From: a virus
Taxonomy: Duplodnaviria; Heunggongvirae; Uroviricota; Caudoviricetes
Length of the DNA stretch: 64,000 nucleotides
Direction: 5' to 3' (one strand)
IMG/VR virus record: IMGVR_UViG_3300012007_000008
Coordinates: 1-64,000 of that record
Part shown: positions 1 to 64,000 of the stretch, piece after piece
Layout of the letters: every line of letters begins with the position of its first letter
Position numbering within the stretch: position 1 is the first letter of the stretch
Notes under the pieces: generated by a model
Databases searched by the model: none
What the model was told of the DNA's origin: nothing
What the model saw: the letters and a program-made list of their open reading frames with translations, nothing else
Position numbers and translations under genes: made by a program

Positions 1-50
1 AGGAGCCGCTTCATGTATGGTAAGAATGGAGAAGGGAGGATGGTGATTAG

Positions 51-302
51 ATGGATGAAGAACGCTTCAAGCGTGAATGCGAAGAAGTCAAACGGCTTGG
101 CGATCAAATCGGATATGGAAACATGATGACGATTGCATCGGCATTATGGGCGAAGATATTAATTGATAAAGGATTGACAGATAGCGGAGCGTTTTATCCA
201 ACTATTTTGTCAAACATGAAACCCGGCGATTTGACAGTTTATGCCATGAAAGAGCGGGCGACATGCCTTCAGTTGTTCAAAAAATGGGAGGGCAGCGAAT
301 GA
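51..302 (+). CDS. hypothetical small early protein
   Basis: 83-aa ORF, ATG start, overlaps the next gene as in packed phage early operons. Confidence 0.4.
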   Translation: MDEERFKRECEEVKRLGDQIGYGNMMTIASALWAKILIDKGLTDSGAFYPTILSNMKPGDLTVYAMKERATCLQLFKKWEGSE

Positions 303-532
303 GCGATAAATATCATGTCGGTCTTGGCGTATTCGGGATTTACGCCGGGACTCTCAAAAACAAGGAAGAATGGAAGGATAAAAGCGAAGTCACGAGAGAG
401 GCGATTGATGCGGTTGCAGGATTCCTCTTGATTAACGAGAAGGAAAGCCGTTTTGAGTGGCAGGGCAAGAAATATGTTATGAGGGTAGAAGAATATCAGG
501 AGGACACCGATGTTAATGTTAAGAAAGGATGA
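263..532 (+). CDS. hypothetical protein
   Basis: 89-aa ORF; its 3' end encodes the conserved AGGAGGACACCGATG junction. Confidence 0.35.
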   Translation: MPSVVQKMGGQRMSDKYHVGLGVFGIYAGTLKNKEEWKDKSEVTREAIDAVAGFLLINEKESRFEWQGKKYVMRVEEYQEDTDVNVKKG

Positions 533-759
533 GAATGATCTGCATAAGAACGGGAATGAAAAGACTCCCTGAATACTGTGAAGATTGCCAGTGGTACAGC
601 ATCAGACCGCATCCGCATAAGGGATGGTCAGAATTATGTGAGTTGATGAGTCACTGCATGGATGATGATCAGCCGGAGGAATGGATATATGACGGGAACG
701 GCAGACCGAAAGCATGTCCGTTAGTTGAGGTAAAGGAGGACACAGATGAAGATAGGTGA
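529..759 (+). CDS. hypothetical Cys/His-rich protein
   Basis: 76-aa ORF with several Cys/His pairs; a short alternative frame from ATG 509 cannot be excluded. Confidence 0.35.
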   Translation: MRMICIRTGMKRLPEYCEDCQWYSIRPHPHKGWSELCELMSHCMDDDQPEEWIYDGNGRPKACPLVEVKEDTDEDR

Positions 760-1066
760 CAGAGTTTACGTCCACGGTTATAAGGAGATAGGAATGCGAA
801 CGAAGATATTTATGATTGCCATCTTAACATTTTGCCTATTTTTAACAGGGTGCGGAGCAAAAAAGGAGTCGGTGGCAGATTTAGATGTTAGCAATAAGTC
901 AATGTTTGTCATCGTAGAAAATGGAATGGATTACGAGATAGTATATCATCGCGACACGAAAGTGATGTATGCGATTTCTTACGGCGCCTATAACGCTGGA
1001 TATTTCACGGTGATGGTTGATAAATACGGAAAACCTCTTCTTTATCAGGAGGACACAGATGATTGA
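746..1066 (+). CDS. putative lipoprotein (alternative start at 794)
   Basis: SD AAAGGAGGA then ATG at 746; internal Met at 794 begins a signal peptide with lipobox LTGC. Confidence 0.45.
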   Translation: MKIGDRVYVHGYKEIGMRTKIFMIAILTFCLFLTGCGAKKESVADLDVSNKSMFVIVENGMDYEIVYHRDTKVMYAISYGAYNAGYFTVMVDKYGKPLLYQEDTDD

Positions 1067-1214
1067 TTTTGGAACCGAAAAGAAACAGTGTTTTGATGAC
1101 AACGAAAATGGATCACTAATAATGTCTGATGACAAGTGTAACGATTGTGAACATAAATATGAGTGCAGATTTATGAAAGCTGCAATGGACGAGGTGGTTT
1201 ATGGAGATGATTGA
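1059..1214 (+). CDS. small Cys-rich protein
   Basis: ATG five nt after the repeated AGGAGGACACAGATG junction; CxxC pairs. Confidence 0.35.
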   Translation: MIDFGTEKKQCFDDNENGSLIMSDDKCNDCEHKYECRFMKAAMDEVVYGDD

Positions 1215-1440
1215 CCGACAGGCGGCGATTGATTTATGGGAGAAATACCATCCCACAATATCCGTAGATGCGATGCAATATGATGCGGAATTAAGGCAGT
1301 TGCCACCCGCACAGCCTGAGCGGAAGAAAAGAAGATGGATAGTCTATTATGAATGTCCTAAGTGTGGTGAAATCACAAAGGATTTTACGGAATATTGTCC
1401 GTTTTGTAATGCTGATATGAGAGGTGAGAAAGATGGATGA
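1201..1440 (+). CDS. zinc-ribbon protein
   Basis: CPKCG...CPFC motif; N-terminal RQAAID motif shared with the next gene. Confidence 0.4.
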   Translation: MEMIDRQAAIDLWEKYHPTISVDAMQYDAELRQLPPAQPERKKRRWIVYYECPKCGEITKDFTEYCPFCNADMRGEKDG

Positions 1441-1909
1441 TTATATCAGCAGACAAGCGGCGATTGATGCGCTTGGTGAAGAACCAGAAGTGTGGACGGA
1501 AAATGATGAATATGCGCAAGGATTGAATAATCAGTGGTGGTATGATGTTAATGCACTTAAAGCATTGCAATCCGCACAGCCTGACACATATGAAGCCCTA
1601 CGGATATTAGATGCCATACGTTCAAGTGGAAGACTTGATTATGGTGATTATTGTGATCTACATGATGCAATCTCGGAGATTGGAGGGTGCAAAGAGGATG
1701 CAGTTGAACCTTATAAGGTCGGCCACTGGGTTGAAGTCCATGGCTATGTGACCCCGGGTGGTGATCCGGTCTGGGCTTGCTCTGAATGCGGAAAGGGCAT
1801 CCATGTGTACGGTATCGAACATGGGACTTATGGTGCGGATGTTTCCGATGGTCAGTGGGTAAGCTGCCCGAATTGTGGGACTGTAATGATAAACGAGAAA
1901 GGAAATTGA
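1424..1909 (+). CDS. zinc-ribbon protein, N-terminal paralog of the previous gene
   Basis: SRQAAIDALG N-terminus; C-terminal CSECG...CPNCG. Confidence 0.45.
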   Translation: MRKMDDYISRQAAIDALGEEPEVWTENDEYAQGLNNQWWYDVNALKALQSAQPDTYEALRILDAIRSSGRLDYGDYCDLHDAISEIGGCKEDAVEPYKVGHWVEVHGYVTPGGDPVWACSECGKGIHVYGIEHGTYGADVSDGQWVSCPNCGTVMINEKGN

Positions 1910-1912
1910 AAT

Positions 1913-2311
1913 ATGCTATTAGGAGAAAAGATTTTCGTTGGAACTATTGCAGCAATTGAGACTGCTTTGGTAATCATAGCTCAGATAGAAGCAAGAGATT
2001 ACAGAGCCGAAGTAGAGCGCAACGGAGTTGCTCAGGTGAGAGAGTATTACTGTAATGAGCTTACTTCCGACATCTTGGAGAACCGCGGCGACGACATCAT
2101 AATCGAGAAAATCATCGGCGTCTGCGAGAACCGGAACCGAGATGGTCGTATCTTGAATGTGGCGGACCCTGAATATGACTATATTAGCTATAGGGGAGTC
2201 AAGGATGTCGACCACGGCGATGTAGTGCTGAGTGTTTGTATTTACCAGCCGGGAAACAGATATACAGATGATATTGCAGATAGGTTTGATTATATCATTT
2301 CTGCAGAGTAA
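1913..2311 (+). CDS. hypothetical protein
   Basis: 132-aa ORF followed by a terminator hairpin. Confidence 0.4.
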   Translation: MLLGEKIFVGTIAAIETALVIIAQIEARDYRAEVERNGVAQVREYYCNELTSDILENRGDDIIIEKIIGVCENRNRDGRILNVADPEYDYISYRGVKDVDHGDVVLSVCIYQPGNRYTDDIADRFDYIISAE

Positions 2312-2340
2312 AACCGAATAAAACTTAATATCTTGTTCTC

Positions 2341-2383
2341 AAAGATCTGATATTCTCAGGTCTTTTTTTATTGCCTTGGAGGT
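2341..2383 (+). terminator. intrinsic terminator
   Basis: hairpin AAGATC...GGTCTT followed by TTTTTTTATT. Confidence 0.45.
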
Positions 2384-2389
2384 GAACAT

Positions 2390-3160
2390 ATGTACGAAAA
2401 TCAGATTGTCGATGCGCGTTGGAACTTTAAGGGAAATACGAAAGTGGGCAACATTGCTACCTGGTCAACTCTTCCGTCCGACATGGTTTTTGTCTCTGAA
2501 AGATACGGCAAAGTGAAAGGGACTTGCTCAGATTGCTGCGAACATTGTGGGCATATCATAAAAGACGGAAAACGGCCGCCTTGCTATGTCTTTAAAAGTC
2601 ACAGATATCCGTCGGTGGTTGACTCTCAGGCTCGCAATACTCTTTCCATCAGGAATGATCCCGAGAAGGCGTTCCGCCAGCTCTCAGATTCTCTGAGTAG
2701 AAAGCGAAATCCGATTGTCGCTGCGCGTTTCGACCAATCCGGGGAGATCGAGAATAAAGTTCAGCATAACGGCATGTGTATGGTAGCAAGTGAGCATACA
2801 GAGACTCCTTTCTATATCTATTCTAAGAAGTATGGAGTGATAACTCCTGCTCTCGAAGCTGGTACTGTCCCTAAGAATTTCACTCATCTGTACTCGATCT
2901 GGCATGAACAAGGGATCAAGGAATTTCTTAAGGTAGCTCATCTGCCGAATGTCAAAGCATTTGTCTACTGCGATAAAAATATCGATCCCACCAACGGATG
3001 GGGCGTTGAAGAGTACGCCGCTCACGGTATCATCATTCAAACATTCTGCAAGGCATATGGAACGGACGGGAAAATGAACCATGATATCGTCTGTGAGAAG
3101 TGCAAGAAGTGTTTCAACAGAAGCAAGAAAGCAAAAGTGATTGGATGTCTATCTCATTAA
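2390..3160 (+). CDS. Cys-rich hypothetical protein
   Basis: 256-aa ORF, SD GGAGGTGA, cluster CSDCCEHCGH. Confidence 0.5.
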   Translation: MYENQIVDARWNFKGNTKVGNIATWSTLPSDMVFVSERYGKVKGTCSDCCEHCGHIIKDGKRPPCYVFKSHRYPSVVDSQARNTLSIRNDPEKAFRQLSDSLSRKRNPIVAARFDQSGEIENKVQHNGMCMVASEHTETPFYIYSKKYGVITPALEAGTVPKNFTHLYSIWHEQGIKEFLKVAHLPNVKAFVYCDKNIDPTNGWGVEEYAAHGIIIQTFCKAYGTDGKMNHDIVCEKCKKCFNRSKKAKVIGCLSH

Positions 3161-3395
3161 AGAAAGGAGGATAATTATGCGTATTAGATTTGAAACCGCG
3201 ACTCTACCTGACATTCCGGGCGGGAAAGTTCTGTTTATTCAAGGAGCGCACATAGTCGCATTTGAAGAATCAAGGATTGGAGGCAAGGATGCAACTGCTA
3301 TTTATCTGGATGGCGGGCATTGCTTTCATGTGAAAGGAAATGTTTTTGAAATAAACCGTAAATTGCAGAAACGAGGAGGTAACTATAGTGGCTGA
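3141..3395 (+). CDS. hypothetical protein
   Basis: 84-aa ORF, start overlaps upstream gene. Confidence 0.35.
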   Translation: MDVYLIKERRIIMRIRFETATLPDIPGGKVLFIQGAHIVAFEESRIGGKDATAIYLDGGHCFHVKGNVFEINRKLQKRGGNYSG

Positions 3396-3675
3396 TATAA
3401 ACAATTATTTCACGCTTGACGATATCAACGATGTTATCGAGACATTCGAAGATTTTCTCGAAAGATATAGCACGAGGATCCTGGCGTCCGATGAGGAATT
3501 GGCGGATAACGGAGAAACTCCGTACACGAATGACGCGAGGATTTACGGAACAGTATACGGAGATTTACAGGGAAGTTTGCTGGAACTATTCGAGAGAAAG
3601 GCGCTTGCCGGGAAGGTAAAGCCTGTAGTTAAAAGCTGGGAATCAGAAGTAGAAGAATGGATGGTAGAAAAATGA
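3388..3675 (+). CDS. hypothetical acidic protein
   Basis: 95-aa ORF. Confidence 0.35.
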   Translation: MADINNYFTLDDINDVIETFEDFLERYSTRILASDEELADNGETPYTNDARIYGTVYGDLQGSLLELFERKALAGKVKPVVKSWESEVEEWMVEK

Positions 3676-3995
3676 GATATGTAATACTGCAGCTTCCGCC
3701 GTCTCATAATGCGAAATATATGCATTACGACTACGTAAAGAAAAATGGATACGTGCCAAACCGGGAAGATTATGTCCTGGTTTATGTTGGACAGATGTGG
3801 GGAGAAAGCAGAGATGTAGAAAGCGAACTGGAACATATTTTCTGTAGACTCAACGCAGATGATCGGACCTATGACTATAGAGTTTGGAGTCCGTCAGTTA
3901 GCGATGTGATTGGTTTAGAAACCGCAAATGATCAATGGGAGTTTTATTACATAGACATGATCGGATTTAAGAAAATTTGGGAGGAAAACTTATGA
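3657..3995 (+). CDS. hypothetical protein
   Basis: 112-aa ORF. Confidence 0.4.
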   Translation: MDGRKMRYVILQLPPSHNAKYMHYDYVKKNGYVPNREDYVLVYVGQMWGESRDVESELEHIFCRLNADDRTYDYRVWSPSVSDVIGLETANDQWEFYYIDMIGFKKIWEENL

Positions 3996-4198
3996 AATAC
4001 GAACTGATTGTTAACGGAAACACTGGTTATTATCATTTGAACATTGACGGCGTCTATGCGATAGCGACGCACAATCTTGGATTGAATTTTCAACTCTACA
4101 GGGAAAACGAAGAACATACCAAAATTGCGGAAGGGATTTTGTCTTGGGACGCCCTCGATGAATGCATGAGGTGGGAGAGAAGAAGGTTTGCGGCGTGA
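3977..4198 (+). CDS. hypothetical protein
   Basis: 73-aa ORF. Confidence 0.35.
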   Translation: MGGKLMKYELIVNGNTGYYHLNIDGVYAIATHNLGLNFQLYRENEEHTKIAEGILSWDALDECMRWERRRFAA

Positions 4199-4210
4199 AA
4201 AGAGGATGAG

Positions 4211-4444
4211 ATGAACAAATCGAGAAGAGAAAGATTGAAAGATAGTATCCCTATGATCTCAAAATTAATGGATGTTATAGAGTCAATACGAGACGAAGAG
4301 CAGGAATCGTTAGATTCGCTACCGGGCAATCTATCAGAATCTGAAAGAGCCATGAGAATGGAAGAGATTATAGATTCACTTGATGAGGCGTGTAATAATC
4401 TTGATGACATAAATGCTACTATTAATGATATAATATATGGGTAA
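4211..4444 (+). CDS. hypothetical acidic protein
   Basis: 77-aa ORF. Confidence 0.35.
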   Translation: MNKSRRERLKDSIPMISKLMDVIESIRDEEQESLDSLPGNLSESERAMRMEEIIDSLDEACNNLDDINATINDIIYG

Positions 4445-4507
4445 GGAGGTGACTTAAATCTGAATTGACCAACTAAGAAAACAAACAAATAAAGGGAGGA
4501 CATAATT

Positions 4508-4729
4508 ATGTTCAAAAAAGTTAACGGAAATATATATGAATCCGATAACGGGTATGTCGTAGAGTTTCAGACGGTCGAAGGGAGCAAAGCCGCTTTGGTC
4601 GGGAAGAAGGCGGACAACGGAAGCACGAGGTTGCTGTTTATTGTTTCTGCGGAAGGGATTACGAGAAATAAGTTTTTGACACATTTAGAAGAGAATTTTG
4701 ATCAGTATTTAGATAAATATGCTAAATAA
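4508..4729 (+). CDS. hypothetical protein
   Basis: 73-aa ORF, SD AAGGGAGGA; followed by GC hairpin GGCCGG...CCGGCC at 4750-4775. Confidence 0.4.
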   Translation: MFKKVNGNIYESDNGYVVEFQTVEGSKAALVGKKADNGSTRLLFIVSAEGITRNKFLTHLEENFDQYLDKYAK

Positions 4730-4789
4730 TGATTGAAAAACTAGGCATAGGCGGGCCGGGATTCATAGTGATTCCGGCCTAAATAATAT

Positions 4790-5782
4790 TTGGAGGTGAA
4801 TATATTGACAATCCAAACAGGGAAAGCAGAGCATAGAGCAGAATCTGTGAAGAAAATTAAGGAGATGTTAAAAGACAAGCCAGATTTCGTGACTGGGTTT
4901 TATTATTACATGGTAAATTCAGGCAAGACCGCAAGTTATAGAACCCATGAGGCTTATTTGAAATACGTGATTTTATTCCTGAAAGATATAGATAAAGATA
5001 TATCTACAATTAATATGGATGATATTAGCAGATATCTTGCAGGCAAAGCATATAAAGACGACGGAACGGAAACGAGCGGCAGTTATAGGGTCGCCGTTTA
5101 TAGTGCGTTGAAAAAGTTCTTTTATTACTTGAATATTAGTGGTAAAATAAATAGTAACCCAATAGAGAATATTGAACGCCCAAAACCAAAAGCAGCGAGC
5201 CTTGTAGAGAGAACTTATCTTAAGCCGGACGAGATACAAAAATGCTTTGCATATGTCGGCAAGAGAGGGGGAACCTGGGAAAAGCGGAACAAAGCGATGC
5301 TTGTTATGTATTTCGCTACAGGCATCAGAAACACATGTCTCACTGAGATAAATGTTGACAACGTAGATTTCGAGAACAGGTGCGTCTACGTTATAGACAA
5401 AGGAACGAAGCCAAACACCGTTTATCTCGATGAAGAGAAAATGAATGTCTTAAGGGAGTGGATCGCGGACAGGGCAGAAAAGATGGTCGGGCACGCTCAT
5501 ACGAATGCTTTATTTATCAATAAAGAATACAAGAGAATCGAACCGGGAGGGGCGGCTTGGGTAATTAAGAATATTACTAAGAATATCGGACACAAAATCT
5601 CTCCACATAAAGCAAGAGCCTCATTCCTCACTAATGCATATAATTCGGGTATACCGCTTGATGTGGTGTCGAAGCTCGCAAACCACTCATCAACAAAAGT
5701 AACTTCAGATTGTTATATTCAGGGTCAAGATGAAAGGGTTAAAGAAGCTGGAATCAAGGCAACTGAATATCTTAAAATCTAA
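4790..5782 (+). CDS. tyrosine recombinase/integrase (true start possibly TTG 4805)
   Basis: C-terminal catalytic signature HKARASF (HxxR), LANHSS, and Tyr in DCYIQ; N-terminal SAM-like domain. Confidence 0.8.
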   Translation: MEVNILTIQTGKAEHRAESVKKIKEMLKDKPDFVTGFYYYMVNSGKTASYRTHEAYLKYVILFLKDIDKDISTINMDDISRYLAGKAYKDDGTETSGSYRVAVYSALKKFFYYLNISGKINSNPIENIERPKPKAASLVERTYLKPDEIQKCFAYVGKRGGTWEKRNKAMLVMYFATGIRNTCLTEINVDNVDFENRCVYVIDKGTKPNTVYLDEEKMNVLREWIADRAEKMVGHAHTNALFINKEYKRIEPGGAAWVIKNITKNIGHKISPHKARASFLTNAYNSGIPLDVVSKLANHSSTKVTSDCYIQGQDERVKEAGIKATEYLKI

Positions 5783-5796
5783 AGAGAGGTGATTGT

Positions 5797-6465
5797 ATGA
5801 GTCGTTTTAATATGACGATTCTTAGTACCAAAGAGATTTTATCTGGTTTGACAGAATTAAGAACCGGAATGAAGAAAGATGAATATTTAGACAAAGAATT
5901 CTCGGCCATATTAGAAGACTCAGAGAGAAGGATAAGATCTTGTGAATGGCGTGATTATACAAAAGAGAGGCCAAAAGAAAATATAAAAGTAGTCTTCAAG
6001 ATACCAGATTCTATATTTAATTCTCGTTGGGTCGGGGATTTTTTTGAGGATGATGCGCAAATTAAGAAGGACTGCGAAGAAGATGGCTACACTTATAAAG
6101 AAGGAGAACTACTATGGAAACCGTTTGAAACAGAATCTAAACTTTCTTTTGATCTTGTTTGGCGGAAAATGTTTATCCTAGAAAAAGGATTTAATGAAGA
6201 TGAATATATGAGAAATAAATACTCGAATTTGATTACCAATATAATGGAACGTGTTAATTCTGGAGAATGGAGAAATCTTAGGGGGTATAGGCCTGTTGAA
6301 AAAATGCCTGTAATCTATAAAGCTCTATATAAACATTGTGATGATTACTATAAGTACGGAGTATCTATGTATTATCCAGATTGTAATAAGATTATGGAGA
6401 TAAGTGACAAAAATCTCTTTCGTACCATCAAATGGAAACCGCTGGAAATAGAGGAGATTATATAA
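5797..6465 (+). CDS. hypothetical protein, tandem paralog A
   Basis: 222 aa; first ~110 nt of coding sequence ~95% identical at DNA level to the paralog at 6493. Confidence 0.55.
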   Translation: MSRFNMTILSTKEILSGLTELRTGMKKDEYLDKEFSAILEDSERRIRSCEWRDYTKERPKENIKVVFKIPDSIFNSRWVGDFFEDDAQIKKDCEEDGYTYKEGELLWKPFETESKLSFDLVWRKMFILEKGFNEDEYMRNKYSNLITNIMERVNSGEWRNLRGYRPVEKMPVIYKALYKHCDDYYKYGVSMYYPDCNKIMEISDKNLFRTIKWKPLEIEEII

Positions 6466-6492
6466 TACGAGAAGATTATAAGAGGTAATAAT

Positions 6493-7146
6493 ATGACTGT
6501 TCTTAGCACAGGAGAGATTTTGTCCGGGTTAAATATGTTCAGAACCGGAATGAAGAAAGATGAATTTTTAGATAAAGAATTCTCGGCCATATTAGAAGAC
6601 TCAGAGAGAAGGATAAGGTCTTGCGAATGGCGCGATTACATGATAGAAAAGCCCGAAGAAGGCACGAAGATTATTTTCAACTGCCCTAAATATTTATATA
6701 AGAAAGCTTATTTTTATGATGTTTATAAAAATAAATGTATGATGGAACAATATGCAAAATTTAACGGCCGTACATGTAAAGAAGGAGATTTGCTATGGAA
6801 ACCATTTGAGACAGAATATAGAATTCCTTTTGAAACAGTTCAGAGAAAACTGCTTATTATGAAAAGTATATTTGACGAAGATGAGTATATGCGAAACAAA
6901 TACTCGAATTTGGTTACAAATATAATAGAGCGCGTTAATTCTGGAGAATGGAAGATCCTTAGAGAATACATACCAGTTAAAGATATGTATATAATGTTTA
7001 AGGCATTGTATAAAAATAGTGATGACCGTTGGATGTATGGTGCGTCTTTGTATGTTGCAAAACAAAATAGGATTCTGAGTGTGGAAAGAAAAATAGATTT
7101 TCAGGTTATCAAATGGAAGCCATTAGAAATAGAGGAGCTTATATAA
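6493..7146 (+). CDS. hypothetical protein, tandem paralog B
   Basis: 217 aa; shared blocks EFSAILEDSERRIRSCEWRDY, LLWKPFETE, YMRNKYSNL, WKPLEIEE. Confidence 0.55.
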   Translation: MTVLSTGEILSGLNMFRTGMKKDEFLDKEFSAILEDSERRIRSCEWRDYMIEKPEEGTKIIFNCPKYLYKKAYFYDVYKNKCMMEQYAKFNGRTCKEGDLLWKPFETEYRIPFETVQRKLLIMKSIFDEDEYMRNKYSNLVTNIIERVNSGEWKILREYIPVKDMYIMFKALYKNSDDRWMYGASLYVAKQNRILSVERKIDFQVIKWKPLEIEELI

Positions 7147-7147
7147 T

Positions 7148-7744
7148 ATGCCGGGTAATACAGAAAACAAACTATTTTGGTGTATAGTTGCCTCGTTGAT
7201 TTTAATGTTTTTAAAAGGTGGATTTGTAGTAATAGCTGTATTGTGGGCGGTCTTTTTTCTATATATGCTACCAAAAGAAATAAAGATGAAAAACCACGCA
7301 GATGAAATCGCTGAGCTTAAAAAGAATCCAAATAAATTTAAAGCTGCCTTACTAAATGCGAAGGATATTTGCGATAAAGATATACATTTTGAGAGCAGTA
7401 GAGCAAATGCCGGACATTGGTGGTTTGAAGAGTTAGATCCAGAAACACGAGAATATATACGAAAAACTCCTTATTATGATCATCGTCTCTTTAAAAAAAT
7501 AAAATCGGCAGATCAATATATAACGGACCAAGATAAAAAATATATTAAAGCAGTTGAAATGTACGGAAAAGCGAATATTGATGCCGCAATATACGCTAAA
7601 AGAATCATAAACCGCGAAGTCGTTCTGTCTGACTATGAGAAAAGAAAATGGTGGTGGGATAAACTCACTCCGGAAGAGAGACGTTTTATACAGAGACTCG
7701 GTTATTGTAAAAACCCAGCATTTGATTGTATTATGAATTATTAG
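7148..7744 (+). CDS. membrane protein
   Basis: N-terminal TM segment; ends with TAG immediately followed by TGA. Confidence 0.5.
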   Translation: MPGNTENKLFWCIVASLILMFLKGGFVVIAVLWAVFFLYMLPKEIKMKNHADEIAELKKNPNKFKAALLNAKDICDKDIHFESSRANAGHWWFEELDPETREYIRKTPYYDHRLFKKIKSADQYITDQDKKYIKAVEMYGKANIDAAIYAKRIINREVVLSDYEKRKWWWDKLTPEERRFIQRLGYCKNPAFDCIMNY

Positions 7745-7876
7745 TGAGACGATGGTATATGATCTATCATCAGAATTGCGGGAACTCAATAACTAGTAGA
7801 TGAGTTAATCTTTCAAGAAAAACTGTATTTTACAACTATAATTCGGATTACAGGATATAAATAATAGCAAGAAATT

Positions 7877-7912
7877 ACCGTGGATCCGCCGGCCGGGTTC
7901 ACGGTTTTTTGT
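7877..7912 (+). terminator. intrinsic terminator
   Basis: GC-rich hairpin ACCGTGGATCCGCCGGCCGGGTTCACGGT followed by TTTTTT. Confidence 0.55.
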
Positions 7913-7944
7913 TACAGAAAATTAAAAATCCTGTAACATTTCTC

Positions 7945-7973
7945 TTGACACGAACAAATGTTCGTATTATAGT
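7945..7973 (+). promoter_or_regulatory. sigma70-type promoter with embedded operator palindrome
   Basis: -35 TTGACA, 17-nt spacer, -10 TATAGT; spacer holds perfect inverted repeat ACGAAC-AAAT-GTTCGT (7950-7965). Confidence 0.55.
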
Positions 7974-7980
7974 GGAAAAC

Positions 7981-8075
7981 GTAAAAGAGAGATCCATTAT
8001 AGGGCCGCCACCCTAGGATCTCTCACGAGTAAGAGCTGAAACGTGCCCAGCTCGTATGTTCATCATAGCATATCT
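7981..8075 (+). promoter_or_regulatory. structured 5' leader upstream of the sigma-like gene
   Basis: nested hairpins GAGAGATCC...GGATCTCTC around TAGGGCCGCCACCCTAG, and GAGCTG...CAGCTC. Confidence 0.3.
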
Positions 8076-8210
8076 GAGCACGTCTTTTCAACTCGTAATT
8101 CTCTACTTTCTAAACGAAAATAAAGCGTTTAGTCTACTTAGTTTGTCTCTATTTTTAGAAGATATAACTATAGATCCTTTTTGTTCACCAGAAAGAAGGA
8201 GGTCGAGATA

Positions 8211-9944
8211 ATGCCGAACATAGGCCTAGATGAAGTAACAGTGCAACCAGAAGATTGGGAAAAGTTCAAAACCGACACCCTTTTGCATTATTTTGGAAAT
8301 GGAGGAGCCGAAATAGCCAGGGTTTCTGACAGTATTCTCCGGAGCATTCACTACCACCCGAACGGAAGCAAGGAACTCGACGAATTCTATTCTCTCGCCG
8401 GGGCATTGTTCGAGGGAATTCTGGATAGTTGGGATAGAAAACATAAATTTGAATCGTTCTTATATATTTGCCTGTCAAACAGATTTAAGACATATCTTAC
8501 GGAGTTAACGGCCCAGAAGAGAGGAGGGAGGCAGATTGATAGGTCGCTATATGAGGAGGTTGGGGATGGATTAGTTCTTCAAGATACTATAGGCGGAGAA
8601 ATGGATTTTGATTTTTTGAGTCCAGAGTTGACGGACTATATCGGGAAACTTTCTGCAACACAGAAAAAGATTTTTTATATGTTGTATGAAGGATATTCGG
8701 CGTTTGAAATCCAGAAAGAGTTGGGTATTTCAGCAAAGAAATATCAAGAACTAATCCGGAATGCCAAACAGTATAAGAAGATCAAGTCGATTGTCAACGT
8801 AACCAACAAAAAGGTCGATGTAAAAACTAACAACGAGGAAGGTAAAGAGTTTATGCAGACAACTGAGACATCTAAAAGTGCAATCAAAACCGCGGCTCGT
8901 ATGGCAGAAGATCTTAATGATGAGACTATCCGCGATGATAACCAGATTCAGCGTGATTTTGTCTGGACCAATGTCATGATGGGGAACCTTATCGTAACAA
9001 CGCTTCTTGGTTATCTGATTCCGCCTGTAGTTATAGCAGAACAGAAATTGGATAATGGCTCCATCAAGTGGCTTCTCGACGGAAAACAGCGCTTGACTAC
9101 ACTCTCGATGTATCTTGCAAACGCATTTAGGATCTCAAAGAAAGTTGAGCATCCGTTTATTAGTTATCAGACAGTCAAGACGGATGAGAACGGAAATAAG
9201 GTTTACGACGAGAATAGACTTCCGGTTTATGAGGAGAAAACTTTCGACGTGCGTAACAAGAGATTCGGAGATCTCCCAAGAGAATTGCAGAAGAGGATCG
9301 AAGATTACGGAATCCGTTACGATCTTTATCTTGGATGTACGGCAAGCGAGATCGAGAGTCACATTCGCAGGTATAACACGTCAAGATCTATGAATCACAG
9401 CCAGAGAGGACTTACCTTCCTCGGATTGGATCTCGGCCTTAATTTGCGTGGAATTCAGAGAAAGAGTTTCTTTGCCAAAACATATAAGGAAAAAGATTTC
9501 TCGAATGGCGCCGTCCAGAGAATCATCATGGAATCCATTATGCTTATTGGATATCAGGATGCGTGGAAGTCTTCACCAGAAAAAATCGGAGAATATCTGA
9601 GTAAGAATGCAGATGGAAGTGATTTTGTCGAGTTTGCGGAATACGTAGATCGTATTGATGATATTCTTGACGACAAAACAAGAGAAATGTTCACGACGAA
9701 AGACTCGTTCCTGTGGTTCAAAATCTTCTCAGATTTCTCAGATCTCGGATACCCGGATGAAATGTTCAATGATTTTCTCAAAGCGTTTGATTCTCTTAAG
9801 AACACCAATATTGATGGAGAGACATTTGAATCCTTAAATTCAAGGTCTACCAAGATGGCATCGGTGATCGAGAAAAAGATTTCATATATTGAGGAGTTGA
9901 TGTTGCGGTATTTGGATAGTCAGAATAAAGAAAAAGCTTCGTAA
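8211..9944 (+). CDS. fusion protein: sigma-70-like regions 2 and 4 (N-terminal) plus DUF262/ParB-like domain
   Basis: region-4 HTH LSATQKKIFYMLYEGYSAFEIQKELGIS; DUF262 hallmarks IQRDFVW and LLDGKQRLTTL; SD AAGGAGG before ATG 8211. Confidence 0.6.
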   Translation: MPNIGLDEVTVQPEDWEKFKTDTLLHYFGNGGAEIARVSDSILRSIHYHPNGSKELDEFYSLAGALFEGILDSWDRKHKFESFLYICLSNRFKTYLTELTAQKRGGRQIDRSLYEEVGDGLVLQDTIGGEMDFDFLSPELTDYIGKLSATQKKIFYMLYEGYSAFEIQKELGISAKKYQELIRNAKQYKKIKSIVNVTNKKVDVKTNNEEGKEFMQTTETSKSAIKTAARMAEDLNDETIRDDNQIQRDFVWTNVMMGNLIVTTLLGYLIPPVVIAEQKLDNGSIKWLLDGKQRLTTLSMYLANAFRISKKVEHPFISYQTVKTDENGNKVYDENRLPVYEEKTFDVRNKRFGDLPRELQKRIEDYGIRYDLYLGCTASEIESHIRRYNTSRSMNHSQRGLTFLGLDLGLNLRGIQRKSFFAKTYKEKDFSNGAVQRIIMESIMLIGYQDAWKSSPEKIGEYLSKNADGSDFVEFAEYVDRIDDILDDKTREMFTTKDSFLWFKIFSDFSDLGYPDEMFNDFLKAFDSLKNTNIDGETFESLNSRSTKMASVIEKKISYIEELMLRYLDSQNKEKAS

Positions 9945-10030
9945 AAAGGACGGGGTTTCCGAAAAAATCTTGACTTAGATGTAACGGAAATCCCGTAGTT
10001 ATTATTATCAAGAAAAGGAGGAACCTAAAT

Positions 10031-10363
10031 ATGGCAAAGCCTAATAAAAATCGGCAGAGATTCTACGATGCGTATCAGAAACAGAATCGCAGAGAGAAGA
10101 ATGCCGAACGTAAGAAAGCAAAAAATTTGAAACATCAGGAGGAACTTAAAGCCCGCAGCACCGATCCTGTGATTCAGGAAAGGATGAAAGAAGCTCACGA
10201 TGTTCGGAAAGCAGACGCAAAAGCGCTGGGAAATGAACTGCGGACTCCACCAATGACTAGCAGGATAGGCGGTTTTAGAAGAATTATGGATCGTCTTAGT
10301 CACAAGCAGGAACTTGAAGAGAAAAAGAATAAGAAGCTTAAAGATAAACTCGAAAGGAGATAA
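10031..10363 (+). CDS. highly basic K/R/E-rich protein
   Basis: 110 aa, strong SD AAGGAGGAAC; coiled-coil-like charged sequence. Confidence 0.45.
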   Translation: MAKPNKNRQRFYDAYQKQNRREKNAERKKAKNLKHQEELKARSTDPVIQERMKEAHDVRKADAKALGNELRTPPMTSRIGGFRRIMDRLSHKQELEEKKNKKLKDKLERR

Positions 10364-10366
10364 ATA

Positions 10367-10810
10367 ATGGTACTCTGTGCGTCTGATATTATGAATTCTG
10401 TAAATGGTTTGGATTTTTTCAACACTATTAATACATGTTTGAGCAAGATCGTTTCTGTAAATATTATTAAAGAAGGTAAAGTAATCAGTTGCAAGTTCGC
10501 CGATGGAGATGAACAGAAGGCGGTATGTGACGACCATGATCATTATTCTTTAGAAAACGGAATCGCCGTTTGCGTTGCAAAACACGCGATGGGCGGATCA
10601 AGTGCATATAACAGAGCGATCCGCCAGGGTGTTCGTGTGTTTGAAGAGCAGGAAAAGAAGAAGGCAGATCTGGAAGAGCGGAAGAGAATCGAAGAAAACC
10701 ATAAGAGAAAGCACGATCGCTATATCGAGCGGAAGAGGAAAAGAGCGAGGGATGCCAGGGTTCAGGAAATGGCAGAGGCTTTCAAGCTGGCTCTGAAAGA
10801 GATGACTTGA
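10367..10810 (+). CDS. hypothetical protein with basic C-terminal tail
   Basis: 147-aa ORF. Confidence 0.4.
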   Translation: MVLCASDIMNSVNGLDFFNTINTCLSKIVSVNIIKEGKVISCKFADGDEQKAVCDDHDHYSLENGIAVCVAKHAMGGSSAYNRAIRQGVRVFEEQEKKKADLEERKRIEENHKRKHDRYIERKRKRARDARVQEMAEAFKLALKEMT

Positions 10811-10826
10811 ATGCAGGAGGGACATC

Positions 10827-11366
10827 ATGAAAAGAACGGTTAGAAACGGAATATTTGAAACAAATTCTTCGTCTGTTCACGTAATCGCTATTAGTAAAGA
10901 TGAGCCGAAAAAGCTGCCGATTTCCATTGCGTTCGGGCATGGGGAATTCGGATGGGAATTTCGTTATTATAATAATCCTTATTCAAAGGCAGATTATTTC
11001 AACGAAGCTATCCAGGCGATGTGTGGAAATAAATATTGGAACGATGAAGAAAAAAGAAAAGAAGAAGTCAAGGCGATACGGGACAAAATAATTGCTTGCC
11101 TCGCAGAAAGAGGAATCGAAGCCGTGTTTGAGCCTGATATATATGAGCAGTACGATTCTACGCGTTATTATGCAAGTGGTTATATCGATCATGGAACAGA
11201 ACTGATTGGCTGGGTTAATGAACTGTTGGAAGATACAGATAAACTAATTAGATTCCTGTTTTCAAGTGATTCATATGTAGAAACCGGTAATGATAATGTT
11301 GATTCGGAAGATATCCCTAAGGCTCCGGATGAAGATAAATATGACGTGTATGAAAAATGGAATTAA
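10827..11366 (+). CDS. hypothetical protein
   Basis: 179-aa ORF, SD GGAGGGA. Confidence 0.45.
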   Translation: MKRTVRNGIFETNSSSVHVIAISKDEPKKLPISIAFGHGEFGWEFRYYNNPYSKADYFNEAIQAMCGNKYWNDEEKRKEEVKAIRDKIIACLAERGIEAVFEPDIYEQYDSTRYYASGYIDHGTELIGWVNELLEDTDKLIRFLFSSDSYVETGNDNVDSEDIPKAPDEDKYDVYEKWN

Positions 11367-12275
11367 ATGAAAGGCGGCCGGATGGACAACGAAATTCTTT
11401 CAAAATATAAAAACGGAAACGTGTCTGTAACTCTAATGGCGGATGGATCGAAGATTCGGGAGACTGTTGACGATGAATTCCGTCCAGATTTTGCAGAGAA
11501 TATAGATATTACGATTAGCACAAGATGTTCTCATGGCTGCGATTATTGTTATGCTGGGTGTACTCCGAATGGGAAAGCCGCCAGCTTGGAAGATTATAAA
11601 ATTTTCGATACGATTCCAAAAGGAACGGAAATTGCTATTAATATAAATAGTGAGTTCCTTCCGGGATTCGAGAAATTCTTGGAACACATGAAAAATCAGG
11701 GAGTATTCGTCAACGCTACGATCCGTCAAGATGATTTCGAAGAGAATTACAACAGAATAATTCAATATTGCAAGAAAAAATTGCTGAGAGGAGTTGGTAT
11801 TTCACTTTTGAATCCGACTCCTTTGTTTATCCGGAGGGCATTATCTATTCCAAACGCTGTAGTTCACGTAATAAACGGAATTGTTACGAAAAAACAACTT
11901 GATCGGATGGCGGATATAGGATTGAAATTACTGATTCTTGGTTACAAAAATGTTGGGCGCGGAGTTGGATACCAGAAAAAACAAGTTGTAGAAATCAGGA
12001 ATAATTACGACTGGCTGAAAAAGAATTTGGACGAATATATTCCAAAGTTTAAAGTGGTCGCATTCGACAATTTGTCACTTGAACAACTTGAAGTAAGAAA
12101 TCGTCTTAGTGAAGAAGAGTGGGAAAGCTTCTATCAGGGAGACGAAGGAACATCGACATTCTTTCTGAATCTGGCAGAGGGATACTTTGCAAGAGACTCT
12201 TTGTCTAAGGTTCATTATCCGATCAGAGGAACTGTTATTGATATGTTTCATGTAATTCAAGATGCAAATAGATAA
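11367..12275 (+). CDS. radical SAM enzyme, substrate unknown
   Basis: CxxxCxxC motif CSHGCDYC. Confidence 0.6.
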   Translation: MKGGRMDNEILSKYKNGNVSVTLMADGSKIRETVDDEFRPDFAENIDITISTRCSHGCDYCYAGCTPNGKAASLEDYKIFDTIPKGTEIAININSEFLPGFEKFLEHMKNQGVFVNATIRQDDFEENYNRIIQYCKKKLLRGVGISLLNPTPLFIRRALSIPNAVVHVINGIVTKKQLDRMADIGLKLLILGYKNVGRGVGYQKKQVVEIRNNYDWLKKNLDEYIPKFKVVAFDNLSLEQLEVRNRLSEEEWESFYQGDEGTSTFFLNLAEGYFARDSLSKVHYPIRGTVIDMFHVIQDANR

Positions 12276-12492
12276 TCAGATTTACGTGTTTCCTTCAGTT
12301 TTTGTTATTTTCCGAAAAATAGAGGGGATAGATTATTACTTAACTGAGAATGTAATGTTGACAAGAGATATTCGTGAAGCGAAATTGTTTGATGCCGAGT
12401 CGGCAGGAGAAACCTCAGCGGCTTTGGATATTCTGTACGGAAAGGGAGTTTTTGAAACGGCGATTATGCGATCCGTATGGCGGCTGCAATAA
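12262..12492 (+). CDS. hypothetical protein
   Basis: 76-aa ORF. Confidence 0.3.
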   Translation: MQIDNQIYVFPSVFVIFRKIEGIDYYLTENVMLTRDIREAKLFDAESAGETSAALDILYGKGVFETAIMRSVWRLQ

Positions 12493-12595
12493 ATAACCAT
12501 CAGATGGGGCTGGTGTTTTAAATAGAGTTAATTCAATTACCGCCTTAGGGCGTTTATATATATGAAACTAAAAATATAGATAAGGAGATAACTTT

Positions 12596-13540
12596 ATGGC
12601 TTTTAAGAAAGCGAAGAGAGAGCAAGTATGGCTAAAGATACTTCTTACTGGACCCTCTGGATCAGGCAAGTCGTACAGTGCGCTTAGGCTTGCAACAGGG
12701 TTAGCACAGAAGTGTGGGTCAGATATTGCATACATTGGAACTGAGGGTTCGAGGGATAAGTATTACGCAAACGAGTTTCAATATGATCTAAATCAGTTAA
12801 GCAAAGATGGAAATCCGAGAACATATGAAGATTTCTCTCCGGAATCATATATTCACAATATCGAAGAGGCTGTTAATGGCGGGTACAAGGTCATAGTGAT
12901 CGATTCACTTTCACCAGAATGGACTTATATCAATGAAGTTCATGATGCGATGAAAGGAAATTCGTTCCAGAATTGGGGCCGTGTCAAGCCGCGCCATGCG
13001 ATGCTCATGGAGTATATTATGACAAGTCCAATTCATATTGTTGCTTGTGCAAGAGGGAAAGATGCATGGGTTCTTGAAGATAACAACGGGAAACAAGTAC
13101 CTCGAAAGGTCGGAATGGGAGCACAGCAAGACAAAGATTTGGTCTACCAGTACACCGTGTCATTTACTCTAAACGATCAAGACAAACATACATTCGAGTG
13201 TGATAAAGATAATACCCACCTTTTTAGTGGAATATTTGGAAAGCAGCTTACCGAGAAAGATGGAGAGGCTCTTTATGATTGGGCGAATGATTCTGATGTA
13301 CCAGCAACTGTGAGTGAACCGAAAAAGTTTGAGGCTGCGCAGATCAGCGACGATGAAAAGCTTACCACCGCAAAACAGACGATTGTATCTATGGCGGTTC
13401 AGCTTGGCGGGACGAAAAACGCTGCACTGATGGCGGAGCTTAAGAAGGTAGCACCCAACGGAAATCCGAATGCAATCAAGGATCTTGCCACCGCGGAAGC
13501 AGTAATTAAGGCGCTAAATAGCATCCAGCCGATTGGCTGA
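12596..13540 (+). CDS. phage AAA/RecA-like ATPase (Sak4-type)
   Basis: Walker A GPSGSGKS; sits directly upstream of SSB as in phage recombination/replication modules. Confidence 0.65.
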   Translation: MAFKKAKREQVWLKILLTGPSGSGKSYSALRLATGLAQKCGSDIAYIGTEGSRDKYYANEFQYDLNQLSKDGNPRTYEDFSPESYIHNIEEAVNGGYKVIVIDSLSPEWTYINEVHDAMKGNSFQNWGRVKPRHAMLMEYIMTSPIHIVACARGKDAWVLEDNNGKQVPRKVGMGAQQDKDLVYQYTVSFTLNDQDKHTFECDKDNTHLFSGIFGKQLTEKDGEALYDWANDSDVPATVSEPKKFEAAQISDDEKLTTAKQTIVSMAVQLGGTKNAALMAELKKVAPNGNPNAIKDLATAEAVIKALNSIQPIG

Positions 13541-13561
13541 TCATAAAAGGAGATAGAAAAT

Positions 13562-14038
13562 ATGAACGTTGTAGCACTTGTAGGACGTCTCGTGGGTGAT
13601 CCCGAGATTAGATATAGCCAGGGCGCGAATAGTACAGCCTTCGGGAATTTCACTATTGCGGTCGACAGAAACGTAAAGAGAGATCCCAATAACCCCGATC
13701 AGGTTACTGCGGATTTTCCGAGAATTCGCGTATTCGGGAAGACGGCAGAGTTTGTGCAGAACTACTTCCACAAGGGAATGAGGATTGGAATTACAGGCAG
13801 AATTCAGACCGGAAAGTACACGGACAAGAATGGACAGACGGTTTATACAACCGATGTCGTGGCTGACAGAGTCGAATTCGTCGAGAATAAGAATGGAGAC
13901 GGCGGCGGGAACCAGTTTAATCAGCAGCCACAACAGAATAACGTTTATGGCCGCCAGAATGATCCAGGAAACAATTATTATAACGGTGGGTTTACAAATA
14001 TCCCTGATGGAGTAGACGAGCAACTTCCGTTTAATTGA
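13562..14038 (+). CDS. ssb: single-stranded DNA-binding protein
   Basis: OB-fold N-terminus, Gly/Gln/Asn-rich linker, acidic tail DEQLPFN. Confidence 0.85.
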   Translation: MNVVALVGRLVGDPEIRYSQGANSTAFGNFTIAVDRNVKRDPNNPDQVTADFPRIRVFGKTAEFVQNYFHKGMRIGITGRIQTGKYTDKNGQTVYTTDVVADRVEFVENKNGDGGGNQFNQQPQQNNVYGRQNDPGNNYYNGGFTNIPDGVDEQLPFN

Positions 14039-14093
14039 TATTGAGAAGTAATAGGAGAGGCCAAAACCTCTCCTATAATTTTAAGGAGTAATT

Positions 14094-14561
14094 ATGAAGT
14101 GTAAGTATAGTCATTGTAAACATAAAACAAAGGAAATCCCGAAAGGCGAAGAAATCTTGGTAGGAAAGTCCTCATACTACCATCAAGATTGTTATGAGGA
14201 AATAGAGACAATAAAAAATATTATAGATACATATGTTAAAAAGGTTGATTCTCATCCAATAATGTCTTTGCTTAGAAAAGTTATCAATGAGATTATATAC
14301 AAGCATAATGTTGATGCAAATTTTTTGCTGTTTGCTCTTAATTACTGTATCGATCAGGGCTGGAATATAAGATACCCTCAGGGATTATACTATGTTGTAA
14401 AAAACAAGGAAGCAAATCAGAAATGGAAACAAATGATTTCATCGGAGTACAAGAGTCGTATTAAAAAAATGAAGAATGATATGAAAGATATTAATGAGGA
14501 AGAAAATACGTTTGAGTACCGAATGCAGAAAGCAGTAGGCTTCGATGATATTTTAAGATAA
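14094..14561 (+). CDS. hypothetical protein with N-terminal Cys/His cluster
   Basis: 155-aa ORF, CKYSHCKHK...HQDC. Confidence 0.4.
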   Translation: MKCKYSHCKHKTKEIPKGEEILVGKSSYYHQDCYEEIETIKNIIDTYVKKVDSHPIMSLLRKVINEIIYKHNVDANFLLFALNYCIDQGWNIRYPQGLYYVVKNKEANQKWKQMISSEYKSRIKKMKNDMKDINEEENTFEYRMQKAVGFDDILR

Positions 14562-14574
14562 AGGAGGTGAATAA

Positions 14575-15933
14575 ATGGACGTGAGCGATATTAATGACAT
14601 TCAGGCTGAGGCCGGTGTAATTGCGACATTGATATATCACCCAGATTTTATCCTTCATTCGGATTATTTGAAGCCGGGATACTTTTATAACGTTGAGAAC
14701 GGATGCCTTTATTGGGCAATTCAAGAATTAAGCAAAGCAGGAATTGAAAATATTGACGCATTAAACCTCACAAGTGTGATAAATAGCAATAGGGCAGTCA
14801 AAAGGAAACTAGATGAATATAATATCGTAAATTTGCAAGAGTATATAAATATGGCGCAGTATGCGGCCAGGCACACTCTTGAGGAATATAAATTACTGGT
14901 CAATATCGTAGTTGAAAATAGTTTTAAAAGAGATCTGATTAAGGCGACAACGGAAATCCAGCGTGAGTGTCATAACGAGGAAATTGATTTATCAAAACTA
15001 AATCAGATTTCAAATGACAAAATGACTTCACTGACGGAAAAGTATATAACGGGGAAGGAAGTAAAACTTCTTGGCGAACAGATAGATGAAATTTGGGATA
15101 AGATAGAGAATCAAGATCTTTCAAGGCGGCTACCATCAAAATTTGATTTGTTCAATAAATATTTTTGCTTTGAACCCGGAGAGTTGATATTGTTGACGGC
15201 ACGTTATAAAACTGGAAAATCTGTGTACCAAATGAATGAATTGATACATAAACTAAAGGCGGGTGTGCCATCTTTGTATATAGATACGGAAATGAGCACG
15301 ATTACGTTTACAAAAAGGCTGATTTCAAGTGTAACAGGAATTCCGTTTGAAGTAATTCGAGATAAAACATATAACGATCAACAAAATGAATTAATTCACA
15401 AGTGTCTGAATTGGATTAAGACTCTTCCGTTAGTTCACATGTATTTACCGGATCCTAACATGAATGAAGTATATTCCGTCTGCAAAATTTTAAAATATAA
15501 AATGAATCTTGCATTTGTGGTTTACGATTACCTTAAATCATACAACGAAGACGCTTATACCAATTCTGCTTTGTTAGGGCAAATGGCAGATTTCTTAAAA
15601 AATAAAATTGCCGGGGAACTAGATTTGGCAGTCCTCTCGGCGGCTCAGCTAAATAGAGACGACATGATAGCCAACTCCGATAATATAGCAAAGGCAATTT
15701 CAACTGGCATTTATTGGAGATTCAAAACTCCCGAAGAAATCATGAATGATGGCGGTCTGGATGCCGGAAACATAATTGCTTATATAAATATCAACAGAAA
15801 TGGGCCGCAGACAGACGAGGATGAAGCAATCTTCTTTAATTTTGACGGAGATAGGCAAAGGATTACTCAGGCAAAGATACAGAAAAAAGATATTCAGAGG
15901 ACACCTTTTGACAGAAACAAATCGGGAGGATAA
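14575..15933 (+). CDS. DnaB-family replicative helicase
   Basis: DnaB N-terminal domain; Walker A GELILLTARYKTGKS; RecA-like C-terminal domain. Confidence 0.85.
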   Translation: MDVSDINDIQAEAGVIATLIYHPDFILHSDYLKPGYFYNVENGCLYWAIQELSKAGIENIDALNLTSVINSNRAVKRKLDEYNIVNLQEYINMAQYAARHTLEEYKLLVNIVVENSFKRDLIKATTEIQRECHNEEIDLSKLNQISNDKMTSLTEKYITGKEVKLLGEQIDEIWDKIENQDLSRRLPSKFDLFNKYFCFEPGELILLTARYKTGKSVYQMNELIHKLKAGVPSLYIDTEMSTITFTKRLISSVTGIPFEVIRDKTYNDQQNELIHKCLNWIKTLPLVHMYLPDPNMNEVYSVCKILKYKMNLAFVVYDYLKSYNEDAYTNSALLGQMADFLKNKIAGELDLAVLSAAQLNRDDMIANSDNIAKAISTGIYWRFKTPEEIMNDGGLDAGNIIAYININRNGPQTDEDEAIFFNFDGDRQRITQAKIQKKDIQRTPFDRNKSGG

Positions 15934-15935
15934 TC

Positions 15936-16952
15936 GTGAGTAACATCGATCATGATGCTCTTCAAGAGATGTGCGACAAGGTTGATCTACTGGACTACGC
16001 AAGTCAGTCTTTTGAATTCAGGCGGAAGGGAGACGAGTATTATACTTCATGTCCGTTGCATTCTGATTCCGATCCATCCCTCTCAATAAATCCAAATAAG
16101 AACTTATTCTACTGCCGCTCATGTCATAAGGGCGGCAATATCATTAACTGGATGATGGTTTATGAAGGGAAGACTTTTAACGATGCCGTAGATGCAGTGT
16201 CAAAAATTACAGGAACCAAAGTCCACAATCTGAAAACTTGCGATTCTCTAAAGTTTTTCAAGAATTTGAGCCGTATGAAGGCTAAGTCGGAACCGGAAGA
16301 GATTGAAAGAGATATTCTACCAGATTCTTATATGAATCAGTTTAAGATATCTTCGCCTATTGAATGGGAAGAAGAAGGGATTTCTCCTTCCGTTATGAAA
16401 AATTACGGGGTATGTATAGACGAGGCATCTAACAGAATCTGTTACCCGATCTATGATGCTGAAGATCGGCTAATCGGAGTTAAAGGAAGAACCAGATATA
16501 AAAGATATAAAGAGATGAGAATCTCGAAGTATATGAATTATTCGAAGATTAAGACTATGAACAGTTTTGTCGGATTGAAACAGAACAGGAAAAAGATCCA
16601 GGAGCTACATTCCGCGATTTTGTTCGAAGGTATTAAGAGTGGATTAAAACTTCTAAGCTGGGGATTCCCTAATAACTGGCTGTCTGTAGAAACCAGTAGG
16701 ATCAACGAAGAGCAAGTGAAATTGCTTCTATCTATGAAGCTAAACGAAGTTACGATCGCATTTGACAGAGATGTTAATTATGCGGACATACAGAAATGTA
16801 CAGTAATGCTCAGACATTTTACAAATGTTTACGCAGTCCGCGACAGATACAGAGAGGAAGACAGATTGCTCCCAGGAGATAAAGATAGTCCGGTAGATGC
16901 CGGAAAGGAAGTCTGGGAAACTCTGTATAGCGAAAGGAAAAGAGTTTATTAA
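15936..16952 (+). CDS. DnaG-type DNA primase
   Basis: CHC2 zinc finger CPLH...CRSCH; Toprim EG and DRD motifs. Confidence 0.8.
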   Translation: MSNIDHDALQEMCDKVDLLDYASQSFEFRRKGDEYYTSCPLHSDSDPSLSINPNKNLFYCRSCHKGGNIINWMMVYEGKTFNDAVDAVSKITGTKVHNLKTCDSLKFFKNLSRMKAKSEPEEIERDILPDSYMNQFKISSPIEWEEEGISPSVMKNYGVCIDEASNRICYPIYDAEDRLIGVKGRTRYKRYKEMRISKYMNYSKIKTMNSFVGLKQNRKKIQELHSAILFEGIKSGLKLLSWGFPNNWLSVETSRINEEQVKLLLSMKLNEVTIAFDRDVNYADIQKCTVMLRHFTNVYAVRDRYREEDRLLPGDKDSPVDAGKEVWETLYSERKRVY

Positions 16953-17002
16953 AGAAAGGTTGGACTATGACGAGGGAGGAGGAGCAGTTCTTAATAAGTA
17001 CG

Positions 17003-17815
17003 ATGACGTGGAGCTTTTCGCGGCTAAATTCGTATTCGACTTGCCCATATGAATGGCACGAGAAATATCTGTAGAATAGCCAAGGAGAAGGGTCATTTTA
17101 CGCTGATTTCGGGAGTTTGTTGCATAAGTGCATAGAAGTATATGCCAAGGGAGAAGCGCCCAGAGAAATGCTTCCAGACGTCTTTGAAGCGCTTTGGGGC
17201 GAATATATACAGAACGATTTATATAAGGATGGCGAGGTGAATTATGCAAAAGAGGAGGAGTATTACGAACAGGGACTGAAATATCTTCGGGAACAAATTC
17301 TGGATTTATCTTCCTACGAGATTCTTGGTGTCGAAAAGGAAATAAATTTTCAGTTGACGGACGAAGAAGGATCCTATCCGATGATTGGGTACATCGATTT
17401 ACTCTTAAAAGATAAGGAGACAGGTGAGATCACTATCATGGATAATAAATCGGCTTCCATCAAGTTTAAGAAGAACGGAGATCCTTATAAAGCCGACGAA
17501 CAACATTGGTTGGAATTTAAAAGACAGTTGTACCTATATTCAGTTCCGTTCGTTGAAAATGGAGAAGAGATTTCTTATCTTTCTTGGAACCTGTTCCGGC
17601 TTGGAATCGTGAAGACTATACCATGGAACGCGGAGGAGTATAACGAAGCGAAGAAGTGGGCAATAGATACGATTCGCGAGATTGAAATGGAAAAGGAATG
17701 GGGTTATAAAGAAGATTTCTTTTATTGCCATAACCTTTGTTCGCTACGAGGGGAATGTGCGATGAATATTTCTCAAAGACAAAAAGGAGAATTTGATTCC
17801 TACTATGACTATTGA
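17003..17815 (+). CDS. PD-(D/E)xK Cas4/RecB-like nuclease with one in-frame TAG at 17072-17074
   Basis: N-terminus MTWSFSRLNSYSTCPYEW reads in frame through TAG into the 17117 ORF; core IGYIDLL...DNK; C-terminal Cys cluster CHNLC...C. Confidence 0.6.
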
Positions 17816-20800
17816 TAAAGACATACTTTACGATGCTTCAGATCAGGCGTCAAAACGATTAAAGTTCAAGTTTCCTTACGATATTCGTGATTGGATTGAA
17901 AATAGAAACATGGTAATTGAAAATTATCATCGCCATGATGCTCTAAGTAATTTTTATACCACCGCCGATTCAGCTACGACTCCAGAACAGTTCTTAGAGT
18001 ATTCTAAAAATTATGGTTGTAGATTAATGTTTTCAACGCAACATGGATTCCAGGGGCCGTGGATGGAGATCTATGATCTGTGTAAAGATTCCGATTTAAA
18101 ATTCAGATACGGAGTCGAAGCTTATTGGGTAAAAGACAAAGATAGAGTGTTTGTCGAGGAGTATGAAGATAAGAAGCATAATAAAAAGACTCGTGAATTA
18201 AAAGACAGAACAAACTGTCATATGGTGTTAATCGCCAGGAATTATACTGGTGTCCGTAAGCTTAATTATATCCTGTCTGAGGCCGCTCAGAATGGATTTT
18301 ATTACCGCCCTCGTATAGATCTTAACCTATTATTTACATTGTCTCCAGAGGACGTATACGTGACCTCTGCGTGCATTGCAGGATGGCTATATCCAGATGC
18401 GGAAGAGATTTGGCTTAAAATCTGGAAACATTTCGGAGATAGTTTTTTCTTGGAGTATCAGGCTAACAATACGGAAAAACAAAAAGAACTAAATAGTAAA
18501 ATCTATAGAATGTCAAAGCAATTCGGAATTCAAACTATAATTGGACTTGATACTCACTATCTTAATGAAGAGGACAGAATAAAAAGAGAAAATCTTCTGC
18601 AGAGAAAGAAAATTTCCTATCCTGAAGAAGAGGGCTGGTATATGGATTTCCCCAAAGGAACGGTTGTCTTGAAGAGAATGCAGGAGCAAGATGTCCTTCC
18701 TCTTGATGAGATAATTTATTCCATGATGAATACGCATGTTTTTATAAACGGCTGCAAAGATTTTGAGTTGGATACAGATTTCAAAATCCCTATTGAACCG
18801 AAACTTGTTAATTACACATATGACGAAAGATCAAAGGTATTACAGAATATATTGAATTCTCAATATCTTAAAGAACAAAATAAGTCAAAAGAAAGGATTG
18901 ACGGAATCCGCTATGAATTTGGAGAAATATATGGAAGCGGAACTGTCGATTATTTTATAGATAATTATGACATTATTAAACTCGCTACTTCTCCTAAATA
19001 TGGCGGTCAGTTGACTACCACGTCAAGAGGGTCGGCTGCGTCTTACTACTGTAGTAAACTTTTGGGTTTTACGACAATGGATCGTTTTGAAGTTGATGTC
19101 CCGATTTATCCAGAAAGATTTATAACAAAGGATCGAATATTGGCGTCTCATCAAATGCCGGACGTGGATCTGAATACAAGTTCTCAAGAGCCATTCGTAA
19201 AAGCTTCAAGGGAAATAATAGGAGAACATTCATGTTATCCGTTACTTGCAATTGGAACTCTTGGTGAAAAATCTGGATTTAAATTATATGCCAGCATAAA
19301 GGGAATTGAGCCAACAGTTGCAAATGATATTTCTAAATGCATAGATCAGTATAACGAAGCGTTAAAACAAGCAGAAGATGATGAAAAAGAAGATATCCGC
19401 ATCGAAGATTTCATAAAAAATGCTGAATATCTAAAAATATTTAATGAGTCAAAGCCGTATCAGGGAATTCCTGAAAATGCGAAAGTTCATGCTTGCGGAC
19501 ATATTCTCTTCAATGGAAATATTCGTCAGAAGGACGTTGTAGGGTATGGAGATATTCGTTATGAAATAGGGCTGATGAGATGTGTTTCTGAAAGCACCGG
19601 GAAATCTGTGGTTGTTGCGTGTGTTGAAGGAAGTCTTCTTGATAGCTACGGGTACGTAAAGTCGGATTTTCTGATCGTGGATGTTGTCAGCATAATCAAT
19701 AAACTATACTCAAGTATAGGAAAACCAGTTCCAACGACAACAGAGCTTCGCAAGATGGTTGAAAACGATTCTAAGACATGGAAGTTATATGAAATAGGAG
19801 CTACATGTTGTTTGAATCAATGTGAAAAATCTTCTACGACAAAAAAAGCGATGCAGTATAAACCTAAATCAATAAAAGAACTATCGGCGTTTATTGCTGG
19901 TATTAGACCAGGGTTTAAGTCACATATTGATAATTTTCTTGCACGAAAGCCATATACGAACGGAGAACCAGCGATAGATGATTTATTGTCGGGCTGTTTT
20001 AATTATATGATTTATCAAGAGGCGGTAATGAAGATCTTTGCCTATCTCGGAATTCCGATGAAGGATTCTTATGATACGATTAAGAAGATAAGTAAAAAGA
20101 AACTGAAAGGAGCCGCATTAAAACATGTTGAAGATACCTTAAAAGAACATTGGCTTGCGAACATTGGGAATACCGATAATTTTGATCCTGTATATCAGGT
20201 TGTGAAGGACTCGGCTCGCTATGCTTTTAATGCACCGCATGCCTTTGCTATGGCAAACGATAGTTTGTATGAAGCGTGGATGAAAGCTCATTACACAAGC
20301 AAATTTTATGAAGTGACATTAAATCATTATGCTGAAAAAGGAGATAAAAACAAAGTTGCGAAACTGGAAGAGGAAGCCAGACGTGTTTTTGGATATGAAA
20401 TTGGAACGTACGGATATGGACAGGATAATAGTAGGTTTCATGTTGATGATGAGAAGAAAATAATATACCCAAATTTAGGTTCCGTTAAGGGAATCGGAGC
20501 GAAAGCAGTTGAGGACTTATATCAAATATCGAAAAGTGGATATACCAATTTTGTTGATGTTTATATTGCAACTGCAAAAAGCAATGTTAACAAAACCGTT
20601 TTTACAAATCTGATTAAAATTGGATATTTTGAAAAATTTGGGTCTATTAAGAAACTACTTAGAGAAGTAGATATTGTAAATGAATGGAGTGGAGACTCAT
20701 GGAAAGGGCGTAAAGTATTATCTAAATCAGAATTGAATAAATATGATCTAACGGATGAGGAAATTAGAAGATTTGCGAGCGATATAACACCTAAAGGGAA

Positions 20801-21245
20801 TATAAGTAATACAAGATATACGATTACCGATTGGAAGGGAATTGCAAAACTACTTGCATCAAAAGTTCCAGAAGATGAATTCCCTCTTTCTGTTCTGATT
20901 AAATTTCAAATTGAGATCTTGCAATATATTGAATACAAGAATCCGAATTTGCCGAATAATTATGTTGCTATTACTAATCTTGATACTACTTATTCACCAA
21001 AATTTAATGCGTATCGCTTAATGGACGGTAAAATTGCTGAAATGAAGATCCATAAAAGATTGGATTTTCGGAATAAGAACATAAAAAAGTCTTTTGCAGA
21101 TAGCCCAGTGACAAATGGTGATATTATCAGGATCAATAAATGTGATAAAGAGCCTAAAAAGAGAAAAGGGCCTGATGGATGGGTCTCTGTTCCTGGCATG
21201 TTCGACTGGTGGATAGATGATTATTGTATTGTAAATACATTATGA
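17793..21245 (+). CDS. DNA polymerase III alpha subunit (DnaE-type); start may be ATG 17805
   Basis: PHP domain; catalytic core SRGSAASYYCSKLLGFT...PDVDLN. Confidence 0.85.
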   Translation: MIPTMTIDKDILYDASDQASKRLKFKFPYDIRDWIENRNMVIENYHRHDALSNFYTTADSATTPEQFLEYSKNYGCRLMFSTQHGFQGPWMEIYDLCKDSDLKFRYGVEAYWVKDKDRVFVEEYEDKKHNKKTRELKDRTNCHMVLIARNYTGVRKLNYILSEAAQNGFYYRPRIDLNLLFTLSPEDVYVTSACIAGWLYPDAEEIWLKIWKHFGDSFFLEYQANNTEKQKELNSKIYRMSKQFGIQTIIGLDTHYLNEEDRIKRENLLQRKKISYPEEEGWYMDFPKGTVVLKRMQEQDVLPLDEIIYSMMNTHVFINGCKDFELDTDFKIPIEPKLVNYTYDERSKVLQNILNSQYLKEQNKSKERIDGIRYEFGEIYGSGTVDYFIDNYDIIKLATSPKYGGQLTTTSRGSAASYYCSKLLGFTTMDRFEVDVPIYPERFITKDRILASHQMPDVDLNTSSQEPFVKASREIIGEHSCYPLLAIGTLGEKSGFKLYASIKGIEPTVANDISKCIDQYNEALKQAEDDEKEDIRIEDFIKNAEYLKIFNESKPYQGIPENAKVHACGHILFNGNIRQKDVVGYGDIRYEIGLMRCVSESTGKSVVVACVEGSLLDSYGYVKSDFLIVDVVSIINKLYSSIGKPVPTTTELRKMVENDSKTWKLYEIGATCCLNQCEKSSTTKKAMQYKPKSIKELSAFIAGIRPGFKSHIDNFLARKPYTNGEPAIDDLLSGCFNYMIYQEAVMKIFAYLGIPMKDSYDTIKKISKKKLKGAALKHVEDTLKEHWLANIGNTDNFDPVYQVVKDSARYAFNAPHAFAMANDSLYEAWMKAHYTSKFYEVTLNHYAEKGDKNKVAKLEEEARRVFGYEIGTYGYGQDNSRFHVDDEKKIIYPNLGSVKGIGAKAVEDLYQISKSGYTNFVDVYIATAKSNVNKTVFTNLIKIGYFEKFGSIKKLLREVDIVNEWSGDSWKGRKVLSKSELNKYDLTDEEIRRFASDITPKGNISNTRYTITDWKGIAKLLASKVPEDEFPLSVLIKFQIEILQYIEYKNPNLPNNYVAITNLDTTYSPKFNAYRLMDGKIAEMKIHKRLDFRNKNIKKSFADSPVTNGDIIRINKCDKEPKKRKGPDGWVSVPGMFDWWIDDYCIVNTL

Positions 21246-21254
21246 GGTAGTTTA

Positions 21255-21821
21255 ATGTTAAAAGAATTTAGATACTCCGAAACATAGAAAAAATAGATCA
21301 TCAAGAGTATGACTATTCTCCATGACACGAGATAGAAGTGCAACGAGCATATACTTGATTATTTTGACAGGAAAGGAATTCCGCATAAAGAACGTGCGTT
21401 AGAGCAAGGCGATTATTCTTTTATGATTCCTAAAAACGAGAAACTATCTATCTTAAGAGACTTGATATTTGACAAGTAGATAGTTATAGAAAGGAAAAGA
21501 AACCTTGATGAAATCGCCGGGAATCTCACAAATAAAAAAGATAAAAAGACCGGAGAGATATTAGACCATCGAGACAGATTTGAAAAGGAACTAACCTTAG
21601 CTCCGCATAATAAAATACTTCTCATAGAGAATGCAGATTATGAAGACTTGTCAGAAGCCAGATATCGTAGCGAATACAATAATCAGGCTTTTATGGCAAG
21701 CCTTCATACGTTCTGGTGGAGATATAATCTGCCGATATTCTTTATGAAGAATGATAAATATTCTGGAGAATTTATTTATAAAACATTTGGATACTATTTT
21801 AAAACAGTAATTTTGAGGTAA
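21255..21821 (+). CDS. ERCC4/XPF-like nuclease, possible resolvase, with five in-frame TAG codons
   Basis: hand translation gives GDYSF...IVIERKRNLDEIAGNL (ERK motif); missed by the ORF track because of the TAGs. Confidence 0.55.
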
Positions 21822-21823
21822 AT

Positions 21824-22630
21824 ATGGATAGAGATTTTAAGAGAAAAGTATTTGGCCTTATGGCTGACAAGTTTGAAACTGATGCATTTCGAGATTACTT
21901 CCTCGATCTATGTGCCGAACTTCCTGATTATGTATTCACAATACCGAGTTCAACATCCAAGAAATACCATTCTAAGCAACAATGTGTTACTCCTGGCGGC
22001 CAGATAATTCATGTATATCTGTTCAGTAGTATTCTGAATCACTTGCTTAGGCTTGAACATAATAGGGAAATCTTCGGTACGCCGGAGATCCGCGATGCAA
22101 TGAGAGTCGTCCCAATGGCTCACGACGCTATTAAGTGTGGCTGGAATGGCAGCAAATATACTGTTCCGAATCACCCTAAGCTGGCGGCGGAATGGATCTT
22201 AACAGTAAAAACGGAACACGACATCCCCAAGAGGTACAAGGAAGCTATTGCTGGGATGTGCGAAGCTCACTCTGGCGAATGGAATAAAGACCGCTCTGGC
22301 AACGAAATCATGAAAAAGCCAGAGAATCAAATGGAATTCCTGATACACGAATGCGATATCTTAGCGAGCCGTTCAGACATTATCTGGGATGTACCAAGAG
22401 AACTATCTGAAATAATGCACTTTGGTGAAGATGATGATCCTGGTTATGAGAAGATCACATGGAAGAATTATACCCTTCCATTTGGAAAGTATAAGGGAAA
22501 GACGTGGGAACAGATCGACAACGATGATCCAGGTTATATACAGTGGGCGCTTGATAAATTGGAAGCGACGAACGTAAAGAAATATCTTATTGATTATATT
22601 AAACTGAAGGAAGTAGCAAATAAGTCATGA
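21824..22630 (+). CDS. HD-domain phosphohydrolase with DUF3820-like C-terminal domain
   Basis: His...HD (PMAHDAIK) motifs; C-terminal PFGKYKGKTWEQIDNDDPGYIQWAL. Confidence 0.55.
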   Translation: MDRDFKRKVFGLMADKFETDAFRDYFLDLCAELPDYVFTIPSSTSKKYHSKQQCVTPGGQIIHVYLFSSILNHLLRLEHNREIFGTPEIRDAMRVVPMAHDAIKCGWNGSKYTVPNHPKLAAEWILTVKTEHDIPKRYKEAIAGMCEAHSGEWNKDRSGNEIMKKPENQMEFLIHECDILASRSDIIWDVPRELSEIMHFGEDDDPGYEKITWKNYTLPFGKYKGKTWEQIDNDDPGYIQWALDKLEATNVKKYLIDYIKLKEVANKS

Positions 22631-22842
22631 ACAGAAAAAATTTTGAATGGGATGAATAGAACGGACAGTGGGAAGGATGCGGAAATTTGGACGATTACGA
22701 TTGTATAGAACTTTGGAATACTTGCTCTCACTGCGACCATTGTTACTTAGAAAATGATAATACGATGGTTTGCGAATTGGACGATCATATAGTAAGTGTA
22801 GATACTATTTGTGATTATAATATGAAAAGTGAATTGCTATAA
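22627..22842 (+). CDS. small Cys-rich protein with one in-frame TAG
   Basis: ATGA overlap with upstream gene; CxxC motifs. Confidence 0.4.
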
Positions 22843-22922
22843 TGATTTCATAATTTTCGGACTTTGTTCAAGTGTAAATTTAGAAGTATATAAGGCAATA
22901 AAATATAGGAAGGGAAAGATAA

Positions 22923-23132
22923 ATGAATTACGATGACGTTAGAAATACGATCATGAAGAGGATTGATGAGAAAAAACAGGCTGTTATAGAACACATAAAT
23001 TCGGCGGCTAAACTCGAAGATTGGGAAGAGATTAAGGATGAGATCGAATTTATCCTCCAGGCCCATGGCGCAGTGATGGTAATCGACCACACACGAGAGA
23101 TCGGAGAAAAAGCTACCGAATCATCCAATTAA
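22923..23132 (+). CDS. hypothetical protein
   Basis: 69-aa ORF, SD AGGAAGGGAAAG. Confidence 0.4.
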   Translation: MNYDDVRNTIMKRIDEKKQAVIEHINSAAKLEDWEEIKDEIEFILQAHGAVMVIDHTREIGEKATESSN

Positions 23133-23157
23133 CATGTATATACAAAAGGAGGAACTT

Positions 23158-23415
23158 ATGGCAAGAAGAAGAGGAAAGAAGAAGCCCGTCGAGAAGAAGA
23201 ATAATGTTCAGACAATCAAGAAGAAGGGAAACGGATCCGACTTGAAGCCGACACGTTGTTCGCTTTGCCGTTTTGCAACGGATTCGAGAGGCAATGTCTG
23301 TTATGCCAGAGCAAGACTTCTTCCTGAATTCGAGAAGGTAGATTGTGTTCCGGCATTGATTCATTACTCTGATATGCAGCTAGAGACATTGATCTCCGAA
23401 AGGAGGTTTTCATGA
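23158..23415 (+). CDS. basic zinc-ribbon protein
   Basis: MARRRGKKKP...CSLC...C; SD AAGGAGG. Confidence 0.45.
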   Translation: MARRRGKKKPVEKKNNVQTIKKKGNGSDLKPTRCSLCRFATDSRGNVCYARARLLPEFEKVDCVPALIHYSDMQLETLISERRFS

Positions 23416-23663
23416 AGCTGCGGAATTTGGACAAAGATGATCTATACAGATTCTTCAAAGTCGTTGATAAATGCGAGGAAGATGTTGAACTCGTCGTTAA
23501 AGACGAGATGAGACTGAACCTGAAGAGCAAGCTCAGCCAGTTTGTTTCTCTCGTTGGACTTTTCTCACAGGTAAAAGTGCCGGAAATTGAGATTTACTGT
23601 AAGTCTAACCGCGACGTAAACAGGCTGGTTGATTTTCTTGTCGCAGACGGAGGGACGTATTGA
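23412..23663 (+). CDS. hypothetical protein
   Basis: 83-aa ORF, ATGA overlap. Confidence 0.4.
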   Translation: MKLRNLDKDDLYRFFKVVDKCEEDVELVVKDEMRLNLKSKLSQFVSLVGLFSQVKVPEIEIYCKSNRDVNRLVDFLVADGGTY

Positions 23664-23666
23664 ATT

Positions 23667-23900
23667 ATGAATATGCATATCAGGCTGGACTATGAAAATC
23701 CTGACATTTTTAAGGAGTTTTCTTCCGACGTAAATTCATTCAAGTCTGACATTGATGCAAAATCCGGGAGTATCCACGTAGACGCGAAAAGCCTTCTCGC
23801 TATTGTGGCTCTCGGAAAACCTGAATTCGATGTAACTATTGTTAGCTCAGACGCCGCTGAAATAGCGAGGTTTAAGAAAGTGATGGAGAAGTATACGTGA
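23667..23900 (+). CDS. hypothetical protein
   Basis: 77-aa ORF. Confidence 0.4.
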   Translation: MNMHIRLDYENPDIFKEFSSDVNSFKSDIDAKSGSIHVDAKSLLAIVALGKPEFDVTIVSSDAAEIARFKKVMEKYT

Positions 23901-24568
23901 AATTTGAAAACTGGCAGTGCTTCAATTTTATTGGGGCAATACAAGGCGCAAGAAATCCTTTTAACTCTTGGGAGAGGATGGATTCTTATGAACAAAACGG
24001 AAACGATGTTGCCGATTAGATTGAACCTAATAACATAATTATCGGGCCAAATGACCTGAAATTATGTCAGAATTTGTTGAAATCAGCAACAAAAGATCAT
24101 AGAGATTCACATTCAAAATTCTTACGGCAAATTATGGTGAGTGTTGATGTAACAGCGCCACTTTACTTTTTCAAGGAATGGGACACCTACAAGGTGGCGA
24201 CCACAACCAACTCCACGTCAACAATGTGGAAGCTTGCCTCTACCCCTATTACAAGAGAATGCTTTGAATTCGGTGATTATTCAGAAAACGAGGGTCTCGA
24301 TGACTTCTGGAGTGAATTGATAAATTATCTGGAACTTATCAGACAAACATTTAATAAAACAAAAGACAAGGCTGATTGGAAGGAATTGATCCGCCTTTTG
24401 CCGGAATCGTGGTTACAGACCAGACACTGGACTGGAAACTATCAGGTTCTGCGCAACATGTATTTTGACAGACGCAATCACAAGCTCACTGAATGGAACA
24501 AGGATTTTGTCGGTTGGGTTGAGCAACTTCCTTATGCAAAGGAACTCATCATGTACGAAGGAGACTAA
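23897..24568 (+). CDS. hypothetical protein with one in-frame TAG; GTG start
   Basis: SD GGAGAAG before GTG 23897; continues through TAG into the 24074 ORF. Confidence 0.45.
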
Positions 24569-24624
24569 ACAGTGAATGGATGTAACATAAAGCATATAGA
24601 AGAAACCGGCAAGGAGGAAGAGAA

Positions 24625-25218
24625 GTGTTTGTGATCATTGGCCGTAGCTGCTCCGGTAAGGACACTGTAGCTAAGGAGCTGGAGCGCCGTGGATACTTCC
24701 GTTACCGGACATACACGACTCGTCCTCAGCGTCCAGGGGAGCCGGATGATGCCTACAAGTTCGTTTCAGAACCTGTGTTTCTTGACATGGTTGGTCACGA
24801 CGAGTTCATGGAATATCGCAAATACACCGTCGCAGATGGCAGTGTATGGTACTACGGTTCAGAATGGCCTGTTGTAGGCAAAACTGACAACAAAAACTTT
24901 ATCATTCTTACACCGGACGGTTATCTGAACGCAAAGGATAAACTACCGGATGGATCTTACTGTATCTTGATCGACTGTAATAATGCAACGATTTTGAAGA
25001 GGTTTAAAAAGCGAGGAGATAGCCGGGAGGAATCTACCAGAAGATTTGAGACTGACGTTAAAGATTTTCAGAAAGCGTACCACATTGCAGATCACGTTTT
25101 CTATAACAATGACGGAAGGGATATCGAAGAACTGGCGGATGAGATAGAGGGATTCCTAGAGACAGAAAAGACTCAGGTTCGCGGGATTTATCCTCACGAC
25201 GGTTATCCACATGATTGA
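24625..25218 (+). CDS. P-loop nucleotide kinase, guanylate-kinase-like
   Basis: Walker A GRSCSGKDT; Gmk signature YTTRPQRPGE...YKFVS. Confidence 0.6.
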   Translation: MFVIIGRSCSGKDTVAKELERRGYFRYRTYTTRPQRPGEPDDAYKFVSEPVFLDMVGHDEFMEYRKYTVADGSVWYYGSEWPVVGKTDNKNFIILTPDGYLNAKDKLPDGSYCILIDCNNATILKRFKKRGDSREESTRRFETDVKDFQKAYHIADHVFYNNDGRDIEELADEIEGFLETEKTQVRGIYPHDGYPHD

Positions 25219-25423
25219 GGAGGTTGGTATGGCGGGCATGTCTATGTGTCAAAGTAAAACATGTAAGAAACGTTACTATTGCTATCGTTATAAGGCAGTT
25301 CCAGATAGACTCCAAGGATATTCTGTTGATGATCCGTCAGACCCCAAGGATGGATGTGATTTTTTCTGGGACATGAGACCTTCGGAGGAAAAGAATGACG
25401 GAATACAATTATAGAGGGTTTAA
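25211..25423 (+). CDS. Cys-rich hypothetical protein; terminal TAG read through for 2 codons
   Basis: 67-aa ORF ends TAG AGG GTT TAA. Confidence 0.35.
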
Positions 25424-25577
25424 GGCGATCATCCGGTTTGACGAAAAGGAAAATCTTTATGTCGGAAGAGTGGTCGGTACAGAAATTCATTTTGAGGGTG
25501 CCACTGAAGACTTAGCTAAGTCTCATTGTAGGCGCTCTATTAACGCTTTTATCGACTTCAGAAATGAAGGTCGATAA
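25395..25577 (+). CDS. hypothetical protein, HicB/UPF0150-like fold suspected
   Basis: 60-aa ORF. Confidence 0.3.
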   Translation: MTEYNYRGFKAIIRFDEKENLYVGRVVGTEIHFEGATEDLAKSHCRRSINAFIDFRNEGR

Positions 25578-25608
25578 TTTGTAATATTAAAGAAGGAGGT
25601 AGTAGTTT

Positions 25609-28600
25609 ATGAGGGTAATCAAGAGAGACGGAAGAAAAGTTGAATTTCAAGAAGACAAGGTAAAAATAGCCGTCTTAAAAGCCTTCAAGCAAATAGACGG
25701 AGAAACAACAGAGTATGCCAGAGATAAAGCTGATGCCATAGCCAAATATATAAAAAGCATGGATAAGGATCTGAATGTTGAAGAAATCCAGGATATTGTA
25801 GAATCAAAGCTGATGGCTTGTAACCGTAAAGACGTCGCAAAGGCATATATTATATATAGAAACGACAGAAGCCGAGAGCGTGAGAAGAATAGCTCTTTGA
25901 TGAAAAAAGTTGGCGTAAAGATTAAGGCCGCTAATATTCAGAACCAGAATGCCAACGTTGATGAAAAGTCGTTTGGTGGAAGGATCGGAGAGGCCAGCGG
26001 GGAACTCCTTCGTCAGTATGCTATCGACAATCTTTTATCTGACCTTTCCCGGAATAATCATTTGAACAATGAAATCTATATTCATGACCTAGATCATTAC
26101 GCGGTTGGTGATCATAATTGTTTGTCGATTCCATTTGATAAGCTTTTAGCGGAGGGATTCAATACTAGACAGACAGACGTCCGTCCGGCTCAATCGGTAA
26201 ATACGGCTTTTCAGTTGGTTGCCGTGATCTTCCAGCTACAGTCTCTTCAGCAATTTGGCGGAGTATCTGCCACGCATATAGATCACACAATGGTGCCTTA
26301 TGTCAGGAAGAGCTTTTATAAGCATTATGTCACCGAATATTTGAAGCGCACAAAAGAGTTTCTTGATCTGGATCTGATGAATTATCTCTTTGATACGTAT
26401 GAAGATGAAATCGGGGTTGTCAGGAACAGATTCGACGATTGGGTCGAAGAACATAAAGACGAATTCACTGAGAAGACCGGACTTAGATTTGAGGATTTTA
26501 CTCTCGACAATAAAAATGGTCTTAATCAAGAGCTATTCCAAGCAGCTTTATTCGACACGATCAATGAAACATATCAGGCAGTTGAAGGAATGTATCACAA
26601 CCTAAAAATATTTGGGCGACTCAATAGTGATGTTGAGAACATAGCTGCCTAAACGGGGGAACTCTCACGGAGACAATCCCGTGCTAAATTTGCATCGTTA
26701 TAAAGCGGATACCATTTGAAATATTATAACGATACACTAAACGCCTAACGACTATCCACATGAAACGTGGAGTACACCCAAGCGGGTGGAAATGGCAGCC
26801 TCCTATTTTATAGGATGAAGATATAGTCTAATCTTTATGACAACATAAAGAAGTTCATAAGAGAACTGCATAGGAGTAGCGAACCTATGTGAATATTAAT
26901 GAAATACATTGCAAAGCAGATCAGGGAATCAATTGCCATTCACTTCTATTAATTACGGTACATGCATAACCCCGGAAGGGCGTATGGTAACAAAAGCAAT
27001 TTTAGATGTTTCAATTAAGGGTATTGGTGTGTTGCATAAAACGTCGATCTTCCCATGTGGAATATTCCAGTGTATGAAAGGTGTAAACCGTAAACCGGGT
27101 GATCCAAATTATGATCTGTTTAGGTTGGCGCTTAAATCAACGGCGCGACGTCTCTATCCAAATTATGCCAACGTAGACTGGTCTGGAAACGCCGGATACG
27201 ATCCGAATGATCCGAAAACTTATTTCTCAACGATGGGTAGGTGTAAGCTACAGCTCATCTAAAATCTTTTGAACCCCGCCCGGGGGTGTCGCAAAAGCGG
27301 CTAACGGTTAGGACTCATTGAGTTGAGACCGTGCTAAATAATCAAGAATGGTAAGTAACTAGGAGATGGTATTTTGGTTATTTACAAAATTACAAATATT
27401 ATAAATGGTAAAATTTATGTTGGTAAAACAACAAGATCTCTGAAAGATAGATGGAATCGACATATATACGACGCACTTTCGAATCGTCTTGATACACATT
27501 TTAGTAGAGCAATACGAAAATATGGCCCAGAAAACTTTTAGACTTAGATAATTGATTCTGCAAAATCAGATGAAGAGTTATCTAAAAAAGAAAAATACTG
27601 GATAAATTATTTTAACTCGTGTGAGAACGGATACAATGAAACGATAGGTGGGGACGGTGGAAATACATATATGTCGAAGACCACAGAAGAGATGGATAAA
27701 ATAAAACAGAAGATACGTTCTACGAAAATCGGAAAAGATAATCCAATGGCAAGACCAATCAAATTATTAAGCATGAAAACAGGCGAGGAACTTCATTTTG
27801 GGAGTGCAGCGTAGGTAAGAGATTATTTTGGTGAATCAAACCATAATTTTGTCACCAGAAGAGTAAAACGTTAGATTAAATATTTGTTTAAAGGCGAATG
27901 GAATATAGCATACGAAGAAGATGAATACCCTACGGATGTTAGGTTTGATAAATCAATAAGAAAAAGTTGCCACATCCTTGTATAGGATTTGTATACTGGA
28001 GAAGTCGGTGAATTTGTAAGTTATGCATCTGCGGAAAGACATTTTGGCGTTCGAAACAAAAAGTTTAGTGGAAAAGCTTACAAACACACGTGTAAAGAAT
28101 TTGTTGTTGAAAGTAGATATAAAATTACCATTCTTGATTAAAAGTGTATCGACTATCCCTGATGAATGTATGGGAGTAGGGCTGGAGATAGGCACCAGCG
28201 ATGTTTTAGGAAACGAAGCGTCTGAAAACCGAAGCGGAAGACTGCGGAGAAATCCTGCGAAAGCATAAATGAATTAACATTTAGTAGAAGATATAGTCAG
28301 TTCCTCTGGCGATAGAGGAGGGAAACGTGTAGAACTGTGAATGGGGCAGACATCAACGCCGAACCTGGAACAAACCCTCAAACGAAAGACGGGCGCGGTA
28401 ACATCTGTCCTGTGACAATTATTATGCCTACATTGGCCATGGAGGCGTCTGGAGAAGTAGGCGACAAGGACATCAATTCTTTCATGGAAATTCTCGACCA
28501 GAAAATCCATGAGGCAAAAGATATGCTCATTGAAAGGTATGAGTACATCTGTAGTCAGTCGCCGGATTCGGCTAAATTCATGTATGAGAATGGTACAATG

Positions 28601-29323
28601 CTTGGCTATAAACCAGAAGAAGGAATCCGTTCAGCTTTGAGGCACGGCACAATCGTAATAGGGCAGCTTGGCCTTGCTGAAACTCTTCAGATTTTGATTG
28701 GCTGTGACCATACTACAGATAAAGGTATGAAATTGGCAAAGGAGATCGAACAGCTTTTTAAAGATCGCTGTGCTCAGTTTAAGAAAGAATATCGCTTAAA
28801 CTTTGGTGTGTACTATACACCCGCTGAGAATCTTTGTTACACGGCCATGCAGAAATTCAGGGACCGGTACGGAATAATTGAGAATATTTCAGATAAAGAT
28901 TTCTTTACGAACTCGATACATGTTCCAGTTTGGGTTAACATGAATCCGTTTGAAAAGATCGATATTGAATCTCAACTGACGGGATATAGCAATGCGGGTT
29001 GTATTACATACACAGAGGTTGAGGGATCCGTTAAAAACAACATTGATGCTCTTGAAGAGATTGTGAACTATGCTATGGATCATGACATTCCGTATTTTGC
29101 TGTAAACGTGCCGAACGACACATGTATGGATTGTGGATACTGTGATGAAATCAATGATAAATGTCCAAAATGTGGTGGCACTAATATTCAGAGATTACGC
29201 AGAGTCACAGGCTATCTTACAGGAAATTACACTACAGCTTTCAATAAAGGCAAACAGCAAGAAGTGAATATGAGGGTGAAGCATTGGACATCAGATATGA
29301 AACTCCCTGATAACTGGGAATGA
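25609..29323 (+). CDS. nrdD: anaerobic ribonucleoside-triphosphate reductase NrdD, split gene: join(25609..26603,26902..27238,28328..29323)
   Basis: ATP-cone N-terminus; junctions restore HNL|NTLQSRSGNQLPFTSINYG and STMG|CRT...DGRGN; Gly-radical RVTGYL and CxxC..CxxC at C-terminus; exon lengths sum to 2328 nt in frame. Confidence 0.8.
26604..26901 (+). other. group I intron 1 in nrdD, no ORF
   Basis: 5' exon ends in U paired to G in P1 (CCU|AAA / UUUGGG); intron ends in G; R element AACGACTA (26747-54), S element AAGATATAGTC (26818-28). Confidence 0.6.
27239..28327 (+). other. group I intron 2 in nrdD, carrying a GIY-YIG HEG
   Basis: 5' exon ends ...GGU, intron ends G before TGT(Cys); R-like TCGACTA (28149-55), S AAGATATAGTC (28288-98). 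Confidence 0.6.
27374..28141 (+). CDS. GIY-YIG homing endonuclease, intron-encoded, five in-frame TAG codons
   Basis: SD AGGAGATGG, TTG start; MVIYKITNIINGKIYVGKTT...KYGPENF[TAG]T[TAG]IIDS...KYWINYF...GYNETIGG; NUMOD-like C-terminus. Confidence 0.65.
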
Positions 29324-29829
29324 GATACGCGGGAATAAACCCGGCCGATATTGTCTGCGGAACTGGCGTAGGTGTTTCTGTTTATGTTCAGGGGTGCGAT
29401 TTTCATTGCAAAGGATGCTTTAATCCCCAAACTTGGAGTTTCAATGGGGGAAAAGTCTGGAACGAAGAAATGAATCGTGAGTTTCTGAATGGTATAAACA
29501 AACCTTATATTAAGAGGCTTTCTATCTTAGGAGGAGAGCCTCTTCATCCGAAAAATCTCAAAGGTGTTGACGGATTGATAAACGAAGCAGATAATGTTAA
29601 ACCTCTGACTAAATGGATCTTCTCAGGATATACGTGGGAAGAGATAATGTCTGACGATTCAGAAGCCGGAGAATTGAGAAAACACATCATCAGTAAAATA
29701 GATTATCTGATTGAGGGGCGATTTGAACAAGAGCTTAGAGATGTAACTCTGAAGTTCCGCGGCTCTTCAAATCAGCGCATTATCGATGTAAAGAAAACTT
29801 TAGAAAAAGGAGAAGTGGTGACGATATGA
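29320..29829 (+). CDS. nrdG: anaerobic RNR activating protein NrdG
   Basis: GCDFHCKGCFN CxxxCxxC radical SAM motif; directly downstream of nrdD. Confidence 0.85.
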   Translation: MRYAGINPADIVCGTGVGVSVYVQGCDFHCKGCFNPQTWSFNGGKVWNEEMNREFLNGINKPYIKRLSILGGEPLHPKNLKGVDGLINEADNVKPLTKWIFSGYTWEEIMSDDSEAGELRKHIISKIDYLIEGRFEQELRDVTLKFRGSSNQRIIDVKKTLEKGEVVTI

Positions 29830-30410
29830 TCGAAACAATCAGAAAAGAGATTCTTGCCGGACTTTTAATCGGAATCGGCGGATTCGCGTTTCTTTCGGTT
29901 GATAACAAGTACGTAGGGGCATTCCTGTTCTCGGTTGGACTGATTTCCGTAATCTTGCTCGGCGCGTTTCTATATACAGGAAAAGTCGGCTACGTCAGGA
30001 CAATTCACAGCGCGGTGCTAATGCTTCCTATGTGTTTACTGAATATGATAGGCGCGGTGTTGTTTGGCATTGTTACACAACCTTTGGTTAGAGATCAGGC
30101 AATACGATCTGTCGGCAATAAACTTGCGAAAGAACCGCTAAATGTCTTTATATCAGCCGCGATTTGTGGAGCACTGATCTACCTAGCGGTGGAACTGTTT
30201 AAGAGAAGCAAGAATATACTGGCGGTCATCATTCCGGTATTTGCGTTTGTGGCCGCCGGGACTGACCACTGTATAGCAAATGCGTATTACTTCGCTGCGG
30301 CGGGAGAGTTTACTTCAGACGCTTTGCTTTATTTGGTTATATGTATCTTTGGGAACGCGACCGGATCTCTGGTTGTTTCACTTCTTCAGGGAGAGAAGAA
30401 ATAGCCATGA
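29826..30410 (+). CDS. polytopic membrane protein
   Basis: 5-6 predicted TM helices; ends AAA TAG CCA TGA. Confidence 0.5.
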
Positions 30411-30435
30411 TTATAGAAGAAACGGAATGGCAAAT

Positions 30436-30463
30436 AGAGAGACTTCGGTCTCTCTTTTTTTTA
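30436..30463 (+). terminator. intrinsic terminator
   Basis: AGAGAGAC-TTCG-GTCTCTCT followed by T8. Confidence 0.6.
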
Positions 30464-30570
30464 TGCCTATATCTAAAGACTTTCCTACTTTTCAAAAAAA
30501 CTAGGTTTAGTTTGCTGAATAAATCAGAATGTATATATAGACACATGCAGTGTATAGAAAAGGAGGTAAT

Positions 30571-31041
30571 TTGGGAAAGTTAATAAATTCGTTACTATTG
30601 GTCGCGATTTTCGCGGTGTACATGCTTCTGTATATTTCTCCTGCTCGGGCGGCGGACGCTTTGGCTGGATACGGAAGTGAAGATGCACCATACTCAGCGG
30701 ATGATTTCTATGAACTAAGTCACGTCATCCAGGCGGAGGCTGGTTACTGTAAGCGTGAGATGATGATCGGCGTTGGGTCAGTAGTTCTAAACAGGGTAAA
30801 ACACTCCGCGTTCCCTGACACCATTTATGAAGTGATCCACCAGCCGGGGCAGTACAGCACAGTTTTGTTTCTGGATGCACAGGTCCCGACCGCCTTGGTA
30901 GAAGAGGTGACGGATTATCTTCTCAGAAATGGAAGTGAGTATCCGGCGGACGTTGTCTATCAGGCTAACTTTCCCCAGGGATCCGCTATCTATTTAACAC
31001 TCAGTACAAGTTACTCGACGATGTACTTCTGCTATGGGTAA
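30571..31041 (+). CDS. secreted cell-wall hydrolase, SleB/CwlJ (Hydrolase_2)-like
   Basis: signal peptide; HVIQAEAG...IGVGSVVLNRVKHSAFPDTIYEVIHQPGQY. Confidence 0.55.
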   Translation: MGKLINSLLLVAIFAVYMLLYISPARAADALAGYGSEDAPYSADDFYELSHVIQAEAGYCKREMMIGVGSVVLNRVKHSAFPDTIYEVIHQPGQYSTVLFLDAQVPTALVEEVTDYLLRNGSEYPADVVYQANFPQGSAIYLTLSTSYSTMYFCYG

Positions 31042-31078
31042 TGGGACGGCGGAAAGATTGGAGAGAAAAGAGGCGTTT

Positions 31079-31252
31079 ATGAATCCGGTATTTGTATTTT
31101 TGGTACTGATTGCGGCGTTCTTGATATGGGTCGTGTTGTCAACGCTGTTTAAGGCAACAGGCAAATTCATAGACAATGTCGCGATGAATGTAAAGAAAAA
31201 CATAGAGGATAACGAAATTAAGGAGGAAGAAAAAAATGATAGAGAATCATAA
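31079..31252 (+). CDS. small single-TM membrane protein
   Basis: MNPVFVFLVLIAAFLIWVVLSTLF then charged tail. Confidence 0.35.
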   Translation: MNPVFVFLVLIAAFLIWVVLSTLFKATGKFIDNVAMNVKKNIEDNEIKEEEKNDRES

Positions 31253-32195
31253 AGGATTGATTGGTGCAATAGCAATCGGGGTAGTAATCATCATAGTATT
31301 GATTATCGGCTTTTCGTGTGCAGTAAAGGTTCCGGCGGGCTACGTCGGAATACAGTACGAAATGAGTGGGGGAATTTCCGAAAAAGTACTTACACAAGGT
31401 TGGCATGTCATTTCTCCGACAAAGCAGGTGACTCTATACTCAATCGGTATTGAGCAGTCATATCTGACATCAGGAGATAACGGGGATTCGGAAAAGGATG
31501 ATTCGTTCGAGGTACCAACTTCGGACGGTAAAGGGCTTAAGGTAGATCTGACTTTTACCTATCGGTATGACCAGAACAAAGTGACGGAACTGTTCACTAA
31601 ATTTAAGGGGCAGTCAGGAAAGGAAGTCAGAGACTCATTTATCAAGCCAAACATTATTTCATGGGTAAAGGAAGTAACTGCAAAATATCCGGTAACGGAA
31701 ATCCTTGGTGATGAGAGAGCGAATCTGAACATTGCGGTAAGCGAATATATCCATGACAAATTCCTCCCATACGGGATCATCGTTGAAAATGTAAGCTTGA
31801 TTGATATTTCCGCAGATGATGAAACCCGCGCATCAGTGCAGCGGAAAGTGAATGCGCAACAGGAACTTGAACTTGCCCAGATTGAACAAAAGACGGCAAA
31901 CGTCCAGGCGCAGAAGGATAAAGAAGTTGCACTGGTCAAAGCAGAGCAAGACAAAGAAACGGCAGAGATTAACGCCGAACAGGCAAAGATAAAGGCTCAA
32001 GGCGAAGCGGACGCTATAAAGATTAAGGCTGAAGCGGAAGCTAATGCGAACAAGATGATCGCAGATTCGCTCACGCCCGAACTGATCGAGAATAATAAGA
32101 TCCGTAAGTGGAAAGGAGAAGTACCAACAGTATCCGGCAGTGGTGCAACAATTGTGGATGTTGGGAACGTAACTTCAACAACAACTGAAGGATAA
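31236..32195 (+). CDS. SPFH/Band-7 (prohibitin/HflK-like) membrane protein
   Basis: N-terminal TM, SPFH core, long Ala/Glu/Lys/Gln coiled-coil. Confidence 0.7.
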   Translation: MIENHKGLIGAIAIGVVIIIVLIIGFSCAVKVPAGYVGIQYEMSGGISEKVLTQGWHVISPTKQVTLYSIGIEQSYLTSGDNGDSEKDDSFEVPTSDGKGLKVDLTFTYRYDQNKVTELFTKFKGQSGKEVRDSFIKPNIISWVKEVTAKYPVTEILGDERANLNIAVSEYIHDKFLPYGIIVENVSLIDISADDETRASVQRKVNAQQELELAQIEQKTANVQAQKDKEVALVKAEQDKETAEINAEQAKIKAQGEADAIKIKAEAEANANKMIADSLTPELIENNKIRKWKGEVPTVSGSGATIVDVGNVTSTTTEG

Positions 32196-32243
32196 GATCA
32201 TTGGAATTCTGCTTTCCGACAGATTTTTGAACAGGAGGGAAAA

Positions 32244-32861
32244 ATGAAACACAGGATGACGGCAACGGCCTTTGCTATGGTCATTATCGCGGCATCTCTG
32301 GTATTCAGGACAGGGGCATAGGGCAACAAGCCTAAGATGCTCCTGGCCGGAAGTTCATCGATGCGAAGGTGGAAAGATGCGAAAACGGTCTTCAGTGATT
32401 TCAAGGTAATCAATAAAGCCATCGGCGGAACAACGGTCACTGACTGGCTGAGGCTATATAAGAAAAGGATCGTAGATCAGAAACCTGACGTGATCCTTTT
32501 TTATTGCGGCGCGAACGACATCCAGGACGGTGGCGGGATTACGGGCTTAGAGAACGCCGAAAATACGAAAGTATTATTAGAATCAATCAGAAAGAAATTG
32601 AAGAAAACGAAGATTTTCTATATTTCGATCAACCATTGCATAAGAAATCCTCATGCGTGGGGAGAAATAGATGCATCGAATGAAGCAATGAAACGGTATT
32701 GCGAAAAGAAAAAGAATATCTACTACGTGGATATAGTGGCTGTTTCCTTGCTTCCTGACGGAACACCGAACCCGGCATTGTTTAGGGAAGACGGGATTCA
32801 TCCGACAAAACAAGGGTTTAAGGTGTGGAATAGAGTTATAGGTAAAAAGGTAAATCGTTAA
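32244..32861 (+). CDS. secreted SGNH/GDSL-family hydrolase with one in-frame TAG at 32319
   Basis: signal peptide; blocks LLAGSSS, CGANDI, DGIHPT. Confidence 0.55.
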
Positions 32862-32874
32862 AAGGGAGGTATTT

Positions 32875-33681
32875 ATGTCTGTACATGATGAGCTCGGAAA
32901 ACGGATGAAAGAGTATTACGAACAGATTCCGAAAACAAAACTAATGAGACGTTGCCCTACGGTTGTGAGACTAGACGGCCGGTCGTTCCATAGCTTTACA
33001 AAAGGGTTTAAGCGTCCATTCGATGATCTTCTTATCAGGTCAATGCAAGAAACCATGAAGTATCTCTGTAAAAATGTCCAGGGATGTGTGATGGGATATC
33101 AGCAATCGGATGAAATCAGTTTGCTTCTTGTCGATTATCAGAAATTGACTTCTCAGGCGTTTTTCGACTACGAAGTACAGAAAGTATGTAGCATAACAGC
33201 ATCGATGACCACGATGATTTTCAACAAAATATTCTCAGAGAGAGTAAGGGGAATACAGTATTGCTCAGAGCATTATGATTGGTTTGATGGAAATAATGAG
33301 AAATATATTGATACCATAATTAAAGCGATGAATAAAGGGGCAATGTTTGATAGCCGCTGTTTCAATATCCCAAAAGAGGAAGCTACAAATTACTTCTACT
33401 GGAGACAGTTGGATGCAGTACGTAATTCGATCCAGATGGTAGGGCAAGCGAATTTCTCTCATAAGGAACTGTATCAGAAGACATGTAATAACATTCAAGA
33501 TATGCTTCATGAGCAGAAAGGTATTAACTGGAATGATTTCCCGACCCATAAAAAAAGAGGATCTTGCTGTATTAAGAAAAAGGAAATTATTGACGGAATT
33601 GAGAGATCTAAATGGGTGATCGATACAGAGATCCCAAACTTTGTAGATGAAGGTCGGGAATATATAGAAAGGTTGATCTGA
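32875..33681 (+). CDS. Thg1-like protein (tRNA-His guanylyltransferase family, 3'-5' nucleotidyltransferase)
   Basis: VRLDGRSFHSFTK...RPFDD...YQQSDEISLLL matches Thg1 signatures. Confidence 0.7.
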   Translation: MSVHDELGKRMKEYYEQIPKTKLMRRCPTVVRLDGRSFHSFTKGFKRPFDDLLIRSMQETMKYLCKNVQGCVMGYQQSDEISLLLVDYQKLTSQAFFDYEVQKVCSITASMTTMIFNKIFSERVRGIQYCSEHYDWFDGNNEKYIDTIIKAMNKGAMFDSRCFNIPKEEATNYFYWRQLDAVRNSIQMVGQANFSHKELYQKTCNNIQDMLHEQKGINWNDFPTHKKRGSCCIKKKEIIDGIERSKWVIDTEIPNFVDEGREYIERLI

Positions 33682-33691
33682 AAAATGGAAA

Positions 33692-33904
33692 ATGCGGAAT
33701 GAAAGGATAAACCGGATGAAGTTTATAGTTAACCAGATGCCAAAGAGTAAAAAGGAATGTCCGTTCTCAAAATATGAACAACCAAAAAATGGAATCAGAT
33801 TTAGTTCTGATTACTATAAGTGTAAGCTTGATAAAAAACGATGCAATTTAGATGAAGACTATCCAACCACATGTATGCCGTGTAGATGGCTGAAAGTACA
33901 ATGA
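33692..33904 (+). CDS. small Cys-rich protein
   Basis: 70 aa; preceded by ATGAAAGGAT junction motif. Confidence 0.4.
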   Translation: MRNERINRMKFIVNQMPKSKKECPFSKYEQPKNGIRFSSDYYKCKLDKKRCNLDEDYPTTCMPCRWLKVQ

Positions 33905-33916
33905 AAGGGTTATTTT

Positions 33917-34120
33917 ATGAATCTTAAAATTTGTCCTTTTTGTGGCGGAGACTCTAAAATTGAAAAGATTAGTTATGTAGATGGAAACTGCCATTATTTT
34001 GATTGGAACATATCATGTAATTCTTGCCCCGCAACTATGCGAATCGCAGCCGACTGCTACTATGGTAGAGAATATTTTACAGAAGAAGAAGCAATCGGAT
34101 TCTGGAATAGGAGAAAATAA
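33917..34120 (+). CDS. Lar-family restriction-alleviation-like zinc ribbon
   Basis: CPFCGG...C..C...EEAIGFWNRR. Confidence 0.5.
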   Translation: MNLKICPFCGGDSKIEKISYVDGNCHYFDWNISCNSCPATMRIAADCYYGREYFTEEEAIGFWNRRK

Positions 34121-34135
34121 TGAAAGGATTCTTTA

Positions 34136-34357
34136 ATGGATTATAAAGAATTTGCAAAAACACTTTTTGATTCTGATGATCAAATGTTCCCGAATGGTAC
34201 AGATGCTCAGACCTGTGTAAATATTTTAGCGGAACACTTTTTGGGAAAAGATTTGGTTTTGACCTATCCCGGATGTGGAACACAATGGAATTCTGAAGTA
34301 GTACATGAAATTCTAAGAAAATATCCATCTGGAAAAATCAGAAGGATACATAAATAA
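34136..34357 (+). CDS. hypothetical protein
   Basis: 73 aa; preceded by junction motif. Confidence 0.4.
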   Translation: MDYKEFAKTLFDSDDQMFPNGTDAQTCVNILAEHFLGKDLVLTYPGCGTQWNSEVVHEILRKYPSGKIRRIHK

Positions 34358-34370
34358 AGAGGTTATTTAA

Positions 34371-34472
34371 TGGATAGATGTGATTACTGCCGTTATAAAA
34401 ATACATGGGATTGCGAAGATGGTTGGAATCGTGTACGAAATGACAAAATTTGTGATGATTTTTGTACTTGAA
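34371..34472 (+). CDS. tiny Cys-rich ORF (33 aa)
   Basis: MDRCDYCRYKNTWDCEDGW; below ORF-track threshold. Confidence 0.25.
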
Positions 34473-34554
34473 TTTAACTTCTTATCCAAGAAGCAGCAGA
34501 AGCAGATTCAGAAAATCTTGATGCATCAAGACTAATGAAAGGATTATTTAATAA

Positions 34555-34732
34555 ATGAAACAAGAATTTAATTGTAGTAAATGCGAATCAAGATTTCATT
34601 GTAATGACAGAGATTATGTCGATGAGGCATTATCAAAAATGGAAACACGAGAAGATAACATTTATAATCCTGGATCATTTATTTATTTGATGAGATGTTC
34701 TAATTATAAATATGACGAAAATATACTTTGAT
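34555..34732 (+). CDS. small Cys-rich protein (58 aa)
   Basis: preceded by AATGAAAGGATTATTTAATAAATG junction. Confidence 0.35.
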
Positions 34733-34764
34733 GCAGATAAAACGATTCTTTCATCGGAGGTAAT

Positions 34765-35007
34765 ATGTGGGGAGATTCTGTAAAGATACAAGATTTCGAA
34801 ACGAGCGAGGATATATGGAATAATTCTGTTTATGTTATCGATAGAAATACTCAAAAAATCAAAGTACCAAAATCAGTTGATGATTGGATACACTGCAAGA
34901 CAGTATTAGTCTATAATGTGCCAGGACATGAGAGCAATGGCGAAGATAGATTTTTAATAAAAGCTGGTACAATGTGTCGTTGTTGGCGTATATGGATACA
35001 ATTTTGA
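34765..35007 (+). CDS. hypothetical protein
   Basis: 80-aa ORF. Confidence 0.35.
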   Translation: MWGDSVKIQDFETSEDIWNNSVYVIDRNTQKIKVPKSVDDWIHCKTVLVYNVPGHESNGEDRFLIKAGTMCRCWRIWIQF

Positions 35008-35224
35008 TGATGGTTATTTTATATGAGGTAATGTGATGACAGAAGAAAAAGCGCTTGAAGCGTTTAAAAATCTATATAACGACATAGATAAAGATAATCA
35101 TCTGTTTGTTGGAACGATTAATCCCGAGATGGTTATAGCTGCTATTGAAGCATTGGAATACAAGATTGGCACAAGAATCATTACAGATAGTATAACGATA
35201 GAATGAGTTTTTGATGGAGGATAT

Positions 35225-35608
35225 ATGAGAATTAATCCTAAAATGGATTTGGGCAATATGGCACAAATTTTTGTAAATGGAACAGACGGATATTTATATT
35301 TCGATATTGCATTAAGGGCAATAAATGATAATTGTCTGAACGAAATATTGAATGATACACAATCGATGCATATTTTCGCTAGAAACAATCAAGTTCCGGT
35401 CAAATGTGGTATTTGGATCGAAAACAATGAGTGGTATCCAATTATAAGATTCTCCACAGACCAAAAATTCTGTCTTATAGATGGCGATTGGATATTTGAA
35501 GAGAAGCTTAAAGGAGAGCCTGACGAGATTGAATATATCCATAATCAATTAAAATCATGTATGATGCTTGCAGATATTATCGAAAATACGACTGTAATGA
35601 CTTTTTGA
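35225..35608 (+). CDS. hypothetical protein
   Basis: 127 aa; upstream TTTTGATGGAGGATAT junction. Confidence 0.4.
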   Translation: MRINPKMDLGNMAQIFVNGTDGYLYFDIALRAINDNCLNEILNDTQSMHIFARNNQVPVKCGIWIENNEWYPIIRFSTDQKFCLIDGDWIFEEKLKGEPDEIEYIHNQLKSCMMLADIIENTTVMTF

Positions 35609-35621
35609 TGAGGATTATATT

Positions 35622-36104
35622 ATGAGTAAATCTTTGGATTTTTGTAAAAATAGAGCATCTAACCCAGAAATTTCAGGCTATGCTGACCGCGATTGGAATA
35701 ATGCGGTTGAACAGAATATAACTGATTGTTTGGATTTTATTATAAAAGGTGCGAGAAGCTATAAACTCACAGGGCATTTAGATGATGGTACAGAAGTATT
35801 CTATAATGTTAATTTAGAAATAAATCCAGATGCTGACTTTGATTATTTTATATCTGATTCTTTTATATGCGATGGGACATTAATATTTCTTGCTGAGTCA
35901 GTTGATAAGATGCTGCGAATAATTCTTAGCCTTGGGACATATAATAAAATTTTAGGCAAGCCTCCCAATGGTTGCACCGTAAATTTTATTATTGGCAACG
36001 CCGTTATTCTTGCGGAATATGATGGTGACTGGATACCAAAAGATAAACAATGGATGCGTGAAAGGAATACTGTACTAATACCTTTGAAGGTTTGGTACGA
36101 ATAA
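35622..36104 (+). CDS. hypothetical protein
   Basis: 160 aa; same junction type. Confidence 0.4.
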   Translation: MSKSLDFCKNRASNPEISGYADRDWNNAVEQNITDCLDFIIKGARSYKLTGHLDDGTEVFYNVNLEINPDADFDYFISDSFICDGTLIFLAESVDKMLRIILSLGTYNKILGKPPNGCTVNFIIGNAVILAEYDGDWIPKDKQWMRERNTVLIPLKVWYE

Positions 36105-36130
36105 AAAGATTATTTGAATGAGGTATCAAT

Positions 36131-36550
36131 ATGGAATTGTTATTAAACGGTTTTCTAACTAAAGACTATTACGATCATCCATCTTTAATAGAAGCGGCAA
36201 CATCACGTCAATGCTTTGCAGAATCAATTCCCAGAGAAATACAGTATAAATTTGGAAAAAAATATTATGATATTGGTCTTGGAAAAGATATTAGTTACAT
36301 CCCAGATTGCTGCATGAGTATTTGGTATACGAATGAAAAATGTACATTTGATGAAGCCCAGGAAGCTTTATGTAATTATTTAGATGGTTTTATGACAGTT
36401 GAAGTAGCGTACCAAGGCTATTCTGAATGGACGATCACTGGATTGGATTTAGAAGAATTCAGAATTGGTGGACACGATTTAAAGAAAGAACTCGAAGATC
36501 ATATTGGAGAATACTGCTGGATAAGAATAACAGGAAAGGATAATAATTAA
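36131..36550 (+). CDS. hypothetical protein
   Basis: 139-aa ORF. Confidence 0.4.
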   Translation: MELLLNGFLTKDYYDHPSLIEAATSRQCFAESIPREIQYKFGKKYYDIGLGKDISYIPDCCMSIWYTNEKCTFDEAQEALCNYLDGFMTVEVAYQGYSEWTITGLDLEEFRIGGHDLKKELEDHIGEYCWIRITGKDNN

Positions 36551-37467
36551 TGACACAAAAACATTTTATGGATATAGAAAATCTGAGAGAGAACGATACT
36601 GATCTGAGACGCGGCAATGGTTATGGATTCGAAAAAGGTGATATTGTCAGCATTACGGAGAAAATCGACGGAAGTAATGCTTCTATAAAATATGACCCTG
36701 AAACAGATAGGCTCGTTGCTTTTTCAAGAAAACAAGAACTATCCTTTAATCGTACTCTTCAAGGATTTTGGAATTATGTACAGACTCTCGATATAAAGCC
36801 TTTCAAAGATCATCCATCATGGTTTGTATTCGGTGAGCAAAATGGAACAAATAAAATCCATTACAGGCCGGAGTATGTCAAGAAATGGATTGTATATGAT
36901 ATCTATGATGCTGATACAGAGCAGTGGCAGTCACAGGATGTCGTAAAGAAGTTCTGTGAAGATTATAACTTCCCGTATATTAATGAGCTATATTATGGTC
37001 CATTTATTTCATGGGATCACGTTCGTACTTTCTTGCATAGCCCTGGCTACGGTGATAGACAGGAAGGAATTGTGGTAAAGAATCAGACAAAGCTCAACAG
37101 TCCAGATTCAAGACTTCCGTTTTATTTGAAGATCGTGAATGAAGACTTCAAGGAATCCATGAAAACGAAAGAGAGAGTTATCGATCCTGAGAAAGAAGCA
37201 GCAAAAGCAGAAGCGCAAAGAATTGTTGAATCTATTGTAACAAAAAACAGAGTGGAGAAAGAATTATTTAAGATGCGTGATGAGGGTATCCTTCCAGCGA
37301 AACTCCAGCCAAGCGATATGAGACTCGTAGCACAGAATCTTCCGAAGAGAATTTATGATGACTGCATGAAAGAAGAGAAGGAATTAGTCATGGCAGCCGG
37401 TGAGCACTTTGGGAAGTTGTGTGGGTCATATACTATGAAATTAGCGAGAGAAGTGGTTTTGGGCTGA
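36550..37467 (+). CDS. ATP-dependent RNA ligase, Rnl2-like
   Basis: motif I KIDGSN, motif IV EGIVVK, motif V LKIVNEDFK. Confidence 0.6.
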   Translation: MTQKHFMDIENLRENDTDLRRGNGYGFEKGDIVSITEKIDGSNASIKYDPETDRLVAFSRKQELSFNRTLQGFWNYVQTLDIKPFKDHPSWFVFGEQNGTNKIHYRPEYVKKWIVYDIYDADTEQWQSQDVVKKFCEDYNFPYINELYYGPFISWDHVRTFLHSPGYGDRQEGIVVKNQTKLNSPDSRLPFYLKIVNEDFKESMKTKERVIDPEKEAAKAEAQRIVESIVTKNRVEKELFKMRDEGILPAKLQPSDMRLVAQNLPKRIYDDCMKEEKELVMAAGEHFGKLCGSYTMKLAREVVLG

Positions 37468-37480
37468 AGGGAATATAAAA

Positions 37481-37717
37481 ATGGCTGAAGAAATTAGAAA
37501 ATGTCCTGTTTGTGGAAAAGATAACAAATATACGAGTTATTCAGAATGGGAGTTCGGAATTGTTGAGCAATATTACTGGTGTCCAAGATGCACTTACTTT
37601 GTAGATCAATGCTATAGCGGAGTATATAAAGGAATCAGCACGGATTGTCCGGAAGAATATCTGAGAAGATCCGAAGAGCTTGAGCTAAATTTTTGTAAAC
37701 CAGAGGAGATACCGTGA
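37481..37717 (+). CDS. zinc-ribbon protein
   Basis: CPVCG...CPRC. Confidence 0.4.
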   Translation: MAEEIRKCPVCGKDNKYTSYSEWEFGIVEQYYWCPRCTYFVDQCYSGVYKGISTDCPEEYLRRSEELELNFCKPEEIP

Positions 37718-37720
37718 ATC

Positions 37721-38047
37721 ATGATTGACTTCAGATTTGGGACGGCATTTAGAAATAATTTAACCGATGAAGAAGAAGCTGCTATGGATCACCTGTTAGA
37801 TATGATGACTGCTATAAAACAACAAATTCTTTTAAGAAGGGCAATGAAACGCGAAACTTACTCAAACGAGGAAAAACATATGTGGGATCCCGAGAAAGAT
37901 GCTTGTGAATATTGCTTTGATTGTAAATGCTTTTTAGATGATTATCAGAACTGTCAGGGCGACGTAGAACCTTGTTTTGAGTTTCTCCCGAAGACAAGTT
38001 CTAAATTGAAAAAGGTTGATATTGAAGTAGATAATAGGAGAGATTAA
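37721..38047 (+). CDS. hypothetical protein
   Basis: 108-aa ORF. Confidence 0.35.
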   Translation: MIDFRFGTAFRNNLTDEEEAAMDHLLDMMTAIKQQILLRRAMKRETYSNEEKHMWDPEKDACEYCFDCKCFLDDYQNCQGDVEPCFEFLPKTSSKLKKVDIEVDNRRD

Positions 38048-38475
38048 TGAAGGTTGCAATTACTGGACATCGACCAGGAAGAATTGCTGGTCAGGAACAA
38101 AATATAAAGAAGTGGATTGAAGATTATCTTGCGGGAGTGGACTGTACGGAAGCGTATTCTGGCATGGCTATGGGAACTGATCAGATCTTTGCCAGAGTTG
38201 TTGAAGAGATGGGAATTCAGTTGATTTGCTGCTATCCGTATAGAAGAGATAGATTTCATCCAGCTGAGGAGCAGATTAATGCCAAGGCGAAAGATGTGCG
38301 TTTTATCTCAGAACAATATAGCAAGAAAGCATATTGGATAAGAGATAAATATATGGTTGATAACTGTGATGTTCTTCTGGCTGTATTTGATGGCGAGAAA
38401 GTGGGCGGGACATGGATCACAGTTGATTATGCACAGAGGATTGGAAAGCCTGTAGTGTTTTATGAGTTTAGATAA
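38047..38475 (+). CDS. SLOG/YpsA (DUF1273)-like protein
   Basis: MKVAITGHRP N-terminus. Confidence 0.4.
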   Translation: MKVAITGHRPGRIAGQEQNIKKWIEDYLAGVDCTEAYSGMAMGTDQIFARVVEEMGIQLICCYPYRRDRFHPAEEQINAKAKDVRFISEQYSKKAYWIRDKYMVDNCDVLLAVFDGEKVGGTWITVDYAQRIGKPVVFYEFR

Positions 38476-38506
38476 AACAAGTCTTTGATTAGGAAATTAG
38501 ATTTAA

Positions 38507-38854
38507 TTGGAGGAAAATATGAGTTACAACGAGAACGGTATTTGTAAAATCGCAATAGAACGAGAAAACAGTTGTGGTTCGCATCGACATTATCCGTTAC
38601 AGCTGGTGGCAAGAATAGATGTTGACGACCTGGTAAAGCTATTCGATGAAGCCCCGACAAATTTTGATGGTGAGAACCCAATTTGTAAAGTAAAAGATCC
38701 AATTAAATTTACGGAGTTTGTTATCAGGAGATTATGGGACGATGCACCATATGAAGCCGATGACGTTGTTTGGGCACAACCGTTTACTTATATCTTTGAA
38801 CAATTATTGGAAGATTATAAGCCAGAGTTTCTTGAGTATTTTGAGGAGGAGTAA
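38507..38854 (+). CDS. hypothetical protein
   Basis: 115-aa ORF. Confidence 0.4.
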   Translation: MEENMSYNENGICKIAIERENSCGSHRHYPLQLVARIDVDDLVKLFDEAPTNFDGENPICKVKDPIKFTEFVIRRLWDDAPYEADDVVWAQPFTYIFEQLLEDYKPEFLEYFEEE

Positions 38855-38859
38855 AGAAT

Positions 38860-39066
38860 ATGGTTAAAGTATTTACAACAAACAGTGATGGTAAAATCGA
38901 ATTTACCAAAGACGAATTAGAGAAAGTATTAAATGAAGTGTGGCAAGACGGTCGTAATTCTTGTTACTGGTGGTCATCGCCGACGACGATTACGAGTGAT
39001 AAAATAACAGCAACACCGTATTATACAGATAAATCTGTGGTGGTTACTTGTGATTCGGGAAAATGA
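38860..39066 (+). CDS. hypothetical protein
   Basis: 68-aa ORF. Confidence 0.35.
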   Translation: MVKVFTTNSDGKIEFTKDELEKVLNEVWQDGRNSCYWWSSPTTITSDKITATPYYTDKSVVVTCDSGK

Positions 39067-39254
39067 AATTGAGGTTTGATATGACTAATTTTGAAAAATA
39101 TGCGAATAGCTTAGCACAAGATAAATTTATAGATTCAATGATATTGAATTGTGATGGTTGCCCAGCATATCCGTGTAATACTGAATATGTCACAGAAGAC
39201 AATGGACTTGATTGCGAAGAAAAACTTCGTGATTGGTGTGAAACTGAAAACTAA
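39063..39254 (+). CDS. hypothetical Cys-containing protein
   Basis: 63-aa ORF. Confidence 0.35.
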   Translation: MKLRFDMTNFEKYANSLAQDKFIDSMILNCDGCPAYPCNTEYVTEDNGLDCEEKLRDWCETEN

Positions 39255-39257
39255 ATT

Positions 39258-39515
39258 TTGAAGGAGAAGTATATGGATAAAAAAGCGATAAATATTGTAT
39301 TAAACTATATCTCTGAACATCTGGATAAGTCTGACCCGTCAGTTGAGTTCGCGGCGTATATAGTTTGGAAATGTAAGACTTTACAGAACTGGAAGTACTT
39401 GATTGGCAGTGATCTTCCAGACGGAATGTACTATGAATTAACTTATAATGGGGACAAGAAAGAGTGGTATCTGGATGCTTACAAGAAATTTGAAAATAGA
39501 GTAATTACGGATTGA
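39258..39515 (+). CDS. hypothetical protein
   Basis: 85-aa ORF. Confidence 0.4.
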   Translation: MKEKYMDKKAINIVLNYISEHLDKSDPSVEFAAYIVWKCKTLQNWKYLIGSDLPDGMYYELTYNGDKKEWYLDAYKKFENRVITD

Positions 39516-39699
39516 ATATTTGATCTGACGTGGCGGAATGGGGATAAACGCTAAAGTGTGGCTTCTTATAGATTGGTTGGATTCGACAGGTGTGATCCGT
39601 AAAAAGGTAACAACGAGTCAGCTAAACTCCATCGTAGCAAAAATCGTGGAGTAGATAAATAGCAGGGGGTAATACGCAGAATAACTCAAAACTCCAATC

Positions 39700-39727
39700 A
39701 TGTGAGGTTCGAATCCTCACCGCCAGA
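39700..39727 (+). other. tRNA-like 3' fragment (T-arm plus 3' acceptor strand) inside a 245-nt ORF-free gap
   Basis: canonical T-arm TGAGG-TTCGAAT-CCTCA (G53/C61, T54 T55 C56, A58) then CCGCCAG-A; no complete cloverleaf found upstream; nearest complementary 5' strand TGGCGG lies ~190 nt upstream (39528-33). Confidence 0.35.
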
Positions 39728-39761
39728 TTACAATAAAATAAGTATTTAATATGGAGGAGTT

Positions 39762-39953
39762 ATGGTTAATAAAGAAATTGACAACAGATTTAAATTGAGA
39801 AAATGTGTCTGTGGCGGGACCGTAACACTTTGGGGAGGTATCCCATCATATCAGGGATATAAAATATTTTGTGAGAAATGTGGTGGGAAATGGGAATTCC
39901 CCAATATTTATTCCCCAGTAGAAGTAGCTGAAAGATGGGGAATAGAAAACTGA
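39762..39953 (+). CDS. Lar-like zinc ribbon
   Basis: CVCGG...CEKCGG...VAERWGIEN. Confidence 0.4.
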   Translation: MVNKEIDNRFKLRKCVCGGTVTLWGGIPSYQGYKIFCEKCGGKWEFPNIYSPVEVAERWGIEN

Positions 39954-40101
39954 TTTCATGCCCTCCGGGCTTGCGGACTGTCGGTGAAAGCTCGCTTTTG
40001 CGGAAGAATGAGAAAGGCTTTATTTAAGGAGGTATATGAGAACAATTTATATCGCAGATGACGGAACTCAATTCGATGTCAAGTATAAAGGTAGGTAAAC
40101 A

Positions 40102-40434
40102 ATGACAAATTGCCCAAACTGCGGAGCGCCGATTGAGCCGTATAAATGTAAGTGCGAATATTGCGGCACTTGGTATTTCGACTTTACGGCTTTTGATATG
40201 AGCGATAATAAGCCGTATTACGTTAAGTTCAGGAGTCCGTATGGAATAATAACAACATTGGCGCGACCCGAACTACAGACTATCGAAGTAAATAGCGATT
40301 ATGTTGATTGTTGCGATTCTGTGGGAAACGTAATCACTAGATTTGCGACGAATAGAACTTGCGATCTTGAGGTGGTTTTTCACGCGCAGCCTAATCCTGA
40401 AACCAAGGAATTGTATAGATTGGAGGTACAGTGA
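40102..40434 (+). CDS. zinc-ribbon protein
   Basis: CPNCG...CKCEYCG. Confidence 0.4.
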   Translation: MTNCPNCGAPIEPYKCKCEYCGTWYFDFTAFDMSDNKPYYVKFRSPYGIITTLARPELQTIEVNSDYVDCCDSVGNVITRFATNRTCDLEVVFHAQPNPETKELYRLEVQ

Positions 40435-40586
40435 TGACTAAACAAGAATTAGTAGACATGTTAGTAAGCATAGATCCTCTGCTCGTAACAGATGAGCTTG
40501 AAAAGCTAGGGATCTATCCTTGGGAACGTGATTTTATTTTTGTTTGGAAAGATATTCAAGAACTATATAAAACGTTACAAGAATAA
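40434..40586 (+). CDS. small ORF (50 aa), TGATG overlap
   Basis: below ORF-track threshold. Confidence 0.25.
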   Translation: MTKQELVDMLVSIDPLLVTDELEKLGIYPWERDFIFVWKDIQELYKTLQE

Positions 40587-40606
40587 AATTAAGGATGTGT
40601 TAGATA

Positions 40607-40918
40607 ATGAACCAAGACAGCATAGCTTTTCTGAAGTTAATGAATAGAGACTCTGGTCGCGTTTCTATTGATGAAGACAAAGTTCGTCTAGCGAGAGAAA
40701 TGAGGAATAGACAAATGGGCGGGAAAGAAAAGAATCCGAAACAGGTATTGATCGATTGGGTAAAGAATGTGAATTATGCAGCTACTTGTGGGAAAAATGC
40801 TCTTCACGCTAATAATGGATTATCAAAGGAAAAGAAATTCGATGTTGCTTCTGGTCAATTTGAAAGGATCCTTGGTCAGTGCGAAGCGATGATGACGGTA
40901 CTGGATAATTCGGATTAA
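40607..40918 (+). CDS. hypothetical protein
   Basis: 103-aa ORF. Confidence 0.4.
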   Translation: MNQDSIAFLKLMNRDSGRVSIDEDKVRLAREMRNRQMGGKEKNPKQVLIDWVKNVNYAATCGKNALHANNGLSKEKKFDVASGQFERILGQCEAMMTVLDNSD

Positions 40919-40970
40919 GTTTTTTACAGTTGGAATAGATTGAGGTATACCTGAAGAAAGGAAAGACTTT

Positions 40971-41243
40971 ATGAGCGTAATAATTCGCGGTGTGGATATA
41001 CCAGAAACTTGCTACGAATGCCCTTGTTGGTGGGAGGATGGTGAGTGTTGGGCTACCTCTTATTGTCAGGCTGGAAGTGAATATGTGGAAAATCCGATGG
41101 ATGATAATGAGCAAACCAAGCGCCCGGATGATTGTCCTATTCTTGATTTCGATGAGGTCATGATGAAACATTATAAACAAGGTAGGCTCGATGAAACTGC
41201 CGAAAGAGAAGGTCGGCTAATGCAGTCGTTTAGCCCAGATTGA
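40971..41243 (+). CDS. Cys-rich protein, paralog of 41254
   Basis: shared V.I.G..MP..C.EC...CPL.D...IDFD pattern. Confidence 0.45.
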   Translation: MSVIIRGVDIPETCYECPCWWEDGECWATSYCQAGSEYVENPMDDNEQTKRPDDCPILDFDEVMMKHYKQGRLDETAEREGRLMQSFSPD

Positions 41244-41253
41244 GAGGAATTGT

Positions 41254-41517
41254 ATGGGAGTGTACATCAAAGGCATGAAGATGCCGGATCATTGTTGGGA
41301 ATGCTGGCTGATGCGGAACATGATATGTGGTGCGAGTGGTGAGTTGATTCCGTCATCAGGGAAGCGGAAGTATTGTCCTCTTGTCGATCTTGGAAAGCAT
41401 GGAGGGCTGATCGATTTTGATGCTCTGATAGAAAAATATTGGGATGGAAACAGCATGACGATAACAGCGAGGGATTTAAAAGATATCAAGGCAGTAATCG
41501 AAGCGGAGGGAAAGTGA
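41254..41517 (+). CDS. Cys-rich protein, paralog of 40971
   Basis: see the 40971 gene. Confidence 0.45.
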   Translation: MGVYIKGMKMPDHCWECWLMRNMICGASGELIPSSGKRKYCPLVDLGKHGGLIDFDALIEKYWDGNSMTITARDLKDIKAVIEAEGK

Positions 41518-41681
41518 TGAACAAAGTATACGATGTTTTCGCTGACGAATACATAGATGTGGAAGAGATAGATCCGATTGCGCCGCCAGAACGATACAAG
41601 GAAATTACACCTGATCTTCTCATCAAGAACGCTACACGATGGTTGCGCGAAGGATTGAAAGAAGCGGAGGACGGAACATGA
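41517..41681 (+). CDS. small acidic protein (54 aa)
   Basis: ATGA overlap. Confidence 0.3.
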   Translation: MNKVYDVFADEYIDVEEIDPIAPPERYKEITPDLLIKNATRWLREGLKEAEDGT

Positions 41682-41771
41682 CAATAGATGATTATAACAA
41701 GGCAAGAGATTTGGTGATCGAAATAGAAAGAATATTAAGTATCTCAGCTATGTAAGCGTGATGGATGGATA

Positions 41772-41960
41772 ATGCAGACGATGGACGAAAGCGAAGGAGG
41801 ACGAGTGATGACTATAGAAGAGTGGGAAGAGGAACGTGCCGATTGGTGTTACGAATGCACTGGGTATGGTGATGATTACTATTACGATAAAGAAACTGGA
41901 GAATATGTCAGCGCCTGTGATGGTTGTCCGTGGAATGAAGAGCAAGAAATATATGATTGA
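41772..41960 (+). CDS. small Cys-rich protein
   Basis: CYEC...CDGC. Confidence 0.35.
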   Translation: MQTMDESEGGRVMTIEEWEEERADWCYECTGYGDDYYYDKETGEYVSACDGCPWNEEQEIYD

Positions 41961-41997
41961 TGAGAACTGGAACGACAGTGATATAGGAGGTATAAAT

Positions 41998-42960
41998 ATG
42001 AGAGCAATAACTAAAACACATACGGGAATGATTGTTTCTGACGATGAATTAAAATTAGAATATCTTTATGTCGGAGATTATGGCAAGGAAAACAACATAA
42101 AGGCAGACTTTCTTGGCTACACAAAGAGAATTGAAAAGGTCAAGCATAAGGATGTAGATATAACAGACAAACTTGTTGTAACTGTATCTTCACAAAAAGG
42201 ATGTCCTATGGACTGTGACTTCTGCGATTGTCCCAAGTATGGTTTTCATGGAAATTGTTCAGTCGTCGAGCTTATTTCAGAGATTACAACCGGAATAGCA
42301 TTGTCTGGAATCAAACACGGAAAAAGACTTAATGTACACTTTGCCCGTATGGGAGAACCCACATTTAATTCCGATGTTATAAAGGCTGCCTCCATCATAG
42401 CTACTATGGTGGAGCCGGGGAATACCGTAAGTTTTGATGAATATCACCCGGTAGTATCTACTATGATGCCTAAAAGCAACAGCCATCTTGAAAACTTTTT
42501 GCAAGAATGGGTTAAGTGGGGCAAAACATACGGTGGAGAGGATGGTTTTGGACTTCAGTTCTCTATCAATACTCTCAATGAAACGGACAGAAACCAAATG
42601 TTTAGAAACAGATCTCTTTCCTTATGGGAGATAGCTGACATTATCCAAAGGCTTCCTGCTCCAGGAAAAAGGAAGTATACCCTTAATTTTGCGGTAACAA
42701 GCAAGAGCGACCTAAATCCTGATCTTATGAATCAGTTTTTTGATAAAGAGAAGTGTATTGTTAAGATTACGCCTATCCATGAAACTCATGAGGCTGTAAA
42801 TCAGGGGTATGAAATCATCAAGAATTTTGATGTCTATGAAAAATTTGAAAGACCTCTTGTTGAAGCAGGATGGGAAGTCATCGTGTTTGTACCGTCCGAA
42901 GAGGAAGATAAAGACAGGATTACCTGTGGAAACTCACTGATTGCAAAAGCCTCAAAATAA
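41998..42960 (+). CDS. radical SAM enzyme, substrate unknown
   Basis: SD ATAGGAGG; CPMDCDFC motif; GEPTF. Confidence 0.6.
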   Translation: MRAITKTHTGMIVSDDELKLEYLYVGDYGKENNIKADFLGYTKRIEKVKHKDVDITDKLVVTVSSQKGCPMDCDFCDCPKYGFHGNCSVVELISEITTGIALSGIKHGKRLNVHFARMGEPTFNSDVIKAASIIATMVEPGNTVSFDEYHPVVSTMMPKSNSHLENFLQEWVKWGKTYGGEDGFGLQFSINTLNETDRNQMFRNRSLSLWEIADIIQRLPAPGKRKYTLNFAVTSKSDLNPDLMNQFFDKEKCIVKITPIHETHEAVNQGYEIIKNFDVYEKFERPLVEAGWEVIVFVPSEEEDKDRITCGNSLIAKASK

Positions 42961-43207
42961 CGATGAAAGCCCTTGTCAGAATCATATAGGGAGGAATGAT
43001 ACGACAAACGCTGAAGCAATCGAATACATCAAAAAGAATTGTTATGGAGAATGGTGAGAAGATGATTGGCGAGAAGCTATGGATATGGCTATTAAGGCTC
43101 TGGAATCACCATCACCATGCGACCTGTGCGCATACAATCCGCCATCAAGGTATTGGAAACCGTGTAATTGTTGTCCGGCGGAACCAATGATAGATAATAT
43201 GTAAATT

Positions 43208-43241
43208 AACCGGGTAATTATCACCCGGTTTTATTTTTTTT
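43208..43241 (+). terminator. strong intrinsic terminator
   Basis: AACCGGGT-AATTATC-ACCCGGTT followed by a T-rich run. Confidence 0.65.
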
Positions 43242-43308
43242 AAAGCTTTGAGTAGGCGGATATTCAGAAGTAATAACTGTAAGCGGAAAATCCAGAAAAG
43301 GAGAACAC

Positions 43309-43431
43309 ATGAAAAAATTAGATATTCTGATAATTTCTATTTATGGGGCAATTGTATTTTGTGTCATTAGGAAGATTATTGCAAAGAAGCGGAGAAAGTA
43401 TACTACTGTCCGAAGGAAGATCTTGGTATGA
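43309..43431 (+). CDS. holin-like small membrane protein (40 aa)
   Basis: one TM then basic tail; SD AAAGGAGAAC; upstream of endolysin. Confidence 0.35.
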   Translation: MKKLDILIISIYGAIVFCVIRKIIAKKRRKYTTVRRKILV

Positions 43432-43736
43432 ACGATTACTATGTTAACCCAGATGTTACCGTTAAAATGATGAGAAAAAATAGATTTGTCGAATACGGAG
43501 ACAGATGGGAATATGTTTCAGACTTAATTAACGGATTCGTGTATGTCAGAATCATTATATATAAGGACGATTTAAGCATAATAGATAATGTGATGACGGC
43601 CGGGACGAATAGTTCCTATATCGCGTTTTATAACGAACTGTTTTATAAAAACAATCTTGTCGCTCAGAAGGCAAAGAAAAAATATAATCGGATTTTGTCA
43701 AGACTGGCAAATAACGAAATCCTAATTCATAAATAA
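43428..43736 (+). CDS. hypothetical protein
   Basis: 102-aa ORF, ATGA overlap. Confidence 0.4.
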   Translation: MNDYYVNPDVTVKMMRKNRFVEYGDRWEYVSDLINGFVYVRIIIYKDDLSIIDNVMTAGTNSSYIAFYNELFYKNNLVAQKAKKKYNRILSRLANNEILIHK

Positions 43737-43810
43737 TGGGATTAGTTAACGCTTGGATCTAGAATATGTTATTGCAGGATGATTAATTTTAACAGAGAAA
43801 GGAGTTAAAA

Positions 43811-44584
43811 GTGACAAATGCTGAAAAATTTATATCTACGCTAAAAGAGATGAATAAACTCTTTAAGTAGGATATTGCGAAAGGCCATAAGTGGTGCTAC
43901 ACAAACAAGACATCTCGGAAGGCGAAGACTTTTGATAACGCCCTGAAGTACGGGAAATACTGGTGTAATTGCGTCGATGGCGTTCAATGGGCGCTTAAGA
44001 GATCGGGACTTGCGGAGTCAGATGGTCTCGCCTGGTACGGTTCAGAAGGATCCGGCATGAACTGGATCGGGTCTAACTCTAAGAAGAATGCCGAGAAATA
44101 CCTGAAAGTGAAGAAAATCGGGAACAAGACGGTCGGACAACTAAAGGCTTCCGGCCAACTTCGTCCCGGCGACATCGTAACCTATATGACGTTTAGCCAT
44201 ACAAACGTATTTCTGGGCGGTAATAAATGGTTCGACTCAGGTCACGCCACTTGTACTCAATCAACGGGAGATGGCGTTCCGTATAAAAAATCTGGCTGGA
44301 TCTGTACGAGAAAACTCGACAATTATAGGGTGGGTTACATCCTGAGAGTAAAAGAGACGGTCTCCTATCGCGTTAGAGTTGGAATCTATTCAGTAAGAGA
44401 AAATGCGGACGCTAAGCTCGCAAGTTTGGCGGCGGTAGGGTTAGACGGCTTCCTGGAATCTCAGAAGGATGGGCTTCATGTGTATAGTGGAAAGACTTAC
44501 TCAAAGAAGCCTAACGCTCAGGCTCGAATGAAGGAACTGGCAGATAAGAAGATTGCCGCCGTGATCGAGACTGTGAAGGTATAA
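43811..44584 (+). CDS. endolysin: Cys/His peptidoglycan hydrolase (CHAP/Amidase_5-like) plus C-terminal SPOR domain; one in-frame TAG at 43868
   Basis: SD AAAGGAG, GTG start; GHKWCY...CNCVDGVQWAL, FDSGHATC; SPOR-like YRVRVGIYS...AKLASLAAVGLDGFL...HVYSG. Confidence 0.6.
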
Positions 44585-44635
44585 GATATGAAATTTAGAA
44601 ATTTTAGAAGAAATAGAAAGAAAAGGAGAAAAGTT

Positions 44636-45145
44636 ATGAGTGATACAACTGTTAATAAGAATCTGTCAATTTCCGCTCCGTGGGTCACGTACTATCACCA
44701 GGTCAATGCTCTGTTTGATGAGGACCCGAATGTTTCTGTTGTTTACGATGAGGAGAACAACGTAATCAAGCTTTATGTTGACGGAACCGATAAGGCAGAG
44801 GCTCTTAGTAGACTTCTTCCGACAGAGAAGAACTTTGGCGGAGTATCTGTCAAGGTCGAGATCATTCCGGCAAACAAGACGGAAAGCATAGCCGACACTC
44901 TGGCTGCTGCGTTTGATGGGAATCCGAACTTTGTAGAAGTTGTTGAGGCACATTCTAGCTACGGCGAGCCGACATTCATCTATTGCGCGTTCGCCGCGAA
45001 GGTCGCACAGTACTGGAATGACAATCTCCACGATCTTCATGGAAATACTTCGACTCTTTACGAGGATCTTGCTCGCGAAGTAATCGGAGAAGAAATCGGC
45101 GTGTGTTTCTGTACTGACGAGATCGTGAAGGAAGAGACGGAATAA
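44636..45145 (+). CDS. hypothetical acidic protein
   Basis: 169 aa, SD GAAAAGGAGAAAAG. Confidence 0.45.
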   Translation: MSDTTVNKNLSISAPWVTYYHQVNALFDEDPNVSVVYDEENNVIKLYVDGTDKAEALSRLLPTEKNFGGVSVKVEIIPANKTESIADTLAAAFDGNPNFVEVVEAHSSYGEPTFIYCAFAAKVAQYWNDNLHDLHGNTSTLYEDLAREVIGEEIGVCFCTDEIVKEETE

Positions 45146-45221
45146 TATAAGGTAGACATAACGGCAACTGTTGACTTGTTCAGTAGTTGCCGTTTCTATT
45201 CGAGAGAATTTGGTGGAATAC

Positions 45222-45428
45222 ATGGGAATTTATAAATACTCTCCTGGTGACTATGTGTGGTTTACCGCATGGGATCCGAATGAACATGGGGATGTTAGGA
45301 AAATCGGAAGAGTTGTAGAAGCATATCCGGCGACTGAACGGCCGGGTATTCAGGATTTATACATTGCGTACGAAAGACTGGTTTATACTCGGCAGTCTGA
45401 CGAAGTTGAAAGTATAAGAAAGAAGTAA
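45222..45428 (+). CDS. hypothetical protein
   Basis: 68-aa ORF. Confidence 0.35.
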   Translation: MGIYKYSPGDYVWFTAWDPNEHGDVRKIGRVVEAYPATERPGIQDLYIAYERLVYTRQSDEVESIRKK

Positions 45429-45430
45429 AA

Positions 45431-46156
45431 ATGAAGATTAAAGTTTTGAACGAACAACCTTTGACGCGAGTGAAAAATGTGTATGGATGTACGAATTTCG
45501 GTGGGTTAGAAATCGTTGGGAAGAAAATGTATACGATTAAAACCAAATCAGACAATCAACTTTCCGTTATTTCTGTGTATCCAGATTACACAAAGCCTGA
45601 AAGAACAAATCATAAGTATGCCTGTTGCATGTGGCATGGCAATGACCTCGCATACAATAACGGCCTTCTGTATGTTGCCCCGTGTGACAAATTTGTTGAG
45701 GTAGTGAACACTGGAGATTGGTCGCATCAGAGACTTGATTGTAATATTTTCATTTCCGCAATCGCCCATGTTTCTGGAAATCAGTTTGTAGGGTTGTCGC
45801 AGAATTACGGTGACTCACTTGGGCTTGCGGTATTGGAACATCGTGGCTACCGGATGGAAGTGCTGAGTGAATGGAATTTGAGAAATCCAAAATCTAAAGA
45901 TGGCTATCTGGTTACTCAAGGGATTGGGTTTAAGAAGAATAACAACTCAATCTTTCTTGTTATTTCAAAAAATGATTTTCATAGAAATATTCTACTGAGA
46001 TGCAAGATCGGCGACCAAGAACCCGATTATTGTTTCAGATCTAAGAAATCAACTGGGCGTTACGAGTTTGAGGGAATTAGTTTTACGAAGTCGGGACAGA
46101 AAGTCATTGGTAGTAACTTGCCGAACGGACAGGACAAAATTTTTATTGCCGCATAA
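45431..46156 (+). CDS. hypothetical protein
   Basis: 241-aa ORF. Confidence 0.45.
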   Translation: MKIKVLNEQPLTRVKNVYGCTNFGGLEIVGKKMYTIKTKSDNQLSVISVYPDYTKPERTNHKYACCMWHGNDLAYNNGLLYVAPCDKFVEVVNTGDWSHQRLDCNIFISAIAHVSGNQFVGLSQNYGDSLGLAVLEHRGYRMEVLSEWNLRNPKSKDGYLVTQGIGFKKNNNSIFLVISKNDFHRNILLRCKIGDQEPDYCFRSKKSTGRYEFEGISFTKSGQKVIGSNLPNGQDKIFIAA

Positions 46157-46286
46157 TGAACGAATTTTTTGGACTTAAGTCATTGAGAAATTCTGAAGAG
46201 AATAAAGGAGGACATAATCTCTGCGATTGGGGAGACGGGCTGCTCCGATCTCCTTACTCGCCATTTGTAAAGACCGAGGTAAAAGA

Positions 46287-46823
46287 ATGTTAAAACCAGC
46301 GATATCGTACAAGGAAGAACTTGAAGATTTATTCTCCCAGGAAATATATACAGAGAACTACTTCCTCTACTCAGGATATGCATACTGTCACGAATTGCCG
46401 AAGATTGGGGCGGAAGATAACCATTTTCAGTGGGCGATTGTTAACAGCCAGGAAGAAGTGATTGGCTATATGGCATATCAGGTAGATCCTGGAAGTGATA
46501 CTGTGAAAAACTTTGGACTGTATTCGTTCGATCATAGTAACCCAACAATTGGGAGAGACCTGTTTACAAAAATGGAAGAACTGGTCGCCAGATATCGAAG
46601 AATTGAGTGGGGGATGATCGGCGGGAACCCGGTCAAGAAACACTACGACCGTTTTTGTAAGAAGCATGGTGGGAATTGTGTAAAACTGAATCAAGTGACA
46701 AGAGATGAAGCAGGAAATTACCGTGATGTATATATCTATGAGATTGTGAGGGATTTAGAATGTCAGATTACAAAGAACCCAGAATCGGTCAGCGTTGTTT
46801 CTTCGCATTTCGCGCAGGAATAA
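46287..46823 (+). CDS. possible GNAT-family acetyltransferase
   Basis: 178 aa; weak acyl-CoA-binding-like block RIEWGMIGGNP. Confidence 0.3.
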   Translation: MLKPAISYKEELEDLFSQEIYTENYFLYSGYAYCHELPKIGAEDNHFQWAIVNSQEEVIGYMAYQVDPGSDTVKNFGLYSFDHSNPTIGRDLFTKMEELVARYRRIEWGMIGGNPVKKHYDRFCKKHGGNCVKLNQVTRDEAGNYRDVYIYEIVRDLECQITKNPESVSVVSSHFAQE

Positions 46824-46933
46824 ATCAGTTTGGAAATATTATAGCCATTGAAGATGATGGAACTCGGATACAGATTCGCGGCGATGACGGAAGAATATAT
46901 GCCGGTTGGACTAAGGACGTGGTTCTACTGTGA
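46760..46933 (+). CDS. small ORF (57 aa) overlapping the end of the 46287 gene
   Basis: MSDYKEPRIGQR...; lies at the left border of the TnpB element. Confidence 0.2.
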   Translation: MSDYKEPRIGQRCFFAFRAGINQFGNIIAIEDDGTRIQIRGDDGRIYAGWTKDVVLL

Positions 46934-47031
46934 GTCTAATTTGTGGAAATACTGGCGCTCCAGTTGGTAAAAACTGTGTTTTGTCCACGCTACAGAAGAA
47001 AAATATTCAATATCCCTGGATAGGTGGTAAT

Positions 47032-48123
47032 ATGAATAAAGGTGTTAAATTTAGAGCGTACCCAAATAAGGATCAACAAAACTTAATAAATCAAACATTC
47101 GGATGTTGTAGATTGATTTATAATAAAGGTCTCGCGATGCGAAACGATGCTTTTGAGAACGGTCAAAAGGTTGGATATACGCAGACATCTTCAATGCTTA
47201 CCGATCTTAAGAAGCAAGATGAATATTCATTCTTGAGAGATGTCGATTCGATTGCTCTGCAACAGTCATTAAGGGATTTGGATCGTGGATTCAAGAATTT
47301 CTTCGAGAAACGGACGAAGCATCCGAGATTTAAGAGCAAACATAATAATAGACAGTCGTATAGGACAATTAACCAAAAGGATAATATACGTATTGTTGGA
47401 AAATATATCAAGTTACCAAAGATAGGATATGTGAAGATTAAACAGTCAATGGATGTTGGACATATCAATAACGTGACTATTGAGAAGACTCCCACTGACA
47501 AATATTATGTAGTTCTGAATGTCGATTTCGAACCAGAGTTTCGTCAGAATGATGGATGTATGATTGGTATAGATGTCGGTATAAAGGAATTCTATTCTGA
47601 CAGTAATGGGAATATTATTGAAAACCCAAAATACCTTGAGAAGTCCTCACGTAAACTCCGCAGGGAACAAAGAAGACTCTCTCGGAAGCAGAAAGGAAGT
47701 AGTAATAGGAATAAACAGCGGATCAGGGTTGCCAGAATGCATGAGAAGATTACAAATCAAAGAAATGATTTTTTACAGAAGCAGACAACTATGCTTGTGC
47801 GTGAAAACCAAACCATCTGCATAGAGGATCTGAACGTAAGAGGGATGCTTCGTAACCATAGGCTTGCGAAGTCAATATCAAGTGCATCTTGGTCGAAATT
47901 TTTTACAATATTGGAGTATAAAGCGATGTGGTACGGAAATGATATAATTAGAGTACCGACCATGTATCCAAGTAGTCAGACTTGTTCTTGTTGTGGATAT
48001 AAAAATCCATTAGTAAAGAATCTGGCAGTCAGAGAATGGGAGTGCCCAAGATGTCATACCATACATGGCAGAGATAAGAACGCTGCGATTAATATTTTGA
48101 ACAAAGGGCTGTCAGTAGCCTAA
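47032..48123 (+). CDS. tnpB: IS200/IS605-family TnpB (OrfB); no TnpA present
   Basis: RuvC-I IGIDVGIKEF, RuvC-II ICIEDLNV, zinc finger CSCCGY...CPRCH, RuvC-III RDKNAAINI. Confidence 0.8.
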   Translation: MNKGVKFRAYPNKDQQNLINQTFGCCRLIYNKGLAMRNDAFENGQKVGYTQTSSMLTDLKKQDEYSFLRDVDSIALQQSLRDLDRGFKNFFEKRTKHPRFKSKHNNRQSYRTINQKDNIRIVGKYIKLPKIGYVKIKQSMDVGHINNVTIEKTPTDKYYVVLNVDFEPEFRQNDGCMIGIDVGIKEFYSDSNGNIIENPKYLEKSSRKLRREQRRLSRKQKGSSNRNKQRIRVARMHEKITNQRNDFLQKQTTMLVRENQTICIEDLNVRGMLRNHRLAKSISSASWSKFFTILEYKAMWYGNDIIRVPTMYPSSQTCSCCGYKNPLVKNLAVREWECPRCHTIHGRDKNAAINILNKGLSVA

Positions 48124-48334
48124 GAAACTGATAAATACCGTAGGGCATACGGGAATATACGCTTGTGGAGATCGTGTAAGACTAAATCCTTGTGATGATG
48201 CAGTGGTCGTTGAAGCAAGAATCCCATGACTAAAGTTGTGTGGAGTGTCAACCTAATGGTGAATGGAAAAAGTCTGGAAGAACAGATTCCGTCTCATGGC
48301 AAGTGTGGCTTTCGGAGCAATATGATGCTGAGGA
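48124..48334 (+). ncRNA. putative omegaRNA/right-end region of the TnpB element
   Basis: ~210 nt non-coding directly 3' of tnpB; hairpin CCGTA-GGGCA-TACGG at 48141. Confidence 0.35.
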
Positions 48335-48349
48335 TTGGAGAGAAGAGGA

Positions 48350-48796
48350 ATGAAAATTTTATTCACTGATGTGGATGGTGTTCTAAACGATGAAGCAACG
48401 ACAGCCAAAAGTCCGTGCGGTTATACCGGAATCATGGATTCTAAGGTTAAGCTACTGAAAAAGATAATTGATGTAACTGGAGCAAAGATAGTTCTTAGTT
48501 CTGACTGGCGTTTGTGTGATGAGGACGACCCTGATTATAAGTACCTCCTAAATAAACTCCGGTATAAGGGTGGAATTGGTATCTATGATAAAACGCCGGA
48601 TCTCAGTTGGCAAAGACGTGGATTGGAAATTGAAACATGGTTGAAATGTCATCCTGAAGTCGAAGCATGGGTTGTGTTGGATGACATTGATTTTAGTGAT
48701 TTTAATGAAATAACGGATCATGTTGTGTTGACGGATGGATATTACGGGCTTCAGGAGGCCGATGTTGAGAAGGCGATTGAAATATTGAAAGGATGA
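48350..48796 (+). CDS. HAD-superfamily phosphatase
   Basis: motif I FTDVDGVLN; motif III/IV region VVLDDIDFSD. Confidence 0.55.
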   Translation: MKILFTDVDGVLNDEATTAKSPCGYTGIMDSKVKLLKKIIDVTGAKIVLSSDWRLCDEDDPDYKYLLNKLRYKGGIGIYDKTPDLSWQRRGLEIETWLKCHPEVEAWVVLDDIDFSDFNEITDHVVLTDGYYGLQEADVEKAIEILKG

Positions 48797-48805
48797 AGAA
48801 TAGTT

Positions 48806-49240
48806 ATGAATTATAAAAGATTAACTGACAACGCGAAACTGCCAACCCGTGCAGACGAAGGATCCGCTGGGTATGATCTGTACGGTAACAACACTTACAG
48901 AATTGAAATCCAACCACACAAAACCGTGAAGATCGGAACAGGGATCTGTATTGAAACGCCGCGTGGATGCATGGCCGCCATTTTTGCTCGTTCAGGGATT
49001 TCAACAAAAAGAGGATTACGCCCGGCAAATTGTGTAGGCGTGGTAGACCCATCTTATCGGGGAGAACTGATCGTGCCTCTTCACAACGACACTGACGAAC
49101 CTCAGTACGTAGAACCTGAAGAACGTATCGCTCAGCTTGTATTCCTGAGCTTCGGAGTTATTCGTGAGTGGAACGAAGTAGATGAACTCTCTGAGACAGA
49201 GCGCGGAACTGGTGGATTTGGCTCTTCGGGCACAACATAA
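48806..49240 (+). CDS. dut: dUTP pyrophosphatase
   Basis: GSAGYDL, RSG, GVVDPSYRGE trimeric dUTPase motifs. Confidence 0.85.
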   Translation: MNYKRLTDNAKLPTRADEGSAGYDLYGNNTYRIEIQPHKTVKIGTGICIETPRGCMAAIFARSGISTKRGLRPANCVGVVDPSYRGELIVPLHNDTDEPQYVEPEERIAQLVFLSFGVIREWNEVDELSETERGTGGFGSSGTT

Positions 49241-49250
49241 GGAGATAAGT

Positions 49251-49751
49251 ATGATAAGTTACGACGAATTCCGGGCGGCAATGCTCCGCTCGGATGATCC
49301 TGAGGATAAAGAACGGAATAAAGCACTGGTTGAGCGCTACCCCTTCCTTCTTCCGCGATACGAATGGTCTCAGGAACCTCTGGAAGGCTACGACTATGGG
49401 TTTACCAATTTTGATGATCTTCCGAGAGGCTGGATTAAGGCGTTCGGCATTCAGATGTGCGAGGAACTCCGAGATATTCTGATCGATGGCGATTACCTTG
49501 ACAATTACAGGATCCTTCAGTGGAAAGAAAAGTTCGGCCAACTCAGAATCTACTCAAACGGCATCCCCAAGAAGATTGCGGATCAATACTATGCCTGGGA
49601 GGCTAAGTACGAGAAACTTTCAGGCGAAACCTGTTACAGTTGCGGTAAGCCAGGCCATCTGATGAAAACCGGATGGATTCTTCCGTATTGTGAAGAGTGC
49701 TTCCGTGAGACACATCCTGGGCAGGATTATGAAAAGTGGAGGATTGAATGA
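49251..49751 (+). CDS. hypothetical protein with C-terminal Cys cluster
   Basis: 166 aa; CYSCGKPGH...CEEC. Confidence 0.45.
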   Translation: MISYDEFRAAMLRSDDPEDKERNKALVERYPFLLPRYEWSQEPLEGYDYGFTNFDDLPRGWIKAFGIQMCEELRDILIDGDYLDNYRILQWKEKFGQLRIYSNGIPKKIADQYYAWEAKYEKLSGETCYSCGKPGHLMKTGWILPYCEECFRETHPGQDYEKWRIE

Positions 49752-50320
49752 CAAAGGATCAATTTGATGAGTTTATGGCCGACATAGCTGCGCTGAAGGA
49801 AAAATATAACGTAAAGGAAAGCGATGTTTCGCGGGCATTTAGTCAAACCATTAGAAACTCTGCGCATATGGGAATAATACAGAAAGCAAAAGAGAACAAA
49901 AAATACGTCGGCAAATACTATGTCATGAGAGTAAAACCTCAGGGCGGCATGTTTCCTGAAATGAACCGTTACTACAAAGTTATCTCTTATCAGTCATCGA
50001 ATGAGTATCATGTTGAAACGCTTGCCTTTGACGAACACCCCACATACTTCTTCGATTATCACAGTTCTATGATTGGGGAGCCGGGCGATTATTTCCTGGG
50101 AAATTTCTCCTTTGAAGGTTTTAATGTTGAAGACATCTTCGTCCAGACACTGCTCATGTCGGCGAAAGAAATTTCCGAAGAAGAGTATTGGTCGGCGGCT
50201 GAAAAGTACCTCTCTGAACTCAGAGAAACACCTTGGTATGCCGATCATTATAGATGTGGAGGAAAACTTCCGACTGATCCCGGGTGGGTAAGTAAAGGGG
50301 TTAAGAAAGACGCAAACTGA
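49748..50320 (+). CDS. hypothetical protein
   Basis: 190-aa ORF. Confidence 0.45.
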   Translation: MTKDQFDEFMADIAALKEKYNVKESDVSRAFSQTIRNSAHMGIIQKAKENKKYVGKYYVMRVKPQGGMFPEMNRYYKVISYQSSNEYHVETLAFDEHPTYFFDYHSSMIGEPGDYFLGNFSFEGFNVEDIFVQTLLMSAKEISEEEYWSAAEKYLSELRETPWYADHYRCGGKLPTDPGWVSKGVKKDAN

Positions 50321-50347
50321 GAAGTAATTCTCAGAAAGGAGGCCGCT

Positions 50348-50686
50348 ATGGACAGTAAGACAATAGAAAAGATTCGGGAATACTTGATCGACTGTGGACT
50401 GAATGACCACGATAAATTCAGCTGTGGTGACACGATCATGTACACGCCATCAGAGGTCGCGGATCTATTGAAGAAAATGCCTGAGGATAAACCGCCGCTT
50501 GGCGTAAGGCCGTTCGAGATTGTTTTCAGTGAAAGGATCTGCGAACTGGCGACGGCGATTACCATATACTCAGATCGTTGTACGACAAACGCTGACACAA
50601 TAAAGCTCTGGGCGCAAGAAATCGAAGAACTTTGTAACATCATTTGGTACTTGAAACAGACAAAGGAGGAAATGAACAATGGCTGA
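50348..50686 (+). CDS. hypothetical protein
   Basis: 112 aa, SD AAAGGAGG. Confidence 0.45.
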   Translation: MDSKTIEKIREYLIDCGLNDHDKFSCGDTIMYTPSEVADLLKKMPEDKPPLGVRPFEIVFSERICELATAITIYSDRCTTNADTIKLWAQEIEELCNIIWYLKQTKEEMNNG

Positions 50687-50859
50687 AGTAGTAAAGAAAT
50701 CAACGGTAAGGGATGACATTGCCTTAGTGGACGATATTTACGAGATTCTGAGGAAAGTAGGGGGAGAACTGAAGGCTCCCGGCACGACAAACCCGGCCTT
50801 GCTGGAATCCTACGACTCTCTCATGAACACCTACCTCGACATTGCAGTGAGTGAGTAAA
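50680..50859 (+). CDS. small protein (59 aa)
   Basis: ATGGCTGA overlap with upstream stop. Confidence 0.3.
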
Positions 50860-50860
50860 T

Positions 50861-51109
50861 ATGGGTAAGCTGATAGATTCAGAGGCCCTGAAGGAAAGCT
50901 TGGGCTATTATCCGATGCTAACAGACCTGATGATCAGGATGTTCACTCGGATCATTAACGAACAAGAAGAAGCAGATGTTCCGGCGGTCAGGACAGGCCG
51001 CTGGATCCCTGAAGGGAAAAATTTTGAGTGTTCACGCTGTTGGGGCGTAAGTAAGAAGGCGACCTTGTTTTGTCCGTACTGCGGAAGCCGGAATAAGGAG
51101 GAAAAATGA
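50861..51109 (+). CDS. zinc-ribbon protein
   Basis: CSRC...CPYCG. Confidence 0.4.
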   Translation: MGKLIDSEALKESLGYYPMLTDLMIRMFTRIINEQEEADVPAVRTGRWIPEGKNFECSRCWGVSKKATLFCPYCGSRNKEEK

Positions 51110-51315
51110 GAGATCCGAATAGACTGGATGGTTTTTATGACGAGTTGAAGAGTATTCACAAGAAGTATTTTCCCGACTGGAGATTTGGACAACTTTGTTC
51201 AAACTTCTTCGGTTGGCTGATGTCAAAGAAGAAAATGGATCTGTTTTTCCCGGAGGAAGACCAGATGATCAAGTATTTCAGGGAGTACGTAGGAGGAGAG
51301 TCTTGTGACGAATGA
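51106..51315 (+). CDS. hypothetical protein
   Basis: 69-aa ORF. Confidence 0.35.
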   Translation: MRDPNRLDGFYDELKSIHKKYFPDWRFGQLCSNFFGWLMSKKKMDLFFPEEDQMIKYFREYVGGESCDE

Positions 51316-51487
51316 TAGGGCTATTGAGATTCTGAACGACGAACGCGAGATATGGCGTAGGATTGTGAACGTGTTCGATGAAAAGTCGGAGTGGTTCAAA
51401 GACGGGATTGAGAAGATCGAGGCTTTTAGGTGGGCGATTGATGCCCTAATTAAGAGGAAGGAAAATGAAGAGAGAAGAGCTGATTGA
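51305..51487 (+). CDS. hypothetical protein
   Basis: 60-aa ORF. Confidence 0.3.
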   Translation: MTNDRAIEILNDEREIWRRIVNVFDEKSEWFKDGIEKIEAFRWAIDALIKRKENEERRAD

Positions 51488-51620
51488 GCTGCTTCTAAAA
51501 GAAGAGGAGAAGGAAAATGTTTGATCTGGTTCAGTTTTTAGATACGTATAAGGCTGATATTTGTTTCGTGGCATTGTTGGTGATCTTTATTGCGTGTCTG
51601 ATAAAAGAAATGAGGTAAAA

Positions 51621-51899
51621 ATGGAGAAGTTTAAAAAGAACTGGAAAAAGGTAGAGGTATGTCTTGATTTTGTCTCGATGGTATGCTCTCTTATATTGAT
51701 GATAGCTGGTCTGGTTTTCGTGTTTCAGCGAAAATACGACAGTTCGGCATGCTGTTTTCTTATGGCGTTCATTTCGACGTGGTCGAATGATAAAAAGTAT
51801 AGCGTGGATCCGTTGATCAAAAGAGTCAATAAGCTCCTGGATAACGCGAACCAGATCGACATCTATAAGGAGTCGGAAGAAGAATCAGAGGAAGGGTAA
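51621..51899 (+). CDS. small membrane protein
   Basis: TM helix VCSLILMIAGLVFVF; followed by hairpin AGAGAGCC...GGCTCTCT at 51903-51930. Confidence 0.4.
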   Translation: MEKFKKNWKKVEVCLDFVSMVCSLILMIAGLVFVFQRKYDSSACCFLMAFISTWSNDKKYSVDPLIKRVNKLLDNANQIDIYKESEEESEEG

Positions 51900-52048
51900 A
51901 CAAGAGAGCCGGGAGACTGGCTCTCTTTGTAACGGAAGGAGACAAAATGGCACAAGAAGCAATACAGGAAAACCTGTGGGGATGTTTATAGAAGTTGCGC
52001 CAGATAGAAATCGATGGTATAATTGAACCAGAAGCGGCGCAAACATTA

Positions 52049-53233
52049 ATGGCAAGTAAGAAAGAGAGGATCCTTAAGCAATACCCACCTAGGCAAGCAG
52101 CGGATGGTTCATGGTACGTAAACATCAGGTTTGCCCCAGGGCCAAACGGCAGGAAGGCAATAAGGAAGGGGAGTAAAGAAACCCTTGAAAAGGCGATTAT
52201 AGAATTCGTCGGGGAAAACTTGAAGCCAAAAGAAAAGAAAGGCACTCATTTAAGACTCAACTATAAGGATGCTTTTGAAAGATGGATCAGAGCACAACAG
52301 TACAGAAACAAGAATACAGAGGGTAGGAATCGCCGGGAATATCGCAGGTTTTTTGAGAAATTTGAATTAGGCCGTGAAATAGCTAAAATGGACATAAGGG
52401 CGATCACGTCCTTCCAGATCGAGCAGTTCATGAGCCAAGCGATCCAGGAATATGACCTGACGGCAAGAAAGGCGCTGGAAAACTACAGGATGTTTTTTGA
52501 GTTCGTGTACCGTCAGGCTGTGGTAGACAGGGTCGTTAAACCTGATGAAAATCCTTGTACGTATATCATCGAAAATAGATTCCTCCAGTTCGGAAGGTCT
52601 GAGTCCGATAGGAAAGAAGAATCAAGGACTATTGATCCTGACACAATGAGCATCCTTGACATAGCAATCAGAAAGGACCATGAGAGAAAAGAGGATTACA
52701 TGCCACCATACGCCTGTGAACTTGCGTTTCTGACTGGCATGAGGGTCGGGGAACTTAGCGGATTAACCTGGGACCACATCGATATGGACAAAGGCGCTAT
52801 CTATATAGTTCAGAGCATGAAATACGACTTGGCTACCAAAGAGTACTACATCTCTTCAACGAAAAACAAAAAGAAACGTGTGTTCCCTATCACGGATGAT
52901 ATTCGCGAACTCCTGGAAAGGATTATGTCAATTCAGGATAAGTATGGCAAAACAGAAAACTATGTCTTTTCTACGGCAAAGAAAGCATCAACGAATAGAC
53001 AGCTTAGTGACTACCTTATGAACAAGAGGAAGCAGTACGGTATCACGATTCCGGTAAGCATTCATGCAGCGAGAAGGACGCTTAACAGCAACATGGCGGC
53101 CCAGGGCGTGTCCGTGGACCTCAGGGCGTCCCTCCTCGGTCATATCCCGAGGGTAAATGAAACGAATTACACTTACGATTTGGTATCCTTGGAGGAAAAA
53201 ACAAAAGTGGTTGCAAAAGCTGGGAAACGGTGA
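52049..53233 (+). CDS. tyrosine integrase (second copy)
   Basis: TGMRVGEL box I; HAARRT (HxxR); LLGH; catalytic Tyr in NYTYD. Confidence 0.8.
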   Translation: MASKKERILKQYPPRQAADGSWYVNIRFAPGPNGRKAIRKGSKETLEKAIIEFVGENLKPKEKKGTHLRLNYKDAFERWIRAQQYRNKNTEGRNRREYRRFFEKFELGREIAKMDIRAITSFQIEQFMSQAIQEYDLTARKALENYRMFFEFVYRQAVVDRVVKPDENPCTYIIENRFLQFGRSESDRKEESRTIDPDTMSILDIAIRKDHERKEDYMPPYACELAFLTGMRVGELSGLTWDHIDMDKGAIYIVQSMKYDLATKEYYISSTKNKKKRVFPITDDIRELLERIMSIQDKYGKTENYVFSTAKKASTNRQLSDYLMNKRKQYGITIPVSIHAARRTLNSNMAAQGVSVDLRASLLGHIPRVNETNYTYDLVSLEEKTKVVAKAGKR

Positions 53234-53239
53234 TATAAA

Positions 53240-53480
53240 TGCCATATCCCCGCAAATAACAGTGGGGAAAAAGATGCGTTGGGTGGCTGAAATATCGCCT
53301 GAAACACTCAGGCTGAAACATCAAAAAACCCAGCAAATTCAATACTTTAAGTCTTCAGGATGAGGTGAGATTCCCTAATCTAAAGGCCAAAAATCCAGTA
53401 AAATCAAGGTGTTTCAGGGTATGGAAGACTGAAACATCTGAAACATATGCAGATGCAAAGATAAAAATTACATAGGAAGG
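53240..53480. repeat. attP-like region with at least five TGAAACA arm-type repeats
   Basis: CCTGAAACACTCAGG, GCTGAAACATC, GTGTTTCAGGG, GACTGAAACATCTGAAACATATG directly 3' of integrase. Confidence 0.35.
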
Positions 53481-53487
53481 ATTTCAA

Positions 53488-53530
53488 AGAAAGGAGAGTG
53501 TGCCGCTTCGTCCTTTCTTTTTTTTATTTG
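53488..53530 (+). terminator. intrinsic terminator, plus strand
   Basis: GAAAGGA...TCCTTTC hairpin then T8. Confidence 0.5.
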
Positions 53531-53544
53531 AACAATGCTTCGAG

Positions 53545-53585
53545 ACGAAAAAATAGGGTCGTCCTTTCGGATAACCCTTTTTTTG
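53545..53585. terminator. bidirectional terminator hairpin
   Basis: GGGTCGTCCTTTCGGATAACCC flanked by A6 on one side and T7 on the other. Confidence 0.5.
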
Positions 53586-53589
53586 TTTC

Positions 53590-54696
53590 TTACCGCTTTC
53601 TCAGCATTTCCACTGAACTCTTCAGTTTCTTGATCGCATAATCCAAATCTTCCTGCGTAGTATCTCTGCCTAACGTCAGGCGCAGAGAGCCGTTTGCTTC
53701 TTCTTCACTCAGCCCTATCGCGGTAAGGACATGGCTTGGTTCTCCACTTCCGGTCTCACAGGCCGATCCTGAAGAGCAGTAGATGTCGTACATAGAGAGC
53801 AGTTCAACCAGTTCTTCTCCGCGGATCCCGTCAAAGACGAAGCTGGCGTTGTTTGGCAACCTGTATACAGGATCTCCGGTCAGCTTACTGCCAGGGATCT
53901 CGGTTAAGACATTCTTGATCAGGTGTGACCTTAGTTCGATCAACCGTGGGGATTCAGTATGGATGGCGGCACAGGATATCTCAGCCGCCTTAGCCATCGC
54001 AACGATCCCGAATACGTTCTCGGTTCCGGCGCGGAGTCCTCGTTCCTGACGACCGCCCTGAAGAAGAGGATGTAGGTCGGTATCCTTTCTGACATACAGG
54101 AAGCCGACGCCCTTAGGCCCGCCGAACTTATGAGCGGAGGCAGAGATAAAGTCTACCTTGATCTCATTTACGTTCAGGATCTGATGTCCATAATACTGCG
54201 TCGCGTCAGTATGGAATTTAACGCCAAAATCGCGGCATAGAGCGGCGATCTCCTTTATAGGTTCCACAGTACCTATTTCGTTGTTGGCCGCCATAACGGA
54301 CACGAGAGGCGTGTATACGTGGCTCTCAATCGTCCTCTTTACATCGTCAGGATCTACTAGACCAGTCTCACTGACGGGTAGCGAATATATCCCTACTTCA
54401 CACGCTGGCATAAGTATCGCGTGGTGTTCGATTGGCGTAGTAATCACGTTGTCGAATGACTGGATCACTGTGTTGTTCGCCTCAGTAGCCCCTGAAGTAA
54501 AGAATATCTCTTCAGGCTCAGCACCGAGAGTATCCGCGATTGTCTACCGCGCTTGTTCTATAGCCGCCCTGGCTTCAATCCCCGGCACATAAGCAGCGGA
54601 AGGATTGTGCCAGTGTTCATATAGATACGGCAGACCCGCCTCTATCGCTTCTGGATAAGGACGGGTAGTTGCCGCATTGTCTAAATATACGTTCAT
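53590..54696 (-). CDS. cysteine desulfurase (IscS/NifS/DndA-like, class V aminotransferase) with in-frame TAG at 54544-54546
   Basis: rebuilt N-terminus MNVYLDNAATTRPYPEAIEAG...EQAR[TAG]TIADTLGAEPEEIFFTSGATEANN; PLP region SASAHKFGGPKGVGFLYV. Confidence 0.75.
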
Positions 54697-54731
54697 TATC
54701 CTTTATTCCTTTCAAACAAACATCGGAGAGA

Positions 54732-56585
54732 TCAGTTTCGCCTGTTCCTAATCACGTAAGCGAGAACCACCAACACCGCGAAAGAGAGCAGTAGGGCGCA
54801 TACAAACCTCATGATCGGAGAGTCATCGCCGGTCTTCGGTATCACGACAAGCTCTTCCGTGGCGGCCTTGATGGCCACTTCGGTGTCTCTGTTGGCACCT
54901 TTAACTTCGCTGATCTTCTTGGTTCTATGTGTTTCTTCGGTCTTTTTTCCCCGGCTTTCGCCCATGGCTCCGCCATCCTGTTTCTTCGTTTCTTCTTCCG
55001 GCGGAAGAGTTTCGTTAGGCGTTGTTTCCTTGGCCGGGATATAGACGGGGACATAGGACGGGTTATTGACTACGGGGATAGGAGAGGTAGGCGTTTCTGT
55101 CACGTTAACTTCTGTAGGCAAGATAACCGTTTCAGTTTCCGTGGTGAGAGATATCTGAGACTCTGTGATTGATATCTGAGGCTCTGTGATTGATATCTCA
55201 GTCTCTCTGAGCGATATTTGGGTCTCAGGTATAAGTTCAGAGATCGGTGGATCTGTCTCTTCCGTTTCGACAAGTTTTGGTTCCGTTTCTATCACGGGCT
55301 GTTCTGTTTCAATAACCGTCACGGGCTGTTCTGTTTCAATAACCGTGATATCAGTTTCGATTAACGGGATCTCTGTTGGTTGTTCGGTTTGAACCGGCTC
55401 AGTCTGCCTCGGCTCAGTATCAGGGATCACAATCTCTTCGGTTTCTATGATCGGAATGATTTCTGACTGTGTTTCCGACTGCTCTGAGATAAGTTCCGAT
55501 TCCTCCGACTGTGTTTCCGGTTCTTCCGACTGTGTTTCCGGTTCCGGTTCAGGGATCCGGGTAGATCCTTGGTAAGGCCACATATGTCCCTCAGCGAGAG
55601 TAGAGATATTCTGACCGAATAAACAGCCATTCGTATTGCCGCCGTTGATCTGAATATCGGCGTAAGGCGCGAGGACACACCCGATCTCTGGCGTCAGTTC
55701 CGTAGGTATCACTACTGTATTAGCGTTCGGATAGACGATACAGATCGGTTCGCTGCCGCCGTTTTCTTCACCCTGGGATAGCCCTACAACCTGAGGGTTC
55801 AGTACGGTTCCTGAGTCGAGTACGTTTATAATAGTACCTTCTCCAGTCGGGTTCCCGGTAAGCCGGATTTTTACAAAATTTCCCTGAACTAGAAGATTAG
55901 TGATAGTACCGCGCTGGATCTCTATTTCTTGCCAGTTCCAGTCTGGCTTAACAGTTGGTGCGAGAGAAGATAGGTTCTGAATACGATAGACTTCAGATGT
56001 TGCCGCCTCGTAGATCCGCGCCCAGTCCACGTAATTGTCCGTAACGATGATCGGATCGTCATGGTTGTACCAGTTCATCCCGTTCAGGGTGGTTCCGTCG
56101 ACAGTATTGGAAGAGCCGACGTAGAGTGGGATCCCGCTGTATTTGGATCTTCCGTTAGGGCCTCCTGGCTTACTCACGTATCCGGCGATGTAGCTCGGAG
56201 CGACAGTATAGGGTGAGTCTGCGAAGTTGTTATAGTTCCCGGACAGGTCGCCCTGAACTAGAAGATTGCCCATACAGTGCTGGTTGATGTCGGCGTTGCC
56301 TAAGGCTATCACACCGTAGTAGTTCATGAGATAGTCGAGAGAGTAGTCCTGAAGAGTAGGATTATCAGGAGTTTCTTCAATCAGATTCTCTGGTAATGTT
56401 TCTTCTTCGGGAGGGGTTTCGTAGTAATTATCGGGAACGATTTCTTCGTAAGGCTCAGTCTACGCCGCTTCGGTTACATACGGAATCGCAACCTTGAACA
56501 TCAGGATCAGGGTCAGGATACCGATTAAACAGATCACCGCAGACGGCACGATTTCCTTCAGGAATTCGGTCACCTTCTTTATCAT
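54732..56585 (-). CDS. LPxTG-type (IPKTG) cell-wall-anchored surface protein with Thr/Glu/Gln-rich repeats and in-frame TAG at 56460-56462
   Basis: SD AAGGAGGTGA; signal peptide MIKKVTEFLKEIVPSAVICLIGILTLILMF; C-terminal IPKTG then hydrophobic stretch then RNRRN; DNA tandem repeats 55140-55560. Confidence 0.65.
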
Positions 56586-56586
56586 C

Positions 56587-56760
56587 TTAATCACCTCCTT
56601 CGTAATTGTCCCTCACTTTCTTTTCTGAAAATTTATCCTGTTTTCTCTTTTTGCTACGGTCTTTCACTTTGATTCCGTATTCGCGGAGAGCGTAATCATT
56701 ACCATCCTATTCGGAAAAATCGAAAGCGTAGCTGGTATAGTTTCGGGTTTCTTTCTTCAT
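56587..56760 (-). CDS. small basic protein (57 aa) with one in-frame TAG
   Basis: SD AGGAGAATAACAG; stop overlaps SD of the surface-protein gene. Confidence 0.35.
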
Positions 56761-56997
56761 CTGTTATTCTCCTAAAATAAAAAAGAGCAAGAGCGCGAGG
56801 CTCCTGTGGTGTTGAGTTAATAGCATGTAATTCTCTAATAATAAATGCCTGACTAAACAGGCATTAAAATATGAGCGACGCCCCAGCTACCTGAGGATGT
56901 TGTCTATGGTATATTTAATGACCCCCAATCGGGTGTACGGGTCGCTCCTTCCGCCTTTACTTCGACTTTCGTCAGGCATTTCTCCTAAGCTAATGGC

Positions 56998-58224
56998 TTA
57001 TTCTGTACAAGAAGCAGGTCTTGTGCCAAGATTGGTTAGATCGATCTCTTCTAGACATAGTTCGTCTTTAAGAGCGAGGTATTGGTCTTCATAGACCCAG
57101 ATGTCTCCGTAGGAATAGTGGGTTTTGGCTTCAACCGCATATTGGACTGAACCTCCATACTTATCAATAGCCACCTTTAAGTATGGTAGTTTTTCTATAA
57201 ATTTACCATCGTGAAAACGTAACACTGGGCGTAGTCTTTTGTTCTTCCACGGTTCAACATCTTTCCCATGTGTTTCTTCGTCATAGTAGAATAAGAATCC
57301 TTTCATATGATGGTATATGTTCTTACTATTACACGCGTGTTCAATACTTCTTGGTGACACATTTGTATATTCTGAAGCGGCGTCACTATTCTGAAATGTT
57401 TGAATTAACTTCCCGGACATATCGTAAACACAGACCTTTTTCCGATTGGGATTTTTCTTTGGACCAAATTTTCTATTGATAAGCTTTTGAACGGCTTCCT
57501 CACTGTAGTCCGGTTCGAAAAACCAGAAAAACCCATACGCAGATATGCTAGTGCCACAACAGCATTGTCTGATTTGTTCGTATTCTTTTGGCGTATAACC
57601 ATCGATTTTATGAAGGTCGTCATATATTTGTATTAGTGTGCCATCATAATCAACTTTATACACTTTAGGATATTTTTTAACAGTATTTCCTGGAAATCCT
57701 GTATATGGTGGCATCTTGTCAACTTTTTCAAAAGACCACTGAAAACCATGAGCTTGTTTCCGATTCTTACTAGCTGCTTCACCAATCTTTTTCCCTTTTA
57801 TATGAAGAGTTTCCGCCGCCTCACTAATTGTACCCCATTCTTTGACAAAATCTCCCTACCAAGTATACTGGAATACGGATTTACTCATAGGGTGTTCTAC
57901 TCCATATAATCCATTTCCTGTGTCTCCACCTTTTGCAATATTGTATGCGATATCTGGATTTCTTAGGTCAAATTTGGCAATTAAATAAATCTATATCATC
58001 TTGGCTTGTTCTTTCTCCAGATTTTCAATAAGAATAACATGATCAAAGTTATCCCAGCCGTATTTTTGAATTGCTTTCCAAAAGTGATGAGAACCTACGT
58101 ATTGTCTTCCATTTGAACTCCATCTTTGTTTTGTGTTCTTTGAAATTCCGACATAATATTTCCCGTTAATTTTATTTCTGTGATAGTAAACACACCACCT
58201 ATTTTCACTAATATAATGTTCCAT
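56998..58224 (-). CDS. free-standing GIY-YIG homing endonuclease with two in-frame TAG codons
   Basis: N-terminus WCVYYHRNKINGKYYVGISKNTKQRW...KYGWDNF; reads through TAG into the NUMOD-like C-terminal ORF (56998-57714); RBS region is the AATGAAAGGATTATATTATG motif. Confidence 0.6.
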
Positions 58225-58253
58225 AATATAATCCTTTCATTTGACCCGTATAA

Positions 58254-58451
58254 TTATAATGGGTTTCTTTTGCAAAAATCTTTGTAATCATTCATGGCTC
58301 TTCTAATATCAGGAGTATCCTTAAAGAAGAATACATTTCTCCCAGACCCTTCACGATCAGGACGCATCCCGGCAAGAACAAACCCGCGTAGAAGAAGATA
58401 ACCAGTCATACGTTGACCAAAGATTGTTAACGTTTTTGTATCCATTTCCAT
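58254..58451 (-). CDS. hypothetical protein (65 aa)
   Basis: ATG start with SD AAAAAGGATAG. Confidence 0.4.
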   Translation of the reverse strand: MEMDTKTLTIFGQRMTGYLLLRGFVLAGMRPDREGSGRNVFFFKDTPDIRRAMNDYKDFCKRNPL

Positions 58452-58466
58452 CTATCCTTTTTGTTA

Positions 58467-58862
58467 TCATTCCTGTTTCGGCGGCTCGGTAGGTAATTCA
58501 ACAATTTTATTCGCAATTTGCGCTATTACCCCGTTTCCATTATCGGCGCGATAGGCCTACCACATCTCGTGAAAAACTTCTCTTTCCTCCGGAGAGTAGA
58601 AACCTTTCTAAACACAGGATTTGTAATTGTCCAGTAACATCATGCGTGCAATTCCAAGAGTCAATCTATCATTCGCTTCATCTCTGATACGTCGCTTCTC
58701 AGCCTCTGCGTCTTCTTTTTGTTCACGTTCCCTACGATATTCTCTGTTCTCGTCTGAAAATTTTTGCAAGCGGTGAGACAAATATCCCGTCAAAACAGAA
58801 ACAACAATTCCTACAATCGTTGTTAAAATTGCATATATCTCTGGTGTAATAACCATCTTCAT
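58467..58862 (-). CDS. membrane protein (131 aa) with two in-frame TAG codons
   Basis: SD GAAGGAGG; MKMVITPEIYAILTTIVGIVVSVLTGYL TM; TAG at 58608-58610 read through to TGA at 58467. Confidence 0.45.
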
Positions 58863-58877
58863 TTTCCTCCTTCTAAA

Positions 58878-58903
58878 TAAAGAAGACCGGGCGTTAACCC
58901 GGC
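58878..58903 (-). terminator. terminator hairpin, minus strand
   Basis: GACCGGGCGTTAACCCGGTC then TTCTTTATTT on the minus strand. Confidence 0.4.
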
Positions 58904-58934
58904 CTCTCAATCAACCCTCAGTCGGTGCCGTATC

Positions 58935-59351
58935 TTATTCGGCAGAAGTTTCCTCCTTCTTTTCCGGCTCAGGTCTTTCCACCAAATACGTGTCGATCAC
59001 CGCGAAGTCCGACATCGTCAGGTCGGCATCGGCGAACTTTTCAAGCGCATCCTCTGAAATCTGATACAGGTCAACCTCTTCAGTCTGGATAAGGATCTCA
59101 GTGATCTCTTCGACAAACTTAGGGTAGTTCTCTGACCCCTTCCTGACGACAGTCTGTTCTCCATCTTTTTCCCCGTACTTGAGAATAAGTTCATTTCTCG
59201 CCTTCTCGAAATCATCTGCAATCTTAGCTACATTTGAGAGGTTTCTGTATGCCAGGTATGCGGGTTTTCCGGTCAGTCCGGCATTTGCCATCTTCTTAAG
59301 GGTATCAGCCAGAGTGACGATCTCGTTTGTGGTCAAAACAAAGTGTTTCAT
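58935..59351 (-). CDS. hypothetical acidic protein
   Basis: 138-aa ORF. Confidence 0.45.
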   Translation of the reverse strand: MKHFVLTTNEIVTLADTLKKMANAGLTGKPAYLAYRNLSNVAKIADDFEKARNELILKYGEKDGEQTVVRKGSENYPKFVEEITEILIQTEEVDLYQISEDALEKFADADLTMSDFAVIDTYLVERPEPEKKEETSAE

Positions 59352-59393
59352 ATCAATTACTTCCTTTCTTCATAAAATCCTAACGCTCTGATA

Positions 59394-59549
59394 TCAGAGC
59401 CTTTCCCAATAACAGTTCTCGTCGTATTCTATCCCGAGATACTTCGAGAATAACTTCTTTATTTCTTCGTCCGTGATATCATCAGGGACATCTACGGTTA
59501 CTTCATTACGCCCAACGAACTGAGCGTCGATAATTAGTTTCAATCTCAT
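59394..59549 (-). CDS. small ORF (51 aa)
   Basis: SD GGAAGGGGAAACAG; below ORF-track threshold. Confidence 0.25.
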   Translation of the reverse strand: MRLKLIIDAQFVGRNEVTVDVPDDITDEEIKKLFSKYLGIEYDENCYWERL

Positions 59550-59748
59550 CTGTTTCCCCTTCCGGAAACCCTTATTATCGGCAGTTACAGTTTAATTACC
59601 TGACCAGTAGACAAACACCATTCATAAAAACAGATGATTCTCCTGATCAGGTTGATAACGGAACTACTAATATCCGGTATTCTTTCTGGACTTTTGATTT
59701 TTATCTCCGTCATATCCTTACCTCCCGAGCCACTCAGAACTTTCCCCA

Positions 59749-59991
59749 TCATACTTCCTCCATTGCTCTAACAATCGTCGCCCGGTATTCCTGAAGCAGA
59801 GAAATCAGGTTGTCCCTGATCGCCGAACCGATCCCGATGTTTACATTTCCGCAAGAAGCGCGGGTGTTCAGTGTGATGCTACTATACTGTTTGATGTTCT
59901 TCAGGGCTTCGTCTACCTTATTCAACTCATATTCGTAGCTTTGGTACTTCGCCGCCCGTTCTTTTACTTGTGTATATTCTTCCTTCGTCAT
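59749..59991 (-). CDS. hypothetical protein
   Basis: 80 aa, SD GGAGGTATCC. Confidence 0.4.
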   Translation of the reverse strand: MTKEEYTQVKERAAKYQSYEYELNKVDEALKNIKQYSSITLNTRASCGNVNIGIGSAIRDNLISLLQEYRATIVRAMEEV

Positions 59992-60059
59992 CGTGGATAC
60001 CTCCTTTCCTATACTTACTTCTCAAAACAGAAGAGAAGTAAACCCTCAATCTATCGAGT

Positions 60060-60088
60060 TGACAAATTCAATTTGCAGGAATAAGATA
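60060..60088 (+). promoter_or_regulatory. sigma70-like promoter
   Basis: TTGACA, 17-nt spacer, TAAGAT. Confidence 0.35.
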
Positions 60089-60099
60089 GGAAATGGCAG

Positions 60100-60993
60100 A
60101 TGTTTGAACTAATCCTGAAGGGAGAGAAGGGTATGAAGAGTAAGAGAAGATTGCTACTGGCGGCGTTACTGATGGTGATCTTGACGGTACTGTTAGCCGT
60201 ACCAGTCTTAGCGAAGCCGAAACTGGACGAGAAGAAGGATGAAAAATCAAATCTACAATTACATGCCGCTATATCTGTAATGAATGGAAAGTATGCAGAT
60301 ATTTATTTACCTCAAGATCATGCAACCTATCATCAGGGCGATATTTTCAAATACCACTTCTCAGTTCAAGACACATGGTCAACTTTATACACGCGAGCTT
60401 TATTCGGAATTATGGATGAAGAAGGAAATTTCCAATTCTTTAATTATACGGAAGTTATTCCAAAAAATTCCACAAAAGAATTTTCAGGAGAAGTATTAAC
60501 AAATGATATTCCTGTTGGGAAATATACATTTGGAGTATGTAACTATTGTTTTGAGGATGCTGCTGGAAATAGAGAATCATGGCGTGTAAATGTAGATGAT
60601 CTTCCGTATGTAGAGGTTGAGATTGAAATTTTACCTCCGTTACCACCGGAACCAGCACCAGAACCGGAACCAACACCTGAACCAGTTAGTTCTCCTGGCG
60701 CAGATACTATACAGAGAGAAACACCGTCCATATTTAATGTGAAAGCTAAAAAGAACAGGATTTTTGTCTTTTGGGAAAAAGTTAAAACCCCGACTCAGAT
60801 GAAATCTATTGAAATTGAATATGCTACAAATCCAAAGTTTACTAAAAATGTTAGTATAGTATCTGTTAATCCAAATAAAACGAGAACAACATTGAAATTG
60901 AAAAGAAAAAAGACATACTATATCCGAATTCGATATAAATGGAGCGACGGGGTGTCTGCGTGGAGTGCGAATAAGAAAGTTAGAACAAAATAA
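60100..60993 (+). CDS. secreted protein with Pro-rich linker and C-terminal fibronectin-III/Ig-like domain
   Basis: signal peptide MKSKRRLLLAALLMVILTVLLAVPVLA; linker LPPLPPEPAPEPEPTPEP. Confidence 0.55.
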   Translation: MFELILKGEKGMKSKRRLLLAALLMVILTVLLAVPVLAKPKLDEKKDEKSNLQLHAAISVMNGKYADIYLPQDHATYHQGDIFKYHFSVQDTWSTLYTRALFGIMDEEGNFQFFNYTEVIPKNSTKEFSGEVLTNDIPVGKYTFGVCNYCFEDAAGNRESWRVNVDDLPYVEVEIEILPPLPPEPAPEPEPTPEPVSSPGADTIQRETPSIFNVKAKKNRIFVFWEKVKTPTQMKSIEIEYATNPKFTKNVSIVSVNPNKTRTTLKLKRKKTYYIRIRYKWSDGVSAWSANKKVRTK

Positions 60994-61161
60994 AAAATAG
61001 CCATAAAAACTTTGAAAAGACTAAAGAAAACATCGGGTCGGCGTATATCGAGGGTTATTTGCGATAACCGGAAGCGGAATGCTTTGCGGTAGTAATACAC
61101 GTGAATAAAGTTTTCCGTAACCCGACCAGTCTGATCCTGTTATTCCTTCCTTACTAGCAAA

Positions 61162-61497
61162 GTGTTATCATATTGTAGCAATAGCAATACGACAACATGC
61201 TTTAACAGTAAGGAGGAATGTGCTATGGACGAACAGACTATGTTCAAGCTACTGGAAATCTACAACGCGACGCAGGATATCTGGAAGATCCAGGAGATGC
61301 TGATCGGAATCCCTTGCGACGTAGGATACGGCGAGGGCATCCTGGGTGAGCTGGACTACACTCAGGAAATCATCTCGAAGTTCTCGCCGGTTTACGATCC
61401 GACAGAAGATTACGAAGAATCAAAATTCTGGCAGATCCTGGACAACCGGGAGATAGATAATCATGTGAAAGCTCGGCTCCTTTTGGGGCTTGTGTGA
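61162..61497 (+). CDS. hypothetical acidic protein
   Basis: 111 aa, SD TAAGGAGGAA. Confidence 0.45.
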   Translation: MLSYCSNSNTTTCFNSKEECAMDEQTMFKLLEIYNATQDIWKIQEMLIGIPCDVGYGEGILGELDYTQEIISKFSPVYDPTEDYEESKFWQILDNREIDNHVKARLLLGLV

Positions 61498-61613
61498 GTG
61501 GGTTTTATTGGGCGGCATCTGCTTCGGCGGGTGCCGTTTCCGTATAGATTCCGAAAAGATGAGTTTTCGGAAGAAATAAAAAAGACCCTCGCGAAGAGAG
61601 CCTTTCTTACTGT

Positions 61614-61835
61614 TCAGTTCTTCAGCATTTCCAGGACTTCCTCAACCGTCTTGCCGGATTCCCTGACGGCTGCCATGAGTGTCGTTATCTGTTCGGCTTC
61701 TTTCTCCTTCAGGAGTCCTTTGAGTTCGTCCTTCTTTTCCTTGACGGTTTCGTTGAGTTCCTTCAGTTCGGCTTCGAGATTCTCGATCCTCTGGTCCAAC
61801 GTGAGTTCGTCTTTTCTTTTACGTCCTCTGGGCAT
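61614..61835 (-). CDS. small basic coiled-coil protein (73 aa), divergent from the cassette locus
   Basis: SD GGAAGGAG; MPRGRKRKDELTLDQRIENLEAELKEL; preferred over the low-complexity plus-strand ORF 61498-61857. Confidence 0.45.
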   Translation of the reverse strand: MPRGRKRKDELTLDQRIENLEAELKELNETVKEKKDELKGLLKEKEAEQITTLMAAVRESGKTVEEVLEMLKN

Positions 61836-61893
61836 GGCAAACACTCCTTCCTTTTGAGTTATGGTTTTGCCATAATAATAAGGGAGGAGAGAG

Positions 61894-62175
61894 GTGCGTG
61901 TCAACTGGTTAAATTCCAGTATTTCAAATCTAAACTCAAAGGGTATAATAACTAGTAGTACGCAACTTTCTGTATCTCTACAGCCTAATGAGGTCAAATA
62001 TTATGAGACAGTTAAACCAGATGGGTTATACGCGTGGATCATGTACGGTATAGATACTGGAACCTGGGCTATTTGTGCTAATGATTTTAGTAATTATGGG
62101 TTAAGAGTAAAAAATAATAATGCCACACAGAGTTCTACTAGCAACATAAGAATGTGGTGGTTTAGATTTGGTTAA
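61894..62175 (+). CDS. expressed copy (cassette 1) of a cassette-family protein
   Basis: only cassette with RBS AAGGGAGGAGAGAG and GTG start; codons 5-8 are a variant junction TTAAATTCCAGTATT. Confidence 0.5.
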   Translation: MRVNWLNSSISNLNSKGIITSSTQLSVSLQPNEVKYYETVKPDGLYAWIMYGIDTGTWAICANDFSNYGLRVKNNNATQSSTSNIRMWWFRFG

Positions 62176-62212
62176 ACTCTTGCTTTGTATTCTTTGTTGA
62201 AAAGTATAATAA

Positions 62213-62490
62213 ATTCCAGAATAACTCCTATGTTTCAAAAGAGGAGAGTTACATTACATGGAGATGGAGAGAGTAAAACAGGATTCGTATACCATTATGG
62301 TAATGCCCCATCTATAAGTGGATATACACCAGTAGGAATTGTAGGGTATAACTGTGGTGGAGGATCTGCTTTCGGACTAAATATGTTTGATTGTTATTGT
62401 AACCCTGAGGGTAGGTTTGCTATAAATACACAGGGTTCAATAGGTTCTAGCCTATCCATTGATGTTGAGATCTTGTATCTCCGTAATTAA
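62213..62490 (+). other. silent cassette 2 (~92 codons, no RBS)
   Basis: opens NSRITPMFQKRR..., ends TAA inside the next repeat. Confidence 0.45.
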
Positions 62491-62783
62491 ATTCCAGAAT
62501 AAACAGCAATAACTCAGATATAATTGCAATAAATGATACAAGATATTATAAATCTAATGATCTAAATTTGATTGGAGAATTAAAAAGTGGAATATATGCA
62601 TACTCTTCTGATTCGTCTAATGCGCCTACGACAAATGGAGGAGTAGTGTTACACGCAAGAACCTTTGCTGACGGAGCGCAAGGATTTCAAATTGCGCATG
62701 CTAACAACCAAACCTTCTTAAGTGTTAGACTTCTTAACGCTGGTTCATGGAAACCATGGATGAAATTTACTATTGCTACTTAA
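62490..62783 (+). other. silent cassette 3
   Basis: NSRINSNNSD...KFTIAT then TAA-repeat. Confidence 0.45.
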
Positions 62784-63274
62784 ATTCCAGAACAAAAGGG
62801 TTTTTTAATTCTGAATCTTCCCCGAACCATAACGGTATAAAGATAGACTTTGCCTACAGAGAGAAGGAATACTCTTTGCAGTTTCATGTTGATAGAAATA
62901 ACTCGAATACTTGGATGACAATGTATGAACTGCCAGGGTATACAGCCATATGGACATTGACGAATCCGGCACTTGTAACGAGTGGCAGTCTAAATTATGC
63001 AATATCAGTCAAAACACCTGAATGGCAATGTATATGGCGTCGTATGGGAAAACTGGTAGTCATTAGTGGTTATTTCAACCCAATAAATGAAGTGGCAATG
63101 CATACAACCTTAGTAAACCTACCATTCTCCATTTCAGGAGAATACTTCGAATCCCCTAATTCATCGGGTGCGAGTCCCGGAAGACTTCATATTGTCAGTT
63201 CAAAACTCTAGAACGAATACGTGCTTAAGGCTGGGCAGTTCTATAGCTATACAATAATTGGATTCACGGCTTGA
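62783..63274 (+). other. silent cassette 4 (contains in-frame TAG at 63209)
   Basis: NSRTKGFF...HIVSSKL[TAG]NEYVLKAGQFYSYTIIGFTA then TGA. Confidence 0.4.
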
Positions 63275-63285
63275 TGAATCAATGA

Positions 63286-63630
63286 AATTCCAGAATAGAG
63301 CCTATAGATGTGTCTGACCAATATACGAAAGTAACGACAAACGTATCATTTTCCGCATTACGCGCATATAAGTTTGGAAGATTGATACTATTGGACGTTG
63401 CTTTTGACTGTTCAAAGATATCAGGAGATACAAACCTCTTCTCACCAAACAACAATTCTGTGACACCAGTTGCTTCAACTTATATAGCTTTTGGAACGGG
63501 GCAGCATTCTTCGTTTTCAAATAAGAACTGTTATTTTACATATTATCAAGGTTTTTTCATGGTTGGCAATGGAGCGGGCGAAACGGGAGTGAGCTATAGA
63601 GTTCATACGTCATATGTCTCGCTTCAATAA
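63286..63630 (+). other. silent cassette 5
   Basis: NSRIEPIDVSDQ...YVSLQ then TAA-repeat. Confidence 0.45.
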
Positions 63631-63953
63631 ATTCCAGAAAAATGGAAGCATCGTTTCTCTATAAAGCCAACAGATCAACTGGTTCTTAGAGAGTGGTTTC
63701 TTTTATTGTTAATGCCGGAGTAAGTGATACAGATAAGAAAGTATATATGTTCTTTTCACACGGAAATGGTCATGCTACTATCGGATCTGTAATGTGCGTC
63801 GGAAAATATCCAACTGGCCATTGTTCTTTAGTATCAATGGTTTACAACAATGCATTTTCTGTTACAGCAACTTACGATGGAGGAACTACCTTATCTATTT
63901 CTACTACACCCTGGGACAGAGTATTTCTATTATCCCCGTATTATTGTGCATAA
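63630..63953 (+). other. silent cassette 6 (contains in-frame TAG)
   Basis: NSRKMEASFLYKANRSTGS[TAG]RVVSF...SPYYCA then TAA-repeat. Confidence 0.45.
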
Positions 63954-64000
63954 AATTCCAGAATAACCAACACCAATTCGAAGGTTAATACATTCTATAT
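63954..64000 (+). other. silent cassette 7, truncated by window end
   Basis: NSRITNTNSKVNTFY... Confidence 0.35.

Follow-up and report, generated by a model that had tools for sequence, protein, structure and literature searches.

Genes of the region

The DNA analysed here (the window) is a 64-kb part of the genome, about 175 kb in size, of a phage from a gut metagenome; its host is probably a Lachnospiraceae-type Clostridium. No close relative of this phage was found in INPHARED. A hypervariable region located 3′ of the replication and nucleotide-metabolism genes contains Lar (33917-34120), Tad8 (34136-34357) and three RNA end-repair enzymes: a Thg1-like protein, an RNA ligase and a HAD phosphatase. 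The anti-defence setting of the region follows from the presence of the anti-defence genes Lar and Tad8. The three enzyme genes are placed separately, with 3-15 kb between them, and do not form an operon; a terminator-like site (43208-43230) is present between the ligase and HAD genes. Together with a kinase gene at 24625 they span 24 kb, with approximately 40 unrelated small genes interspersed, and the neighbourhoods of the three repair genes vary in every relative examined. The contiguous, conserved module implied by a preliminary description of this DNA was thus not borne out. Searches of the 64-kb window found no tRNA genes, DNA ligase, polynucleotide kinase or 2′,3′-cyclic phosphodiesterase.

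Thg1-like protein

The gene at 32875-33681 (+ strand) encodes a Thg1-like protein of 268 aa belonging to the bacterial TLP clade. Its identity, already proposed in the preliminary description, was confirmed by matches to Pfam Thg1 (PF04446; E 2e-30, 105.7 bits with a cut-off of 29.2 bits), to PHROG 4717 'tRNA-His guanylyltransferase' (E 4.5e-88) and to the Bacillus thuringiensis TLP (BtTLP, PDB 4KGK; E 5e-62). In the alignment, phage residues E16, R32, D34, S78, D79 and E80 correspond to E12, R28, D30, S74, D75 and E76 of BtTLP. All catalytic and NTP-binding residues of BtTLP visible in the alignment are kept. The protein is predicted to be a templated 3′-5′ nucleotidyltransferase acting on the 5′ ends of RNA or tRNA. 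BtTLP repairs 5′-truncated tRNA by templated 3′-5′ addition, and tRNA 5′-end repair is its primary activity (PMC3701042); the phage protein, whose activity is a prediction, carries about 30 inserted residues (positions 124-155) with no counterpart in BtTLP.

Phage homologues are all named 'tRNA-His guanylyltransferase' in the databases, and large phages of the same group carry tRNA genes, so the protein might solely add G-1 to phage or host tRNA-His and take no part in the repair of damaged tRNA. We consider this very unlikely. The phage protein is much nearer to the repair-type BtTLP than to eukaryotic Thg1, which matched far more weakly (E 1e-6 to 1e-7), a search of 81 related loci found no tRNA-His gene closer than 10 kb to Thg1, and the window is without tRNA. 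It also counts against such a role that G-1 of bacterial tRNA-His is normally encoded in the gene.

A gene for a GDSL/SGNH hydrolase (32337-32861, + strand; Pfam Lipase_GDSL_2, E 1e-17) stops 13 nt 5′ of the Thg1-like gene, of which it may be a co-expressed partner. A GDSL hydrolase adjoining Thg1 was not found in the 81 related loci; in locus L158 a GDSL-like gene is located inside a HAD_SAK_2/Metallophos/Macro cluster.

RNA ligase

The ATP-dependent RNA ligase (36550-37467, + strand, 305 aa) had been noticed earlier from its KIDGSN, EGIVVK and LKIV motifs. This identification holds: the protein matches Pfam RNA_ligase (PF09414) with E 1.3e-22 and PHROG 548 with E 9.5e-48, and KIDGSN (K38), FGE (E96), EGIVVK (E172) and LKIV (K194) can be read directly from its sequence. 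A Foldseek search with the AF2 model (pLDDT 88.6) placed T4 Rnl2 (2HVR/2HVQ) at the top, followed by Rnl3 and Rnl5. As modelled, the protein consists of a nucleotidyltransferase domain and an all-helical C-terminal domain, which is an Rnl2-like architecture. Its score against the Rnl2 equivalog was 26.9 bits, far under the threshold of 197 bits, and its motif V has a single lysine (LKIV) where T4 Rnl2 has K-x-K. Homologues of the ligase adjoin Rnl1 and PTH2 in relatives, and tRNA genes were located 1-5 kb from the ligase family in 6 of 19 loci.

The position of the gene 3′ of the replication genes, the failure to find a DNA ligase in the window and the label 'putative DNA ligase' carried by homologues in some records could all be explained if the enzyme acted in DNA replication or repair, for example on nicks in DNA or in RNA-DNA hybrids, and not on tRNA. 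Such a role is improbable, since RNA ligases of the Rnl2, Rnl3 and Rnl5 types give the best sequence and fold matches and in one relative the same ligase adjoins both Rnl1 and a distinct NAD-dependent DNA ligase.

HAD phosphatase and nucleotide kinase

The third gene (48335-48796, + strand) encodes a standalone 'Swiss-army-knife' HAD phosphatase that matches Pfam HAD_SAK_2 (PF18143) with E 8e-29. Its start codon is likely the ATG at 48350, which is also the start in public gene calls (P0255). The earlier assignment of a HAD phosphatase with a DVDGV motif to this position was correct. Residues D7, D9, D111 and D112 do not vary across the family alignment. Among PDB structures, the AF2 model (pLDDT 95.8) matched the fold of the T4 Pnkp 3′-phosphatase best (5UJ0, E 5.5e-4); sugar-phosphate phosphatases, e.g. 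KdsC and MDP-1, were found below it with similar scores. The protein is predicted to be an RNA 3′-phosphatase of the 'Swiss-army-knife' RNA-repair family. In unrelated contigs HAD_SAK_2 genes are translationally coupled to Metallophos genes or located near RlaP, Macro or NADAR genes.

The dUTPase gene begins 10 nt past the HAD stop codon, and a homologue in locus L161 is also about 3 kb from a dUTPase gene. Considered along with the closeness of the KdsC and MDP-1 fold scores to that of T4 Pnkp, this arrangement would suit a nucleotide or small-molecule phosphatase that partners the dUTPase in nucleotide metabolism. We judge this alternative rather unlikely because the protein belongs to the HAD_SAK_2 family, T4 Pnkp phosphatase is its top fold match and coupling to Metallophos, RlaP and Thg1 genes recurs among its homologues.

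The product of 24625-25218, counted as a P-loop kinase among the RNA-repair genes in the preliminary description, proved to be a guanylate-kinase-like protein (phrog_1815, E 5e-33; TIGR03263, E 3e-15), that is, a nucleotide kinase of the GMP type. It carries the GMP-binding motif TTRPQRPGE, adjoins the nrdD and nrdG genes and is not a polynucleotide kinase. The set as seen therefore lacks the 5′-kinase needed by T4-style repair of anticodon-nuclease damage.

tRNA-like element

A probable tRNA-derived relic was located at 39663-39727 (+ strand). It ends in an intact T-arm (39702-39719) joined to an acceptor-like 3′ strand (39720-39727), reading GTGAGG-TTCGAAT-CCTCAC followed by CGCCAGA (39702-39727), which is present in a single copy in the window. 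None of 100 shuffles matched the T-arm and 3′ strand within 3 mismatches. Since 0.27 copies of the bare T-loop motif GGTTCRANTCC are expected per window, it is the additional stem pairs that make the T-arm significant. On its 5′ side is a degenerate stretch resembling an anticodon loop, ACTCAAAAC.

ARAGORN and Rfam detected no tRNA or tmRNA in the element. A relaxed ARAGORN search in intron mode, as proposed earlier, returned nothing better than a poor model, a 'tRNA-SeC with 126-nt intron' that has a 3-bp anticodon stem and mismatches. Given these negative results and poor relaxed models, the tRNA, tmRNA and intron-bearing tRNA identities were rejected. The best independent matches of the element were tRNA-Leu(CAA/UAA) genes of related phages, where the matching tRNA-Leu(CAA) genes sit near the same ligase family. 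Four of the top 5 tRNA matches were Leu (19 of the 153 tRNAs compared); for the upstream part of the element, 42 of 1000 shuffles scored equally well against tRNAs. The element is missing from all relatives fetched, including a locus that shares the downstream gene, and for that reason covariation cannot be assessed. Because of this absence and the matches to tRNA-Leu(CAA) genes near the ligase, a tRNA pseudogene is the most likely explanation: judging by sequence resemblance, the element probably descends from a tRNA-Leu(CAA)-like gene that has decayed. Of the earlier description of this element the T-arm and 3′ strand are real; the element shows no evidence of membership of a repair set, and its absence from the relatives fetched and its likeness to phage tRNA-Leu genes are what a tRNA relic would show.

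The T-arm is perfectly canonical, with the remainder of the element diverged, and the intergenic gap that houses it within the anti-defence region is unusually long (246 nt). A 5′ strand, TCTG..GGCGG (39523-39536), is able to pair with CCGCCAGA. These features would fit a functional tRNA-like RNA at approximately 39523-39727. Such a 200-nt RNA, closed by an acceptor-like helix and with the T-arm at its end, could signal processing, act as a decoy or itself be acted on by the repair enzymes. We find this unlikely: 5-11% of shuffles yield a closing helix, the z-score for the fold of the whole element is -0.97, Rfam has no match, the element is missing even from the relative with the same downstream gene, and the resemblance to tRNA-Leu genes accounts for the sequence without any function.

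Gene neighbourhoods and the proposed role

In the closest relatives, L014 and L001, a calcineurin-like phosphoesterase gene is located directly 3′ of Thg1, and in L014 a HAD_SAK homologue follows 1.3 kb 3′ of Thg1. This arrangement supports a functional link. An AAA_33+HD protein was found in 18 of 81 Thg1 loci, and RlaP nearby in others. Only 4 of the 81 loci have the ligase less than 10 kb from Thg1.

We propose, with somewhat better than even confidence, that the three dispersed enzymes in the anti-defence region jointly repair cut tRNA, the T-arm element being what is left of a phage tRNA gene and having no working role among them. Damage would begin with the cleavage or trimming of tRNA by a nuclease of the host or of a competitor; the HAD_SAK phosphatase would strip the terminal 3′-phosphate; the Rnl2-like ligase would join 3′-OH/5′-phosphate breaks in duplex regions such as tRNA stems; and the Thg1-like protein would restore lost 5′ nucleotides of the acceptor stem by copying the 3′ strand, as bacterial TLPs do. 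The 5′-kinase and 2′,3′-cyclic phosphodiesterase on which a complete T4-type pathway also depends would have to be encoded elsewhere on the genome, supplied by the host or unneeded for the damage repaired. In relatives the missing activities would be supplied by the AAA_33-HD fusion or by the calcineurin-like phosphoesterase adjoining the Thg1-like gene.

Against joint repair stand the lack of a polynucleotide kinase or cyclic phosphodiesterase in the 64 kb, the spacing of the genes with a terminator-like site between two of them, their variable neighbourhoods, the single lysine in motif V of the ligase and the position of the HAD gene immediately 5′ of the dUTPase gene, which is also consistent with nucleotide metabolism. 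The dispersal of the genes, their variable neighbourhoods, the failure of a single-sequence scan to find a HAD relative in IMG/VR and the presence of Thg1 on only the three closest of the ligase-bearing contigs might also mean that unrelated accessory genes, each with its own substrate and no joint pathway, came together by chance in one hypervariable region. This is the less probable reading, in our estimate an unlikely one, in view of the tight Thg1-Metallophos-HAD_SAK cluster in L014 and the recurrence of each family beside other RNA-repair genes in unrelated genomes. No biochemically tested phage member of the Thg1-like, ligase or HAD family was found in the literature. Overall, what is published on the families and how the genes are arranged in relatives favour a role of the three enzymes in RNA-repair counter-defence. 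Of the RNA-damage counter-defence module suggested earlier, the three enzyme identities hold and the role is favoured; the kinase, the reading as one conserved module and the inclusion of the tRNA element do not hold.

Comparison with known systems

The T4 tRNA repair system (Pnkp with Rnl1, plus Rnl2) is likewise phage-encoded. Both sets include a HAD phosphatase of the DxDxT type and an ATP-dependent RNA ligase whose fold is Rnl2-like, and among solved structures the phosphatase described here is nearest to the phosphatase domain of T4 Pnkp. The T4 system differs in having a polynucleotide 5′-kinase, which was not found in the window, and in lacking a Thg1-like enzyme. In addition, the phosphatase described here is a standalone SAK-family protein with no kinase fusion, the ligase falls below the Rnl2 equivalog threshold and the genes are dispersed.

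Bacterial Thg1 genes show linkage to those for Pnk, Macro and RNA ligase, and large phages have Thg1 too (Anantharaman, Iyer and Aravind 2010, PMC2904730). Phage relatives resemble these loci in that Thg1 is accompanied by an AAA_33-type kinase-HD fusion, with RlaP close by; a further neighbour was read as Macro from its sequence and has no Pfam match. In the window Thg1 is instead flanked by the GDSL hydrolase and small anti-defence genes, and the kinase and Macro are absent. Bacillus phages Bcp1, B4 and BM15 and Fusobacterium phage Fnu1, among Herelleviridae and other cultured phages, carry both the Thg1-like and ligase families, but with only 31-48% identity and with other host lineages and genome organisation. 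INPHARED holds the Thg1-like gene in 163 records and the same ligase family in 334, where they already bear the names tRNA-His guanylyltransferase and RNA ligase.

Jumbo phages combine Rnl1/Rnl2-family ligases, standalone 'Swiss-army-knife' (SAK) HAD phosphatases and sporadic Thg1, with SLOG, Macro and NADAR counter-defence genes near the repair complements (Iyer, Anantharaman, Krishnan, Burroughs and Aravind 2021, PMC7824862). The present case differs in that it concerns an uncultured gut phage of about 175 kb whose window is without kinase, 2H, cRec and RlaP. The combination of Thg1, RNA ligase and HAD phosphatase is already known from big phages, and RNA-repair gene sets of the same kind have been catalogued in jumbo phages by Iyer et al.

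Enzymes of RNA-repair families in the window

The preliminary description of this DNA combined four genes, coding for a Thg1-like enzyme, an RNA ligase, a HAD phosphatase and a P-loop kinase, with a tRNA-like fragment and took them to hint at an RNA-damage counter-defence module. Analysis of the individual genes confirmed the identifications for three of the four.

The gene at 32875-33681 encodes a Thg1-like protein (TLP), as had been claimed. Its product matched PF04446 with 105.7 bits (E 2e-30; cut-off 29.2) and the PHROG family 'tRNA-His guanylyltransferase' with E 4.5e-88. The best match among solved structures was the TLP of Bacillus thuringiensis (BtTLP, PDB 4KGK; E 5e-62); the human, yeast and Candida Thg1 proteins matched more weakly (E 3e-7 to 7e-6), the phage protein being nearer to the repair-type TLPs than to the eukaryotic, G-1-adding Thg1. 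Residues E16, R32, D34, S78, D79 and E80 align with E12, R28, D30, S74, D75 and E76 of BtTLP, which are metal-binding carboxylates and nucleotide-binding residues (Hyde et al., PMC3701042). All three active-site carboxylates and the NTP-binding residues of BtTLP are present in the phage protein, which also contains an insertion of about 30 residues (124-155). The enzyme is probably active; it is a member of the bacterial TLP clade, for which the characterised activity is templated 3′-5′ repair of 5′-truncated tRNA (PMC3701042). The protein has at least 90 relatives in IMG/VR at >50% identity, mostly on contigs of 100-230 kb, and the family was found in 163 INPHARED records. The genes directly upstream, at 31236-32861, encode an SPFH/Band-7 (prohibitin-like) protein and a hydrolase of the GDSL/SGNH type; SPFH homologues are found near Thg1 in seven related loci and likewise in Fusobacterium phage Fnu1.

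The assignment of an RNA ligase with KIDGSN, EGIVVK and LKIV motifs at 36550 was borne out by Pfam, PHROG, motif and fold comparisons. The product of 36550-37467 matched Pfam RNA_ligase with E 1.3e-22 and, over its whole length, a PHROG RNA ligase family with E 9.5e-48. It contains KIDGSN, FGE, EGIVVK and LKIV. Of the nucleotidyltransferase motifs, I (KxDGxN), III, IIIa and IV (EGxVxK) were all recognised, with K38, D40, G95-E96, Y116, D120 and E172-G173 showing little or no variation among 33 homologues. The motif V of T4 Rnl2 has two lysines (K225-x-K227). In a sequence-level comparison with T4 Rnl2, motif V of the phage ligase is L-K194-I-V196 with a single lysine, V196 being invariant in the family. 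An AlphaFold (AF2) model with pLDDT 88.6 has a nucleotidyltransferase domain followed by an all-helical, four-helix C-terminal domain, with helices across residues 198-304. The top Foldseek matches of this model were the T4 Rnl2 structures 2HVR and 2HVQ, aligned over the full length, with archaeal Rnl3 and Naegleria Rnl5 ranked next. By sequence alone, no ligase was retrieved from the PDB. Against the Rnl2 equivalog TIGR02307 the protein scored 26.9 bits (cut-off 197). Because this is far below the threshold and motif V has a single lysine, we do not file the protein as a strict Rnl2: it has an Rnl2-like fold and belongs to a separate clade of more than 1,300 members from metagenomes, and is no Rnl2 orthologue. 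The C-terminal helical domain (residues 227-291) weakly matches archaeal PCNA sliding clamps (PDB, E 4e-5; NF002219, E 2e-4), a resemblance that is probably spurious.

An RNA/tRNA role of the ligase is favoured over a role on DNA because of the neighbours of this gene in relatives. In one of them it lies directly after an Rnl1-type ligase gene and before a separate NAD-dependent DNA ligase gene, with PTH2 nearby; PTH2 is also near the homologue in a second genome. Genes for tRNA are located 1-5 kb from the ligase in 6 out of 19 loci, and the tRNA that recurs near it is tRNA-Leu(CAA), found in three related loci (L005, L010 and L151).

The HAD phosphatase with a DVDGV motif proposed at 48350 was likewise recovered (48335-48796, with an ATG at 48350). 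It matched Pfam HAD_SAK_2, entitled 'HAD domain in Swiss Army Knife RNA repair proteins', with 101.2 bits (E 8e-29; cut-off 27.5). It has motif I (DxDxV/T) as well as the aspartates of motif IV, and the family alignment shows no variation at D7, D9, D111 and D112. The best fold match of the AF2 model (pLDDT 95.8) was the 3′-phosphatase domain of T4 polynucleotide kinase-phosphatase (Pnkp; 5UJ0, E 5.5e-4, TM 0.45). Since cap-less sugar-phosphate phosphatases score barely below T4 Pnkp against this model, the match is a weak structural pointer to a possible RNA 3′-phosphatase activity. The gene context is more telling. Homologues of the HAD gene overlap genes for calcineurin-like phosphoesterases (Metallophos) in two unrelated settings, one in loci L156 and L157 and the other in locus L158, where Macro-ASCH and GDSL-like genes are also present; in locus L159 a homologue is three genes away from RlaP, and in the related locus L014 the family is linked to Thg1. 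In the window the HAD gene lies between a TnpB gene upstream and a dUTPase gene 10 nt downstream, and a nucleotide-phosphatase function is therefore kept alive as an alternative. The TnpB gene (IS605 OrfB / Cas12f-like TNB domain) is located in the stretch 46930-48334, immediately upstream of the HAD gene in the accessory region, and a 211-nt gap after it could hold a TnpB guide (omega) RNA.

The fourth gene, at 24625-25218, does encode a P-loop kinase, as stated in the preliminary description, but not the polynucleotide kinase (Pnk) of an RNA-repair set. All of its full-length matches are to guanylate kinases (phrog_1815, E 5e-33; TIGR03263, E 3e-15; Pfam, E 2.6e-8), it has a GMP-binding motif, TTRPQRPGE, and nrdD/nrdG adjoin it. 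AAA_33 matched in the P-loop only (E 5e-4). A Pnk of the T4 Pnk/AAA_33 type was accordingly rejected for this gene in favour of a guanylate-kinase-like protein. A Walker-A scan of all ORFs in the window yielded only the AAA_24 protein, DnaB and one small ORF, and no Pnk candidate.

Layout of the window, relatives and probable host

Nearly all genes as far as about 53 kb are on the + strand. A replication block recognised by Pfam (AAA_24 protein, DnaB helicase, DnaG primase, PD-(D/E)XK nuclease and a 1150-aa Pol III alpha) is followed by a nucleotide-metabolism block comprising an exonuclease, the guanylate-kinase-like protein, nrdD in three pieces and nrdG. Small, mostly unannotated genes follow between about 30 and 52 kb, as far as a tyrosine integrase gene. 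The split nrdD (anaerobic ribonucleotide reductase; 25609-29323) has coding pieces at 25609-26652, 26909-27262 and 28337-29323. Its first gap corresponds to a group I intron (26594-26850; Rfam, 70 bits), and the second, 27263-28336, is about 1.07 kb long. Directly after nrdG, at 29826-30404, is a gene for a short (192-aa) membrane protein resembling formate/nitrite transporters. The window also encodes two tyrosine integrases and a protein of 587 aa in which a sigma-70 region 4 domain is joined to a GmrSD_N (DUF262) domain, at 4790-5782, 8181-9944 and 51995-53233.

An identical stretch is present on a 174,889-bp gut-metagenome contig (ENA ERZ964371), the IMG/VR relatives are contigs of 100-190 kb, and no cultured phage was found to be close at the DNA level. 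The GTDB contigs that carry the ligase family are binned to Lachnospiraceae, Blautia, Fusicatenibacter, Hungatella, Pseudobutyrivibrio and Coprobacillaceae, and for this reason the host is probably a gut Clostridium.

Gene neighbourhoods in the window and in related loci

The repair genes are 3-15 kb apart and the genes between them are unrelated. Among the latter are known anti-defence genes, coding for the restriction-alleviation protein Lar (33917-34120) and the Thoeris inhibitor Tad8 (34136-34357), and a gene for a radical-SAM protein (41836-42960; phrog_24834, of unknown function). There are also a Lar-like gene (37481-37717) with one weak Pfam match, a SLOG/YpsA-like gene (38047-38475; ITGHRP motif, phrog_289) 580 nt downstream of the ligase, and a zinc-ribbon gene (39762-39953) that is Lar-like by eye only. 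Homologues of the SLOG/YpsA-like protein are encoded near Thg1 in six related loci; L014 has a separate, YAcAr-family SLOG gene, which the window protein did not match. Two RNA methyltransferases, RlmN and Cfr, are the only named relatives of the radical-SAM protein, with similarity limited to the core (residues 97-192; TIGR00048, E 1.5e-12; PDB RlmN, about 5e-7), and it may be an RNA-modifying enzyme.

The neighbourhoods of the repair genes differ among all relatives examined. When 2,856 ORFs from 92 loci were clustered all against all, no partner was common to more than about one quarter of the Thg1 loci, and a conserved operon was rejected on these grounds. The proposed counter-defence module is thus no operon: the genes are dispersed and their surroundings variable.

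Certain partners do recur. A fusion of an AAA_33 kinase with an HD phosphohydrolase was found in 18 of the 81 Thg1 loci, and RlaP is also encoded near Thg1 in related loci. A further neighbour was read as Macro-like from its sequence; Pfam gave no match. In the two closest relatives a gene for a calcineurin-like phosphoesterase begins at the Thg1 stop codon (L014, 9982-10551; L001, 18602-19147), and in L014 the HAD_SAK homologue lies 1.3 kb beyond this pair. All three of the closest ligase-bearing contigs carry Thg1. The calcineurin-like phosphoesterase of L014 and L001 is not in the window, and tblastn of the window with the AAA_33-HD, RlaP, putative Macro, HD and Metallophos proteins of the relatives gave no match. 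Because a kinase and a cyclic phosphodiesterase are missing from the window, the RNA-repair set seen there is incomplete.

A tRNA-like element

A T-arm with a 3′ acceptor strand had been reported at 39700-39727. This structure is real: a hairpin, GTGAGG-TTCGAAT-CCTCAC, followed by CGCCAGA, is located at 39702-39727 in a 246-nt intergenic gap. The bare T-loop motif is expected 0.27 times per window, and with the additional stem pairs the hairpin is far beyond chance.

A complete tRNA was not obtained from the candidate span 39523-39727. Default ARAGORN predicted no genes, Rfam tRNA gave no match at E<=10, and no cloverleaf of acceptor, D, anticodon and T arms was found; relaxed and intron-mode ARAGORN, the check suggested earlier, returned poor models only. 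One of these, a 'tRNA-SeC' with a 126-nt intron, has a 3-bp anticodon stem, and an intron-bearing tRNA was rejected. The 5′ strand at 39523-39536 can pair with the 3′ strand, equal pairings being obtained in 5-11% of shuffles, and the fold of the whole element is unremarkable (z = -0.97). We also considered a tmRNA. The internal stretches GGATTCGACAGG and CGTAAAAAGG resemble the 5′ parts of the tmRNAs from E. coli and B. subtilis. The GGATTCGAC motif is inside the element and not straight after the acceptor strand, the wrong place for a tmRNA, and GGATTCGA is merely complementary to the T-loop. Neither ARAGORN nor Rfam detected a tmRNA, the relevant pair would be G3-C70 instead of G3-U70, and there is no plausible tag; this identity was rejected.

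The element was found in none of the 92 related loci or eight GTDB loci, including the sole relative with the same downstream Lar-like gene, and its absence from every related locus made a covariation test impossible. A gapped pattern scan retrieved tRNA arrays only. The 23-mer of the element has no second copy in the window and was found neither in 185,579 species genomes nor in IMG/VR, which counts against a copy of a host tRNA 3′-end serving as attachment site; the integrase genes are 12 kb and 35 kb away, and this origin is unlikely.

Of 153 independent tRNAs collected from the fetched loci, a tRNA-Leu(CAA) on a ligase-bearing, Blautia-binned contig matched 39680-39727 best. This match extends over the anticodon loop, the variable-arm end and the T-arm (ACTCAAAACTCC..AATCATGTGAGGTTCGAATCCTCAC vs ACTCAAACTCTCCGGAGAAATCATGTGGGTTCGAATCCCAC), and tRNA-Leu accounts for four of the five best matches. 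When the upstream 22 nt alone were shuffled, the observed score was reached in 42 out of 1000 cases. The most economical reading of the element is a phage tRNA-Leu gene that has decayed or been truncated by recombination. It is probably a pseudogene, with a functional tRNA-like RNA as the lesser possibility.

A search of metagenomes with the 21-mer of the window element retrieved a separate family (loci L134-L147) of tRNA-like RNAs of about 75 nt. These have a D-arm, a short tetraloop-capped hairpin with three covarying pairs and an invariant T-arm, and are followed by a long hairpin that sequesters the 3′ strand. They score 27.6 bits with Rfam tRNA, slightly below the threshold. The RNA is always directly upstream of a gene whose unannotated product, about 243 aa long, contains an RNxLAHG (HEPN-like) motif, as at L142:5212-6066 and L140:1041-1880; the proteins are from Gammaproteobacteria (Klebsiella, Rahnella, Vibrio, Pseudomonas and Xanthomonas). 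This layout recalls the RNA-antitoxin/HEPN arrangement of AbiF, in which a non-coding RNA is followed by a HEPN toxin (PMC12373285). The 25.4-bit covariance-model match of the family back to the window is circular, since the loci were retrieved with its own sequence. Few additional bases are shared, the hosts are Gammaproteobacteria, and we do not claim kinship with the window element.

Discussion

Another interpretation of the gut-phage Thg1-like proteins is repair of tRNA 5′ or acceptor ends that would be independent of a kinase and carried out by the TLP with a phosphoesterase. This partner would be Metallophos in relatives and HAD_SAK in the window, where the hydrolase of the adjoining GDSL gene would perhaps take part too. 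The repair would counter a postulated host nuclease by which these tRNA ends are trimmed, and the 39523-39727 element, as an expressed tRNA mimic, may serve as a decoy or templating substrate. We consider this scheme very improbable as a whole. A dispersed, incomplete RNA-repair complement is the plausible description of the proposed toolkit.

The window itself adds no new component and no new mechanism. If this description is true, an uncultured phage of gut Clostridia joins the large phages with RNA-repair enzymes of their own, and Thg1-like proteins, with at least 90 IMG/VR relatives and 163 cultured-phage records, abound in such phages. Comparison within the phage group offers the most useful lead. 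Because the Thg1-like gene recurs beside phosphoesterases (calcineurin-like proteins, HD-kinase fusions and HAD_SAK), the pairing points to a predicted tRNA 5′-end repair during infection and to a host nuclease that would make the damage.

Linkage of Thg1 with Pnk, Macro and ligase genes has been published (PMC2904730), and a survey of jumbo phages counts Rnl2-family ligases, standalone SAK-HAD phosphatases and sporadic Thg1 as phage RNA repair (PMC7824862). The Thg1 partners in our relatives agree with both, and a joint RNA-repair role of the three enzymes is therefore a reasonable, if indirect, conclusion. The complement in the window would then be of a kind already catalogued in large phages.

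Follow-up and report, generated by a model that had tools for sequence, protein, structure and literature searches.

What does a gene for TnpB do in a stretch of phage DNA that holds no tnpA gene, given that the accepted role of TnpB is to restore a transposon after its excision by TnpA? The locus could be a complete mobile element, the remains of one, or an RNA-guided nuclease that acts on related phages. It lies in 64,000 nucleotides of viral DNA (IMGVR_UViG_3300012007_000008:1-64000, here called the window), which are part of a 174,889-bp gut-metagenome contig. The phage encodes DNA polymerase III alpha, DnaB, NrdD, dUTPase, RNA ligase and an integrase. A preliminary description of the sequence had called the phage recoded, and recoding of TAG is supported because TAG stops are rare (4 of the 71 long plus-strand ORFs end in TAG) and because in-frame TAGs fall within the Pfam domains of four genes, those of a class-V aminotransferase, two GIY-YIG endonucleases and an ERCC4 nuclease. 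Along with GIY-YIG endonuclease genes the phage carries a group I intron, and the homing proposed below for tnpB parallels GIY-YIG endonucleases.

The ORF list gives a single long plus-strand ORF at the locus (46930-48123). We set aside the GTG at 46930 as the tnpB start in favor of the likely ATG (Table 1), which has AGGTGG just upstream. The protein contains the Pfam domains HTH_OrfB_IS605, OrfB_IS605 and Cas12f1-like_TNB, all three above cutoff, and scores 499.6 bits against the NCBIfam model NF038281 for IS200_TnpB (cutoff 425) and 366 against NF040570 (cutoff 100). It aligns end to end with the TnpB of ISDra2 (residues 2-360 with 4-373, E = 1e-87), the closest natural protein with a solved structure (PDB 8BF8, 8EXA and 8H1J). 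The RuvC D-E-D triad D181/E265/D348 aligns with D191/E278/D361 of ISDra2 TnpB, and the C4 zinc finger C318/C321/C338/C341 aligns with C331/C334/C351/C354. Judging from these domain scores and from the aligned triad and cysteines, the gene encodes an intact RNA-guided nuclease, a TnpB of the IS200/IS605 type. This agrees with the preliminary description, which had recognized a TnpB with intact RuvC-I/II/III and zinc-finger motifs and had named the IS605 family, an assignment also borne out by a genuine omegaRNA and right end. It had further remarked that a gene free of TAG, and so compatible with translation table 11, can persist in this genome. The remark is uninformative, since in-frame TAGs are absent and the stop is TAA or TGA in all tnpB relatives, those of standard-code bacteria as well as those of phages.

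Table 1. Features of the tnpB locus; positions are counted from the first nucleotide of the window.
Feature	Position	Strand	Remarks
Left flank, phage DNA outside the IS	46265-46978	+	91% identical over 714 nt to IS-free L108-L111
178-aa phage gene	46287-46823	+	Within left flank
57-aa ORF	46760-46933	+	Within left flank
Hairpin ACTGG-CGCT-CCAGT	46951-46964		Phage intergenic DNA, also in L108; 91% conserved in IS-free relatives
Hairpin AAAAC-TGT-GTTTT	46970-46982		Spans the junction of phage DNA and tnpA remnant at 46978/46979
tnpA remnant	46976-47020	+	45 nt, Y1 transposase codons 26-40 (VFCPRYRRKIFNIPG); from tblastn and DNA alignment
tnpB ribosome-binding region	47021-47031	+	ATAGGTGG, then 3 nt, then ATG; homology with all relatives restarts here
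tnpB	47032-48123	+	363 aa, intact, TAA stop at 48121-48123, no in-frame TAG
Predicted omegaRNA scaffold, minimum extent	48107-48251	+	Includes last 17 nt of tnpB; ends at right-end boundary
Right-end subterminal imperfect palindrome	48223-48243	+	CCCATGACTAAAGTTGTGTGG; covarying hairpin, GAAT 5′ of its foot
Right cleavage site TCAA	48248-48251	+	Last bases of the element; boundary in relatives; same right cleavage site as IS608
Predicted guide-encoding flank	48252-48271	+	CCTAATGGTGAATGGAAAAA; starts at first base after right end; drawn as a nominal 20 nt
3′ fragment of disrupted 111-aa phage ORF	48252-48353	+	33 codons and stop; ORF intact in L106-L111
Downstream phage gene, HAD_SAK_2 family	48350-48796	+	148 aa; right homology arm common to empty-site relatives

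Scans of IMG/VR, GTDB genomes and metagenomes yielded about 100 loci with relatives of the window TnpB (L numbers below). Four copies in Clostridium vitabionis (L012, L013, L014 and L016) are 97-98% identical, and the 1.75 kb that they share defines the ends of the element. The intact element of about 1.75 kb lies directly 3′ of a TTAT and consists of a left-end hairpin, tnpA, tnpB and the omegaRNA with the right-end hairpin, ending in TCAA. The left-end hairpin of full-length copies is CCCACGGTTTCAACCGTG, with AAAA just before it, and tnpA of the relatives encodes a Y1_Tnp protein of 133-139 aa. We found TTAT abutting the left end on its 5′ side at about 35 independent insertions; it is the target motif and TAM of the family, which the protein is predicted to recognize. 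A megablast search with positions 45400-49800 gave no match among INPHARED phages, and a search of the plasmid collection returned only distant tnpB matches of 66-68% identity.

Full copies with tnpA and tnpB, of 83% nucleotide identity, are present at other sites in related phages (L112-L114 and L118), one of them (L112) inserted in a homologue of the 178-aa gene of the window. Because full copies occupy these other sites, the element has been moving within this phage group, and the copies together show active movement of an IS608-like element among large phages that are TAG-recoded and infect gut Firmicutes. The nearest copy, L116/L117, keeps TTAT, left end, tnpB and right end and has lost tnpA by a different and independent deletion. 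It lies in another phage locus, between a ClpP gene and a 68-aa ORF that adjoins a YonJ-like gene.

The left side of the window copy has been rearranged. The homology of the IS-free relatives L108-L111 ends at 46978 and tnpA codon 26 follows directly, the junction reading GGTAAAAACTGTGTTTTGTCCACGCTACAG. The short tnpA remnant that begins here matches the TnpA of a full-length C. vitabionis copy at 14 of 15 residues (tblastn, E = 4e-6) and aligns as DNA with the tnpA genes of L112 and L012; on its other side it is joined directly to the conserved ATAGGTGG 5′ of tnpB. Deletion junctions therefore flank it at 46978/46979 and at about 47019/47020, both with just 2-4 nt of microhomology. The window holds no other tnpA beyond codons 26-40, so that the preliminary description was right in noting the absence of a tnpA gene, although it had overlooked this remnant.

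That description had also seen in the locus a complete TnpB-only element with two hairpins upstream. Such an element would have both subterminal hairpins and could be mobilized by TnpA supplied in trans, and tnpB-only derivatives with both ends are indeed known among close relatives (L001 and L116/L117). For the window copy, however, we consider this reading very improbable: BLAST with several left-end probes found no left end or cognate hairpin anywhere in the window, the phage homology passes straight into tnpA codon 26, and the locus has lost both TTAT and the 5′ portion of the target gene. The two upstream hairpins exist, but we reject them as left-end structures. The first is phage DNA, because L108-L111 are 91% identical up to 46978, and the second is an accident of the deletion junction; neither is cognate to the right-end hairpin, and the window contains 152 hairpins of this small size, counted as perfect 5-bp stems closed by loops of 3-4 nt. 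The preliminary description had itself named a lack of IS605-type subterminal hairpins as refuting, and this applies to one of the two ends: the locus has the right subterminal hairpin with its TCAA cleavage site and lacks the left end and its hairpin. Of the features of a mobile IS200/IS605 element it retains the right hairpin, the cleavage site and the tetranucleotide insertion, and it has lost tnpA and the left end. "TnpB-only element" is thus apt insofar as an IS200/IS605 tnpB and right end are present without TnpA, but not for a copy whose left end is deleted and which is immobile.

At the right side, DNA homology of the relatives to the window runs from 47020 through 48251 and no further. 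The boundary ...GGAGTGTCAA (...GTGTCAA) is shared by 47 distinct relatives, and the DNA beyond it is unrelated. The element-derived non-coding stretch 3′ of the tnpB stop is 128 nt (48124-48251). The preliminary description had put about 210 nt of structured non-coding sequence here; the structure is upheld by covariation, but only these 128 nt belong to the element, and about 83 nt of the stretch (about 40%) are the stump of a phage gene.

The omegaRNA/right-end stretch is conserved above the coding region among the relatives. We tested a 26-pair consensus structure for covariation in a 48-sequence alignment, with controls in which pairing partners were slid by 1-3 columns and with 500 shuffles. 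Across the 48 sequences, 96.9% of cells are paired, compared with 32-46% in the slid controls, and 11 pairs show compensatory (two-sided) change, compared with 1-5; none of the 500 shuffles reached the observed values. The predicted fold contains a long-range stem and the terminal hairpin, which likewise covaries. We read this hairpin as both the TnpA-binding hairpin and the last stem of the omegaRNA. Among other relatives, the right-end hairpin is truncated in L072 and has wobble pairs in L045 and L004.

Single-sequence folding of 48030-48251 gave an ordinary energy (z = 0.13). Rfam searches at gathering and permissive thresholds returned no omegaRNA match, the only match in the region being a chance ALIL hit (E = 2.5), and promoter and terminator scans gave background levels. 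Because no Rfam family matches and the folding energy is unremarkable, the case for an omegaRNA is built on its position, on the sharp boundary, and on conservation and covariation, and its transcription is predicted. The preliminary description had suggested predicting scaffold and guide; the scaffold is placed with the support of covariation, and the predicted guide runs from 48252.

The phage DNA at the right end identifies the insertion site. L106, L107 and L108-L111 become homologous to the window precisely at 48252, the base that follows TCAA, and the bases 5′ of this breakpoint in the empty-site loci read ...TGGCATTAT. The site lies inside a 111-aa ORF (...WHEWHY/PNGEWKK...), and the right junction in the window reads GGAGTGTCAACCTAATGGTGAATGG. 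These empty sites in sibling phages, for which the preliminary description had suggested a check, fall into three groups. The L107 site, TTAT/CCTAATGGTGAATGGAAAAA, matches the guide at 20 of 20 nt and its right flank is 98% identical to the window; L106 has one guide mismatch, at position 18; and L108-L111 (TTAT/CCCAATGG...GGGAAAA) have two, at positions 3 and 16, the variant in L108 being TTAT-CCCAATGGTGAATGGGAAAA. Homology arms of the window and the empty-site siblings are 79-98% identical. Between the points that match 46978 and 48252, L108 has about 680 bp, with a 133-aa ORF and the first 234 bp of the 111-aa ORF. From the right half of the site and from the relatives we infer that insertion took place 3′ of TTAT without target duplication, the left half being deleted in the window. 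The phage's own locus has no TAM: its guide-matching DNA follows TCAA, not TTAT.

The 178-aa gene and the HAD gene enclose a hypervariable accessory slot, in which most close relatives (L103 and L119-L122) have other gene content and no target. The HAD-family protein has close homologues in other metagenomic phage contigs. IMG/VR scans with this protein and with a 241-aa protein found nothing, and a scan with the 178-aa protein found two loci (L029 and L030) that are non-syntenic and carry no empty-site information. The exact junction configuration of the window is present in one genome only, in two contigs.

Could this configuration be a metagenome assembly chimera, in which a phage contig was misjoined to an IS copy? 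Repeats are a classic source of misjoins, and this IS recurs in many genomes from the same habitats. Nevertheless, we regard a chimera as extremely improbable, as the right junction falls exactly at the canonical boundary beside the correct half of the target gene, with TTAT on the other half in relatives; the left-junction microhomology of 2-4 nt is far below the 127-mer of assembly (a k value taken from the contig name k127_... only); and two contigs have the same configuration.

We also searched for other possible targets of the guide. The window contains no second copy of the guide sequence, and an exact scan of IMG/VR for it gave 0 matches. These results bear on the idea that the gene is a domesticated, nuclease-independent regulator similar to TldR, an RNA-guided repressor, or else a weapon against the host or an unrelated target. 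Phage-encoded TnpB derivatives that serve as RNA-guided transcription factors are known (PMC10705468, PMC13418256), but here the catalytic triad and the zinc finger are intact, unlike in TldR, and the guide is the flank of the insertion site, without another match in the window or any in IMG/VR. The dead-nuclease version is rejected on the catalytic residues, and either role appears very unlikely.

Together, the two junctions and the relatives identify the locus as the decayed remains of an IS608-like element of the IS200/IS605 family. What remains of the element (46976-48251) is a 15-codon tnpA stump, intact tnpB with its ribosome-binding site, and the complete omegaRNA scaffold and right end. 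In the history that we reconstruct, a canonical insertion 3′ of TTAT inside the 111-aa gene of a large TAG-recoded gut phage was followed by one deletion that swept away tnpA codons 1-25 and the left end along with the TTAT and about 680 bp of phage DNA, and by a second that removed tnpA codons 41-139. Because transposase and left end are both missing, the copy is immobile and cannot excise or transpose even if TnpA is supplied in trans.

An immobile copy might be expected to be a relic, and comparison with L116 bears on this point. Positions 47020-48251 are 96.8% identical to L116 at the nucleotide level, with a dN/dS of 0.106 that spans both lineages since the L116 split, so that the period after immobilization is not separable. 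Of the 40 differences, 35 fall in tnpB, without shifting the frame or introducing a stop. The 4 downstream differences all fall inside the 21-nt right-end hairpin (binomial P = 0.005); elsewhere in the scaffold the two copies agree at all 107 nt. Two of the four are stem changes that turn C-G pairs into U.G and G.U, weakening the terminal omegaRNA stem while keeping RNA pairing. Such changes would weaken the DNA hairpin that TnpA would bind while RNA pairing survives, as could be expected if selection on transposition had relaxed and the RNA had stayed functional, although only four substitutions are involved.

The main alternative is that the copy is inert: recently stranded, intact for want of time to decay, and of no effect on the phage or its competitors. 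Several observations would suit it. The exact configuration occurs in a single genome; the four clustered hairpin substitutions could be the onset of decay; a hypervariable accessory slot could tolerate junk; and many relatives carry other genes in the slot and no target. Moreover, the match between guide and target follows automatically from the history of insertion and is no evidence of selection for targeting, and the restriction of the junction to one genome (two contigs) gives no evidence of spread or persistence of the stranded allele. On the other hand, gene and RNA show no defect apart from the terminal hairpin. The tnpB gene has accumulated its 35 differences from L116 at a low dN/dS without a disabling change, and both stem substitutions leave RNA pairing in place. 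An intact nuclease would find a substrate in the sibling phage with the 98% identical flank, in which a TAM-flanked match to the guide circulates. Weighing these points, we regard an inert relic as possible but rather unlikely.

We consider it probable, with reservations, that the locus is a stranded but functional TnpB-omegaRNA system that could cut sibling phages during co-infection, leading to TnpA-independent homing or to exclusion. ISDra2 and related TnpBs process their own transcript into omegaRNA and cut TAM-flanked matches (PMC10278001), and by analogy the window TnpB would do the same at TTAT-flanked targets. After translation, TnpB would bind an omegaRNA derived by processing from the 3′ part of the tnpB transcript, with a guide of roughly 16-20 nt taken from the flank (CCTAATGGTGAATGG...). 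The complex would then cut TTAT followed by a guide match, as present in the uninterrupted 111-aa gene of sibling phages, and would spare its own locus, where TCAA and not TTAT lies before the guide-matching sequence. In a co-infected cell, the cut could be repaired from the tnpB-bearing genome, or the yield of the sibling could be lowered. Repair would amount to a TnpA-independent spread of the cassette and the linked deletion, similar to that of a homing endonuclease. Among the options named in the preliminary description was a role in phage-phage conflict, to which the TAM-flanked guide target in sibling phages now gives concrete support.

Spread of this kind, driven by TnpB into homologous replicons without TnpA, has been termed "non-restorative homing" in a 2026 review (PMC13565253); it has been shown in a plasmid experiment and for phages only proposed (PMC13565253). 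A stronger version holds that the locus is an active transposase-independent RNA-guided device for homing or exclusion, which drives the cassette and the 680-bp deletion into siblings, and that the L108-L111 variants, described as synonymous and at seed positions, are escape alleles. We offer this version tentatively, as a possibility that we would not bet on. If true, it would represent a natural case of "non-restorative transposon homing" from phage to phage and could plausibly stand midway between selfish TnpBs and phage-owned RNA-guided weapons. If the copy is inactive, the locus is an ordinary decaying IS.

The locus thus offers a natural test case for TnpA-independent spread of TnpB between phages. 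Its value lies in the combination of an intact nuclease and guide RNA, transposition that is impossible, and a TAM-flanked target in sibling genomes, one of which provides a perfect 20-nt match and others matches with two mismatches. The coexistence of full, tnpB-only and stranded copies in related genomes also bears on how phages acquire RNA-guided nucleases. The phage genome is a natural setting of a known type of element; its configuration and the identified target alleles are new.

Compared with the TnpB-omegaRNA system of ISDra2 from Deinococcus radiodurans, the window locus has the same protein family, domain order, D-E-D triad and C4 zinc finger. In both, the omegaRNA and the 3′ end of tnpB overlap, the RNA stops at the right end and takes its guide from the flank, and tnpA lies upstream of tnpB (here in the full-length relatives). 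The TAM differs, being TTAT here and reportedly TTGAT in ISDra2. The window copy also differs in lying in a TAG-recoded phage without tnpA and left end, and its protein is known from sequence.

The ends resemble those of IS608 from Helicobacter pylori, in which 19 nt separate the TTAC target/left cleavage site from the hairpin foot, the tetranucleotide AAAG 5′ of that foot serves as the guide that reads TTAC, and right cleavage occurs at TCAA (PMC3201880). In the present family the left tetranucleotide likewise precedes the foot of the left hairpin by about 19-20 nt, and the layout of a 4-nt guide 5′ of the foot is the same, with AAAA for TTAT in place of AAAG for TTAC. Right cleavage is again at TCAA a few nt 3′ of the right hairpin, here paired with GAAT 5′ of the hairpin, and insertion occurs 3′ of the tetranucleotide without duplication. 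Differences are the target (TTAT rather than TTAC), the distance from right hairpin to cleavage site (8 nt rather than 10 nt) and the retention in the window copy of only the right half of this architecture.

A parallel for the proposed behavior is found in free-standing homing endonucleases of phages, of the type of SegB and SegF of phage T4, which act in "intronless homing" or marker exclusion. There, too, the allele of a co-infecting relative that lacks the nuclease gene is cut, and recombinational repair then brings in the gene along with its neighboring markers (PMC13565253), a course of events that the window locus would share. Recognition here would be by RNA guide and TAM rather than by protein, and self would be distinguished from non-self by the insertion, which destroys the junction of TAM and target. 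Phage-borne genes of the tnpB family are already in the literature, namely the TnpB of cyanophage A-1(L) and the TldR proteins of temperate phages. The A-1(L) copy is identical to IS copies of its host and its target is not defined, whereas here the target allele is identified; TldRs are nuclease-dead repressors, whereas here the nuclease residues are intact. Phage-borne tnpB as such is therefore known, and what the present locus adds is a natural configuration together with identified target alleles.

The interval in which the IS608-like element lies, between the 178-aa gene and the HAD-family gene (46823-48350 in the window), is hypervariable in content across related phages (L103, L107, L108, L112 and L119-L122). 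This slot is empty in L103 and holds one ORF of 135-140 aa in L119-L122, while two IS-free sibling contigs carry the 111-aa ORF, the gene that the element entered in the window phage, together with either a 133-aa ORF (L108) or a 166-aa ORF (L107). In L112, a full IS interrupts the homologue of the 178-aa gene. The genes directly 3′ of the HAD gene (+) in the siblings L108-L110 and L106 have homologues of 75-90% at 59546-60025 (-) in the window; since these are inverted and ~11 kb distant, a rearrangement is indicated by sequence comparison to separate the window phage from these siblings.

The target sites of L108-L111 (for example, L108 8231-8254) read TTAT|CCCAATGGTGAATGGGAAAA and differ from the window guide at position 3, where the change from CCT to CCC is synonymous, and at position 16, where K is replaced by E. 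Such variants, seen in very few sequences, might be escape alleles or might reflect plain divergence. A different tnpB-like gene was observed ~6 kb upstream of the empty site in L108 (678-2115). Gene calling splits it into two overlapping ORFs, 391 aa and 100 aa long, so that it may be frameshifted or may contain a recoded stop that is read through.

On sequence grounds, TAG is a sense codon in the window phage. Just 4 of 71 long plus-strand ORFs in the window use TAG as a stop, and several Pfam domains are encoded with in-frame TAGs (see table). Within the window we found no suppressor tRNA, the tRNA count there being 0. The coding sequence of nrdD, the anaerobic ribonucleotide reductase gene (25609-29323, +), is split into three; the second intervening stretch, between exons 2 and 3, had no Rfam match. 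We also observed a 587-aa protein (8181-9944, +) with a GmrSD_N (DUF262-type) nuclease domain and a sigma-70 region 4-like helix-turn-helix, the latter a weak match under the cutoff. This pairing is unusual in a phage gene.

Coordinates of the nrdD segments and of domains encoded with in-frame TAG in the window
Feature	Position	Strand	Evidence
ERCC4 domain, in-frame TAG	21246-21821	+	Pfam
nrdD exon 1	25609 to ~26593	+	
Group I intron in nrdD	26594-26850	+	Rfam, 70 bits
nrdD exon 2	~26909 to 27262	+	
GIY-YIG endonuclease ORF in second nrdD intervening stretch, 5 in-frame TAGs	27359-28141	+	Pfam (GIY-YIG)
nrdD exon 3	28337-29323	+	
Aminotran_5 domain, in-frame TAG	53590-54702	-	Pfam
GIY-YIG and NUMOD1 domains, in-frame TAG	56998-58236	-	Pfam

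Among relatives of the element, L076 contains a second omegaRNA/right-end copy (395-511, finishing ...GGAGCGTCAA) that has no tnpB coding sequence upstream, a complete tnpB lying ~3 kb away. This copy may represent either a solo omegaRNA or an element that has been truncated. Hairpins of the form CCCCTAGCTTTAGCTATGGGG occur in some relatives, at ~2930-2960 in L007 and at the right end in each of L007, L015 and L076, and appear nearly identical to the hairpin of Helicobacter pylori IS608. This resemblance suggests that the TnpA-binding hairpin may be conserved between very distant hosts.

Follow-up and report, generated by a model that had tools for sequence, protein, structure and literature searches.

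A TAG-recoded, putatively sortase-anchored adhesin and a cysteine desulfurase encoded beside the integrase of a probable temperate gut phage

Phage-borne surface proteins are usually taken as gifts to the lysogen, but in the locus described here such a protein is written, in every phage copy found, in a code that the host cannot read, which raises the question of what the protein would do and at which stage of the phage cycle it would be made. The DNA analysed is a 64,000-nt stretch (hereafter the window) of a 174,862-bp phage contig (IMG/VR record IMGVR_UViG_3300012007_000008) whose gene content includes DNA polymerase, helicase, primase, NrdD/NrdG and integrases. A megablast comparison of 51.9–58.3 kb against GenBank phages returned zero matches.

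Two genes on the minus strand make up the cassette. The adhesin gene begins with an ATG at 56585 and ends with a TGA at 54732–54734 (617 aa), and the second gene, encoding a cysteine desulfurase, extends from an ATG at 54696 to a TAA at 53590–53592 (368 aa). Each contains one in-frame TAG, at 56460–56462 (codon 42) and 54544–54546 (codon 51) respectively, in agreement with the first-pass annotation, which had proposed recoded TAG in both. Under the standard code the adhesin gene would yield only truncated products, either a peptide of 41 aa or one of 531 aa that lacks the signal peptide, and standard-code callers split both genes, JGI protein P0001 being the 531-aa piece of the adhesin.

TAG recoding in this genome is genuine. 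Conserved genes are otherwise open despite in-frame TAG while their standard-code relatives lack it, and window genes that fill gaps (21255–21821, 27374–28141 and 56998–58224) contain 2–5 in-frame TAGs; among TAG-recoded gut phages, code 15 has been demonstrated by metaproteomics (PMC9523058). In alignments the sense of TAG is most likely glutamine. Several TAGs aligned to invariant Glu and others to Gln; a Glu meaning was considered for the former and was dropped because comparisons with close relatives and of lysin/SPOR genes favoured Gln. A count over all selected window ORFs with a length of 80 aa or more, a set that probably includes non-coding ones, gave 46 in-frame TAGs versus 532 CAA+CAG codons. 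TAG use in this phage is sparing, and the contrast between early and late genes is duller than in L005, a related phage locus. The genome resembles the TAG-recoded gut phages of Borges et al. in having TAG in lysis and structural genes, a TAG-free integrase and standard-code hosts, and differs from them in that TAGs also fall at invariant Glu positions and that a search of the 64-kb window and of six related loci turned up no amber suppressor tRNA. A host-type surface-anchored adhesin, as proposed here, was not found in the accessible part of Borges et al. (bioRxiv 10.1101/2021.08.26.457843).

Translation and composition confirmed the layout first proposed for the 617-aa protein, namely a signal peptide, a globular head, a repeat stalk and an LPxTG-type tail. 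Codons 1–41 (56463–56585, minus strand as for all parts of the gene) encode an apparent signal peptide or membrane-insertion segment, MIKKVTEFLKEIVPSAVICLIGILTLILMFKVAIPYVTEAA (GRAVY +1.38), which on inspection opens with basic residues, continues with a hydrophobic core of 15 residues and closes with ...TEAA; the adhesin homologues all begin with typical Sec signal peptides, and we infer a secretion signal here too. The TAG (56460–56462) lies between this segment and the mature protein and is kept in the near-identical relative L003. An acidic linker (aa 42–86) is followed by a choice-of-anchor-A (CAA)/pAdhesive_15 head, predicted as a beta-solenoid with a flanking helix (aa 87–340, 55566–56327), an acidic Thr/Glu/Pro/Ile/Gln-rich stalk recognised by its composition and tandem DNA repeats (aa 341–530, 54996–55565) and a Lys/Glu-rich pre-anchor segment defined by alignment and composition (aa 531–581, 54843–54995), whose motifs GGAMGESRG...VKGANRD recur in homologues.

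The last 36 residues (aa 582–617, 54732–54842) read as a cell-wall sorting signal in translation and composition: IPKTG, then DDSPIMRFVCALLLSFAVLVVLAYVI, then RNRRN and the TGA stop, with 26 residues between the two motifs, 20 of which form a hydrophobic core. It is the sole such signal among 118 window ORFs, and the tails of homologues in phage and bacterial relatives have the identical layout with I/V/S/A-P-K/Q-T-G-D. The earlier claim of a Gram-positive sortase substrate thus stands as far as this tripartite layout is concerned but gained nothing from anchor models: Pfam PF00746 (Gram_pos_anchor) failed to match the tails of three phage proteins at a threshold as loose as E≤10 and scored a bacterial relative's tail at 15.4 bits versus a cutoff of 20, and none of the NCBIfam anchor models matched the adhesin at E≤0.1. 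These models appear insensitive to the PKTGD-type signal. A TLxTC-type sortase motif was absent from all window ORFs, and the adhesin would be anchored to peptidoglycan presumably by a sortase of the host.

A homology search with the whole protein was swamped by the low-complexity stalk and gave 5 matches, and searching with the head alone, then exhaustively, produced 141 representatives. The head matched TIGR04215 and PF20597 over its full length (52.5 bits, cutoff 29, and 51.3 bits, cutoff 23.8). Structural modelling showed an ice-binding-like right-handed beta-solenoid fold, which resembles that of tapirins, although sequence identity to IBP-1 (DUF3494), Thermus ComZ, Caldicellulosiruptor tapirins and the Acanthamoeba Jonah lectin was only 9–16% and the head profile found no match among PDB sequences. 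The head had no PHROG family, tblastn against the 50,697 deposited phage genomes returned nothing, and a scan of IMG/VR with the full-length adhesin recovered zero relatives. The choice-of-anchor-A lectin Jonah of Acanthamoeba has been shown experimentally to bind cellulose (PMC6541295). By analogy the head may be a ligand-binding tip, its ligand probably a polysaccharide; in comparison with the IBP-1 ice-binding proteins, the gut setting makes ice binding unexpected.

The nearest counterparts are bacterial CAA fibrillar adhesins of gut Clostridia (TIGR04215/PF20597), such as L022 (1187 aa) and L009 (from a Eubacterium sp. MAG), which share the signal peptide and x-P-K-T-G-D tail and whose heads are 44–45% identical to this one. 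Their stalks are folded FctA/Cna-B-type isopeptide domains, in contrast to the low-complexity acidic repeats of the phage clade; L022, for example, has FctA isopeptide stalk domains between its CAA head and SPKTGD. They are also TAG-free and chromosomal (the L022 gene adjoins gyrB/gyrA), whereas members of the phage clade contain 1–28 TAGs and adjoin a desulfurase and an integrase. Heads of the phage copies are 62–72% identical to one another. The head has positions at which His, Cys and Glu are invariant (HCMG, EGH), and members of the phage clade carry Cys in place of a His that is near-invariant across the family (GC[VI]xAP versus GH[VI]xAP).

The stalk (E 22%, T 17%, P 14%, I 13%; net charge −40) is encoded by tandem DNA repeats: a 21-bp unit in 4.0 copies (55144–55226), a 27-bp unit in 2.0 copies with 100% identity (55292–55346) and a 21-bp array (55465–55545) that contains CGACTGTGTTTCCGGTTC at 55506–55523 and 55527–55544. 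The repeats reported earlier are therefore real and non-random, the 26-mer having no copies expected by chance, but its coordinates had been placed about 3–4 nt off, as the copies lie at 55294–55319 and 55321–55346. Variation in repeat number, previously anticipated, was seen directly once copy number was compared: L003 differs from the adhesin gene by three in-frame indels (144, 27 and 21 bp), all in the stalk repeats and with no others elsewhere. Over the 552 aligned codons this pair had 73 synonymous and 18 non-synonymous changes, and the dN/dS of 0.07 indicated that the adhesin is under purifying selection.

Adhesin homologues of related phages contained 1 (L003), 3 (L002), 9 (L013), 11 (L001) and 28 (L005) in-frame TAGs, and those of nine bacterial relatives contained 0; desulfurase genes had 3–6 TAGs in L001, L005 and L006. 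The two genes were adjacent at every phage locus with enough flank (the window/L003, L001, L002, L005, L013 and L015), in two gene orders, and an integrase adjoined the pair wherever the contig extended that far (the window, L001, L004, L005 and L013). The desulfurase also occurred without the adhesin (L006 and L007), and in L001 and L006 it lay directly 3′ of the lysis genes and closed their operon. Desulfurases formed two lineages that track gene order (67–95% versus 44–48% identity) while the heads stayed at 62–72%, which suggests that the adhesin gene was inserted independently next to a terminal gene already in place.

The second gene (53590–54696) has the sequence features of a group-I (NifS/IscS-type) cysteine desulfurase. 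PF00266 (Aminotran_5) matched its full length (240 bits, E 5e-71), as is typical of this group, and the family has already been catalogued in phages as PHROG phrog_12787 (E 7e-115). Its catalytic motifs, IEHHA at 89, TDATQ at 163, SAHK with the PLP-binding Lys at 187 and SSGSAC at 308, were all intact and all 3′ of the TAG. It departs from NifS/IscS group-I enzymes in being TAG-recoded, in being the terminal gene of a late operon in relatives and in falling below every NCBIfam equivalog cutoff (NifS 410 versus 531, IscS 296 versus 643 and DndA 292 versus 480 bits). The closest bacterial desulfurases, at about 50% identity, were Lachnospiraceae NifS proteins from IscR-NifS-NifU loci. The first-pass suggestion of a DndA-like enzyme gained no support: the DndA model fell short, and neither DndC/DndD-like ORFs nor other dndB–E candidates were found in the window or near the desulfurase genes of L001, L005, L006 and L007. 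Genes for NifU/IscU, MnmA or ThiI partners did not adjoin the desulfurase. NrdG carries a 4Fe-4S domain and a radical-SAM-like ORF lies at 41836–42960, and our best guess is a role in Fe-S cluster supply to clients such as the phage NrdG activase and the radical-SAM protein, although the enzyme may instead act in tRNA thiolation, as the first-pass annotation also suggested. Supply to early enzymes such as NrdG fits oddly with TAG gating. The best desulfurase match among deposited phages, GenBank MT835487.1 ('Bacteriophage sp.'), was set aside as a comparator, as its TAG-free desulfurase gene is surrounded by bacterial-type DNA with an MnmA-like ORF (SGGVDSS motif) and further long TAG-free ORFs.

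Downstream, the cassette converges with a TAG-free tyrosine integrase gene (51995–53233, plus strand; PF00589) whose product is 78% and 59% identical to the integrases of L001 and L004, both of which adjoin homologous adhesin genes. Between them lie a terminator-like, bidirectional hairpin (53547–53584; −14.6 and −16.2 kcal/mol, z −3.1 and −4.1) and, immediately 3′ of the integrase, a non-coding block (53234–53546) with direct and inverted copies of CTGAAACAT. Conservation of this block in L001, and partly in L004, together with its repeats, suggests a probable attP with arm-type sites; it matched no Rfam family and contained no tRNA. Upstream, a 57-aa ORF with one in-frame TAG (56587–56760, minus strand), kept in L003 and without PHROG match, has a stop that overlaps the adhesin start (TAAGATG), and two further terminator-like hairpins (56788–56865, minus strand) lie past a GIY-YIG gene. 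A promoter scan gave 11 sites versus 11.4 expected, none above chance. Genes beyond the cassette match PHROG families and have recoded TAG on both sides, and these phage flanks, the conserved attP-like spacer and the TAG-bearing relatives uphold the initial view that the block is phage-encoded and not flanking host DNA.

The distribution of TAG among the genes of related phages bears on when the cassette would be expressed. TAG was absent from genes for NrdD (full-length copies and N-terminal parts), NrdG, polynucleotide kinase/RNA ligase and dCTP deaminase, the C-terminal part of NrdD in L001 having two, and was present in lysin, SPOR, fibre, desulfurase and adhesin genes. TAG density in the adhesin and desulfurase genes resembled that of lysis genes. 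Integrase genes had 0–1 TAGs, the one in L001/L005 being unplaced, and integrase cores had none. This distribution agrees with a published model (bioRxiv 10.1101/2021.08.26.457843) by which recoded stops limit late/lytic genes while integrases keep the standard code. As both genes of the cassette carry an in-frame TAG, synthesis of the adhesin and desulfurase depends on amber suppression, a state proposed to belong to the lytic phase, so the pair is unlikely to represent ordinary 'conversion' genes expressed from a prophage.

Overall, we favour, with a probability of roughly 0.6, the reading of the locus as a code-gated, sortase-anchored accessory cassette carried by a large temperate phage that infects gut Clostridia (Lachnospiraceae/Eubacterium-like), in which the second gene encodes a catalytically intact NifS/IscS-type desulfurase. 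The cassette would form an accessory module at the attP/integrase end of the phage. Its Sec signal peptide would export a fibrillar surface protein, the 190-aa, highly acidic and length-variable stalk would project the head outward and the IPKTG/hydrophobic/RNRRN tail would allow the host's own sortase to link the adhesin to peptidoglycan, while the desulfurase would take cysteine sulfur for host or phage acceptors. With an in-frame TAG early in each of the two genes, their full-length products would appear only in the amber-decoding state of the phage, which would group them with the lysis and structural set and apart from the standard-code integrase. The timing of suppression that we infer would place remodelling of the surface in productively infected or induced cells rather than in quiescent lysogens.

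This can tentatively be extended to the idea that the private code serves as a switch, so that a host-type sortase-anchored lectin is displayed only once productive infection or induction has begun. If this were true, the doomed cell would stick to plant fibre, to mucus or to host cells nearby just before it bursts, raising local transmission; the adhesin would serve the phage as a 'late' factor in virulence or transmission and would not be a fitness gift to the lysogen, and the desulfurase would belong with it in one code-gated accessory set.

Alternatively, the cassette may be a classical lysogenic-conversion moron, transcribed from the resident prophage and altering adhesion or colonisation by the lysogen as SasX does in staphylococci, which we consider unlikely though deserving of attention. 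LPXTG proteins on prophages are already known; SasX/SesI is such a surface protein of phiSPbeta-like staphylococcal prophages. In both cases a large temperate phage of Firmicutes encodes a surface protein of the sortase type, and one desulfurase-bearing relative (L007) has SPbeta-type YomO/YonG/YonD genes. SasX, however, uses the standard code, is expressed by the lysogen and lacks a CAA head or acidic repeat stalk, and we know of no sequence relationship between it and this adhesin. Being directly beside the attP-like spacer and integrase, the cassette would lie at a prophage end, and this position and the bracketing terminator-like hairpins match a moron next to att/int, with the promoter count at chance. 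Its GC content of 0.49–0.51, versus a window median of about 0.40, is the highest among window ORFs of at least 150 aa, and the head is nearest to host-type adhesins. Expression in a lysogen under host translation is argued against by a TAG that precedes the mature protein; read-through would be needed in every phage copy, at 1 to 28 sites, although the adjacent integrase cores have none, and the standard code would leave only the truncated products described above. The neighbouring desulfurase, moreover, ends the lysis operon in L001 and L006. The label 'lysogenic-conversion adhesin' given in the first-pass annotation is weakened by these observations.

An improbable possibility is that the protein acts as a shield, a wall-anchored acidic brush that masks the phage receptor and blocks superinfection or the waste of progeny on debris from lysed cells, by a logic analogous to that of T5 Llp. 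The charge and variable length of the stalk, the replacement of the folded isopeptide domains of bacterial relatives by low-complexity acidic repeats and expression bound to the phage's own code state would all suit such a role. A passive brush would nevertheless have no need of a head that belongs to a ligand-binding family and is so strongly conserved in identity and dN/dS.

Desulfurase and adhesin might instead form one functional unit, for example in sulfur-dependent maturation of the Cys/His-rich head, or the desulfurase might be DndA, a pair of ideas that we regard as decidedly improbable. Adjacency in all six independent loci with enough flank, surviving a swap of gene order, the invariant His/Cys/Glu positions and the family-wide His to Cys replacement in the phage clade are consistent with a single unit, and the DndA model does give 292 bits. 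The desulfurase is nonetheless found without the adhesin, its two lineages follow gene order while the heads do not, and the DndA option encounters both the missed equivalog cutoffs and the lack of DndC/DndD-like ORFs in the window or in neighbouring loci. Finally, the reading of the TAGs as true stops in decaying pseudogenes or in host DNA beside a prophage, which would account for the splitting of both genes by standard-code callers and the 531-aa JGI call, is exceedingly improbable and was rejected, as dN/dS is 0.07 across an alignment that includes the part upstream of a conserved TAG, frames of relatives stay open through up to 28 TAGs, the catalytic motifs of the desulfurase are intact beyond its TAG and recoded phage genes lie on both flanks.

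In summary, a cassette that is best read as code-gated and sortase-anchored has consequences for annotation as well as for phage biology. Standard-code annotation shortens recoded adhesin genes, here to a protein without signal peptide, and because it truncates them, surveys of adhesins or auxiliary metabolic genes in phages of gut Clostridia miss or misread such genes. If the code gate works as proposed, this locus would provide a testable case of a phage remodelling a Gram-positive surface during lytic growth, and the model in which recoding regulates late genes would then cover cargo for host interaction in addition to lysis and structural genes.

The adhesin gene was found to run on the minus strand from an ATG at 56585 to a TGA at 54732-54734 and to encode 617 aa with a single in-frame TAG (56460-56462, codon 42). 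The first-pass annotation, which had described a phage-encoded, TAG-recoded, LPxTG-type repeat protein beside a cysteine desulfurase, was right at the annotation level, and segment-by-segment composition agreed with its proposed layout: aa 1-41 form a hydrophobic N-terminus (GRAVY +1.38), aa 42-86 an acidic linker and aa 87-340 the globular region (the head); these are followed by a 190-aa stalk (Glu 22%, Thr 17%, Pro 14%, Ile 13%; net charge -40), a Lys/Glu-rich spacer, and IPKTG followed by a 20-residue hydrophobic stretch and RNRRN at the extreme end. A 57-aa ORF at 56587-56760, whose end overlaps the adhesin start (TAAGATG), contains one in-frame TAG, is conserved in the related locus L003 and had no family match.

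The head matched the choice-of-anchor-A (CAA) family (TIGR04215, 52.5 bits; cutoff 29) and the Pfam 'putative ice-binding-like adhesive domain' (PF20597, 51.3 bits; cutoff 23.8). No solved structure was found for the head by sequence alone, and an AlphaFold2 model built with 30 homologues (pLDDT 91, pTM 0.91) confidently predicted a beta-solenoid with one long flanking helix, for which the best 18 Foldseek matches were all IBP-1 ice-binding proteins. Diatom adhesive-trail proteins also contain CAA domains, and the Acanthamoeba 'Jonah' lectin, with CAA as its sole domain, binds cellulose (PMC6541295); because of these analogies, our best guess is that the head would bind a polysaccharide-type ligand. 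Polar positions conserved in the head (HCMG, G-H/C-x-x-A-P, GNxNG and EGH; aa 103-106, 302-308 and 332-334, window 55566-56327) included one that is His across the family but Cys in every member of the phage clade, and this conservation speaks for a defined site that may bind a metal or ligand rather than for general surface stickiness. The C-terminal anchor signal, which we infer by pattern, was the sole sorting-type signal among 118 window ORFs, and the same layout of x-P-K/Q-T-G-D, hydrophobic stretch and basic tail occurred in every phage and bacterial relative. The Pfam Gram_pos_anchor model did not detect the adhesin tail and gave just 15.4 bits (20 required) on a bacterial relative. No sortase signature was found in the window ORFs and a host sortase therefore has to be assumed.

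Scanning 1.84 billion representatives exhaustively with HMMER identified 141 relatives of the head. The head itself matched no PHROG family, and tblastn against 50,697 deposited phage records gave no match for it. Relatives at 25-45% identity came from bacteria and were long surface proteins whose stalks contain isopeptide domains (Cna-B or FctA) and whose anchors are of the PKTGD type, and named genomes carrying head relatives were Eubacterium sp., Candidatus Blautia equi, a Lachnospiraceae bacterium and Candidatus Stoquefichus; one bacterial relative (L022) adjoins gyrB/gyrA. None of nine bacterial relatives (490 to 4488 codons) contained an in-frame TAG. Relatives above 60% identity formed a small, exclusively metagenomic clade with a TAG-recoded phage context for every member whose DNA was obtained, and in-frame TAGs in their adhesin genes numbered one in the window and L003, three in L002 (the code-15 ORF call adding one more in an upstream extension), nine in L013, 11 in L001 and 28 in L005.

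A tblastn search of three window proteins against all fetched loci placed the adhesin gene beside the desulfurase in the window/L003, L001, L002, L005, L013 and L015, with an integrase convergent with the cassette genes in the window, L001, L004, L005 and L013. The adhesin gene precedes the desulfurase in the window, L003 and L005, where desulfurases were 67-95% identical to that of the window, and follows it in L001, L002, L013 and L015, where desulfurases were just 44-48% identical; heads were 62-72% identical across both gene orders. The desulfurase occurred without the adhesin gene in L006, as the last gene after a lysin and a SPOR protein, and in L007, a standard-code SPbeta-like relative. 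The simplest reading would make the desulfurase a long-established gene at the end of this phage group's late operon and the adhesin gene a mobile accessory that may have inserted on one side of it or the other, in the position preceding attP and the integrase. The two genes may be functionally coupled, but their linkage can be explained without this. In L002 (= L014; 352-2416) an IS200/IS605 element (Y1 transposase and OrfB/TnpB) occupies the place of the first ~213 desulfurase codons, leaving residues 214-366 alone upstream of the adhesin gene; the adhesin gene there is still open, and the desulfurase appears disrupted.

The tandem DNA repeats claimed for the stalk were present where none are expected by chance, comprising a 21-bp unit in four copies (55144-55226), a perfect 27-bp duplication (55292-55346) and the 18-mer CGACTGTGTTTCCGGTTC twice within a 21-bp array at 55465-55545. 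A previously listed 26-mer proved a genuine repeat placed 3-4 nt away from its actual positions (55294-55319 and 55321-55346). Comparison of the adhesin gene with that of L003, an ENA contig, gave 73 synonymous and 18 non-synonymous differences over 552 aligned codons (dN/dS ~0.07), with the TAG and signal-peptide region kept. The only three indels between them, of 144 bp, one 27-bp unit and one 21-bp unit, were all in-frame and in the stalk, giving adhesins of 617 aa (window) and 553 aa (L003). The predicted repeat-number variation was therefore borne out between natural variants; the adhesin gene is functional, with a stalk of variable length.

As had been proposed, both cassette genes use recoded TAG, with one in-frame TAG each (codons 42 and 51). 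Gap-filling window genes at 21255-21821, 27374-28141 (GIY-YIG) and 58224-56998 (GIY-YIG) contained 2-5 in-frame TAGs and the window polymerase, helicase, primase, NrdD/NrdG and integrases none. Gene callers gave Gln for TAG because table 15 was the TAG-sense table available. In favour of Gln, one TAG in the L001 desulfurase falls at the invariant Gln of TDAxQ (96/96 homologues), lysin and SPOR comparisons between L001 and L006 paired TAG with Gln at five conserved sites and with Glu at one, and in the close pair L001/L013 TAG stood opposite CAG/CAA four times and GAG/GAA twice. In favour of Glu, TAGs occur at two desulfurase columns with Glu in 95/96 homologues, at the invariant Glu of the EGH motif in the L005 head, and, in the endonuclease at 58224-56998, at a position that is Glu in two other GIY-YIG sequences and that we take, by I-TevI, to be the catalytic Glu site. 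The TAGs at Glu sites lie at window 54544-54546 and 57994-57996, within L001 8785-9930, and within L005 2320-4818 and 5379-6512. Judged from these alignments, Gln is the best single assignment, but given the unexpected set at (nearly) invariant Glu, TAG may not be read only as Gln in this lineage.

In related phages, TAG was absent from NrdD (full-length in L006, N-terminal part in L001), NrdG, polynucleotide kinase/RNA ligase and dCTP deaminase; the C-terminal part of L001 NrdD had two, both in a poorly aligned stretch. Integrases had none or one; the single TAG of the window integrase lies upstream of the TTG start, and those of L001 and L005 have one each. Many TAGs occurred in the lysin, SPOR protein, fibre, desulfurase and adhesin. 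This distribution by gene class matches what has been described for recoded gut phages (10.1101/2021.08.26.457843), whose integrases avoid in-frame stops and in which recoding is proposed to confine late/lytic proteins to a suppressor-active phase. No suppressor tRNA was found in the 64-kb window or any related locus. Following that published model, the adhesin and desulfurase would be made in productive infection or after induction, not in a quiescent lysogen. The earlier suggestion of lysogenic conversion is accordingly doubtful, as the standard code gives no full product (a 41-aa peptide or, from the next ATG, 531 aa without signal peptide) and both genes are TAG-rich in relatives, like late/lytic genes. 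We keep a classical moron, or lysogenic-conversion adhesin, as an unlikely alternative because the cassette is attP-proximal and flanked by terminators, and its two genes exceed all other window ORFs in GC (0.49 and 0.51 vs a median near 0.40).

Gene content identifies the window as the part of a large phage genome devoted to replication and nucleotide metabolism. It encodes a 1150-aa DnaE-type polymerase, DnaB helicase, primase, split NrdD, NrdG, a TnpB-type transposase and two integrases. The standard-code ORF of 531 aa has a database twin, which lies on a 174,862-bp JGI contig. A 356-bp non-coding block (53234-53589) separates the plus-strand integrase (51995-53233) from the desulfurase, contains three direct CTGAAACAT copies and inverted copies, and has a bidirectional terminator-like hairpin at its end. 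The block is conserved in L001 (integrase 78% identical) and partly in L004, had no tRNA or Rfam match, and is probably attP with arm-type integrase sites. Same-strand genes past the cassette (56998-59351) had PHROG matches, two with recoded TAGs. The cassette is thus phage-encoded, as first proposed, and a host-flank reading is ruled out, since the intact attP-like block indicates that the contig is the phage form.

Other features of the window were also recorded. The nrdD halves (25609-26652 and 28337-29323; window 25609-29323) enclose a group I intron (Rfam RF00028, 70 bits, 26594-26850) and, 3' of it, the GIY-YIG homing-endonuclease ORF at 27374-28141 with five in-frame TAGs. The second tyrosine integrase/recombinase (330 aa, 4790-5782) and the 397-aa transposase-family ORF (phrog_506, 46930-48123), TnpB-type by our reading, lie inside the replication region. 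Encoded at 60100-60993 on the opposite strand is a second protein predicted to be exported, with a signal peptide, a Pro-rich linker PPLPPEPAPEPEPTPEP and no Pfam match; a weak match to a minor-tail PHROG (E 1.4e-7) covers its last 60 residues.

The desulfurase (minus strand, ATG 54696 to TAA 53590-53592; 368 aa; TAG 54544-54546, codon 51) is a full-length class-V aminotransferase (PF00266, 240 bits) with the group-I motifs IEHHA, TDATQ, SAHK (PLP lysine) and SSGSAC (catalytic cysteine), all downstream of the TAG. Its best model was NifS (410 bits), it missed the NifS, IscS and DndA equivalog cutoffs, and it belongs to phrog_12787, a phage family already catalogued without function. Identities were 65-95% within the phage clade, then dropped to ~50% for bacterial enzymes, whose contexts were IscR-NifS-NifU loci of Lachnospiraceae, a stand-alone position beside nrdR and, in MT835487.1, an MnmA-like neighbour within bacterial-type DNA. 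These mixed contexts mean that ancestry leaves the sulfur acceptor unfixed. The suggested search for partners found no NifU, MnmA, ThiI or dnd gene adjoining the desulfurase in any phage locus. Potential Fe-S clients in the window were a radical-SAM-like ORF and NrdG, which has a 4Fe-4S domain. We rank Fe-S supply first, tentatively, followed by tRNA thiolation as a weaker candidate and by DNA phosphorothioation as very improbable, with the remainder unassigned. In MT835487.1 ('Bacteriophage sp.'; L026, 38330-40647) the desulfurase lacks TAG and is followed by an ORF carrying SGGVDSS, a motif typical of MnmA, and other long nearby ORFs are TAG-free, with apparent transporter and sugar-metabolism genes; this record may be misassigned or include host flank.

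In summary, the window adhesin would work like Gram-positive fibrillar adhesins and SasX-type phage cargo but differs from both in stalk architecture, code dependence and probable expression phase. Our analysis adds a phage-specific clade of host-derived CAA adhesins with up to 28 sense TAGs, whose genes always sit with a desulfurase at the integrase end and have lived in recoded genomes long enough to gather those TAGs, and it changes the likely timing of their expression.
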